DNA from: an uncultured Clostridia bacterium
GTDB lineage: Bacteria > Bacillota > Clostridia > UBA1381
Reading direction: 5' to 3'
NCBI GenBank assembly: GCA_944390495.1
Contig: CALXQE010000096.1
Coordinates: forward strand, 1 to 24,000
Length of the DNA stretch: 24,000 bases
Part shown: piece by piece, positions 1-24,000 of the stretch
How positions within the stretch are numbered: position 1 is the first letter of the stretch
Layout of the letters: every line of letters starts with the position of its first letter
The notes under the pieces: generated by a model
Seen by the model: the letters and a program-made list of their open reading frames with translations, nothing else
Databases searched by the model: none
Told to the model about the DNA's origin: nothing
Position numbers and translations under genes: made by a program

Positions 1-362
1 TAATACCTAAGGAAATGATAGGAGACTATGGATTTAGGATTGTCGATGATAAGGGTATATACAGCGGATACTTTGACGGCGATAAACCTATAGAAAGAGA
101 AGAAATGGCATATATAATGCAAGCAGCATATCAGTATAGCTTGACGGAAGATACATACCAACAGCTTGAAACACCATTTGATATGCACTTTACAGATTTA
201 AGCGCTGTATCGGTTTGGGCACTTGACGGTATACGCCATGCCTATGCACAGGGATTTATTTCCGGAATGGAGGACGGTACATTCCGTCCGCAGGAAACGG
301 CAACACGTGCTCAGGCAGCTGCTATTATAAATAATGTGTTAAGTGTAACGGAGGTGCAGTAA
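1..362 (+). CDS. SLH-domain (S-layer homology) cell-surface protein, C-terminal part; the CDS enters from upstream of the window
   Basis: The frame is open from base 3 to the stop at 360-362. The sequence FTDLSAVSVWALDGIRHAYAQGFISGMEDGTFRPQETATRAQAAAIINNVL is a typical SLH repeat, and a second degenerate one lies N-terminal to it. Confidence 0.6.
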   Translation, partial: IPKEMIGDYGFRIVDDKGIYSGYFDGDKPIEREEMAYIMQAAYQYSLTEDTYQQLETPFDMHFTDLSAVSVWALDGIRHAYAQGFISGMEDGTFRPQETATRAQAAAIINNVLSVTEVQ

Positions 363-363
363 C

Positions 364-468
364 TTGTTTAGTAAAAAAACTATAAGAATAATATGCCTTG
401 TTACAGCAGTGGCAATGGTTGTACCTATTTGTATAGGAATTGTATCAATGTTTACCGGAATAAACTGA
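364..468 (+). CDS. possible 34-aa hydrophobic micropeptide (TTG start), translationally coupled to the SLH gene
   Basis: GGAGG at 350-354 lies 9 nt before TTG 364. The product (M)FSKKTIRIICLVTAVAMVVPICIGIVSMFTGIN has one predicted TM helix. The ORF ends just before the terminator hairpin. Confidence 0.2.
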   Translation: MFSKKTIRIICLVTAVAMVVPICIGIVSMFTGIN

Positions 469-478
469 TTATAATAAA

Positions 479-518
479 ATGAGGACTTATGCAAAAATGC
501 AGAAGTCCTCATTTTTTA
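479..518. terminator. bidirectional rho-independent terminator between the SLH gene and dpaB
   Basis: A 10-bp perfect stem (ATGAGGACTT 479-488 / AAGTCCTCAT 503-512) is followed by a T-run and preceded by an A-run. It sits between convergent genes. Confidence 0.65.
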
Positions 519-534
519 TCTTTTGGAATCTATA

Positions 535-1116
535 TTAAAAGCCTAAAACAGGCTGTAATTGTTTACCTTCTAATGCAGCTTTTGCCGCATCTGTTAACTT
601 ATCAAAGTCAGCTACCAATGAAGTTGGTTTTTTGACATAATCGTCCTGAGAAAATGGCAGGAAATATATGTTTTTACAATTTAATAGAGTACCTATATTT
701 TTCGCGGCAGTTCCCAGCCCGTCATTTGTAGATACTCCGATAAGTACAGGTTTTTGGTTACGTAGATGTGCTTTTACAGCCATTGTAACTGATGTATCAG
801 CTATTCCATTTGCTATTTTAGCAAGAGAATTTCCTGTACATGGTAAAATTATAAGCAGGTCAAGAAGATTTTTAGGACCGATTGGTTCGGCTTCCTTTAC
901 AGTGCTTATAATTTTATTGCCTGTAAGTGTTTTTAATTGTTCCTGAAAGTCTTTTGCTTTTCCAAAACGTGTATCAGTACTGTACGACATACTACTCATA
1001 ATAGGTATAACATTTGCACCGGTGTGCATAAGTTTTGTTAATGCGGCTATTGATTTTGAAAATGTGCAGAAACTTCCGCACATTGCATAGCCTATTGTTT
1101 TATTTTCCCAATCCAT
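535..1116 (-). CDS. dpaB: dipicolinate synthase subunit B (flavoprotein subunit)
   Basis: The 193-aa product aligns by eye along its full length with B. subtilis SpoVFB (motifs TGSxCT, TRFG, EPLGPK, TGNSxxKxAN, STNDxLG, FxPFxQDD, LQP). A GGGGGTG RBS lies inside the end of the dpaA 3' fragment. Confidence 0.9.
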   Translation of the reverse strand: MDWENKTIGYAMCGSFCTFSKSIAALTKLMHTGANVIPIMSSMSYSTDTRFGKAKDFQEQLKTLTGNKIISTVKEAEPIGPKNLLDLLIILPCTGNSLAKIANGIADTSVTMAVKAHLRNQKPVLIGVSTNDGLGTAAKNIGTLLNCKNIYFLPFSQDDYVKKPTSLVADFDKLTDAAKAALEGKQLQPVLGF

Positions 1117-1118
1117 AT

Positions 1119-1607
1119 TTACACCCCCAATTCATTTATAATGTTAATAATTGTATCCTTTATTATTGCACCAGATGTAACCGGAGCAATTTTTCCGGGA
1201 AGGGATAACGCCCAAATTACTCTTATGTTATATTCTTTTGCAGCATCAAAATCTACCCCCCCGGGCTTTGATGCAAGATCTATAATCAGTGCATCTTTTT
1301 TGACTTTTTTCAAAAGCTGATCATCTAAAATCAGTGACGGTATAGTGTTGAAGATTATATCAAATTCATGTATGTGACTATTAAGCTGTTCAATAGGTAA
1401 AGATACATAACCGTGACCTTCAATCATTGCAAGGTCTGCAAATTTTCGTGCTTCAACGTATGTCTGTGCACCCATTCCGTATAAATCCTTTGCAAGAATT
1501 TTTCCTATTTTACCATAACCTAAAACAAGACATTTGCTGCCGTGAATAGTAATAGGTGTTTCGGAAATGGCAATTTCTATCGCACCCTCCGCGGTAGGGA
1601 TTGCGTT
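1119..1607 (-). CDS. dpaA: dipicolinate synthase subunit A, 3' (C-terminal) fragment of a split gene
   Basis: The frame stays open upstream of the track ORF (1119-1475) up to 1613. It reads TANAIPTAEGAIEIAISETPITIHGSKCLVLGYGKIGKILAKDLYGMGAQ..., which matches the SpoVFA Rossmann segment (PTVEGTIM...IHGS...VLGLGRTG). It has no start codon or promoter of its own. Confidence 0.85.
   Translation of the reverse strand, partial: NAIPTAEGAIEIAISETPITIHGSKCLVLGYGKIGKILAKDLYGMGAQTYVEARKFADLAMIEGHGYVSLPIEQLNSHIHEFDIIFNTIPSLILDDQLLKKVKKDALIIDLASKPGGVDFDAAKEYNIRVIWALSLPGKIAPVTSGAIIKDTIINIINELGV
1591..1607. repeat. attL core: 17-bp imperfect direct repeat GCGGTAGGGATTGCGTT (partner at 21696-21712)
   Basis: 15 of 17 bases are identical to GCAGTAGGGACTGCGTT at 21696-21712 in the same orientation. 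Both copies encode NA(I/V)PTA of dpaA on the minus strand. Confidence 0.8.
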
Positions 1608-1953
1608 AGCGGTTTAGCTATAAATTAAAAAAGATCCCTAAGACGGAATCTTCTTGATAGGAGATGTTTATCTTTAATTTACCTAAATAATAAAATTTAT
1701 AGTCATTTATTCTTTTGAATATAGTGTCATAATTTTAGATGTTTTTTAAGTAGATATAATTTAGAGTTAAGAGAAAAATATTGTGATTTTTTTACATACA
1801 GAACACAGAACAAAAAATATCAAATATATTTAAAAACCCTTATAATATCGGGTTTATAGACAAAATATAGTATATAATAAAATCGGTGTTTAAGTGGAAA
1901 CTAAAACTTTATAAACGGACTTTTTTAGGTATCTAAAAGCTGCTGGTAAAAAA

Positions 1954-1983
1954 ATATCCCTACGATTGTAGGGATATTTTTTT
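1954..1983. terminator. bidirectional rho-independent terminator hairpin
   Basis: A 10-bp perfect stem (ATATCCCTAC / GTAGGGATAT) with loop GATT is flanked by A7 and T7 runs. Confidence 0.55.
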
Positions 1984-2021
1984 ATGTAAATATAAAAATA
2001 TATTATCATTTTAACCGTTCT

Positions 2022-2186
2022 TTAATCATTTGATTGTTTATCGGATAGGTGTTCGTTCTTGTCATCAAGCTCCAAAAATTCTGCAAAAAAGCAAAGACAA
2101 ATGTGTTCACCTTTATCATGTTTTTTAAAAGTATATCGTCTGTCAGCTTTACGAATAATCCCTGATTCGAATAATTCTTTTTTCAT
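2022..2186 (-). CDS. small hypothetical ORF (54 aa), not in the supplied track
   Basis: It runs from ATG 2186 to TAA 2022 and encodes MKKELFESGIIRKADRRYTFKKHDKGEHICLCFFAEFLELDDKNEHLSDKQSND. It is followed on its strand by the 1954-1983 terminator. The RBS is poor, and the frame is open a further 23 codons upstream without a start, so it may be a gene remnant. Confidence 0.2.
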   Translation of the reverse strand: MKKELFESGIIRKADRRYTFKKHDKGEHICLCFFAEFLELDDKNEHLSDKQSND

Positions 2187-2330
2187 AGATTTTGTATTAT
2201 ATTTAAGTTCATCCTTTATAAAGTCTTCGACGATTCGGTTATTGATATAAAAAATTCAAGTGTCATAGGGCATAGGAGTAAGAAATGCTTGGTAGTTTGA
2301 ATGATTAAATTCTTCAATCCATACAGTATT

Positions 2331-2585
2331 TTATGGTAAGTCGGATTTGTGTTCTTCGTAAAGTTGTTTAACAAAATCTAATAGTTTTTGTATGTTTGTA
2401 TTAGGCATTGGGCCTTGTAGACTATCTACAGTAGGTGGTGCTGATTTTAGATTTTTATCTTCCATGTATAAATCCAGAATTTTTATTAATTGTTTGTATA
2501 AATAAGTATAGTCACAGTCCATTTTTGATAATACAAGGGATATAATATCTATAGTTTTTGAAAAATAAATATATATTATTTTCAT
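2331..2585 (-). CDS. hypothetical protein (84 aa), divergent from the recombinase module
   Basis: An open frame this long is unlikely by chance in ~30% GC non-coding DNA. It has no convincing RBS and no recognisable motifs. Confidence 0.3.
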   Translation of the reverse strand: MKIIYIYFSKTIDIISLVLSKMDCDYTYLYKQLIKILDLYMEDKNLKSAPPTVDSLQGPMPNTNIQKLLDFVKQLYEEHKSDLP

Positions 2586-2608
2586 ATTAATATATGGGAG
2601 GTGTTGTT

Positions 2609-2734
2609 ATGCGACAATTAAGTCTTACGCAGAAACAAAAACTAAAGGAAAGTTATCGCCGTGGAATAGTACGGGAACTGTATGCAAAATCGCTTATAAG
2701 TGAATCGCAGTTCAGAAGACTTATGCAAAAGTAA
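2609..2734 (+). CDS. 41-aa basic protein immediately upstream of the recombinase; SHOCT-like C-terminal motif; candidate recombinase accessory or directionality factor
   Basis: The GGGAGG RBS at 2596-2601 lies 7 nt before the ATG. The product is MRQLSLTQKQKLKESYRRGIVRELYAKSLISESQFRRLMQK. The stop lies 33 nt before the recombinase start on the same strand. Confidence 0.5.
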   Translation: MRQLSLTQKQKLKESYRRGIVRELYAKSLISESQFRRLMQK

Positions 2735-2767
2735 AAATAAAAAAGATGTGGAGGGAGGTGTTTTGTG

Positions 2768-4360
2768 ATGCTCAAAGTTGCGGCCTATGCACGTGTATCA
2801 ACGGATAAAGACGATCAGATAAATTCACTGATAAATCAAAAAGAATATTTTGAAAACTACATAAAATCTCACGACGGTTGGTTATACAGCGGAGTGTTTT
2901 ATGACGAGGGTGTCACAGGCACCCAAACAAAAAAACGAATAGGTTTTAAAAGAATGATTGAAGAATGCAGGGCGGGGAATATTGACTTAGTACTTACAAA
3001 AGAAGTCAGCCGCTTTGCAAGAAATACAGTAGATACACTTAAATATACACGTAAGTTAAAGGAATACGGTGTTGGTGTACTGTTTATAAATGATAATATA
3101 GATACAAGGGAAAATGACGGGGAATTTCGACTTTCTATAATGGCATCGGTTGCTCAGGAGGAAAGCCGAAAAACATCAGAGCGTGTCAAATGGGGACAGC
3201 GGCGTTCGATGGAAAACGGTGTAGTATTTGGTAACAACAGTATTTTGGGGTTTAATATAAAAAACGGTGTAATCACCGTAAATGACGATGAAGCAGAAAT
3301 TGTGCGTCTTATATACCACAAGTACATAAATGAGGGAAAAGGAACTCATGTTATAGCAAGGGAATTGTATGAATCAGGTATAAAATCGCCTAAATCTTCA
3401 AAGGACCTTTGGAGCAGTACCATGATTTTAAAAATACTTAGAAATGAAAAATATGTAGGAGATCTTTTGCAGAAAAAATCAGTAACAACTGATTATCTTA
3501 CCCATAAGCGAATTATAAATGACAGCGACGATAAAATATTTATCGAAAATCATCACGAGGCTATAATTGACCGTGACACATGGAACAGAACACAGGAAGA
3601 ATTAAAACGGCGTAGCGTTGACGCTGATACAAAAAAGAAATACTCAAACAGATATTGGTGTTCGGGTAAAATTATTTGTAGCAGCTGTGGCGAAAGATTT
3701 GTTATACGTCGAAGCAGAAAAGTAAGCGGTGAGTATATTACTTGGGCGTGCCATTCAAGAGTATCACGTGGTAACAGAAAGATTGATGCAAACGGTAAAG
3801 AGGTCGGGTGTAATATGCGAATGATTAATAATAAGTCGCTGCTTGAATGTATGCGTTTTGTGACAGAGCAAATAAGTGTTGATTTTAATGATATAGTTGA
3901 TGAAGTGGTGTCGGAGATTAATGTGATGTCGCAATGTAATGATGATTCTATGTCAATCAATAGGCATATTCGCGATATAGAAGATAAGAAACTTAAAATG
4001 CTTGATAGCTATTTTGAGGGGATTATAAATTTCTATGAAATGGAAAAATTAAAGAGTAAGTATGATGGTCAGCTTGATAAATTAAATCAGCAGCTTGCAG
4101 AAGCGGAAAATAGACAAAACGCAATTAAAGAAAGACAACGTAGCTTGTCTGAGCTTAGGGATATTATTATCAATCAGACAATATATTCCCAGAGCGTATA
4201 TGCAGAAATACTTGATAAAATTACGGTGTATGATGATTATATGATTATAAAGCCTAAGTATATTGATTTTGTATTTAAAATCAGATATTCTACCCATGGA
4301 TATAAAGAAAACTATACTACGGTCATAGAGGAATGTACTATTGCTCCCGCAGATGAATAA
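2768..4360 (+). CDS. large serine recombinase (resolvase/invertase N-domain, recombinase domain, zinc ribbon and coiled coil)
   Basis: The N-terminus MLKVAAYARVSTDKDDQ carries the catalytic Ser motif, followed by SRFARN and Cys clusters CSGKIICSSCG...WACHS...GC. The C-terminus is a long Lys/Glu-rich coiled coil. GGAGG at 2754-2758 is the RBS. GTG 2765 is an alternative start. Confidence 0.93.
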   Translation: MLKVAAYARVSTDKDDQINSLINQKEYFENYIKSHDGWLYSGVFYDEGVTGTQTKKRIGFKRMIEECRAGNIDLVLTKEVSRFARNTVDTLKYTRKLKEYGVGVLFINDNIDTRENDGEFRLSIMASVAQEESRKTSERVKWGQRRSMENGVVFGNNSILGFNIKNGVITVNDDEAEIVRLIYHKYINEGKGTHVIARELYESGIKSPKSSKDLWSSTMILKILRNEKYVGDLLQKKSVTTDYLTHKRIINDSDDKIFIENHHEAIIDRDTWNRTQEELKRRSVDADTKKKYSNRYWCSGKIICSSCGERFVIRRSRKVSGEYITWACHSRVSRGNRKIDANGKEVGCNMRMINNKSLLECMRFVTEQISVDFNDIVDEVVSEINVMSQCNDDSMSINRHIRDIEDKKLKMLDSYFEGIINFYEMEKLKSKYDGQLDKLNQQLAEAENRQNAIKERQRSLSELRDIIINQTIYSQSVYAEILDKITVYDDYMIIKPKYIDFVFKIRYSTHGYKENYTTVIEECTIAPADE

Positions 4361-4391
4361 CGACAACAAAAAAGCTGTCGTTATTTTTTTA
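4359..4391 (+). terminator. rho-independent terminator after the recombinase gene
   Basis: The stem AACGACA / TGTCGTT is followed by a T-rich run (ATTTTTTTAT). Confidence 0.6.
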
Positions 4392-4401
4392 TCCACAATA
4401 G

Positions 4402-4710
4402 TCCGATACTTGCGAAAAACATTATGGTATACTTGACCTAAAGGCGAAATGACAGTATCAATTTCGGATGCTTCACGTGTGTTTTAGGCTAACTAAAGAA
4501 TATAAAATTACACCGTCAATGTCAATACGTGGTAATCTATATGACAATGCCTTAGCTGAAAATTTCTTTTCTATTCTTAAAACTGAGTGCATTCACAGGA
4601 TTCAACTGCACACCTATTAAGGGGAGATCCGCCTCATAGGTCAATACATAGATTTCTACAACAATTACCATATTCAAACTAAAACAAAATTGACACCATT
4701 TGAAAAATGA
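4402..4710 (+). pseudogene. IS3-family transposase (OrfB) 3' remnant, 5'-truncated with in-frame stops
   Basis: A single frame reads ...ILDLKAK*QYQFRMLHVCFRLTKEYKITPSMSIRGNLYDNALAENFFSILKTECIHRIQLHTY*GEIRLIGQYIDFYNNYHIQTKTKLTPFEK*. It contains the IS3 DDE C-terminal signature SMSxxGNxYDNAxxExFFxxLKxE and the YIxFYNN tail. In-frame stops lie at 4450-4452 and 4618-4620. Confidence 0.65.
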
Positions 4711-5234
4711 TGTTAGTTTATTGATTAAAATTTAATTATTCTAACATGGGTATACTTTTTTTGTGCTGTCCACACAATCTGGGCGGTTTAATAATATGTA
4801 TATGCTCTGATTTTTATAAACAATATGTCTTATCTTGCAACGTACAGTTCAAAATAAAGTCCAGAAAAACCATTTATCAAAGAGATATACTTTGCATAGA
4901 GTATGCGATATATTAAAAAATTGAATATAGCAAAAAATAGTATTTAGGTTAAAATGTACATTATCAGAAGTCATCTCAAGTTACACACGAACTTGTTTGT
5001 GTGATAAGAACAATAAGATTTTATGTTATCTGTATTAATATATTTTAAATCGTAATAATCTCTAAAGGATAATTATACAATCTATTGAAATATAATCGTT
5101 AAAAGATTACGGTATGATATGTAAAAAAATGGACATAATGGAATTGGAAGGGAAATAAAAGTTAATATTTTGTGTATTTTGTACAAAATAATATATAAAT
5201 TAATATATAAACTAATAAAAATGATATTTTCCTA

Positions 5235-5263
5235 TTGACAAACAACTGATTTTGTAGTAATCT
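5235..5263 (+). promoter_or_regulatory. putative sigma-A promoter of the beta-glucoside operon
   Basis: It reads TTGACA (5235-5240), 17 nt, TAATCT (5258-5263). The -10 is weak. It would place the transcript start just before the first RAT. Confidence 0.35.
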
Positions 5264-5276
5264 GATAACAGAAAAA

Positions 5277-5347
5277 GTTTGTTATTACGTGATGGTAAGC
5301 AAGACTGTTTATAATGCTGTTTTTGGGGTATTATAAGCAGTTTTTTT
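5277..5347 (+). promoter_or_regulatory. RAT (ribonucleic antiterminator) element overlapping a terminator, upstream of licT
   Basis: GTTTGTTATTACGTGATGGTAAGCAAGAC resembles the sacB/bgl RAT consensus (GGTTTGTTACTGATAAAGCAGGCAAGACCT). Its 3' end overlaps the stem CTGTTTATAAT / ATTATAAGCAG, which is followed by T7. Confidence 0.7.
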
Positions 5348-5372
5348 ATCTTTTACACGAGAGGTGAGAATT

Positions 5373-6224
5373 ATGGAAATTATCCGAGTTTTGAATACAA
5401 ATGCCGTTGTGACGGTTGATAAAAATCAACATGAGATAATTGTAACGGGTCCAGGACTTGGTTTTCGTAAGAAAAAGGGTGATTCTCTTGATGAGTCGTT
5501 AATAGATAAAACCTACAAACTGCAAAGTAATGAAGACAGTCGCAAACTTCAGGAGTTTGTTATGGCTGTTTCAGAACAATACCTCGATATTGCCAAACGT
5601 GTAGTTACAGAGGCTAGAGAAAAAGAAGGTCTGAAAATAAATGATGTACTCTATGTTACACTTACAGATCATATTAATTCAGCCATTGAAAGATATCAAT
5701 CAGGAATTGTGCTTAATAATGTGCTGAAATCAGATATTGAAAAATTTTATCCCAAAGAGTTTTCGATAGGAAAAAAGGCTATCCTATGGATTAAAGAAGA
5801 AACGGGGATTGACTTAGGTGATAATGAGGCAGCATTTATTGCTATGCACATAGTTGCATCTCAAACCAATGATAACAATACATCTAATGTACAAAAAATG
5901 ACAGAACTTATTAATGCTATTGTACAGATTGCAAGACTTCATTTTAAAGTTGATTTTCATGAAAATTCGTTTTCATATCAAAGATTTATTACACACTTGA
6001 AGTTTTTTGCAGGAAGAGTTTTTGATAATGCTACCTACAAAGACAGCATGTCTGAAATTTATAATATAATTATAAAACAAAATGCTTATGTCTATTCAGG
6101 AGTTCAGAAGGTTGCAGAATTTATAAAAAAAAGATATAACTATATTTTGAGTGTTGATGAGGCATTTTATCTTATGATTCATTTGAAACGTATCCTTGAT
6201 GAGGAACAACAGAATACACTATAA
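5373..6224 (+). CDS. licT: BglG/LicT/SacY-family PRD-containing transcription antiterminator
   Basis: The N-terminus MEIIRVLNTNAVV...GPGLGFRKKKGD is a CAT RNA-binding domain, followed by two PRD-like halves. GAGAGG lies 9 nt upstream of ATG 5373. The track start at 5364 is an upstream GTG. Confidence 0.9.
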   Translation: MEIIRVLNTNAVVTVDKNQHEIIVTGPGLGFRKKKGDSLDESLIDKTYKLQSNEDSRKLQEFVMAVSEQYLDIAKRVVTEAREKEGLKINDVLYVTLTDHINSAIERYQSGIVLNNVLKSDIEKFYPKEFSIGKKAILWIKEETGIDLGDNEAAFIAMHIVASQTNDNNTSNVQKMTELINAIVQIARLHFKVDFHENSFSYQRFITHLKFFAGRVFDNATYKDSMSEIYNIIIKQNAYVYSGVQKVAEFIKKRYNYILSVDEAFYLMIHLKRILDEEQQNTL

Positions 6225-6226
6225 TA

Positions 6227-6318
6227 GGTTTGTTATTATTAAGTTAAGCAAGACCTGATTGTAAATTTTACGCATAATACCCGGGAATGTGTATCATTTG
6301 CAGTCAGGTCTTTATTTA
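6227..6318 (+). promoter_or_regulatory. second RAT element overlapping a terminator, upstream of the PTS gene
   Basis: GGTTTGTTATTATTAAGTTAAGCAAGACCTGA is a very close RAT match. AAGACCTGA (6250-6258) pairs with TCAGGTCTT (6304-6312), followed by TATTTAT. Confidence 0.75.
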
Positions 6319-6346
6319 TAAAAATAAAAGAAAAGAGGTATTTATT

Positions 6347-8245
6347 ATGGATTACGAAAACATTGCAAAAAAAATATTGCACCGTGTCGGTGGCAAAGAT
6401 AATGTTGTAAGTGTTATTCACTGCATGACAAGACTGCGTTTTACATTAAAAGATCAGTCGATTGTAGATGATGAGGCGATAAAAAAGACAAAAGGTGTAA
6501 TGGGTGTTGTTAAAAAGGCAGGTCAATATCAAATCATAATTGGTAATGATGTAGCAAATGTTTACACTGAAATATGCAAACTTGGTAATTTTTCCGACAC
6601 TCCAAATAATAAAAAAGATGTGCCAAAAGAGAAAAAAAATATTCTAAGTATGCTTATGGATACCATTTCAGGTATAATGACACCTGTTATTCCGGCTATC
6701 ATAGGTGCTGCAATGATAAAAATATTGCTCACACTTTTGCCTATGCTCGGACTTATTGATACTGCCGGTGAAACATACAGTATCCTTAATGTTATAGGTG
6801 ATGGAGCGTTCTTCTTCTTGCCGGTGCTTATTGCGATTTCGGCTGCTAAAAAATTTGGTACAAATGTTTATTATGCGGTCAGTTTGGCACTTATTATGCT
6901 CCATCCAAATTTCATAGAAATGATGAATACGGTAAAGGAAACAGGAGAAGCAGTTCATTTTCTGAAATTCATACCAGTATCATATGCATCATATGCATAT
7001 TCGGTTATACCGATTATATTATCAGTTTGGGCGTTGAAATATGTTGAAAAACTTGTTGAAAAAATTACTCCGGTTGTAACGAAAAACTTCTTAAAACCAA
7101 TGCTTGTTATGCTTATTGCAGCACCGATTGCTTTAATAGTTTTAGGACCGCTTGGAGCAATATTCGGTGATGTTCTGTCAAAGGTGGTTTATTTTATACA
7201 CGATAAGCTTGGATTTATTGCTATCGGTATTATTGCAGGTATTTATCCGTTTGTGGTTATGGCAGGAATGCACCATGCATTTACACCTATTAAACTTGGA
7301 ATGTTAGCAACTACCGGATTTGAAAACTTTATATGTATAGGTGAGCTTTGCTCCAATATGGCACAAGGTGCTGCATCTGCAGCTGTTGCATTTAAGACAA
7401 AGAACAAGGATTTCAGACAGGTCGCAGGATCATCAGCATTCTCAGCACTTGTAGCAGGTATTACAGAACCAGCACTTTACGGTGTTACTTTAAGATTAAA
7501 GAAACCAATGCTTGGTGCTTGTATAGGAGCTGTTATAGGAGGTTTATTCGGAGGATTTTTCCAGTTAAAATGCTTTGGAATTGCAACACCAGCGATGGTG
7601 AGTATAGTTCAATATGTTGAAAGCGGTCGTCCTGCAAGTCTTTTGATTGCGGCACTTACAATACTAATAACTGCCGTTGCTGCTTTTATAGCAACTATGA
7701 TTATAGGTTTTGAAGACGTGGTTGATGAAGATGATGAATTGGACGTTGATGAAATAGCTTCAGCAGAAGAAAACAATTCAAAGTATGAAGGAGAAAGAAT
7801 GATAGTTGCTTCTCCTATTAAAGGAAAAACAATTTCACTTCTATCAGTAAACGATCCGACATTTTCAAATGAAATACTTGGCAAAGGTGCAGCTGTTGTA
7901 CCTGAGTCGGATGAGGTTTACGCTCCGTTTGACGGGACTGTTACAAATATGTTTGAAACAGGTCATGCTGTAGGATTGGAAAGTAATGATGGCATAGAAC
8001 TTTTAATACATGTAGGTCTTGACACGATTAATTTGAATGGACAATATTTTAATCCAGCAGTAAAAACAGGCGATGTAGTAAAGAAGGGTGATATGCTTTT
8101 GAAATTTGACAGGAATGAAATAAAGAAAGCAGGCTATGATATTACTACTCCTATAATAGTTACAAATTCCGATAATTTTAATAATGTTGAGTTAATAGAA
8201 GAAAAGAACTGTGATAAATTAGAACCACTAATTACTGTTAAGTGA
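6347..8245 (+). CDS. PTS beta-glucoside-family transporter, fused EIIB-EIIC-EIIA
   Basis: The EIIB Cys motif is VIHCMTRLRF. A multi-TM EIIC core follows. The C-terminal EIIA-Glc-type domain carries the TGHAVGL and LIHVGLDT histidines. The AAGAGG RBS precedes ATG 6347; the track start at 6287 lies inside the terminator. Confidence 0.9.
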   Translation: MDYENIAKKILHRVGGKDNVVSVIHCMTRLRFTLKDQSIVDDEAIKKTKGVMGVVKKAGQYQIIIGNDVANVYTEICKLGNFSDTPNNKKDVPKEKKNILSMLMDTISGIMTPVIPAIIGAAMIKILLTLLPMLGLIDTAGETYSILNVIGDGAFFFLPVLIAISAAKKFGTNVYYAVSLALIMLHPNFIEMMNTVKETGEAVHFLKFIPVSYASYAYSVIPIILSVWALKYVEKLVEKITPVVTKNFLKPMLVMLIAAPIALIVLGPLGAIFGDVLSKVVYFIHDKLGFIAIGIIAGIYPFVVMAGMHHAFTPIKLGMLATTGFENFICIGELCSNMAQGAASAAVAFKTKNKDFRQVAGSSAFSALVAGITEPALYGVTLRLKKPMLGACIGAVIGGLFGGFFQLKCFGIATPAMVSIVQYVESGRPASLLIAALTILITAVAAFIATMIIGFEDVVDEDDELDVDEIASAEENNSKYEGERMIVASPIKGKTISLLSVNDPTFSNEILGKGAAVVPESDEVYAPFDGTVTNMFETGHAVGLESNDGIELLIHVGLDTINLNGQYFNPAVKTGDVVKKGDMLLKFDRNEIKKAGYDITTPIIVTNSDNFNNVELIEEKNCDKLEPLITVK

Positions 8246-8259
8246 GAGAGGTGTTTAAT

Positions 8260-9711
8260 ATGGATAATACAACTAAGCGAGAATTTCCATCAGATTTTTT
8301 ATGGGGCAGTGCGTCAGCCGCATATCAGATTGAGGGTGGATATCTTGAGGACGGAAAAGGTATGTCGAACTGGGATGCGTTTGTACGCATCCCAGGTAAG
8401 ACATTTAAGTCAACAACGGGTGATATTGCAGTAGATCATTATCATCGCTATAAAGAGGATATTGCACTTATGGCTCAAATGGGGCTTAAGACGTATCGTT
8501 TTTCTGTGGCGTGGGCAAGAATTTATCCAAACGGAAACGGTGAGCTTAATAAAAAAGGTGTTGAATTTTACAATAATCTTATAGATGAGTGTTTAAAATA
8601 TAATATAGAACCTATGGTTACAATTTTTCACTGGGATTTGCCTCAATCATTGGTTGATGAGTACGGTGGTTGGGAAAACCGTAATATAGTTGATGACTAT
8701 GTGAATTATGCAAAGACTTTGTTCAAAGAGTTTGGTAATAAAGTAAAATATTGGATTACTTTAAATGAACAAAATATTTTTACATCACTTGGATGGCTTA
8801 CAGCACAGCACCCACCAGGAAAATTTGATGATAAAAAGATGTTCTATCAAGTTAATCATCACGCATTCATGGCACATGCAAAGGCTGTTATTGCCTATCG
8901 AGAGATGGGTGGATGCGGAAAAATAGGAGCAAGTTTTGCTTATACTCCTTCGTATGCTCTTGATTGCCGTCCATCAAACGCTATGTCAAAATATAACTAT
9001 GATGATTTAAAAAATTTCTGGTGGCTTGATGTCTATGGATATGGACGTTATCCGAAAGCAGCGATGACTTATTTAAAGCGAAAAGGTATTGCTCCTGAAA
9101 TCAAACAGGGTGATGAGAATATATTAAAAAAAGCTGCCATGGAAATTGATTTTATGGGTGTGAATTATTATCAAAGCTGTGTTTGTGAATATAATCCTAT
9201 GGATGGTGTAACACCTTATGGAACGATGAATACGACTGGTGTAAAAGGTTCATCACAGGTGGTTGGTATCCCAGGTATTTATAAAAATCCTGCTAACCCG
9301 TATTTGATGACTACCGACTGGGATTGGAGTATAGATCCGGTAGGTCTTAAATATTGCTGTCGTGAAATCACAAGCAGATACAATTTGCCTATAATAATAT
9401 CTGAAAACGGTCTTGGTGCTTTTGATAAAAAAGAAACAGATAATAGTATACATGATGATTATCGTATAAAATATCTCGAAGAACATGTAAAATCTTTAGG
9501 TGAAGCAATAAGTGAAGGCTGTGAAGTGTTAGCGTATTGTACATGGTCTTTTACTGATCTTTTAAGCTGGCTAAATGGTTATCAAAAGCGTTATGGATTT
9601 ATATATGTAGATCGTGATGAAAATGACAGTGCACCGATGACTCGATATAAAAAAGACAGTTACTTTTGGTATAAAAAGGTAATTGAAACAAACGGTAAAT
9701 GTATTGAATAA
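8260..9711 (+). CDS. glycoside hydrolase family 1, 6-phospho-beta-glucosidase
   Basis: GH1 signatures are present: FLWGSASAAYQIEGG, acid/base TLNEQN and nucleophile ISENG. The RBS GAGAGAGG precedes ATG 8260. Confidence 0.9.
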   Translation: MDNTTKREFPSDFLWGSASAAYQIEGGYLEDGKGMSNWDAFVRIPGKTFKSTTGDIAVDHYHRYKEDIALMAQMGLKTYRFSVAWARIYPNGNGELNKKGVEFYNNLIDECLKYNIEPMVTIFHWDLPQSLVDEYGGWENRNIVDDYVNYAKTLFKEFGNKVKYWITLNEQNIFTSLGWLTAQHPPGKFDDKKMFYQVNHHAFMAHAKAVIAYREMGGCGKIGASFAYTPSYALDCRPSNAMSKYNYDDLKNFWWLDVYGYGRYPKAAMTYLKRKGIAPEIKQGDENILKKAAMEIDFMGVNYYQSCVCEYNPMDGVTPYGTMNTTGVKGSSQVVGIPGIYKNPANPYLMTTDWDWSIDPVGLKYCCREITSRYNLPIIISENGLGAFDKKETDNSIHDDYRIKYLEEHVKSLGEAISEGCEVLAYCTWSFTDLLSWLNGYQKRYGFIYVDRDENDSAPMTRYKKDSYFWYKKVIETNGKCIE

Positions 9712-9727
9712 AGAGGAGTTGTGTAAA

Positions 9728-10672
9728 ATGCGGTACTATATAGGAATTGATTTGGGCGGTACAAATATTGCCGCAGGTATTGTTGATTCAAACGGTAAAA
9801 TCATGATAAAAGACAGTAAACCCACATTAAAAGAGCGCCCGACAGAAGAAATAATAGAGGATATGGTAAAGCTTGTTGAAAATTTAATAAAACGATGTGG
9901 TATAGCCAAGTACGATATTTCAGGAATTGGCATAGGATGTCCCGGCGCAGTTGATAATCGAAAAGGAATCATAACGTACTGCGTCAATGTACCAATGAAA
10001 AATGTGAAAATAGCCGAATATATCACAAGTCGTACAGGTATTCCTGTGAATCTTGAGAATGACGCTAATGCTGCTGCTTTAGGTGAATATAATGTAAAAG
10101 GCAGGGGTGCAAATAGTTATATTTTCATTACCCTCGGTACAGGCATAGGAGGCGGAGCGATTATTGCTGGGAAAATATACAGAGGATTCAACGGTGTAGG
10201 TATTGAGGCAGGGCACATGACACTTGTTCATAACGGTGATCGATGTACTTGCGGAAAGCGTGGCTGCTGGGAATGCTACGGATCTGTAACAGCTTTAATC
10301 AATCAAACAATAGAAAAAATGAATGCAAATCCTTCTTCGCTTATGAATATTAAAGCCAAAAAAATTGGAAAAGTTGATGGCAGAGTAGCATTTGAAGCTG
10401 CAAAAGAAGATGATAAGTCAGCCAAAGAAGTTGTACAGCAATATCTTGAATACGTTACTGACGGTATAACAAGTATCATAAATATATTTGAGCCTGAATT
10501 ACTTGTTATAGGAGGTGGAATAAGTAAGGAAGGTGATTATTTGCTTGAGCCTATTATAGAGTATGTGCACAAATACGAATATAACAAATATTGTCCAAAG
10601 ACAAAAATAGAAATTGCTTCACTTATGAATGATGCCGGAATAATAGGTGCAGCAATGTCGTGCGTAAAATAA
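9728..10672 (+). CDS. ROK-family sugar kinase (glucokinase-like)
   Basis: The N-terminus MRYYIGIDLGGTNIAAG is an ATP-binding motif, and the ROK zinc motif is GHMTL...CTCGKRGCWECYGS. AGAGGAG lies 9 nt upstream of ATG 9728. Confidence 0.8.
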   Translation: MRYYIGIDLGGTNIAAGIVDSNGKIMIKDSKPTLKERPTEEIIEDMVKLVENLIKRCGIAKYDISGIGIGCPGAVDNRKGIITYCVNVPMKNVKIAEYITSRTGIPVNLENDANAAALGEYNVKGRGANSYIFITLGTGIGGGAIIAGKIYRGFNGVGIEAGHMTLVHNGDRCTCGKRGCWECYGSVTALINQTIEKMNANPSSLMNIKAKKIGKVDGRVAFEAAKEDDKSAKEVVQQYLEYVTDGITSIINIFEPELLVIGGGISKEGDYLLEPIIEYVHKYEYNKYCPKTKIEIASLMNDAGIIGAAMSCVK

Positions 10673-10720
10673 ATCATGTTTTTGATAAATTGAAGGAGTT
10701 TTTGCTGGTACAACTGCGTG

Positions 10721-10776
10721 GGTGCGGACATATTCTTGGATTTTTTATGTAGCTAATTCAAGACTATGTCCGCACC
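10721..10776 (+). terminator. long hairpin (12-bp perfect GC-rich stem), probable terminator of the beta-glucoside operon
   Basis: GGTGCGGACATA (10721-10732) pairs with TATGTCCGCACC (10765-10776), with an inner 5-bp TCTTG/CAAGA helix. The downstream T-tract is only modest. Confidence 0.4.
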
Positions 10777-10907
10777 GCCGTTTTAAAATGTTGAACTATG
10801 ATAGTCATTCAGTGTACAATTTTCAGGTTTATCTTTTAAACGTTGCGTAAGTGGCGTATCTTTTATGTGGTGAACAAACTACAAATTAAATAATTGTTAT
10901 GATTTGC

Positions 10908-11237
10908 TTATAATTTTAGGTATTGTTGTGCATCAGAACCATTGTTTCCAAGATTTTTAACATTTTTTATAGTTCCATTTTTAACATTATCATATAACCA
11001 TCGACCAAGTAATGCTGGTGGAGTATCGATCAAATCTCTCAAAAAGAACGTTTCTCCCTTTGCAAGATTATTAATTTTATTTACCATGTCGATGTATAAA
11101 TCGCCATAAGAATTTTTTCCGTTGAATGCTCTTGCTTTACATAATGCAGCAATGTTAGGATATCCTTCAGCTCTTGCTTGGCAATCCAACATTGCTTTTT
11201 CGGAGTCGCTAATAGTAAATTGTACTCTAAAACTCAT
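10908..11237 (-). CDS. small hypothetical protein: ribbon-helix-helix-like N-terminus plus DUF1413-like C-terminus (tentative)
   Basis: GGAGG lies 5 nt upstream of ATG 11237. The product starts MSFRVQFTISDSEKAMLDCQARAEGY.... The C-terminus GETFFLRDLIDTPPALLGRWLYDNVKNGTIKNVKNLG recalls DUF1413 from memory only. Confidence 0.6.
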   Translation of the reverse strand: MSFRVQFTISDSEKAMLDCQARAEGYPNIAALCKARAFNGKNSYGDLYIDMVNKINNLAKGETFFLRDLIDTPPALLGRWLYDNVKNGTIKNVKNLGNNGSDAQQYLKL

Positions 11238-11254
11238 AAAAACCTCCATGTTAT

Positions 11255-11315
11255 AGACTTATGAACAGAAGTATGTTCATAAGTCTGTAATAATATATAT
11301 TTTACGGTTTGTCAA
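11255..11315 (-). promoter_or_regulatory. sigma-A-type promoter abutting a 13-bp perfect palindromic operator
   Basis: On the minus strand it reads TTGACA (11315-11310), 17 nt, TATTAC (11292-11287). This is followed directly by AGACTTATGAACA-N6-TGTTCATAAGTCT (11255-11286), which covers the predicted transcript start. Confidence 0.45.
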
Positions 11316-11387
11316 TAGTTTTTAAGTTGCATAATGAAATTATAGTTTCAAGCTGAATTTTAAACCTGCAAAAGTCGGATAAATGTA

Positions 11388-11416
11388 TTGTGTTTAGCCG
11401 ATTACAATGATATAAT
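11388..11416 (+). promoter_or_regulatory. putative extended -10 promoter of the MATE gene
   Basis: TGATATAAT has its TATAAT at 11411-11416. A weak TTGTGT -35 lies 17 nt upstream. Confidence 0.3.
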
Positions 11417-11467
11417 ATCCAAATGGATAAATTTGTTAGATTAATTTTTAAATAAGGGTGGGAATAC

Positions 11468-12823
11468 ATGGAAAAAATCAAAGACAACAGTAAATATTTT
11501 GGTACAGAAAAAATCAGTCGTATTTTGCTTAAAATGGCACCGCCTGTAATGTTTGCACAGCTTATACAAGCACTTTACAATATAATAGACAGCGTATTTG
11601 TGGGAAAGTATTCAGAAAATGGACTTACGGCATTATCAATTGTTTATCCACTTCAACTATTGATGATAGCACTTGCAGTTGGTACAGGTGTGGGGATAAA
11701 CACAGTAATGGCTTCAAAATTAGGTATAGGACAAGATAAAAAAGCAGATGAGTGTGCAGGTGTAGGAACACCGCTTGCTATTGTACTATGGTTTTTGTTT
11801 GCGGCGGTATGTTTTTTTATTATGCCTTTTTATGCAAAAATGCAAACATCTTCTCCTGATGTTATATCTGATGTAATATTATACGGACGAATTATAAGTG
11901 TGTTTAGTTTTGGGATTTTTCTTGAAAGTATTTGGACGAAAATTCTTCAAGCACGAGGTGATATGAAAGTACCTATGGTTGCACAAATTGCAGGAGCAGT
12001 TACTAATATTATTCTTGATCCTATACTTATTTTCGGTATGTTTGGCATCCCTGAAATGGGTATTTCAGGTGCAGCAGTTGCAACTGTTTTAGGGCAAGTG
12101 GTTGCGGCACTGATTGTGATGAAAAAAGGATATTACAAATCACCGGCTATAAAAAAATATTTTCGCTATATCAAACAAATATTTCGTTTGGGTATACCGA
12201 ATATTCTTATGCAATCGGCATATACTCTATACATTTTCGGACTGAATGTAATTCTTGCTGCGTTTTCCGATGCGGCCGTAACAGTGCTTGGGCTTTATTA
12301 CAAGTGGCAGTCTATTTTCTTTATTCCTTTAGGTGCAATGCAGACATGTATTGTGCCGGTTATTAGTTTTAACCATGCGGCAAGGAATTTTGAACGGTGT
12401 AAAAAGACTCTTAATACAGCCATTATTTTTGGTATGGCTTTGATGTTTGTAGGAACTCTTTGTTTTGAGTTTATTCCGGAACCTATGCTGCGTTTTTTCT
12501 CCTCTGAAGAAGATGTTATTTTAATAGGAATAACTGCTTTTAGAATAATCGGATTAAGTTTTATTCCACTTGTGACATCCCTTACATATCCTGTATTTTT
12601 TCAATCGGTTGGAGGAAGTTTTAAAAGTTCGTTTCTAACAATTATTCGTACAGTTTTTCTTTTTGTGCCGTTAGCATATATATTTTCACGTTTTGGACTT
12701 GGGTATTTCTGGCTTACATACCCTGTGACGGACAGTATTGTATCAATTATTGGGTTTGTTATGACTTATAAATTTTTCAATAATACATATATGGCAAAAG
12801 AGAGAAGCAGAGTGAATTACTGA
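11468..12823 (+). CDS. MATE-family efflux transporter
   Basis: The 451-aa product has about 12 predicted TM segments. The N-terminus ...ILLKMAPPVMFAQLIQALYNIIDSVFVGK is the typical MatE motif, and there is internal two-fold repeat character. Confidence 0.88.
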   Translation: MEKIKDNSKYFGTEKISRILLKMAPPVMFAQLIQALYNIIDSVFVGKYSENGLTALSIVYPLQLLMIALAVGTGVGINTVMASKLGIGQDKKADECAGVGTPLAIVLWFLFAAVCFFIMPFYAKMQTSSPDVISDVILYGRIISVFSFGIFLESIWTKILQARGDMKVPMVAQIAGAVTNIILDPILIFGMFGIPEMGISGAAVATVLGQVVAALIVMKKGYYKSPAIKKYFRYIKQIFRLGIPNILMQSAYTLYIFGLNVILAAFSDAAVTVLGLYYKWQSIFFIPLGAMQTCIVPVISFNHAARNFERCKKTLNTAIIFGMALMFVGTLCFEFIPEPMLRFFSSEEDVILIGITAFRIIGLSFIPLVTSLTYPVFFQSVGGSFKSSFLTIIRTVFLFVPLAYIFSRFGLGYFWLTYPVTDSIVSIIGFVMTYKFFNNTYMAKERSRVNY

Positions 12824-12854
12824 TAATTATTCACTTCATAAGGTAGTAAGATAA

Positions 12855-13649
12855 TCACTCAATAGGCACAGCCAATCTTGTTACATAGTTCTCTGTATTA
12901 ATATCCCTGCCGGTATATGGTGCAACAATAGCAATCGCACGTACATAACCTGTGGGTTTAATGCCAAGTTCACGGATTTTTTCGCCTAATTCATCATATA
13001 CTCTTTTTGCATTGCGGTAGGGACCGTAATACAGACACGAAAATGCATTACAGCTTGGATAAACCACTGCATCCTCTGGAGCATGATCTGGCTCTAAAGG
13101 TACACAGCAAATAAAATCACACTCAATGTTTTTAAATTCGTTATCAATAAAATCCGTACGTTTGTTTATAACAAATAAAGAACCTGACGGAAGCGGTTTG
13201 TACTCCTTTTCAACAACTTCATGAAAAAGATTATACATATTTATGTATCGATTATCTGTAGTAGTGCTGGAATATTCTCTTTGATAACAGATATATTCCG
13301 GTAAGGTTACAAATTCAAAGGTTATTTTTTCTTTGTTTTCAGTGCGAAGTTTCATTTCTTCATAAGTGTGTTTTGCGAGAAGATACCTATCTTCAATTAT
13401 TTTTAAAAGCTCCTCAGATTTTCCGTTAGAGTTGTAGTATAATAACGCATCATCATAGCTCATTCCCATATTTAAAAAATTCTTGATTTGCAAAATTCTG
13501 CTTATATTATGGTTATCGTAATAGCGGTAACCTGTTTTTTTATCTACAAAAGTAGGGGTAAGAAGCCCTTTTTCTTCCAGACGTAGAATGGTTGCCCTTG
13601 AAATACCGCAGCTCTTAACAGCTTGACTTATTGTGAATAAATTTCTCAT
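12855..13649 (-). CDS. MerR-family transcriptional regulator with C-terminal GyrI-like effector-binding domain (BmrR-like architecture)
   Basis: The N-terminal MerR wHTH is FTISQAVKSCGISRATILRLEEKGLLTP...GYRYY. A coiled-coil linker follows, then a ~150-aa C-terminal domain typical of GyrI-like ligand sensors. Confidence 0.88.
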   Translation of the reverse strand: MRNLFTISQAVKSCGISRATILRLEEKGLLTPTFVDKKTGYRYYDNHNISRILQIKNFLNMGMSYDDALLYYNSNGKSEELLKIIEDRYLLAKHTYEEMKLRTENKEKITFEFVTLPEYICYQREYSSTTTDNRYINMYNLFHEVVEKEYKPLPSGSLFVINKRTDFIDNEFKNIECDFICCVPLEPDHAPEDAVVYPSCNAFSCLYYGPYRNAKRVYDELGEKIRELGIKPTGYVRAIAIVAPYTGRDINTENYVTRLAVPIE

Positions 13650-13666
13650 AAAAACACCTCAAAATA

Positions 13667-13697
13667 TTGACTTGTCCACTGGTGGACATGATATAAT
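13667..13697 (+). promoter_or_regulatory. MerR-type promoter with a 19-bp spacer and dyad operator, facing the giant surface-protein gene
   Basis: It reads TTGACT (13667-13672), 19 nt, TATAAT (13692-13697). The spacer contains TGTCCAC-TG-GTGGACA (13673-13688), a 7-bp inverted repeat. Confidence 0.6.
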
Positions 13698-13763
13698 TAT
13701 TATAATTTATAAAATATTAGAAGTCAATAGATAGTGTAAAGTAAAAATAAGGAGAAATGCGTA

Positions 13764-16700
13764 ATGAAGAAAAGATTTATATCGCTTTTTACGATATTGT
13801 GTATGGCGGTATCGCTGATGCCGTCAATAATATTACCGGCTGCGGCAGAAACGAGCGTTTATGGTTACGGCACTAATGTATTACAGAATCCATCACCCAC
13901 ATCAAATGATTATTGGGAATTGGAAGATTGTTCTTATGGAAAATATTTGGGCTTGGGCAAAGATGAACCATATATATTCGGTGCAAAACAGGGAACGAAT
14001 ATTGCCGCAAGGCAGAAGATAACACTGATCGATGAAGATGTAATTCGTGCAAATAACGGAGAATTAACATTGTCGGCTTCAGGTAAATTTTATGCACAAG
14101 GCTCAAGAAGCCTTACGGCAAATTTGAATATTATTTGTTATAATTCATCTGGTGCTGTTTTAGCGACCTATAATGACCGTTATTCAGAGTATTCCTTTAG
14201 TGGCAGGACAAAGACTTTAAGTATAGGGGAGTCACAGATTCCTGCCGGTACCTCTTATATTGTGTATGAGGGTACGGAAGTCTTGGGTTCGGGCAATGCT
14301 TATTTCGGCATGTATGATTTCAGCATGATATTTTTCGACAAAACCACCCCAACGGTTAAAACTACACCATATCTTTATGCGGTAAATGATGATACAAATT
14401 TGCCGGCGTATGTTGTGCCTGAAAATAAGATTACATATGCTATTGATTTTAGCGAAGCGGTGACGGTCGGTGCATATCCTACAATAGATTTATCTATTGA
14501 ATCAGATGTAAGCTATGATATAACTTATTCAGAGGATAGGCAAACTGTATATTTTACAACGGCACTTCCTAATACGGGAACAAATACAAACGTTCAGCTT
14601 AAAAAAATATCAGGACTTTATGTTAAAGATGATGCGGGAAACGAATGCAGTTATACAGACGAATCACTTTCCGTCGGCAATCTTTCGTACAAATCTGTTT
14701 TTGATGTTACAAACAGCCTTACGAATTTAAGTTTTGCCGGAAACACGACTGTTAGGTACAAAACAGCATATTCTGCAACTCTTACACCGAATGACGGGTA
14801 TAAACTGCCTGATAGCATTACCGTAAAGGTAAACGGCAGTACCATAACCGATTATAATTATAATTCGTCAACGGGACAAATTTTGGTAAATTCCTCTGCA
14901 GTGACGGGTAATATTGAAATTACAGCGACAGCACCGGCACAAACATATACCATTACATTTGATATGCAGGGAGGTAGCGGCGGTACAGGAAGTATGGACA
15001 TAACGTACCTTAACCAATTATCATCTGTTACACCTCCGACACGTAACGGCTATACCTTTGGCGGATACTTTAGTGAAAAAAATGGCGGCGGAACACAGTA
15101 TTACCAGTATGATGGAAATTCAGGAAAAATATATGACAAAACTACCAATATAACGCTGTATGCGAAATGGACTCCGAAAGAGTATAGCGTTACACTTGAT
15201 GCACAGGGCGGAACGAATGGCGGAACGGTTACCGCAACTTATGATTCAGACATGCCTGCTATGACAAAACCAACTAAAAAAGGCTATACCTTTAATGGGT
15301 ATTATACACAGCCAAACGGAGCAGGCGAGAAATATTATAATGCTGACGGAACATCTGCGAGGAAATATGATAAAATAGACGGACTGGTACTTTATGCATC
15401 ATGGATTGCCAATGAGCATACTGTTACGCTGGATATGCAGGGCGGAAGCGGTAGGACGGCAAGCGTTACTGCAACCTATGACCAAGCTATGCCAAGCATT
15501 AAACCTCCTACCAGAGAGGGATATACCTTTGGTGGATATTTTGATAATACAAACGGAGAAGGAAATCAGTATTACTACCCAAACGGTACATCTGCAAAGA
15601 CCTTTGAGGTGGACAGCGACTTAATACTTTATGCCAAGTGGACACCTAATATATATGATGTAGTGATAGATGCCCAGGGCGGTTCGGGCAGCGGAACTGT
15701 TACAGCGACCTATGACAGTGAGATGCCTGTGATAGCTTTGCCGGACAAACCGGGTTATATATTCGGCGGATACTTTAGTGAAAAAAATGGCGGCGGAACA
15801 AAGTATTACAATGAGGATTGTACGTCTTCAATAACGTATAAACAAACGGAAGGTATCACTCTATACGCACTTTGGACGCCGATTACATACAATATTCAGC
15901 TTTACAGCATGGGAGAAAATGTAGGAACATTAACGGACGTTACATACGGTGAGTTAAGTCTACCGTCTGCGGAAAGTCTTGGAATTTCTTATGCAAATCA
16001 TAATTTTGTAGGTTGGAATATTTATGATGAACAGAATTGGGCGATGTATATTGCAGGTCAAACCTATTCGACAGGTCTTGTAACAGAGCAGGGAAAGACA
16101 GCGTATGTATATGCAGCGTGGCTTGAAAAAGATAAATATACCGTTACCTATGATGCAAACGGCGGAGGGGGTGCACCTGCGGCCGTAGAAGTACATGTTG
16201 ATGAAACAATCACACTTAGTTCTTCTGTTCCAAGTCGTGAAAACTATACATTTGTCGGTTGGTCTCAAAATTCCGGAGCAGATACGGCACAGTATCAGCC
16301 GGGTGATAGTTTCACAATGGGGAATTCCCTTGTAACTCTTTTTGCAGTGTGGAAGAAAAATCCCGAATTATCATATAACTCAAATGGCGGTGTTTTCAGT
16401 ACCTATGTAGGAGTGTCATATCCGACGGCAGGAAGCAGTGTAAATCTTACGAGTGCCACACCACAGAAAGAAGGATATATTTTCTGTGGTTGGGCAGAAA
16501 GGGAAAATGCAGCCATTGACGATATCATATCATCGCCATATACAATGCCTGATAGAGATACAGTGCTTTATGCTGTATATGAGCCGATTAAATATGAAGT
16601 TCGGGTGAGTGAAGCAGCGGGCTATTCGGTTAACGGTATATCTGCTGACGGATATACAATCGGAGAGTATGCGGAATTTACTGTAAGCGGTGCAAATCCA

Positions 16701-19700
16701 AAGGTATATATAAACGGTATTCGTGTTATGCCTGAGGACGGGAAATATAAATTTGAAGTAAGCAATAGTTCGTCGATTATAGTTTCTGATTCTTCGTCGA
16801 TGAATGTAATTTATAGTGCAAACGGCGGTGTGAATGCACCTGTTGACATGAAAGTTTACGCAAACGGAGATACTGCATACATAACCTCACAGATACCGAC
16901 CAAAACAGGATATACATTCAAGGGCTGGACGGAAGCACCGAATTCCAGAAGTACAGTATATAATTACGGCGACAGTATTGCGGTTTCGGCGGAGGATATT
17001 GTATTATATGCTCTATGGGAACCTGTGAGCTATACTGTTAAATATGATTCAAATGGTGGCAGCGGCGATATGACACAAACCACAGCTGTATATGATGAAG
17101 CATTTAAGCTTTCGGAAAATACCTTTACAAAAGAGGGCTGTCAGTTTATAGGCTGGTCATATTCAGAAAACGGAGAGATGGCATATGCAAACGGAGCAAG
17201 TGTAAAAAATCTTTCCGATACACAGGATGATGAAATTACCCTTTATGCAATGTGGAAAAGTGCAAAGACAAAGGTTTTGTTTAATTTTGACGGGGGATCT
17301 TCCGGAACAACCTCATGCGAGGTTGAATACGGAAATGTGCTGCCGACAGACAAGCTGATTGCACCAATCAGATACGGATTTACATTTGCGGGATACTATA
17401 CAGAGGCAAATAAGAAAGGCAATTTAGTCTACAATGAGGATATGTCTTTGTCAGATTATTATAAAACAAATCCATGGAACAGCGTTTTATCTGAATTTAA
17501 TTTATATGCAGCATGGGAGCCGGTAAAATATAACGTATCATTTATAAGCGAAACAGGAGCAGTTGTTGCTGAAATAGAAGCAGTCTATGGAGAAGCTTTT
17601 ACATTGCCTGAAGTGGATACATTGGATGTTTCTGTTCCGGAGGGATATTCATTTAGAGGCTGGTCTGTTGCTCCGGGAAGTAATACGGTTTATTACAGTG
17701 ACGGTCAAAAAATTACAACAGGTCTTACAGGAGAAAACGATGTAACGGTTTATCTGTATGCTGTGATTCTTGAAAATGAAAGCTATTTGGTAACGCTTCC
17801 TGCCTCCGGTGAAGGTTATCATGTATATTATGACGGGGATGAATTAACGGCGGAGAAAAATGTAACAGTTACTGAGAATAAAAATATTTCGTTCAGCATA
17901 ACAGTAGACGATGGATACAGTGCAGATGAAATGACTGTTTTGACAAATGGGATTATACTTGGTGCTACAGAGATAAACGGCAGTACATACAGTTACAGTA
18001 TAAATAACATATCTGCCGACACAAGCGTTAATATATATAATGTTAATAAGGAAAAATTTAATGTTATACTTAATGACGGAACAGGTTACACTGTGTCGCC
18101 TAAAAATATAATAGTAGAAAGCGGACAGGACTTCAGTTTTTCAGTTACGCTTAAAGATGGATATAAAACTTCAATTCCTGATGTATATGTAAACGGACAG
18201 CTTATAAGCGGAACTAAGAATGAAAATATATTTACATATACCGTTACTGATGTAACAATGCAGCCTGTTATTTCAATTTCTGTTACACCGAATCAGCAGC
18301 ATACAATTACCTTTGTAAGTAACGGCAGTATATATCTAATAAGCACAGTGGAGGAGGGGATGCAGGTATCCCAGCCGAGTGCACCCGATAGAAACGGATA
18401 TACATTTGGAGGATGGTATACAGATATAGAGTGTAATAACCCATATGATTTTCAAACGGAGATAACAGATTCTATCACGCTTTATGCAAAGTGGACTGCT
18501 GATACATACACTGTGGAATATGACAAAAATACAACTGATGATGTTTCTGTCCCGGACAGTCAAACAAAAAATCACGACACTGTACTTACGCTAAGCTCTG
18601 ATATTCCGACTCGTACAGGATATACTTTTACAGGCTGGAATACAAAAGCTGACGGAACTGGAACAAGTTATATTGCAGGCGGTGAACTTAGCATAAATAA
18701 TAATATTACCCTCTATGCACAGTGGCAAATTAATAGATATGCAGTTTCGCTTGTTGTGGGAGATGGTGTGAGTGGCAGCATAAGCGCAAGTGAAGCTGCA
18801 CATGGCGAAACTGTTAAAATTACCGCAGTGAGTACAGATGGTCACGGTACACCTGTTGTTACAGCAATTCCTAAGGAAAATGCAGAACTTGTTTCTGACG
18901 GTGTCTATAAAATAACAGGTCCTGTTTCCTTTGTAGCAATGGCAGAGGCTAAGGGGATTTACACAGTAAAATTTTACCACAACGGCGGACTTTATTATAC
19001 GCAGTCTGCCATTGAGGGAAGTACAGACACAATCATACTGCCTAATCCTCCTGAAAAACAGGGTTATACTTTTGTCGGCTGGTTTACTGAACAGACAGGA
19101 GGAGAAGAGATAAATGAGTCGACGGTTTTGGATAAAGATATGTCTGTATATGCACAATTTACGGCAAATACTTTGACCGTAACACTGCCGCAAAGCGGAA
19201 ATGGATATATAGTTACGTCAAACGACGACACAAACGTAACTTATGGCGGCAGCTATACATTTACAATCACAGCAACAGCCGGTAATAACATTGATAATAT
19301 AGTAATTTTTGCAAACGGCATGGAGCTTACGCCGGTATCTGTAAGTGACGGAGTAATAATTTATACTATAAGCAATATAACAGAAAATATCACAGTCAGC
19401 ATAAGAGACGGTGGAATTGATACTTATACGATTACCTATCATTCGGCAACATCGGAGTATGTAGGTAATATGCCTGAAGGTCAGATTAAAGAAATTGGAA
19501 ACAGTGTTACATTATCAAATCTTGAACCACAGCGTTATGGATATACATTTGAAGGCTGGGCAACAGAGAAAGACGGTGAAGTGATTTACATGCCCGGTGC
19601 GGAATATACTGCTGATGAGGATGTTAATTTATATGCCGTATGGACACCAATAACATATACAGTTACTTATGAATTAAACGGCGGTACTATTAACAGCGGA

Positions 19701-21590
19701 GAAATAAATGAGTATGTGTATTCTGTCGGAGCGGTACTTCCGTCAGATGTAACAAAAGACGGATTTGATTTTATAGGTTGGTACGATAATGAATTTCTTG
19801 AAGGAGTACGTGTAACAGAAATTACACCTACAGACAGCGGAGATAAAAAATATTATGCACGTTATTCATTGTCGAGTGTTGTACCGAATGGTTATGAGGG
19901 TGAATATGACGGAAGCGGACATATTTTAGAATACACGCTGGTAGATGAACTGACAGTGCAATCATATCAATGGTATTTTAAGGCGGATAGCAGTAATATG
20001 TTTATACCTGTTCAGTCAGAATCTGCATTTTCTTATACTGTATGTGATGTGTCGGACAGCGGCGAGTATTACTGTTATGTAGAAGCGTTGCAAGACGGCT
20101 GCATTGTGAGATTTAACACCGGAGCGGCAAATGTTAATATTACAAAGAAACCGCTTTTGGTAAAAGCAAAGAGTGCCCAGAAAACCTATGACACTTTGCC
20201 ACTGACGTCGAAAGAAATTGAATTTACAGACGAAACTGTACCGATAAGCGGACATATTGTAAAAGCAGAAATGACAGAAACAAGTACAATTACAAATGCA
20301 GGAACGGTCGAAAATAATCTGCAAAATGTTACTGTTTATGATGCCGATAATAATGATGTAACAGCAAATTATGAAATTCAATGTATATCCGGAACACTTA
20401 CTGTAAATAAATTGCCTCTTTCAGTAGAGGGAAATACAGTATCGAAATATAAAAATGCTTCTGTTGCAGAAAGTGAATTATACAAGATTTCAGGTGTTTT
20501 AAGCGGTGAAACACTTTCTATTGACAATACATCTTTTGTTATAACAAATTCAAAGGGTGAAGTGGTAAACAGTTTAAGTGATATTACAAAAGAAAACGGC
20601 ACTTATAAAATTACCATAACATTTAACGGTTTTGCAGGTGATGGCTGTGAAAACTATACAGGAAGCGGTAATATTATTTCTAATATTACCGTAAGTTCTC
20701 GTCCTTCAGGCGGCGGCAGCAGCGGAGGTAGCAGTGGCGGTAGTGGCAGTAGTAGTAACAGCGAGGGTGACAGCGAAGCTGACAATGAACAATCAAAGTA
20801 TGTAGTAAGCTTTGATACAAACGGTGCTGAAAAAATAGACAGCGTTACGGTTATTAAAAATCAAAAATTAAATCAACCGGAAGAGCCGACAAAGGAAGGA
20901 TATACTTTTGGTGGTTGGTACACAGATAGAGAGCTTACAACTGCTTATGATTTCTCTTTAGGGGTAACAGAATCATTTGTGCTTTATGCAAAGTGGACAA
21001 AAACAGATGATAACAATGATAATGAACAGTATGAACCTCCGTTTGATGATGTTGAGCCTGATAAGTGGTATTATACCGATATCGGTTTTGTGGTTGAGAA
21101 CGGCATATTTAACGGAATAACAGATGAAATTTTTGGGCCTGAGGAGATTATCACAAGAGCGATGCTTGTTACGGTTTTATATCGTGTAGAGGGTGAACCG
21201 GAAGTTACAGGTACTGCCACCTTTGAAGATATAGATAAAGACGGGTATTATGCAGAAGCGATTGTTTGGGGACAGCAGAACGGAATAATAAAAGGATATT
21301 CCGACACGGAATTTGCTCCCGACCAAAACATTACAAGAGAACAGATAGCGGCAATCATGCACAGATACGCTAAGTATAAAGGTATTGACACAACAGAGGA
21401 AGAAAAAACAGATATTTATTTCTATACAGATTATGATGATATTTCAGGGTATGCAATACCGTCTGTTCAGTATGTTGTCGGCAGTGGTTTGATGCAGGGC
21501 AAGACTGCTGTAACATTCCATGCTCTTGATAATGCAACAAGAGCGGAAATAGCAGCTATACTTCATAGATTTATTGTATCAAACAATTAA
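13764..21590 (+). CDS. 2608-aa secreted, SLH-anchored cell-surface protein with ~17 Listeria-Bacteroides repeat (Flg_new-type) domains, Ig-like modules, MBG-like domains, a Gly/Ser linker and 3 C-terminal SLH domains
   Basis: The signal peptide is MKKRFISLFTILCMAVSLMPSIILPAAAE. The motif GYTFxGW(Y/F)...LYAKW recurs. NYEIQCISGTLTVNK is MBG-like. The linker is SGGGSSGGSSGGSGSSS. The SLH repeats are FDDVEPDKWYY..., FEDIDKDGYYAEAI... and ...SGYAIPSVQYVVGSG.... AAGGAG precedes the ATG. Confidence 0.9.
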   Translation: MKKRFISLFTILCMAVSLMPSIILPAAAETSVYGYGTNVLQNPSPTSNDYWELEDCSYGKYLGLGKDEPYIFGAKQGTNIAARQKITLIDEDVIRANNGELTLSASGKFYAQGSRSLTANLNIICYNSSGAVLATYNDRYSEYSFSGRTKTLSIGESQIPAGTSYIVYEGTEVLGSGNAYFGMYDFSMIFFDKTTPTVKTTPYLYAVNDDTNLPAYVVPENKITYAIDFSEAVTVGAYPTIDLSIESDVSYDITYSEDRQTVYFTTALPNTGTNTNVQLKKISGLYVKDDAGNECSYTDESLSVGNLSYKSVFDVTNSLTNLSFAGNTTVRYKTAYSATLTPNDGYKLPDSITVKVNGSTITDYNYNSSTGQILVNSSAVTGNIEITATAPAQTYTITFDMQGGSGGTGSMDITYLNQLSSVTPPTRNGYTFGGYFSEKNGGGTQYYQYDGNSGKIYDKTTNITLYAKWTPKEYSVTLDAQGGTNGGTVTATYDSDMPAMTKPTKKGYTFNGYYTQPNGAGEKYYNADGTSARKYDKIDGLVLYASWIANEHTVTLDMQGGSGRTASVTATYDQAMPSIKPPTREGYTFGGYFDNTNGEGNQYYYPNGTSAKTFEVDSDLILYAKWTPNIYDVVIDAQGGSGSGTVTATYDSEMPVIALPDKPGYIFGGYFSEKNGGGTKYYNEDCTSSITYKQTEGITLYALWTPITYNIQLYSMGENVGTLTDVTYGELSLPSAESLGISYANHNFVGWNIYDEQNWAMYIAGQTYSTGLVTEQGKTAYVYAAWLEKDKYTVTYDANGGGGAPAAVEVHVDETITLSSSVPSRENYTFVGWSQNSGADTAQYQPGDSFTMGNSLVTLFAVWKKNPELSYNSNGGVFSTYVGVSYPTAGSSVNLTSATPQKEGYIFCGWAERENAAIDDIISSPYTMPDRDTVLYAVYEPIKYEVRVSEAAGYSVNGISADGYTIGEYAEFTVSGANPKVYINGIRVMPEDGKYKFEVSNSSSIIVSDSSSMNVIYSANGGVNAPVDMKVYANGDTAYITSQIPTKTGYTFKGWTEAPNSRSTVYNYGDSIAVSAEDIVLYALWEPVSYTVKYDSNGGSGDMTQTTAVYDEAFKLSENTFTKEGCQFIGWSYSENGEMAYANGASVKNLSDTQDDEITLYAMWKSAKTKVLFNFDGGSSGTTSCEVEYGNVLPTDKLIAPIRYGFTFAGYYTEANKKGNLVYNEDMSLSDYYKTNPWNSVLSEFNLYAAWEPVKYNVSFISETGAVVAEIEAVYGEAFTLPEVDTLDVSVPEGYSFRGWSVAPGSNTVYYSDGQKITTGLTGENDVTVYLYAVILENESYLVTLPASGEGYHVYYDGDELTAEKNVTVTENKNISFSITVDDGYSADEMTVLTNGIILGATEINGSTYSYSINNISADTSVNIYNVNKEKFNVILNDGTGYTVSPKNIIVESGQDFSFSVTLKDGYKTSIPDVYVNGQLISGTKNENIFTYTVTDVTMQPVISISVTPNQQHTITFVSNGSIYLISTVEEGMQVSQPSAPDRNGYTFGGWYTDIECNNPYDFQTEITDSITLYAKWTADTYTVEYDKNTTDDVSVPDSQTKNHDTVLTLSSDIPTRTGYTFTGWNTKADGTGTSYIAGGELSINNNITLYAQWQINRYAVSLVVGDGVSGSISASEAAHGETVKITAVSTDGHGTPVVTAIPKENAELVSDGVYKITGPVSFVAMAEAKGIYTVKFYHNGGLYYTQSAIEGSTDTIILPNPPEKQGYTFVGWFTEQTGGEEINESTVLDKDMSVYAQFTANTLTVTLPQSGNGYIVTSNDDTNVTYGGSYTFTITATAGNNIDNIVIFANGMELTPVSVSDGVIIYTISNITENITVSIRDGGIDTYTITYHSATSEYVGNMPEGQIKEIGNSVTLSNLEPQRYGYTFEGWATEKDGEVIYMPGAEYTADEDVNLYAVWTPITYTVTYELNGGTINSGEINEYVYSVGAVLPSDVTKDGFDFIGWYDNEFLEGVRVTEITPTDSGDKKYYARYSLSSVVPNGYEGEYDGSGHILEYTLVDELTVQSYQWYFKADSSNMFIPVQSESAFSYTVCDVSDSGEYYCYVEALQDGCIVRFNTGAANVNITKKPLLVKAKSAQKTYDTLPLTSKEIEFTDETVPISGHIVKAEMTETSTITNAGTVENNLQNVTVYDADNNDVTANYEIQCISGTLTVNKLPLSVEGNTVSKYKNASVAESELYKISGVLSGETLSIDNTSFVITNSKGEVVNSLSDITKENGTYKITITFNGFAGDGCENYTGSGNIISNITVSSRPSGGGSSGGSSGGSGSSSNSEGDSEADNEQSKYVVSFDTNGAEKIDSVTVIKNQKLNQPEEPTKEGYTFGGWYTDRELTTAYDFSLGVTESFVLYAKWTKTDDNNDNEQYEPPFDDVEPDKWYYTDIGFVVENGIFNGITDEIFGPEEIITRAMLVTVLYRVEGEPEVTGTATFEDIDKDGYYAEAIVWGQQNGIIKGYSDTEFAPDQNITREQIAAIMHRYAKYKGIDTTEEEKTDIYFYTDYDDISGYAIPSVQYVVGSGLMQGKTAVTFHALDNATRAEIAAILHRFIVSNN
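14943..15887 (+). repeat. four tandem ~237-bp (79-codon) intragenic repeats encoding Listeria-Bacteroides repeat units
   Basis: The units begin TYTITFDMQGG, YSVTLDAQGG, HTVTLDMQGG and YDVVIDAQGG. An identical 36-nt block GGCGGATACTTTAGTGAAAAAAATGGCGGCGGAACA occurs at 15060-15095 and 15765-15800. Confidence 0.75.
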
Positions 21591-21607
21591 ATAACGGGAA
21601 TTTTAAT

Positions 21608-21640
21608 GGGCATACCAAAAAACGGTATGCCCTAATTTTA
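21608..21640. terminator. rho-independent terminator after the giant gene
   Basis: A 9-bp perfect stem (GGGCATACC / GGTATGCCC) with a 7-nt loop is followed by TAATTTTA. On the other strand it is followed by ATTAAAATT. Confidence 0.6.
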
Positions 21641-21682
21641 TGTGTAAATGAATATGATAAACTGTATTTACTAAATTCATAG

Positions 21683-22090
21683 CTATATTACAAACGCAGT
21701 AGGGACTGCGTTTTTAATTGAAAGTTCTTCTCGTTTTAAATAGTCACGGCAGGCAATGTGGTTATCTTCAAGTTCTTTTTTTAAGTTTGGTTGTATTTGA
21801 CCGCCAAACACCAGTGCTGATGGGTTTATATTTCTTATAAGTTCATCTATTGTTAATGGTTCTTTTGCGTATGGTGAATTAATAGTTACTCCGTCAAAGG
21901 TTACAGGTACAGGCAGAATTATTATATCTGCACCGAGAACAAAATCCTTATCTGTTTCAGCCAATCCTTCGTCTACTGCTATATCTTTGTCGAAACCGTA
22001 CATAAAGACATGATACCCTTCTTCTTTCATAAGGCGTGCAAGGGTAAGCTGCCTTAAATCTCCGCCTATAACGGAAACTGTTTCAAACAT
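21683..22090 (-). CDS. dpaA: dipicolinate synthase subunit A, 5' (N-terminal) fragment of a split gene (132 genuine codons plus 3 element-encoded codons and a stop)
   Basis: MFETVSVIGGDLRQLTLARLMKEEGYHVFMYGFD... aligns with the SpoVFA N-terminus (KIAVIGGDARQLEIIRKL...LVGFD). A GGAGG RBS is present. Homology stops at PTA. Confidence 0.88.
   Translation of the reverse strand: MFETVSVIGGDLRQLTLARLMKEEGYHVFMYGFDKDIAVDEGLAETDKDFVLGADIIILPVPVTFDGVTINSPYAKEPLTIDELIRNINPSALVFGGQIQPNLKKELEDNHIACRDYLKREELSIKNAVPTAFVI
21696..21712. repeat. attR core: GCAGTAGGGACTGCGTT (partner at 1591-1607)
   Basis: See the attL entry. It lies at the exact point where the dpaA 5' fragment departs from SpoVFA homology (…NAVPTA then FVI-stop). 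Confidence 0.8.
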
Positions 22091-22123
22091 ATGTATGCCT
22101 CCTTTTGTGTTTACTCTGCTTTA

Positions 22124-22151
22124 TATAATATGAATAATATTGTATATGTGT
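22124..22151 (-). promoter_or_regulatory. candidate sigma-K-type (mother-cell) promoter of dpaA
   Basis: On the minus strand it reads AC (22151-22150), 17 nt, CATATTATA (22132-22124). This matches the AC-N16/17-CATAnnnTA consensus and lies ~30 nt upstream of the dpaA ATG. The AT-rich context makes a chance match possible. Confidence 0.3.
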
Positions 22152-22218
22152 TATAAAAGAGTATTAAATACTTAAATATAGTTAACAATTTGTTCAAAAA
22201 TGAAATACAGTTTGTTAA

Positions 22219-22246
22219 TTGACATTTTGGAAAAAGTGAGTATAAT
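22219..22246 (+). promoter_or_regulatory. sigma-A promoter of the ctsR operon
   Basis: It reads TTGACA (22219-22224), 16 nt, TATAAT (22241-22246). Confidence 0.65.
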
Positions 22247-22257
22247 AATAAATGAAA

Positions 22258-22280
22258 GGTCAAAGAAAGTCAAAGTCAAA
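22258..22280 (+). promoter_or_regulatory. CtsR operator (heptad direct repeats)
   Basis: GGTCAAA-GAA-AGTCAAA exactly fits the (A/G)GTCAAAnan(A/G)GTCAAA consensus. A third GTCAAA follows directly, just downstream of the -10. Confidence 0.85.
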
Positions 22281-22293
22281 GAAGGTGATTGGT

Positions 22294-22740
22294 ATGGGAA
22301 TGAGTGACAGAATAGAAGCTTTTATAAATGAGCTTTTAAAGGACGATACGGAGGAATGGCTAAACCTAAAAAGAAATGAACTTGCTTCAATTTTTGGGTG
22401 TGCACCGTCACAGATAAATTACGTTATATCAACAAGATTTAATCCTGAAAGAGGATATATAGTTGAATCAAGACGTGGAGGCGGCGGATATGTTCGTATC
22501 AAGCAAATTAAACGTACCGATTCTTTAACCGAAACAATAAAAACAATAGGTGAGAGCATCGATGAGAGAAGTGCAAGAATTTATCTTGAAAACCTTGTTG
22601 TACAGGGAGTAATTGATAAAAAAACAGCGTCAATTATTTTCAGCGGAGTTTGTGACAATTCTCTCACGGTAATGCAGCCTTTAAAGGATAGATTAAGAGC
22701 AAATATATTAAAGAATATGCTTGCTAATGCGGCAATGTAA
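22294..22740 (+). CDS. ctsR: class III stress-gene transcriptional repressor CtsR
   Basis: MGMSDRIEAFINELLK...SQINYVISTRF...GYIVESRRGGGGYVRI is the conserved CtsR HTH plus glycine-rich loop. The track start at 22252 would place the operator inside the CDS. Confidence 0.9.
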   Translation: MGMSDRIEAFINELLKDDTEEWLNLKRNELASIFGCAPSQINYVISTRFNPERGYIVESRRGGGGYVRIKQIKRTDSLTETIKTIGESIDERSARIYLENLVVQGVIDKKTASIIFSGVCDNSLTVMQPLKDRLRANILKNMLANAAM

Positions 22741-22754
22741 GGAGGATGATTAAA

Positions 22755-23120
22755 ATGTATGATTTGTTTTCAGATTTTTTTGATGGATTTGATATGTTTA
22801 TGCAGCCTGTTACGGTAAAAGAGGAAAAGAAGTGCCCTATATGCGGTCATACTTATTCAGATTTTAGAAGAACGGGAAAATTAGGATGCAGCGAATGTTA
22901 TACAATATTTAAGGTGCCTGTTACACAGACACTTAGAAGTATTCATCCCGGAGTTGTCCATACAGGCAAGATACCGTCAAAATCAGGCGAAGAACTAAAG
23001 CTTAAACGTAAATATGAAATGCTAAAAGAAGAACTTGCAAAAGCAGTTAAAAATGAGGATTATGAAAAAGCAGCGAAGCTGCACAAACAGATAAGAGAGA
23101 TTGAGGGAGAGGTGAAGTAG
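22755..23120 (+). CDS. mcsA: McsA (UvrB/UvrC-motif, zinc-finger activator of McsB)
   Basis: The Cys pairs are CPICGHTY...GKLGCSECY, and the C-terminal UVR motif is EDYEKAAKLHKQIREIE. GGAGG lies 9 nt before ATG 22755. Confidence 0.85.
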   Translation: MYDLFSDFFDGFDMFMQPVTVKEEKKCPICGHTYSDFRRTGKLGCSECYTIFKVPVTQTLRSIHPGVVHTGKIPSKSGEELKLKRKYEMLKEELAKAVKNEDYEKAAKLHKQIREIEGEVK

Positions 23121-23122
23121 TC

Positions 23123-24000
23123 ATGATTTGGTATAAGAATAATGATTCGGATATAGTGGTTTCAACAAGAATACGTCTTGCAAGAAATCTTAATAAAACA
23201 CCATTTCCTAATGCTTTAAAAGATACCAAAGAGGTAACGGAAAAAATTAAAAATTCAATTTTATCCAGCAATTCAACTTTATCAAAGGATTTTGATTTTA
23301 TTAACCTTGATAAAACACCATATATCAGAAAAAAGCAAATGGCAGAGGAACATTTAATAAGCCCCGTAATGTGTGAGGGCAGTGGTAAATCTGTTATGAT
23401 AAGTAAAGATAAAACCATGAGTATAATGCTTATGGAGGAAGATCATATAAGACTTCAGATTATACAAAAGGGGTATGTTCTTGATGAGGCGTATTCATTG
23501 GCAAGTAAAGTAGATGACGTTATTGAGGAAAACGTAGAGTATGCCTTTGATAACGACTTTGGATACCTTACAGCCTGTCCTACAAATACTGGTACAGGTA
23601 TGAGGGCGTCGGTTATGATGCACCTTCCGGCACTTACAATGACGGAAAATATAAACAAAGTAATATCTTCAGCAGGAGGACTTGGTATAGAGGTAAGAGG
23701 ACTTTATGGTGAGGGTACTAAGGCATACGGTAATCTGTTTCAAATATCAAACAGAGTAACTCTCGGTATTTCTGAAGAGCAGTCACTTGACAGACTTAAA
23801 AATGTAGTAAATCAGATTGTTGATATGGAGAAAAAAGCAAGAGAACTTCTTGTGAAAAATAGCCGTTATGATGTTGAGGATAAACTTTTCCGTTCATACG
23901 GTATATTAAAGTATGCAAGGAGTATATCATCAAGTGAAGCTAAATCACTTTTGTCCGATGTAATGCTTGGACAGAATTTGGGAATAATCCCCAAAGAAGG
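23123..24000 (+). CDS. mcsB: protein arginine kinase McsB (5' part; the CDS runs off the window)
   Basis: MIWYKNNDSDIVVSTRIRLARNL... is followed by the guanidino-kinase active-site signature GYLTACPTNTGTGMRASVMMHLPAL. There is no stop before base 24000. Confidence 0.9.
   Translation, partial: MIWYKNNDSDIVVSTRIRLARNLNKTPFPNALKDTKEVTEKIKNSILSSNSTLSKDFDFINLDKTPYIRKKQMAEEHLISPVMCEGSGKSVMISKDKTMSIMLMEEDHIRLQIIQKGYVLDEAYSLASKVDDVIEENVEYAFDNDFGYLTACPTNTGTGMRASVMMHLPALTMTENINKVISSAGGLGIEVRGLYGEGTKAYGNLFQISNRVTLGISEEQSLDRLKNVVNQIVDMEKKARELLVKNSRYDVEDKLFRSYGILKYARSISSSEAKSLLSDVMLGQNLGIIPKE

Follow-up and report, generated by a model that had tools for sequence, protein, structure and literature searches.

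A dipicolinate synthase gene split by a serine-recombinase element points to a widespread cut-out-to-switch-on spore gene in gut Clostridia

The divided dpaA gene and its insert

The stretch of DNA analysed here (24,000 nucleotides of contig CALXQE010000096.1 from an uncultured Clostridia bacterium; hereafter the window) carries an insert of 20,105 bp that divides the minus-strand gene dpaA (spoVFA): its 5' part lies at 21703-22090 and its 3' part at 1119-1598. The product of dpaA is required for making the spore chemical dipicolinic acid, and dipicolinate synthase acts in the terminally differentiated mother cell. The dpaAB genes are under sigmaK control in the mother cell (preprint 10.1101/2022.02.25.481979). 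The following features lie at the two ends of the insert:

535-1116, minus strand: dpaB (dipicolinate synthase subunit B), intact, 193 aa, directly downstream of the dpaA 3' part
1119-1598, minus strand: dpaA 3' part, codons 130-288 and stop, without a start codon at the break
1573-1623, unstranded: junction at the dpaA 3' part (attR-type), central dinucleotide 1597-1598 (GG on the plus strand, CC in the dpaA sense)
21678-21728, unstranded: junction at the dpaA 5' part (attL-type), central dinucleotide 21702-21703, placed by cross-locus junction alignment
21703-22090, minus strand: dpaA 5' part, codons 1-129 and the first base of codon 130
22124-22151, minus strand: sigmaK-type promoter-like site (AC-N17-CATATTATA), 33 nt upstream of the dpaA start codon

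The ORF that contains the 5' part (21683-22090) possesses a Pfam DpaA_N match (E = 3.6e-29, 101.7 bits). Its translation runs to ...SIKNAVPTA, continues into attP-derived codons (FVI) and ends with a stop at 21683; domain match and translation thus agree with the original prediction, which had read this ORF as a SpoVFA N-terminus. The minus-strand frame entering 1119-1607, which had been taken for the next SpoVFA segment, reads ANAIPTAEGAIEIAISETPITIHGS... and stops at 1119; its translation bears this assignment out, and the 3' part has matches to NAD-binding domains (Pfam). Neither half contains a frameshift or an internal stop. Excision in silico gave a gene of orthologue length, as had been predicted for a dpaA split by a serine-recombinase element: 867 nt and 288 codons with one terminal stop, wherever the halves are joined within the repeat shared by the junctions. 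Against NCBIfam NF006162 (dipicolinate synthase subunit DpsA; cut-off 261), the protein translated from it reaches 324.7 bits; on the older TIGR02853 model it reaches 245.4 bits, under the cut-off of the latter (319.65).

The search for uninterrupted alleles that the original prediction had called for retrieved intact 288-aa orthologues, with which the joined DpaA aligns end to end and gap-free at up to 85% identity; furthermore, there is no gap at the rebuilt junction relative to 12 DpaA orthologues. Above 85% identity, no uninterrupted allele was present among 5.8 billion proteins; the split allele of this species or its close relatives is found in at least four assemblies, and split dpaA is the sole form found for the window's species. 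Downstream, dpaB starts 3 nt past the dpaA stop, and its product exceeds the cut-offs of NCBIfam NF006161 (281 bits; cut-off 156) and TIGR02852 (259 bits; cut-off 229), besides matching Pfam Flavoprotein. Split dpaA genes are currently annotated as fragments or as "hypothetical protein".

The left part of the element contains its core:

1628-1655, minus strand: terminator-like hairpin just within the element, facing the dpaA 3' part (consensus scan)
1732-2572, unstranded: strain-variable 840-bp segment outside the core, missing from the otherwise collinear strain L051 (blastn)
2609-2734, plus strand: conserved small ORF, 41 aa (MRQLSLTQKQKLKESYRRGIVRELYAKSLISESQFRRLMQK), directly upstream of the recombinase gene
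2768-4360, plus strand: large serine recombinase, 530 aa (531 aa if GTG 2765 is the start)
4468-4620, plus strand: possible IS3-type transposase remnant (rve C-terminal piece; weak, sub-threshold Pfam rve_3 match, E = 0.004)

Strain L051 has the same element with 96% nucleotide identity to the window. The large serine recombinase expected near the left end was found 1.17 kb from the junction in the window and ~0.3 kb from it in L051, the shorter distance being due to the 840-bp indel missing there. Its most likely start is ATG 2768, the gene callers' choice in L051: the 530-aa product is present in that strain, and an exact look-up of the 531-aa (GTG-start) form gave no match. The protein matches Pfam Resolvase (1.4e-34, 119.7 bits) and Recombinase (9e-25, 87.3 bits), with Zn_ribbon_recom slightly below the cut-off (1e-4; 23.0 versus 25.3 bits). 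It possesses the serine motif YARVS at residues 8-12, its catalytic domain matches PDB 3g13 at 1.2e-41, and the whole protein matches the PHROG 95 integrase at 1.6e-122; in NCBIfam it has sub-threshold matches only, to CcrC, XisF and CcrB.

All through the clade, the recombinase gene is preceded by the 41-aa ORF, whose product has the motif +GI(I/V)+ELY...(I/L)T..Q(F/Y)..L; the ORF is annotated as a gene in L051. Searched against protein families, it gave only a sub-threshold SHOCT match in Pfam; NCBIfam and PHROGs had no match. It is a candidate recombination directionality factor, on the model of the 42-aa GirX (PMC5595907). The variable segment holds two unconserved small minus-strand ORFs (2022-2186 and 2331-2585). 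Neither was kept as a core gene or directionality-factor candidate, as the segment is missing in L051 and they have no homologues in other elements; ORF 2331-2585 has no Pfam, NCBIfam or PHROG matches, and ORF 2022-2186 has no PHROG matches. The hairpin, which is kept in L051 with two changes, would stop read-through from the element into dpaA'-dpaB. No RNA family was detected in the window with Rfam at the gathering threshold.

The possible IS3-type remnant lies within a 1-kb stretch without long ORFs. The remaining genes of the element are cargo, assigned by Pfam:

5364-10672, plus strand: beta-glucoside utilisation cluster, consisting of the next four genes
5364-6224, plus strand: BglG/LicT-type antiterminator (CAT_RBD and PRD)
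6287-8245, plus strand: PTS EIIBCA (PTS_EIIB, EIIC and EIIA)
8242-9711, plus strand: GH1 6-phospho-beta-glucosidase (Glyco_hydro_1)
9683-10672, plus strand: ROK kinase (ROK)
10908-11249, minus strand: DUF1413 protein
11468-12823, plus strand: MATE efflux transporter
12855-13649, minus strand: MerR-family regulator
13764-21590, plus strand: cell-surface protein, 2,608 aa, ending 112 nt short of the right-hand crossover

The beta-glucoside genes have an identical order in L051, and none were found in the elements of other species; the ROK gene is pseudogenised in one strain. The surface protein has Listeria-Bacteroides repeats (Flg_new, 3.4e-167, 14 matched stretches) and three C-terminal SLH domains (3.2e-25), and it holds internal repeat families. 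Phage structural, lysis and replication genes were not found among the ORFs examined: only the recombinase has a strong PHROG match (phrog_95), the PHROG matches of the MerR regulator are weak, the best of them (E = 3e-6) being with a family of unknown function, and the Pfam domains of the long cargo ORFs are those of metabolic, transport or surface proteins. A prophage or phage origin is not supported, as identity to the nearest recombinases from phages or viral contigs does not exceed 45.7%. Relaxase, coupling protein and type IV secretion domains are likewise absent from the element's ORFs of at least 100 aa. The element has no compositional boundary (GC 0.29-0.43 throughout).

Junctions and crossover site

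By comparison across genomes, the crossover maps to the CC dinucleotide that opens the invariant Pro130 codon. Loci L022 and L025, whose junctions share CC alone, fix it there; with exchange at the corresponding GG of the plus strand (1597-1598 and 21702-21703), the element comprises 20,105 bp. The break had originally been marked by a 17-bp direct repeat (1591-1607 and 21696-21712). The similarity of these stretches is real (15 of 17 positions) and results from attP mimicking attB, but the repeat as such is not the crossover. Longer flanking repeats were not found at the element ends.

The conserved attP arm, TAGCTAaACCGCTAACGC, is the element-side arm (1603-1620) of the attR-type junction and occurs once in the window, versus zero occurrences expected by chance. 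The element-side arm of the attL-type junction is a copy of the attP arm that has diverged from the clade consensus. The whole attR-type junction (1573-1623) is identical in L051, and the attL-type junction (21678-21728) is identical in L001 and L002.

In the dpaA sense, the rebuilt attB is AGAACTTTCAATTAAAAACGCAGTCCCTACCGCGGAGGGTGCGATAGAAATT and the reconstructed attP is TTATAGCTAAACCGCTAACGCAATCCCTACTGCGTTTGTAATATAGCTATGA. The rebuilt attB has the same sequence as the real empty sites of related species. This comparison had been set in advance as a possible refutation of the claim that rejoining restores an ancestral-type allele, and the claim withstood it. The crossover sits within a near-palindromic attP: the arms of the reconstructed attP are symmetric at 16-22 of 25 positions in nine of ten loci (10 in L035), those of attB at 6-11 of 25 in nine of ten (15 in L035). 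As reconstructed, the sites thus have the anatomy typical of a large serine recombinase, i.e. a near-palindromic attP, a less symmetric attB and a non-palindromic 2-bp crossover. A degenerate pattern covering attB, attP, attL and attR had no matches in the JGI metagenome contigs; since the scan turned up no copy of the window's species there in any junction type, it does not bear on excision.

Related loci, selection and promoters

In 26 of 41 species-representative recombinase loci, the adjoining dpaA is broken at codons 125-137. All 26 dpaA-splitting recombinases belong to one clade (47-74% identity), and the outgroups have no dpaA nearby. That dpaA is split at this codon in no fewer than 26 further species of gut Clostridia points to an undescribed, widespread spore gene that is switched on by having its insert cut out. 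The DpaA proteins of the carrier hosts have diverged to about 30-50% identity with the arrangement still kept, and recombinase identity tracks DpaA identity (r = 0.76-0.85). The elements of the other species are 3.1-8.4 kb long and have only the small ORF and the recombinase in common with the element of the window, whose further genes match them only as distant transporter or surface-protein similarity. Fragments consisting of DpaA_N only form 76 database clusters, and 12 of 13 inspected end with NA(V/I)PTA and a short tail. Intact and split alleles occur in sister lineages with shared synteny. Decay does occur, as the truncated dpaA 3' end of L009 indicates; the overlap of dpaA fragments at L037 (aa 84-288) proved to be a spurious alignment extension. 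The carrier organisms, putative spore formers, are uncultured or poorly characterised. Isolates among them are Clostridiaceae bacterium strain 9 (QXXE01000022), which has a 4.66-kb element with both junctions, and Butyricicoccus sp. Marseille-Q5471 (NZ_CATNVC010000010).

In relatives, dpaA carries two elements and dpaB is a third site, being broken after CGSFCT in L003, L054 and L060-L063. The three insertion sites (dpaA Pro130, dpaA PGG|VDF and dpaB CGSFCT|F) each lie in an invariant protein motif. We tentatively suggest, as a reading with somewhat less than an even chance of being right, that programmed rearrangement of dpaAB at this three-site hotspot is a precondition for making dipicolinic acid in much of the gut Oscillospiraceae and related Clostridia, with at least the two dpaA sites each served by its own serine-recombinase lineage. 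If so, some genomes would need two independent excisions per gene, as heterocyst nif genes do, and in some lineages the promoter of the interrupted gene would itself time the repair.

The undamaged reading frames of the two halves had been taken to mean that the joined gene is under selection, and the substitution counts speak for this. Between the window and L051, synonymous and non-synonymous changes number 8 and 1 in the dpaA 3' half, 19 and 0 in dpaB, and 4 and 0 in the 41-aa ORF; dN/dS of the recombinase is 0.076. Between related species, dN/dS of split alleles is 0.04-0.10 for the N-halves and 0.08-0.33 for the C-halves. On these counts, the gene halves, dpaB, the small ORF and the recombinase evolve under purifying selection while dpaA is split. 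In the L019 group, dS is lower for the recombinase (0.08-0.20) than for host dpaA and dpaB (0.25-0.53), which suggests that the elements are still moving between related hosts and are not purely domesticated switches.

The sigmaK-type pattern has two matches in 48 kb (both strands of the window), one of them being the site at 22124-22151 upstream of dpaA; its position (-58 to -67) is kept in 4 intact and 13 other split loci. Regex scans of the window for sigmaK, sigmaE and sigmaA sites gave no convincing sporulation-type promoter for the small ORF and recombinase, and alignment of the upstream region with those of close relatives gave no promoter motif common to the window. In the window, the dpaA promoter is unable to transcribe the recombinase gene, which lies antisense to dpaA. 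At least four related loci have the recombinase operon directly downstream of the sigmaK-promoted dpaA 5' part and in the same orientation. By eye, a sigmaH-like pattern (cGGAATT-N12/13-GCGAATA) can be seen before the recombinase operon in L007 and L053 only.

Proposed developmental excision and its alternatives

The insert is probably a skin-like gene-intervening element in dpaA that is excised in the mother cell. The chromosome inherited through the spore would then hold dpaA in two pieces around the 20.1-kb insert. Once the cell sporulates, the large serine recombinase encoded by the element would synapse both junctions in the mother cell, which is terminally differentiated, with the 41-aa protein probably acting beside the recombinase as directionality factor. 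Strand exchange at the central CC of the Pro130 codon would let the element leave as a circle. Left behind would be an intact dpaA-dpaB operon under a sigmaK-type promoter, giving dipicolinate synthase late in the mother cell. From the sequence comparisons we infer that excision occurs and is confined to the mother cell; the timing of recombinase expression in the window's lineage is presumed.

An ordinary integrative mobile element could instead have landed in the conserved stretch coding for NAVPTAEG and inactivated dpaA, in a host that no longer sporulates or has another route to dipicolinic acid; excision would then serve transfer only. Such an origin would account for accessory cargo typical of genomic islands, for the IS remnant and the one-strain ROK pseudogene as ordinary island turnover, for the truncated dpaA in L009, and for the low recombinase dS relative to host dS in the L019 group, which suggests recent exchange between hosts. 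It is nevertheless unlikely in view of the intact dpaA halves, dpaB and sigmaK-type promoter and the purifying selection in carrier lineages. Furthermore, many elements have shrunk to 3-5 kb and hold hardly more than the small ORF and recombinase gene; the window ORFs examined include none for a relaxase, for conjugation or for phage structural proteins; and the arrangement persists across hosts at ~30-50% DpaA identity, with the recombinase tracking DpaA. Nothing speaks for an assembly or binning artefact, i.e. a chimeric contig joining unrelated DNA inside dpaA. Identical junctions are present in independent assemblies from different samples (ERZ24773278, ERR4096322, ERZ26858765), which refutes this explanation and leaves it a negligible chance; the same break and conserved att arms are found in 26 other species.

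Excision might also restore dpaA without being confined to the mother cell, for example if it were stochastic or stress-triggered in a fraction of vegetative or pre-divisional cells, in the manner of active lysogeny or a phase-variation switch, with only cured cells sporulating fully. This fits the lack of an assignable sigmaE- or sigmaK-type promoter for the window's recombinase operon, as well as the occurrence of intact and split alleles in sister lineages of equal synteny; a parallel is yin of C. botulinum, excision of which takes place throughout growth in a subpopulation of cells (PMC10747680). We give such a scenario only a slim chance: germ-line excision would lose the element, yet two strains with 96% nucleotide identity retain it and the split form alone was found for the window's species, and the at least four related loci with the recombinase operon behind the sigmaK-promoted dpaA 5' part fit mother-cell timing. 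Excision in the mother cell remains the reading that we prefer.

Several developmental excision systems are known. The skin element interrupts sigK and is served by the recombinase SpoIVCA in B. subtilis and by CD1231 with the directionality factor CD1234 in C. difficile; SPbeta interrupts spsM and has the recombinase SprA; cyanobacterial heterocyst nif elements, e.g. the fdxN element, are excised by the serine recombinase XisF. The described targets of intervening elements are sigK, spsM, spoVFB, spoVR, gerE, yabG, cotJC and spoIIID, and excision of skin, SPbeta, vfbin, vrin, gin and yin restores a spore gene (PMC4191935, PMC5595907, PMC10747680, PMC5025042). As far as the searched literature goes, we found no description of an element that splits dpaA/spoVFA.

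The vfbin element of Bacillus weihenstephanensis KBAB4 interrupts spoVFB (dpaB) and is reported to be excised in sporulation (Abe et al. 2013, as cited in PMC4191935 and PMC6957869). As far as these citing papers describe it, vfbin and the element of the window both interrupt a mother-cell-expressed gene for a dipicolinate synthase subunit. They differ in the subunit (dpaB in vfbin; dpaA in the window, with dpaB intact) and in the host (Bacillus versus a clostridial, Oscillospiraceae-like lineage), and vfbin is described in the citing papers as phage-like, whereas the cargo in the window is without phage genes. As in skin, excision restores a mother-cell gene in frame (in the window, in silico), in a different target gene and by a recombinase of a different clade; excision and control of skin have been demonstrated by experiment, whereas those of the window's element are predicted from sequence. 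Among 15 skin elements sizes vary widely and the recombinase is the only common gene (preprint 10.1101/2022.02.25.481979); the dpaA elements also vary widely in size but conserve the small ORF directly upstream of the recombinase as well.

The gin element in gerE of B. cereus ATCC 10987 is a non-prophage element of 28.6 kb with accessory cargo, and its recombinase GirC needs the 42-aa GirX, a protein without known motif, as demonstrated in vivo and in vitro (PMC5595907). The element of the window is likewise non-prophage, cargo-bearing and tens of kb in size (20.1 kb). It has one recombinase gene versus three in gin, its target is dpaA instead of gerE, and the role of its 41-aa ORF, which is without family match, is that of a candidate, whereas GirX has been demonstrated.

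With the heterocyst nif elements, the dpaA elements share developmental excision (here predicted) in a terminally differentiated cell and several sites per gene (cf. dpaA and dpaB in relatives). XisF is among the best sub-threshold NCBIfam matches of the recombinase, yet not a close one (99 bits versus a cut-off of 375), and phylum and developmental programme are different.

If excision takes place as proposed, dpaA would join sigK, spsM, spoVFB, spoVR, gerE and yabG as a spore gene controlled by rearrangement, and would do so not in model Bacilli but in gut Clostridia that are abundant and mostly uncultured. As split dpaA is annotated as fragments, genome-based predictions of sporulation for gut commensals will miscount its carriers. 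The clade provides dozens of natural recombinase/attB/attP sets with a CC crossover and a candidate 41-aa directionality factor, which could be useful for studies of site and direction choice by serine integrases and as genome-engineering parts; the location of the three dpaAB sites in invariant motifs is a testable rule for target choice. The cargo in the window provides for beta-glucoside uptake, efflux and a 2,608-aa surface protein; if excised as proposed, such elements could bear vegetative-phase traits with spore formation uncompromised.

The interrupted dpaA gene and its crossover site

In the window, the two parts of dpaA (spoVFA, dipicolinate synthase subunit A) stand at opposite ends of an inserted element. 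L-numbers denote related loci or contigs, L051 being a second strain with the same element.

535-1116, dpaB (subunit B), intact, directly after the dpaA 3' part (281 bits on NF006161 and 259 on TIGR02852, each exceeding its cut-off)
1119-1607, minus strand, frame of the dpaA 3' part
1628-1655, terminator-like hairpin facing the dpaA 3' part
1732-2572, 840-bp segment missing from L051 (96% identical)
2609-2734, plus strand, 41-aa ORF
2768-4360, large serine recombinase (Pfam Resolvase, Recombinase and a near-threshold zinc-ribbon domain; PHROG integrase, 1.6e-122)
4468-4620, weak IS3-type transposase remnant, within 4360-5364
Then a beta-glucoside cluster: BglG/LicT antiterminator, PTS EIIBCA, GH1 phospho-beta-glucosidase, ROK kinase
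Then, in order, DUF1413 protein, MATE transporter, MerR regulator
Last cargo gene, encoding an SLH-anchored surface protein of 2,608 aa in which 14 Flg_new repeat stretches are matched
21683-22090, minus strand, dpaA 5' part

The 5' part translates as MFETVSVIGGDLRQ...SIKNAVPTA followed by FVI and a stop, and its product matches the DpaA N-terminal domain (PF16924, E=3.6e-29). The frame of the 3' part starts with ANAIPTAEGAIEIAISETPITIHGS..., contains the NAD-binding fold expected of the second half of DpaA and ends with ...INELGV-stop. The original prediction, that a serine-recombinase element divides a gene that can be rejoined to 867 nt, is borne out by these translations and domain matches: the joined gene has that length and a single terminal stop whichever join point is chosen inside the two 17-mers at the break, and its product scores 324.7 bits on NF006162 (cut-off 261). 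The two 17-mers, described there as a direct repeat, are present and identical at 15 of 17 positions. The best 41 database relatives are full-length (288-292 aa, 100% query coverage, up to 85% identity). An alignment with 12 of them is gap-free around the junction, which lies within the invariant motif PTAEGAI. A search of 5.8 billion clustered proteins contained no intact DpaA more than 85% identical to the joined protein; as far as the data show, the split is fixed in the window's species.

An assembly artefact as the source of the split is excluded, because the junction region recurs in independent assemblies. The exact DpaA N-terminal fragment is also found on a contig of ENA ERZ24773278 (99.95% identity over 6 kb) and on a Logan contig of ERR4096322 (100% identical). 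The window's exact DpaB is encoded on the 102-kb contig of L051 (ENA ERZ26858765; 96% nucleotide identity to the window), which carries the recombinase and cargo in unchanged order.

In dpaA sense, the 5' junction of the window reads AACGCAGTC-CC-TACTGCGTT TGTAATATAGCTA and the 3' junction TAGCTAAACCGCT AACGCAATC-CC-TACCGCGGAG. At the various loci, the arms on the element side repeat a single motif in inverted orientation (TAGCTATACCGCTAACGC / GCGTTAGCGGTATAGCTA), which makes the reconstructed attP near-palindromic (16-22 of 25 positions symmetric in 9/10 loci); the reconstructed attB is not (6-11 of 25, likewise in 9/10 loci). At two loci (L022, L025) the junctions have nothing but CC in common at their centres, which fixes the exchange point at these bases, the first two of the invariant Pro130 codon. 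Large serine recombinases are characterised by a non-palindromic 2-bp crossover between arms of this kind. Comparison with relatives that have an uninterrupted dpaA site, also suggested originally, gave the expected result: the natural sites of L003-L006 and the rebuilt attB agree closely.

Related elements and further breaks in dpaAB

Using the recombinase as query against one genome per GTDB species, we obtained 41 loci. At 26 of these, tblastn shows dpaA broken at residues 125-137 and adjoining a recombinase homologue that shares 47-72% identity with the window's enzyme. Host labels comprise Hominilimicola, Butyricicoccus, Pseudoflavonifractor and Candidatus Ornithomonoglobus, besides MAGs and isolates labelled Oscillospiraceae, Clostridia or Clostridiaceae. 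All 26 recombinases fall into one clade of a neighbour-joining tree; no dpaA lies within 10 kb of the recombinases outside this clade (38-47% identity). Four clade members lack a visible dpaA fragment, being on short contigs or possibly in elements that exceed the fetched flank. Furthermore, a search with the 135-aa fragment revealed 76 clusters of DpaA_N-only proteins; 12 of the 13 clusters read end at NA(V/I)PTA with a short tail added. One cluster comprises 617 sequences, and 97 blocks of the collection, human-gut cohorts included, list one cluster. At one locus (L009, 2196-2621) the dpaA 3' fragment is cut short at residue 263 (...SLPPNAI-stop), directly next to a convergently oriented P-type ATPase gene, on a 4.4-kb contig without dpaB; a decaying split allele, another insertion and chimerism of the MAG contig are conceivable causes.

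The dpaAB operon is a multi-site hotspot, since two further breaks exist. In L010, L015, L017, L025 and L031, dpaA is in three pieces, the second break lying in the conserved SKPGG|VDF motif (residues 243-246; pieces at L010 2274-2624, L015 18148-18522, L025 7200-7559, L017 3244-3372 and 9260-9646, L031 12919-13308 and 20471-20611). A separate serine-recombinase family adjoins this break in L017, L025 and L031 (25-28% identical to the window's enzyme, 39-45% among themselves), and the inverted arms TTTGGATAA / TTATCCAAA suggest another serine-recombinase att site. Some genomes would thus need two excisions to rebuild dpaA.

In L003, L054 and L060-L063, a break in dpaB follows the CGSFCT motif (about residues 15-20; fragments at L003 4876-4929, L054 15459-15512, L060 6516-6575, L061 7998-8042, L062 7373-7426, L063 4164-4223), with conserved element-side sequence (...TTTGATACAATTTAA...). 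This break is polymorphic within one species (cut in L054, intact in L053 and L055) and looks like a clostridial counterpart of vfbin. The region downstream of it in L060 encodes two serine recombinases besides holin and CHAP endolysin. In a human-gut lineage (L057-L059; N-fragment clusters of 617 and 225 members) dpaA is split, and its sister lineage (L060-L063) has an intact dpaA (P0010) and the dpaB break instead; both have a common upstream pst-phoU synteny at 91.6% nucleotide identity.

Selection, promoters and the likely mode of excision

The original prediction also held that the joined gene is still under selection, and the substitutions agree. Between the window and L051, both of which carry the element, the dpaA 3' half has 8 synonymous and 1 non-synonymous changes (dN/dS 0.035), dpaB 19 and 0 (dN/dS 0), the small ORF 4 and 0 (dN/dS 0) and the recombinase 83 and 31 (dN/dS 0.076). 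When split alleles of related species are compared, the N-half has a dN/dS of 0.04-0.10 (dS about 0.2) and the C-half one of 0.08-0.33, values resembling those of dpaB (0.06-0.22) and of the recombinase (0.12-0.24). This is evidence, at the sequence level, for the split dpaA being kept functional. The sigmaK-type promoter pattern AC-N16/17-CATAnnnTA (B. subtilis consensus) has only two matches in both strands of the window, one of them 33 nt upstream of the dpaA start; 4 loci with intact dpaA and 13 others with split dpaA have it at -58 to -67.

The best-supported reading is that the logic of skin, SPbeta or gin applies to dpaA. The recombinase would join both junctions in the mother cell, releasing the element as a circle and restoring dpaA-dpaB behind the sigmaK-type promoter, and the forespore would retain the insert. 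That the element is no more than an integrative island inactivating dpaA is unlikely, given the selection on both halves, the conserved promoter and the minimal elements of other species. Excision that takes place without being confined to the mother cell appears somewhat less probable still.

For mother-cell excision, the obvious candidate for a directionality factor, by analogy with the 42-aa GirX of gin (PMC5595907), is the 41-aa ORF, which is conserved directly 5' of the recombinase across the clade and beyond and matched no known family in family-database searches. In the window, the operon of small ORF and recombinase is antisense to dpaA, and pattern scans and an alignment of the relatives' upstream regions found no shared sporulation-type promoter 5' of it. 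In L015, L037, L022 and L026 the operon has the orientation of the dpaA 5' fragment and starts about 80-100 nt 3' of it, so that read-through from the sigmaK-type promoter could time excision. In L007 and L053, cGGAATT-N12/13-GCGAATA(A/C)A, absent from the window, was seen by eye 5' of the small ORF after a terminator; it resembles the sigmaH promoter consensus.

Across loci, recombinase identity correlates with DpaA-fragment identity (Pearson r = 0.76-0.85, the pairs not being independent), which fits long co-residence. Some exchange between related hosts, rather than strictly vertical inheritance, is likely, because in the group of L019, L020, L030 and L034 the between-species dS of the recombinase (0.08-0.22) is below that of the dpaA 3' half and dpaB (0.28-0.53). 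The Lapin group has the opposite order.

Element contents and known systems

From crossover to crossover the element measures 20,105 bp, the largest seen; loci with both junctions have elements of 3.15-8.4 kb. Of its genes, the other elements contain just the small ORF and the recombinase, a sharing pattern also reported for skin elements, where the recombinase is the only common gene (preprint 10.1101/2022.02.25.481979). Domain and PHROG searches of the window's element found neither phage structural or lysis genes nor any for a relaxase or for conjugation, and its ends show neither a GC boundary nor longer flanking repeats.

Intervening elements have been described in sigK, spsM, spoVFB, spoVR, gerE, yabG, cotJC and spoIIID (PMC4191935, PMC6957869, PMC5595907, PMC10747680, PMC5025042, preprint 10.1101/2022.02.25.481979). 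The literature searched, to which the original 2013 report of vfbin did not belong, contained no report of one in dpaA/spoVFA, and the present element would be an addition to this list. In overall architecture skin is its closest analogue; gin resembles it in non-phage cargo and a tiny directionality factor, the window's candidate for which is the 41-aa ORF; vfbin interrupts the other subunit gene of the same enzyme, in Bacillus.

The 840-bp segment contains two small minus-strand ORFs, neither conserved, and at ~1950-1985 a perfect 10-bp palindrome between A and T runs (by eye). The 1 kb 3' of the recombinase (4360-5364) is without a long ORF, and a long terminator-like hairpin (5301-5344) lies just 5' of the BglG-type antiterminator gene. 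The counterpart of the ROK kinase gene (9683-10672) in L051 (1291-2235) has a premature stop and is called as two genes (117 and 183 aa; dN/dS 0.51 versus the window); purifying selection between the two strains is seen in the remaining genes of the beta-glucoside cluster. Just before ctsR, positions 22219-22300 carry a TTGACA-N17-TATAAT promoter and tandem GGTCAAAGAAAGTCAAAGTCAAAG (CtsR-box-like); the mechanical ctsR ORF start at 22252 probably lies too far 5', the ATG near 22294 being the likely one. The gene order ctsR-mcsA-mcsB-clpC is present in L001.

Follow-up and report, generated by a model that had tools for sequence, protein, structure and literature searches.

The window (the whole stretch of DNA analyzed here, 24,000 nucleotides in length) contains the genes for both subunits of dipicolinate synthase on its minus strand, and one of them, dpaA (spoVFA), is split by an inserted element of 20,105 bp (positions 1598 to 21702), the boundaries of which are ambiguous by the 2-bp crossover considered below. 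The 5' part of dpaA (21703 to 22090, minus strand) was recognized by the Pfam model DpaA_N with an E value of 3.6e-29; as an open reading frame (ORF), it spans 21683 to 22090, the stop codon being located within an arm of the element. The 3' part (1119 to 1597, minus strand) is read as the remainder of the joined ORF, and downstream of dpaA lies an intact dpaB (spoVFB; 535 to 1116, minus strand), which scored 281 bits with the NCBIfam model of dipicolinate synthase subunit B against a cutoff of 156.

Most of the element (5364 to 21590) is taken up by cargo, comprising a LicT-type antiterminator, a beta-glucoside phosphotransferase system (PTS), a GH1 phospho-beta-glucosidase, a ROK kinase, a DUF1413 protein, a MATE pump, a MerR regulator, and a surface protein of 2,608 amino acids (aa) with Listeria-Bacteroides repeats and SLH domains. 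We found no phage or conjugation genes in the 20-kb element: the matches to PHROGs were limited to the integrase and, weakly, the MerR protein, and the other ORFs belong to metabolism, transport, or the cell surface. The base composition of the element was indistinguishable from that of its flanks, and a search of the window against Rfam gave no RNA family. Just inside the element, a terminator-like hairpin followed by a T-run (1628 to 1655, minus strand) points toward the 3' part of dpaA, and the hairpin region is also present in a sister copy of the element (L090).

The element encodes a large serine recombinase of 531 aa (2765 to 4360, plus strand), in which Pfam detected the Resolvase (E value of 1.4e-34) and Recombinase (9e-25) domains, and in which the motif AAYARVSTD occupies residues 6 to 14. 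The Zn_ribbon_recom domain of Pfam reached 23 bits, just below its cutoff of 25.3. The protein was assigned to the integrases of PHROG 95 (E value of 1.6e-122), and its score with the NCBIfam model XisF was 99 bits, below the cutoff of 375. An AlphaFold (AF2) model from 35 homologues, with a mean pLDDT of 77, contains catalytic, recombinase, and beta-rich zinc-ribbon regions, a long two-helix hairpin at residues 394 to 473, and a C-terminal beta domain. The best Foldseek matches of this model were full-length serine integrase-att complexes (SPbeta-type, Bxb1, phiC31, and LI; E values of 1e-18 to 1e-13), with the sequence sharing 15 to 17% identity with the solved integrases; its identity to phage records did not exceed 46%. 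The full architecture of a large serine integrase is thus predicted for the element recombinase, as judged from domain matches and the structural model.

Related recombinases, with 38 to 72% identity, were found at 41 loci in a scan of one genome per species. These loci belong to Clostridia (Oscillospiraceae, Butyricicoccus, and Hominilimicola-like genomes), and two of the family members come from isolates, Clostridiaceae bacterium strain 9 (L017) and Butyricicoccus sp. Marseille-Q5471 (L018). Of the 41 loci, at least 25 adjoin dpaA fragments broken at residues 127 to 132, that is, at the same dpaA codons as in the window. The smallest members of the family are 3.1 to 4.7 kb in size and consist essentially of a recombinase unit. 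Besides, the recombinase gene of the window is preceded by a conserved ORF of 41 aa (2609 to 2734, plus strand), which has its own ribosome-binding site and ends 30 nucleotides (nt) before the recombinase gene; in 32 family loci, a homologue directly precedes the recombinase gene. The alignment of these proteins gave the conserved pattern L-T..Q...L...Y-R-R-G-I..E-L-Y....I-T.E-Q-Y-R-R-L. No significant match to the 41-aa protein was obtained in Pfam, PHROGs, NCBIfam, or PDB, the best being a subthreshold match to SHOCT with an E value of 0.015. Because of its fixed position before the recombinase gene, the 41-aa protein may, speculatively, be put forward as a directionality factor or a regulator.

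When positions 22090 to 21703 were joined to positions 1597 to 1119, an intact DpaA of 288 aa was obtained, with no stop codon or frameshift in either half, and the joined protein passed the NCBIfam model DpsA (dipicolinate synthase subunit A) with 324.7 bits against a cutoff of 261. The break lies at codon 130, within the codons for N-A-V-P-T-A-E-G. The joined gene is collinear, without any indel, with the uninterrupted dpaA of three relatives (L091 to L093); the closest relatives with an intact dpaA show 82 to 85% protein identity, and at the break they differ from the reconstruction only at wobble positions. These comparisons indicate that removal of the element would rebuild an intact dpaA without the gain or loss of a base. 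A query of a database of 5.8 billion proteins with the joined DpaA returned no intact DpaA with more than 85% identity; the best intact homologue being only 85% identical, a same-species empty-site control is absent.

The same split dpaA allele is present in three other samples, and samples ERZ26858765, ERZ24773278, and ERR4096322 carry the element. Sister copies of the element occupy the same site in L090 (96% identical), L094, and L095, all from other samples; L090 has an identical left junction, and L094 and L095 have an identical right junction. In L090, the recombinase and the 41-aa ORF are intact and 94 to 100% conserved. The 3' half of dpaA differs from that of L090 at eight synonymous positions and one nonsynonymous position, a small sample. 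Both halves being intact, this ratio suggests, within the limits of so few differences, that the split dpaA is under purifying selection.

The two junctions share an 18-bp imperfect direct repeat, CGC[G/A]GTAGGGA[T/C]TGCGTT, and each junction (1574 to 1621 on the left and 21679 to 21726 on the right) is a hybrid of one element half-site and one host half-site. It had been predicted from the window that the two cores are identical over the 7 nt GTAGGGA and that two mismatches flank this stretch, which we confirmed: G at 1593 stands against A at 21698, and T at 1601 against C at 21706. Numbered from the first C of the repeat, these mismatches are at core positions 4 and 12, and the positions 3 and 11 given originally need to be corrected.

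We then joined the element side of the right junction (21679 to 21702, ATAGCTATATTACAAACGCAGTAG) to that of the left junction (1598 to 1621, GGATTGCGTTAGCGGTTTAGCTAT), and the resulting 48-bp site agreed exactly, in its half-site sequences and coordinates, with what had been proposed for it. Recomputation of the reverse complementarity again gave inverted repeats at 16 of 24 positions, and the perfect outer boxes (ATAGCTA) and inner boxes (AACGCA/TGCGTT) were present at identical spacing as described. Read outward from the center, the left element half-site (1598 to 1627, plus strand) is GGATTGCGTTAGCGGTTTAGCTATAAATTA, with TGCGTT at positions 5 to 10, TAGCTAT at 18 to 24, and AATT at 26 to 29; the right one (21673 to 21702), read outward on the minus strand, is CTACTGCGTTTGTAATATAGCTATGAATTT. 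The symmetry extends outward through AATT at positions 26 to 29, so that the two arms are symmetric at 20 of 30 positions. The placement of the symmetry center on GG also held, since among 17 neighboring centers tested on the joined sequence the one between 1597 and 1598 scored 16, and the others scored 11 or less. In a scan of the whole window, 16 of 24 was reached by 10 of 23,952 centers, and 20 of 30 by 2 of 23,940. Furthermore, the two-box pattern ATAGCTA-N7-AACGCA, with one mismatch allowed, had exactly two matches in the 24 kb (1602 to 1621 on the minus strand and 21679 to 21698 on the plus strand), which are the two ends of the element in inverted orientation; 0.03 matches are expected by chance, and none of 100 shuffled sequences gave two.

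The host half-sites are made up of dpaA codons. The one on the C-terminal side (1574 to 1597) encodes T-A-E-G-A-I-E-I, and the one on the N-terminal side (21703 to 21726) ends with the codons for L-S-I-K-N-A-V-P, its inner 10 nt, GGACTGCGTT, resembling the element arms. The reconstructed attB is symmetric at 6 of 24 positions, which is the chance level, in line with the earlier statement that the host-side site has only CGC-GT in common; the weak symmetry of attB here simply reflects coding sequence. From the same reconstruction, the predicted joint is ...CCCTCCGCGGTAGGGACTGCGTTTTTAATTG... for attB and ...ACAAACGCAGTAGGGATTGCGTTAGCGG... for attP. We also observed a near-perfect palindrome at the right junction (21687 to 21718), which arises because the host codons for N-A-V-P naturally resemble the inner box of the element arms; this likeness is present at 15 other family junctions as well.

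Both junctions were captured in ten loci, i.e., the window and nine relatives, and all were oriented on the dpaA reading frame. The run shared between the two junctions was GTCCCTACGGCA (12 nt) in L004, CCTAC (5 nt) in L005, CAACGCCGTACCTAC (15 nt) in L009, CC (2 nt) in each of L016 and L019, AATGCTGTACC (11 nt) in L017, TCCCTACTGCA (11 nt) in L025, AACGCAGTACCT (12 nt) in L029, ACCT (4 nt) in L032, and TCCCTAC (7 nt) in the window. The intersection of the ten runs is CC only, the two bases with which the Pro130 codon starts. On the plus strand of the window this is GG, at 1597 to 1598 on the left (on the minus strand, the second and the first base of CCT, the codon for Pro130 in dpaA, and coinciding with the symmetry center) and, by the same junction comparison, at 21702 to 21703 on the right, so the family arrives at the crossover that the original prediction had assigned to GG. 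The comparison argues for a 2-bp crossover dinucleotide common to attP and attB at the symmetry center. Proline codons always start with CC, and the exchange point would therefore lie on bases that are unable to drift in any functional dpaA.

The arms of the element are noncoding yet conserved across the family to about position 24 to 29, beyond which the alignment turns into noise, and their consensus, outward from the center, is (G/C)TA..GCGTTAGCGGTAT.GCTA. In nine of the ten loci, the reconstructed attP was symmetric at 14 to 21 of 24 positions and the reconstructed attB at 6 to 11 of 24. We built a position weight matrix from 32 arms of other genomes, leaving the window out, and used it to score 47,896 position-strand combinations in the window. 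The two arms ranked first (24.8 bits, from 21702 leftward) and second (22.0 bits, from 1598 rightward) against a background mean of -25 bits with a standard deviation of 9.5, both in the exact register, and the reading of the 48-bp composite in the attP register was thereby upheld. With the matrix limited to positions 11 to 26, which excludes the likeness to the host arms, the arm at 21702 ranked third and that at 1598 first. In the complex of LI integrase with attP, the half-site is 25 bp long, and the zinc-ribbon motif occupies positions 16 to 24 (PMC3783163). The inner box (about positions 5 to 11) and the outer box (18 to 24) coincide with the contacts of the recombinase domain and the zinc ribbon, respectively, in that structure.

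Taking these results together, we consider it highly probable that the 48-bp composite is the attP of an element that was integrated into dpaA by its own large serine recombinase and is now split as attL and attR, with GG as the crossover and with excision most likely in the sporulating mother cell. The recombinase is presumed to be active on these sites, and strand exchange would proceed through a staggered cut of 2 bp at GG/CC, the two bases that open the invariant Pro codon in N-A-[V/I]-P-T-A-E-G. GG is not its own reverse complement, and hence the orientation of insertion would be fixed; in all family members, the arms keep one register with respect to the Pro codon, which is consistent with a fixed polarity. 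Recombination of attL with attR would yield a 20.1-kb circle carrying attP, together with an intact dpaA, and the 41-aa protein may aid this excision. By analogy with skin in sigK or vfbin in spoVFB, excision may well take place during sporulation, most likely in the mother cell. In model organisms, dpaAB is a mother-cell, sigma-K-dependent operon, and the elements described in mother-cell genes are all excised in the mother cell and retained in the spore genome. Four of our results tend in this direction, namely, the excess of synonymous differences in the 3' half of dpaA, the recurrence of the split allele in three other samples, the lack of any intact DpaA above 85% identity in the database of 5.8 billion proteins, and the codirectional recombinase operon of one clade of the family (see below).

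The assemblies searched yielded neither an excised circle (free attP) nor an empty attB of this species, and the joined site is thus a reconstruction. A scan of metagenome and viral collections with CGCRGTAGGGAYTGCGTT, a pattern able to detect attP, attB, attL, and attR alike, returned 48 matches with unrelated flanks, which we attributed to chance. No free attP was found in the family loci without dpaA or in three viral contigs with 45%-identical recombinases, and these recombinases probably use other targets. In the clade of the window, the recombinase operon is antisense to dpaA, so that it would need its own promoter, and no convincing promoter for this operon was identified in the window. 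An element resembling CATA/AATA-N3-ATA recurs 10 to 25 nt before the ribosome-binding site of the 41-aa ORF in many loci. As part of a sigma-E- or sigma-K-type promoter, however, this element is an imperfect match to the published -10 consensus, and the -35 region is not conserved, so we take it as a hint only.

Among the alternatives, the one that survives best accepts the sites as real serine-recombinase sites and sees in the element an ordinary integrative island, which undergoes no sporulation-timed excision, with dpaA being inactivated or dipicolinate being made otherwise. The cargo, with its beta-glucoside operon, efflux pump, giant surface protein, and lack of phage genes, would suit such an island, as would the failure to find the excised form in the assemblies searched and the weak evidence for a sporulation-specific promoter; besides, some clostridia make dipicolinate without DpaAB (bioRxiv 10.1101/2022.02.25.481979). 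An inactivated gene, however, is difficult to reconcile with the excess of synonymous differences and the freedom from frameshifts and stop codons in the split dpaA, or with the intact dpaB downstream, and one and the same target is used by the family in at least 25 species-level genomes. One clade of the family, moreover, has the recombinase operon 220 to 550 nt downstream of the 5' part of dpaA and codirectional with it, a good position for transcription to read through from the dpaA promoter. Excision during sporulation holds for all elements so far described in mother-cell genes (PMC6957869). On balance, we regard the ordinary island as rather unlikely, and excision of the element in the sporulating mother cell remains the reading that we prefer.

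It is less probable still, and in our view quite doubtful, that the attachment sites are relics, the element being fixed and immobile and the symmetry being inherited without current function. The searches for an empty site and a circle, both unsuccessful, would fit this, and so would the 850-bp indel that distinguishes the window from L090 between the left junction and the recombinase operon. Elsewhere in the family, L029 is the exception among the ten loci, with a degraded arm, an attP symmetric at only 8 of 24 positions, and an attB symmetric at 15 of 24, which suggests that some family copies may be decaying. The window copy, however, retains intact ORFs for the 531-aa recombinase and the 41-aa protein that are well conserved in the sister copy, both of its arms are the top-scoring ones on the family motif, and its junctions are unchanged in the sister copies (the left in L090 and the right in L094 and L095), all of which speaks against a relic.

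A crossover at another dinucleotide within GTAGGGA (e.g., TA or GA), with the symmetry center being coincidental, is very unlikely. The window alone formally permits any of six dinucleotides within the 7-nt identity, but the short runs of the relatives (CC only in L016 and L019, CCTAC in L005, and ACCT in L032) and the ten-locus intersection leave CC, with which the symmetry center and the register of the family motif agree independently. Finally, arms that are terminal inverted repeats of a DDE-type transposon with the 18-bp repeat as target-site duplication, or that are symmetric by chance, can be practically dismissed: inverted ends with a flanking direct repeat look like a transposon at first sight, but the element has no transposase other than the serine recombinase, the direct repeat has mismatches and is down to 2 bp in L016 and L019, one codon is targeted in at least 25 genomes, and the box pattern has a chance expectation of 0.03.

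The attachment site proposed here resembles those of the integrases of Listeria phage A118 (LI; PDB 4KIS; PMC3783163), SPbeta, Bxb1, and phiC31, which likewise have a pseudopalindromic attP of about 50 bp with half-sites of about 25 bp, each with an inner and an outer box. As in the solved systems, a nonpalindromic central 2 bp would set the polarity, attL and attR flank the element, and the protein combines catalytic, recombinase, zinc-ribbon, and coiled-coil parts. On the other hand, the protein of the window is 15 to 17% identical to the solved serine integrases, the sequences of the sites are unrelated, and the element is carried by something other than a phage. In attB, the outer motif is expected to lie 5 bp further inward, and this shift was not clearly seen here, being weakly visible on one host arm: in a scan of the host arms, the arm on the dpaA 3' side had a local peak at 5 and a higher one at -7, the other arm peaked at 2, and the shared core was just GC-N-A.

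Gene-intervening elements of spore formers include skin in sigK, vfbin in spoVFB, vrin in spoVR, SPbeta in spsM, gin in gerE, and yin in yabG. The closest parallel in target is vfbin of Bacillus weihenstephanensis KBAB4, a recombinase element that likewise splits a dipicolinate synthase gene, spoVFB (dpaB), and the precise excision of which would rebuild it; skin, which is excised by SpoIVCA or by CD1231 with the directionality factor CD1234, similarly splits a mother-cell sporulation gene. The elements studied here differ from both in targeting subunit A (dpaA/spoVFA) at the NA[V/I]PTAEG codons in Clostridia hosts, and their excision is inferred. Most sporulation-gene intervening elements have prophage-like content, which is absent in the window element; gin in gerE of Bacillus cereus ATCC 10987 (PMC5595907) is, like the window element, a nonprophage intervening element. 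Compared with gin, the window copy has a length of 20 kb, a sugar-utilization operon, an efflux pump, and a surface protein of 2,608 aa, and its family is accompanied by the 41-aa ORF. A more distant parallel is XisF with the fdxN element in Anabaena heterocysts, where, as proposed here, a large serine recombinase frees a gene that is required solely by a terminally differentiated cell, although the window recombinase is not an XisF equivalog and the phylum, the target, and the accessory factors differ.

No description of an element in dpaA (spoVFA) was found in the literature searched, which included reviews and lists up to 2023 to 2025. These proteins may already figure in large computational catalogues of serine recombinases. 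The design of the site is standard serine-integrase biology, and the dpaA-splitting family is widespread and apparently undescribed.

With the family described here, dpaA (spoVFA) is a further sporulation gene that is split by recombinase elements, and the split falls in the same invariant peptide motif in 25 or more species-level genomes. By comparison alone, the crossover can be placed to two bases, which allows precise synthetic substrates to be designed, and in the conserved 41-aa ORF a possible directionality factor can be named. That essentially one attB is recognized by many divergent recombinases and attP arms constitutes a natural experiment in site recognition, and the diverged recombinases are a source of candidate orthogonal integrases. 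We tentatively suggest, as a possibility rather than an expectation, that the elements in dpaA act as a developmental switch that is widespread among Clostridia of the gut and the environment, in which the recombinase and a cotranscribed 41-aa partner (a new and unusually small directionality factor) would form a dedicated excision module that rebuilds dipicolinate synthase in the mother cell only, and in which the element would be a germ-line-only carrier of vegetative cargo, such as the beta-glucoside operon and the giant surface protein. If this is true, the dozens of recombinase and attP variants operating on one attB core would be a ready-made set for studying how integrases read their sites.

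At the right junction of the element, window positions 21687-21718 form an inverted repeat that matches at 13 of 14 positions (ATTACAAACGCAGT and ACTGCGTTTTTAAT), and the host codons N-A-V-P of dpaA there resemble the inner box found in the arms of the element. The same inner palindrome was found at the corresponding junction in 15 other loci. The reading frame of the dpaA 5' fragment meets a stop codon after just 6 to 9 codons of element sequence (window 21683-21702 and the N-side junctions of L001, L004, L016, L017, and L019), and in most loci this stop codon lies within the conserved outer box (..GGTATAG..), so that the arm sequence also terminates the dpaA fragment early. For L029, a small family member whose element spans about positions 3934-7372, the reconstructed attP was symmetric at just 8 of 24 positions and attB at 15 of 24, which may mean that this copy is decaying or has been immobilised.

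Just inside the left end of the element, a terminator-like hairpin followed by a T-run (1628-1655, minus strand) is directed at the dpaA 3' part and dpaB, and may insulate these host genes against transcription exiting the element. L090, the sister copy of the element from another sample, has the matching hairpin region as well, with base changes in the stem. As for the cargo, 39% of the element is taken up by the gene for a secreted protein of 2,608 amino acids (13764-21590, plus strand), which carries 16 Listeria-Bacteroides repeat units and, at its C-terminus, three SLH domains; outside the element, the host flank holds another fragment of an SLH-type gene (15-362). The ROK kinase gene is a single intact open reading frame (ORF) of 329 amino acids in the window (9683-10672), and the gene calls for L090 (14426-15370) split it into two pieces, one of 183 and one of 117 amino acids.

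Directly 5' of the recombinase gene, we identified an ORF of 41 amino acids (2609-2734, plus strand; MRQLSLTQKQKLKESYRRGIVRELYAKSLISESQFRRLMQK) that has a ribosome-binding site of its own, and 32 related loci carry a homologue at this position. Database searches with this ORF gave no significant match, only a sub-threshold one to SHOCT. Besides, a segment of about 850 bp (1732-2572), bordered by a repeat of about 13 nt, is missing from L090, which is 96% identical; the segment contains a minus-strand ORF of 84 amino acids (2331-2585) without a family match. Since one end of this indel falls just 5' of the 41-amino-acid ORF, the segment replaces the sequence that L090 has upstream of the recombinase operon. 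A [C/A]ATA-N3-ATA-like element recurs 10 to 25 nt 5' of the ribosome-binding site of the small ORF in the window (2575-2600) and in L003 to L009, L016, and L020, and it is exemplified by GCATATACATAAA in L008, L009, and L031. In sequence, it is reminiscent of CATATAAT, the -10 box reported for a mother-cell sigma factor of Clostridioides difficile, with a match that is not clean.

Across the family loci L001 to L032, the clade of the window (L001 to L005, L011, L027, L029, and L032) has the recombinase gene in antisense orientation to dpaA, whereas the two genes are co-directional in the other clade (e.g., L009, L016, L019, L020, and L031). Thus, in the course of evolution, the recombinase gene has switched its orientation with respect to the central CC of the site. 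In the co-directional clade, the dpaA 5' part is followed by the recombinase gene at a distance of just 220 to 550 nt, an arrangement in which the recombinase could be driven from the dpaA promoter.

Follow-up and report, generated by a model that had tools for sequence, protein, structure and literature searches.

A dpaA-intervening element with metabolic, efflux and surface cargo and no recognizable phage genes in an uncultured Clostridia bacterium

The interrupted dpaA gene and its recombination unit

The window, which is the whole 24,000-nucleotide stretch analyzed here, comes from an uncultured, Oscillospiraceae-like member of the Clostridia and contains a dpaA gene interrupted by a 20,105-bp element (Table 1). 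In Bacillus and C. difficile, dpaA is a mother-cell gene controlled by sigmaK. The two halves are co-oriented and intact, and the split codon lies in the conserved motif N-A-[IV]-P-T-A-E-G, between T and A. Joining them in silico, in frame over the short common core GTAGGGA, yields a 288-aa DpaA with 82-85% identity to intact homologues of equal length. Each end of the element is one half of a palindromic attP that is common to many related elements; the left arm has a single mismatch to the family consensus, and a search for extra att copies inside the element found none. The locus thus shows what characterizes a gene-intervening element, namely, an interrupted coding sequence of a mother-cell sporulation gene, a site-specific recombinase of the element's own, and cognate att arms at both ends. 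The cognate sites within dpaA bear out the proposal of an earlier note on this DNA that the cargo lies within a genuine dpaA-intervening element.

The element encodes a single, intact large serine recombinase (LSR), which scored 99 bits against the XisF model, below the cutoff of 375. The 41-aa ORF upstream probably forms one operon with it. In 38 of 42 scanned sequences a short ORF is found in the same place, and most of these ORFs have the motif RGI[IV][KR]ELY..[IL][ST]..[QE][FY]..L. The 41-aa ORF had no family match in Pfam, PHROGs, or NCBIfam. Its conservation and position suggest that it may be the recombination directionality factor. On the two strands of the window, 48 kb in all, the motif CATATTAW occurs at only six sites, among them the box in front of the small ORF and that in the dpaA promoter. 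The latter matches exactly the -10 box given as canonical for mother cell sigma factors in PMC3789822, the source of our reference boxes. This motif class, which was picked post hoc, is enriched upstream of the small ORF, being present in 10 of the 21 lineages against a background of 12% (p 7e-5). The -35 region is not conserved, and the CATA box is absent upstream of the small ORF in several close relatives (L001-L005 and L007). Judging from these motifs, the LSR and small ORF may be under mother-cell control by sigmaE or sigmaK.

Table 1. Features of the interrupted dpaA locus (window coordinates; strand as +, - or. for none)
Feature	Position	Strand	Evidence
dpaB (dipicolinate synthase subunit B), host flank	535-1116	-	NCBIfam PRK08305 4e-84; strain-to-strain dN/dS 0-0.04
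dpaA 3' half (C-terminal ~159 aa)	1119-1598	-	PRK08306 positions 132-290, 5e-70
Left junction: core GTAGGGA 1594-1600, element arm GCGTTAGCGGTTTAGCTA 1603-1620	1594-1620	.	Junction alignment, 21 loci
Strain-variable ~840-bp segment with orphan ORFs 2022-2186 and 2331-2585	1732-2572	-	Strain comparison
-10-like box CATATTAA, mother-cell sigma type, just 5' of small-ORF RBS	2583-2590	+	CATATTAW motif
Conserved 41-aa ORF, candidate directionality factor	2609-2734	+	Conservation and position
LSR, 530 aa from ATG	2768-4360	+	Resolvase 1e-34, Recombinase 9e-25, Zn_ribbon_recom; phrog_95 integrase 2e-122
IS3-family transposase gene, 3' end only, frameshifted	4468-4705	+	phrog_157 5e-11, phrog_956, weak rve_3
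RAT-like sequence overlapping terminator, 5' of antiterminator gene	5276-5344	+	Hairpin -31.5 kcal/mol, z -6.8
BglG/LicT-type antiterminator	5373-6224	+	CAT_RBD 3e-19; PRD x2 1e-35
Second RAT-like sequence and terminator	6226-6320	+	z -4.6
Beta-glucoside PTS EIIBCA	6347-8245	+	Pfam
GH1 phospho-beta-glucosidase	8260-9711	+	Glyco_hydro_1 8e-167
ROK-family kinase	9728-10672	+	ROK 2e-67
Small protein, threshold DUF1413 match only (25.1 bits, cutoff 25)	10908-11237 or -11249	-	Pfam
MATE efflux transporter	11468-12823	+	MatE x2, 7e-42
MerR-family regulator with GyrI-like ligand domain	12855-13649	-	MerR_1 2e-11; GyrI-like 2e-3
2608-aa secreted surface protein: variable N-terminal domain, 15 Flg_new repeats, 3 C-terminal SLH domains	13764-21590	+	Pfam
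Right junction: element arm TAGCTATATTACAAACGC 21680-21697, core GTAGGGA 21699-21705	21680-21705	.	Junction alignment
dpaA 5' half (N-terminal 131 aa)	21698-22090	-	DpaA_N 4e-29; PRK08306 positions 6-137
-10 box CATATTAT in dpaA promoter region, AC 17 nt upstream	22125-22132	-	Sequence match

Gene content of the element

About 17 kb of cargo lies between the LSR stop codon and the right att arm, and Pfam confirmed most of the gene content described earlier for 4400-21640: the domains of the bgl operon (antiterminator, EIIBCA, GH1, and ROK), the MATE exporter, the MerR/GyrI-like protein, and the 2608-aa SLH protein were all recovered, as was the IS3 transposase remnant. The CAT-PRD-PRD architecture of the antiterminator, the two RAT-like sequences (GTTTGTTATTA..TAAGCAAGAC) that overlap strong terminators, and the EIIBCA and GH1 genes identify a BglG/LicT-controlled beta-glucoside PTS operon; the B. 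subtilis RAT consensus itself had no match within 3 mismatches. The small protein between the ROK and MATE genes had been described as of a DNA-binding type, which is unsupported since its sole match is DUF1413 at threshold. The N-terminal domain of the SLH protein is rare, with seven matches. As the earlier note had stated, the host uses SLH anchoring as well: the left-flank gene at 15-362 has an SLH domain, and more SLH genes adjoin it in a sister strain.

The absence of recognizable phage genes from the cargo held up in profile searches. These covered the nine annotated element genes and the short ORFs 2022-2186, 2331-2585, 2594-2734, and 4468-4620; about 25 other short ORFs of 30 to 104 aa fell outside the scan. 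Among the scanned ORFs, neither Pfam nor PHROGs revealed capsid, portal, terminase, tail, lysis, or phage repressor or replication genes. The PHROGs matches were limited to the integrase, the transposase stub, a faint MerR/HTH-type match (E 0.002-0.01), and families of "unknown function" that match the host-type MATE, GH1, ROK, MerR, and SLH regions. We therefore reject a prophage or prophage remnant, there being no phage structural, lysis, or replication match in the scanned ORFs. Likewise, Pfam and PHROGs found no relaxase, coupling protein, type IV secretion system, or replication initiator in the window's element, which by its gene content does not qualify as an integrative conjugative or mobilizable element. 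A composite transposon was also rejected, as the truncated IS3 stub is the only one and the cargo is not flanked by long repeats, whether direct or inverted. PADLOC found no defence system on the element.

Related elements, strain variation, and selection

In a survey of related genomes, dpaA proved to be widely occupied, with varying cargo. Of 41 species-representative loci found with the LSR, 26 have dpaA interrupted at this very codon by elements with a related LSR (38-72% identity) and with conserved att arms at both junctions, and neither dpaA half contains a stop or frameshift in 26 species-level genomes. Where a contig includes both ends of a related element, it measures 3.1-8.4 kb, which makes the 20.1 kb of the window's element the largest; in several relatives the LSR 3' end lies less than 400 bp from the att site, the same slot that holds the 17 kb here. 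The cargo of the relatives examined includes FeoAB, transporters, a chemoreceptor, and an L,D-transpeptidase, and no phage structural genes. More distant relatives of the LSR lie next to truncated genes of CotJC-like and GH18 type, likewise sporulation-type targets. The window's element belongs to a family of dpaA-splitting elements that is widespread in gut Clostridia and apparently undescribed. New here are the LSR family at one dpaA codon, the shared palindromic attP, and the cargo without phage structural genes. Such cargo is the rule in the element's own family, so that the arrangement is less unusual than had been claimed. In some relatives, dpaA is found in three pieces; two unrelated recombinase elements may have cut it there, in which case two excisions would be needed to rejoin it.

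The bgl, MATE, and surface genes might instead be ancestral chromosomal DNA caught between att sites by rearrangement. Consistent with this, the GC content, GC3, and codon usage of the cargo are indistinguishable from those of about 11 kb of host genes, and the proposed codon-usage check does not make it stand out; SLH anchoring is also found in the host neighbours, and the IS3 stub is the sole mobile-element gene in the cargo. We nevertheless regard such an origin as very improbable. Relatives with an intact dpaA have no bgl, MATE, or SLH cargo genes near dpaAB, unrelated cargo occupies the same slot in related elements, and the ends are cognate halves of one attP with no further copies between them. 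Moreover, the closest named homologues of the PTS EIIBCA (72-75% identity) are from Lachnospiraceae, whereas the host is Oscillospiraceae-like, and the seam is marked by the IS3 stub.

About four strains, at 93-99.9% nucleotide identity, have this element with its cargo, and it was present in every strain of the species that was sampled. No intact dpaA allele or empty site was found in the species, nor any intact DpaA of >85% identity among 5.8 billion protein clusters. Within the element, the ~840-bp segment is missing in L042 and replaced by other DNA in L048; its two orphan ORFs had no Pfam, PHROG, NCBIfam, or PADLOC match. The ROK gene is broken in L042 and L048-50 and intact in the window and L059, and in this last strain the N-terminal domain of the SLH protein is only 56% identical. 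Given that several sister strains have a broken ROK gene and that the left arm is in flux, the idea that linkage to a sporulation checkpoint shields the cargo is weak; only the recombination unit is protected.

Strong purifying selection acts on the dpaA 3' half and dpaB as well as on the LSR and small ORF. With a home-made Nei-Gojobori script and small counts, dN/dS was 0.03 for the dpaA 3' half against L042 and L048, both element carriers (8:1 and 27:3 substitutions), 0.076 for the LSR, and 0-0.05 for the small ORF; the dpaA N-half was comparable with one near-identical strain only. Because the dpaA half, the LSR, and the small ORF are so constrained (dN/dS 0.03-0.08), we argue that dpaA is still rejoined by excision. 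The opposite view would be that dpaA is permanently dead, with DPA synthesis via DpaAB or sporulation itself lost, and that the element is a fixed scar with passengers. No attB or attP excision product was present in any assembled collection searched, and in L032 the LSR match spans residues 2-369 only and may reflect decay. However, a dead gene can hardly be reconciled with the constraint on dpaA and dpaB among strains that all carry the element, with halves that stay open in 26 species-level genomes, or with the constraint on the LSR and small ORF.

It is also unlikely, though less so, that the element is an ordinary mobilizable element or integrative genomic island for which dpaA is simply the attachment site, with excision that serves horizontal transfer or is stochastic rather than developmental. 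Its LSR falls in the phage-integrase class (phrog_95) and is 33-46% identical to phage integrases, a primase-helicase (DUF5906, phrog_864) adjoins the LSR in the distant relatives L013, L014, and L024 only, and both orientations relative to dpaA occur, depending on lineage. Against this, the window's element lacks replication, relaxase, transfer, and packaging genes and occurs in every strain sampled, and LSR divergence tracks that of host dpaA (Mantel r 0.73, 0/2000 permutations). The strong constraint on the split dpaA half, moreover, implies that regular, precise rejoining is required in spore-making cells.

Proposed excision and comparison with known elements

Taken together, we consider it likely that the region 4400-21640 forms the cargo of a dpaA-intervening element of 20.1 kb that is not a phage and is developmentally excised during sporulation. 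At that stage, a sigmaE/sigmaK-type promoter would drive the small ORF and LSR in the mother cell, with the small protein acting as directionality factor. Recombination of attL with attR would release the element as a circle and restore dpaA, so that DpaAB can make dipicolinic acid, while the forespore chromosome would retain the element. Mother-cell timing of this excision is a prediction. If the small ORF is co-transcribed with the LSR, the original integration would be left unaccounted for, which counts against this proposal, as does the lack of attB and attP products in the collections searched. The ancestral unit may have been a minimal 3-4 kb of small ORF, LSR, and att sites, as in relatives; the 17-kb cargo would have gathered between the LSR stop and the right att arm, in part through horizontal or IS-mediated events. 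Its genes would serve vegetative life through beta-glucoside uptake, efflux, and surface adhesion and might be expressed via its own regulators (RAT/antiterminator and MerR).

The premise that every known sporulation intervening element derives from a prophage is outdated, since publications describe both gin, which is phage-free, and skin elements with unrelated cargo. The 28.6-kb gin element in gerE of Bacillus cereus ATCC 10987, published in 2017 without phage-related genes (Abe et al. 2017, PMC5595907), likewise splits a sporulation gene, is phage-free and falls in the ~20-30 kb range, and its excision relies on a serine recombinase and a small accessory factor (GirC and GirX), much like the LSR and candidate factor here. 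However, gin carries three serine recombinases, a restriction-modification system, and recJ alongside mostly unknown genes, and its GC content is below that of its host, whereas the window's element combines a single recombinase with a host-like composition and with cargo whose metabolic, efflux, and surface functions can be identified, and it interrupts another gene. The skin elements in sigK of B. subtilis and C. difficile (PMC5025042; 10.1101/2022.02.25.481979) share the LSR near one edge, a small directional factor (a candidate here), and variable size and cargo; they range from 2.6 to 48 kb with the recombinase alone in common (2022 survey, 10.1101/2022.02.25.481979). For skinCd, a recombinase acting with the sigmaE-controlled factor CD1234 provides a mechanistic precedent (PMC5025042), as gin does, although this factor is encoded three genes from a constitutively expressed recombinase, whereas the candidate here lies immediately upstream of the LSR. 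Skin interrupts a sigma factor gene, and its excision therefore controls a regulon; the target here is a biosynthetic enzyme gene.

The closest parallel in target is vfbin, in spoVFB (dpaB) of Bacillus weihenstephanensis KBAB4, which hits the same two-gene dipicolinate synthase operon (PMC4191935, PMC6957869), so that in both cases excision would gate DPA synthesis. However, vfbin interrupts subunit B in Bacillus and is described as phage-related, whereas the present element interrupts subunit A in Oscillospiraceae-like Clostridia and has no phage genes. SPbeta in spsM of B. subtilis also undergoes developmental excision, by the serine integrase SprA and mother-cell-expressed SprB (PMC4191935, PMC5499854), but unlike the window's element it is a functional phage. 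In cyanobacteria, in another phylum and developmental programme, serine recombinases remove elements from terminal-cell genes during heterocyst differentiation (fdxN element, XisF; PMC4874684), and heterocyst genes sometimes carry several elements, comparable to the three-piece dpaA of relatives here.

A broader view, to which we would give somewhat less than an even chance, is that one LSR clade, always with its partner ORF of ~40 aa, has specialized on mother-cell sporulation genes of gut and soil Clostridia, on dpaA in at least 26 species and apparently on cotJC-like and GH18 genes elsewhere. Such elements would form a vertically inherited docking platform that gathers vegetative adaptive genes, is kept in the spore germline, and is discarded by the terminal mother cell. 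If this is true, the cargo of the platform would consist of sugar operons, iron and amino-acid transporters, chemoreceptors, and surface proteins.

The split dpaA gene and its conservation among strains

The element that divides dpaA in the window measures 20,105 bp from core to core (1594 to 21699), and the two gene halves together account for most of the DpaA reference model, NCBIfam PRK08306, of 297 positions (see the table). Read in the sense of dpaA, the left and right junctions are AAAAACGCAGTCCCTAC/TGCGTTTGTAATATAGCTA and TAGCTAAACCGCTAACGCAATCCCTAC/CGCGGAGGG (slash at the junction), and fusion of the halves at the common core yields ...SIKNAVPTAEGAIEIA... and a DpaA of 288 aa. The corresponding synthetic junctions, built from the window's ends, read ...AAAAACGCAGTCCCTACCGCGGAGGGTGCG... 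for attB, the rejoined gene, and ...CCGCTAACGCAATCCCTACTGCGTTTGTAATATAGC... for attP, the junction of the excised circle. By the testable criteria, the element qualifies as a sporulation gene-intervening element. As judged by the membership criteria of each class, it is not a prophage, an ICE/IME, or a composite transposon.

Features of the window and of related loci, with dN/dS between strains (Nei-Gojobori, window versus L042 or L048, contigs of sister strains)
Feature	Sequence	Position	Strand	Basis or remark	dN/dS
dpaB	window	535-1116	-	ORF listing and profile search	0-0.04
dpaA, C-terminal half	window	1119-1598	-	PRK08306 positions 132-290	0.03 (synonymous:non-synonymous 8:1 and 27:3)
Small ORF, 41 aa	window	2609-2734	+		0-0.05
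Large serine recombinase	window	2768-4360	+		0.076
IS3 remnant	window	4468-4705		transposase 3' end, truncated and frameshifted	
BglG/LicT-type antiterminator	window, cargo			Pfam	
PTS EIIBCA	window, cargo			Pfam	within 0.04-0.18
GH1	window, cargo			Pfam	within 0.04-0.18
ROK kinase	window, cargo	9728-10672		Pfam	
Small gene	window, cargo	10908-11249		DUF1413	
MATE	window, cargo			Pfam	within 0.04-0.18
MerR with GyrI-like domain	window, cargo			Pfam	within 0.04-0.18
SLH protein, 2608 aa	window, cargo			Pfam; 15 Flg_new repeats and three SLH domains	within 0.04-0.18
dpaA, N-terminal half	window	21698-22090	-	PRK08306 positions 6-137	
ctsR and mcsA	window	22252-23120	+	ORF listing and profile search	
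Second-clade insert	L025	12934-20611			
Second-clade insert	L019	7209-9278			
Second-clade insert	L011	3244-9607			
Mn-catalase-adjacent relative	L026	11615-12574			
Mn-catalase-adjacent relative	L034	11467-12018			
Mn-catalase-adjacent relative	L040	11445-11891			
Mn-catalase-adjacent relative	L030	11643-12086			

Sister strains of the species carry the same element. Element and cargo order recur in the ENA contig L042 (96% nucleotide identity); L043 is 99.95% identical and covers the right junction, the Logan contigs L048-L050 hold the same element at 93-98% identity, and L059 matches at 98.6% across the ROK-to-MerR block. A search of the rejoined DpaA against 5.8 billion protein clusters returned many intact 288-aa homologues, none above 85% identity, so that the alleles sampled from this species include no empty site. 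At the intact loci of relatives (82-85% identity), no bgl, MATE, or SLH genes lie beside dpaAB. Since dpaA is split in all these strains and is strongly constrained, as tested on its 3' half, it must be rejoined where its function matters. This constraint is the strongest argument that sequence comparison offers for functional excision.

Relatives of the element and their target genes

With each GTDB species represented by one genome, a scan recovered 41 loci with 38-72% identity to the window's recombinase, the top match being a Hominilimicola MAG (Oscillospiraceae). dpaA fragments adjoin the recombinase in 26 of the 41 (tblastn with the window's proteins), and in every one of the 26 the break falls at the identical codon. 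The element-side arms are conserved and, when joined, form a palindromic attP, TAGCTATACCGCTAACGC-nnTCCCTACn-GCGTTAGCGGTATAGCTA, from which the window's arms differ at 1 and 4 positions. Across 19 loci, divergence of the recombinase follows that of the host dpaA (Mantel r 0.73, 0 of 2000 permutations), a co-divergence that fits long vertical residence.

The survey of dpaA occupancy and cargo in related genomes that the earlier note had called for found the same site holding different cargo. Relatives with both ends on one contig measure 3.1-8.4 kb and carry FeoAB, a YitT membrane protein, a CitMHS transporter, a cytidylate-kinase-like protein, a methyl-accepting chemotaxis protein, a flavodiiron-type protein, or a YkuD L,D-transpeptidase; larger, partly recovered elements encode an SLH amidase, a pilin-like protein, and a DUF5057 giant protein. 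An amino-acid ABC transporter and a two-component system were read from ORF translations only. Apart from distant MATE matches, the window's cargo is absent from every relative (tblastn). In five relatives (L001, L002, L005, L029, and L032), less than 400 bp separate the recombinase stop codon from the att arm, and the window's 17 kb occupies exactly this slot, with the IS3 stub at the seam. The recombinase match in L032, a 3.1-kb element, spans residues 2-369 only (6407-7501) and its ORFs are short; this recombinase may have decayed and, if so, dpaA would be locked in its split form.

A mobile-element replication gene, a primase-helicase (DUF5906, phrog_864), was found only in the group of L013, L014, and L024, dpaA-inserted loci of Oscillospiraceae MAGs, where it lies just 5' of the small ORF and recombinase (8082-9707 in L013). 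Two further relatives, L027 and L028, have three additional serine recombinase genes in tandem, an arrangement reminiscent of gin. The closest "phage" records, unverified faecal scaffolds of 4.4-6 kb with 41-46% identity, and three IMG/VR contigs contain neither dpaA nor the att motif.

In L011, L019, and L025, a second, unrelated clade of large serine recombinases is inserted some 114-125 residues into the dpaA C-half. Its members are 39-45% identical among themselves and 25-28% identical to the window's recombinase. As these loci hold both elements, their dpaA is divided into three, and rejoining it would take two excisions. Matches to the C-half also end at residues 114-134 in L003, L004, and L009. 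Other relatives of the recombinase (40-47% identity) directly precede Mn-catalase (CotJC-like) genes, truncated so that they begin at model position ~62; the gene after the recombinase in Anaerovorax odorimutans is a truncated GH18 gene, present as a C-terminal fragment. Because the second-clade inserts and the CotJC-like and GH18 neighbours suggest so, the wider recombinase clade may specialise on sporulation genes.

Content, origin, and turnover of the cargo

The stretch 4400-21640, which the earlier note described as a metabolic and surface island without recognisable phage genes, corresponds to the portion of the element 3' of the recombinase. Pfam bore out every item of that inventory, and the supposed IS3 transposase remnant is real. 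The small gene is present as well; its label "DNA-binding-type" was not upheld, the sole match being a threshold one to DUF1413. By reading leaders, we located a RAT-like sequence (GTTTGTTATTA-N-TAAGCAAGAC) ahead of the antiterminator gene and another ahead of the PTS gene, each overlapping a strong terminator. The B. subtilis RAT consensus has no match in the window at up to 3 mismatches, nor has Rfam at gathering thresholds.

The profile searches proposed in the earlier note (Pfam and PHROGs) detected no phage structural, lysis, or replication gene among the ORFs scanned. The PHROGs input comprised 9 of the 10 element genes, including the 7.8-kb gene, and four short intergenic ORFs; some 25 further short ORFs (30-104 aa) lay outside this set. 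Apart from one faint match of MerR type, the matches were confined to the integrase, to the transposase stub, and to families of "unknown function" that correspond to MATE, GH1, ROK, MerR, and the SLH region. Relaxase, replication, and packaging functions were not found among the element genes scanned, and PADLOC detected no defence system. The observation on the cargo is confirmed; the interpretation placed on it is partly supported. In particular, the premise that all sporulation intervening elements are phage-derived is contradicted by the gin and skin elements: gin is explicitly described as lacking phage genes (PMC5595907), and the recombinase is the only common feature of skin elements (10.1101/2022.02.25.481979).

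The proposed comparison of composition was run and left cargo and host inseparable. GC, GC3, and codon usage of the cargo do not differ from those of ~11 kb of host genes, and the test is therefore unable to date or source the cargo. The closest named homologues of the PTS protein are from Lachnospiraceae (72-75% identity), and a 73% homologue lies in an ordinary chromosomal bglG-PTS-GH1 context. Internal att copies and bracketing or long repeats, which would be signs of tandem accretion, are absent from the element. The simplest reading is that a minimal element was resident first, that genes would have accreted into it stepwise, and that their composition was then ameliorated.

The cargo is not protected in the same way as dpaA and the recombination module. 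ROK is intact in the window and in L059 and lies in at least two fragments in L042 and L048-L050, which shows a cargo gene in the course of decay. Across three strains, the sequence between the left att site and the small ORF varies. A segment of ~840 bp with two orphan ORFs (window 1732-2572) is missing in L042; its counterpart in L048 has diverged in part (81% identity) and is accompanied by a different insert of ~2 kb. The breakpoint, flanked by a short TCATA repeat, lies ~10 bp 5' of the -10-like box (2583-2590) of the small ORF. In 500-bp bins (window versus L042 and L048), identity is 97-99.8% in the bgl block, 91-96% in the recombinase, and 94-97% in the flanks, which indicates mosaic recombination among strains and suggests that the bgl block was recently spread or homogenised by recombination. 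Although L059 is 98.6% identical across ROK to MerR, its giant SLH protein shares only 56% identity with the window's over the first ~200 residues and lacks any match there at the nucleotide level (window 13729-14362 versus L059 4177-4860), suggesting a tip domain that is hypervariable or exchanged. This N-terminal domain is rare, with 7 database matches.

Candidate excision machinery and wider significance

A short ORF of ~40 aa occupies the position just 5' of the recombinase in 38 of 42 scanned sequences, and most of these ORFs carry the motif RGI[IV][KR]ELY-x5-[IL][ST]xx[QE][FY]xxL. Profile searches gave no family match for the window's small ORF. Its position and its co-conservation make it the best candidate for such an element's recombination directionality factor; in this proposed role it would be analogous to CD1234 of skinCd (PMC5025042), SprB of SPbeta, and GirX of gin (PMC5595907).

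Upstream of the small ORF, CATATTAA lies at 2583-2590, eight nt 5' of the ribosome-binding site. On the minus strand of the dpaA promoter region, CATATTAT lies at 22125-22132, and AC is found 17 nt upstream of it; for the mother-cell sigma factors of C. difficile, this box is cited as canonical (PMC3789822). CATATTAW occurs only six times on both strands of the window. In a test devised after the sequences had been seen, 10 of 21 independent lineages had CATA[TC][ATG] at -60 to -15 of the small ORF, versus 60 of 493 background genes from the same loci (p 7e-5). Since the motif was chosen post hoc, the -35 region is not conserved, and the box is absent in several close relatives, developmental control of the small ORF and recombinase is likely but unproven. 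In L008, L009, L012, L015, L021, and L031, GCATATACATAAA is fully conserved ~27 nt 5' of the small ORF in otherwise GC-rich DNA; CATATACAAT is also present in the window's dpaA promoter region, on the minus strand from 22148.

A degenerate 44-mer search for attB, attP, attL, and attR of the window's species found none in JGI metagenomes or IMG/VR, and neither an attB nor an attP junction was found in the assembled collections searched. The family-level attP palindrome pattern had no viral-contig match, its two chance matches being in unrelated high-GC contigs.

Published interrupted genes are dpaB (vfbin), sigK (skin), spsM (SPbeta), spoVR, gerE (gin), yabG, cotJC, and spoIIID. We found no report of an intervening element in dpaA (spoVFA) in the literature searched, which did not include the non-open survey of Abe et al. 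(2013; Mol Microbiol 90:415). The novelty lies in dpaA as a target, in the recombinase clade and its partner ORF, and in cargo of a clearly vegetative kind, metabolic as well as surface-related.

With this element, dpaA would join the sporulation genes that are gated by DNA excision. Annotation pipelines will call a split dpaA a pseudogene or "missing," and sporulation capacity will be mispredicted. The recombinase, its att sites, and the 41-aa partner form compact, naturally diversified recombination units with a candidate directionality factor and are a possible tool. Throughout a large, mostly uncultured group of gut Clostridia, such an element is usually not a decayed phage but a small recombination unit that carries genes of ordinary fitness value, and the family constitutes a natural experiment in cargo gain and loss where selection protects the recombination module alone.
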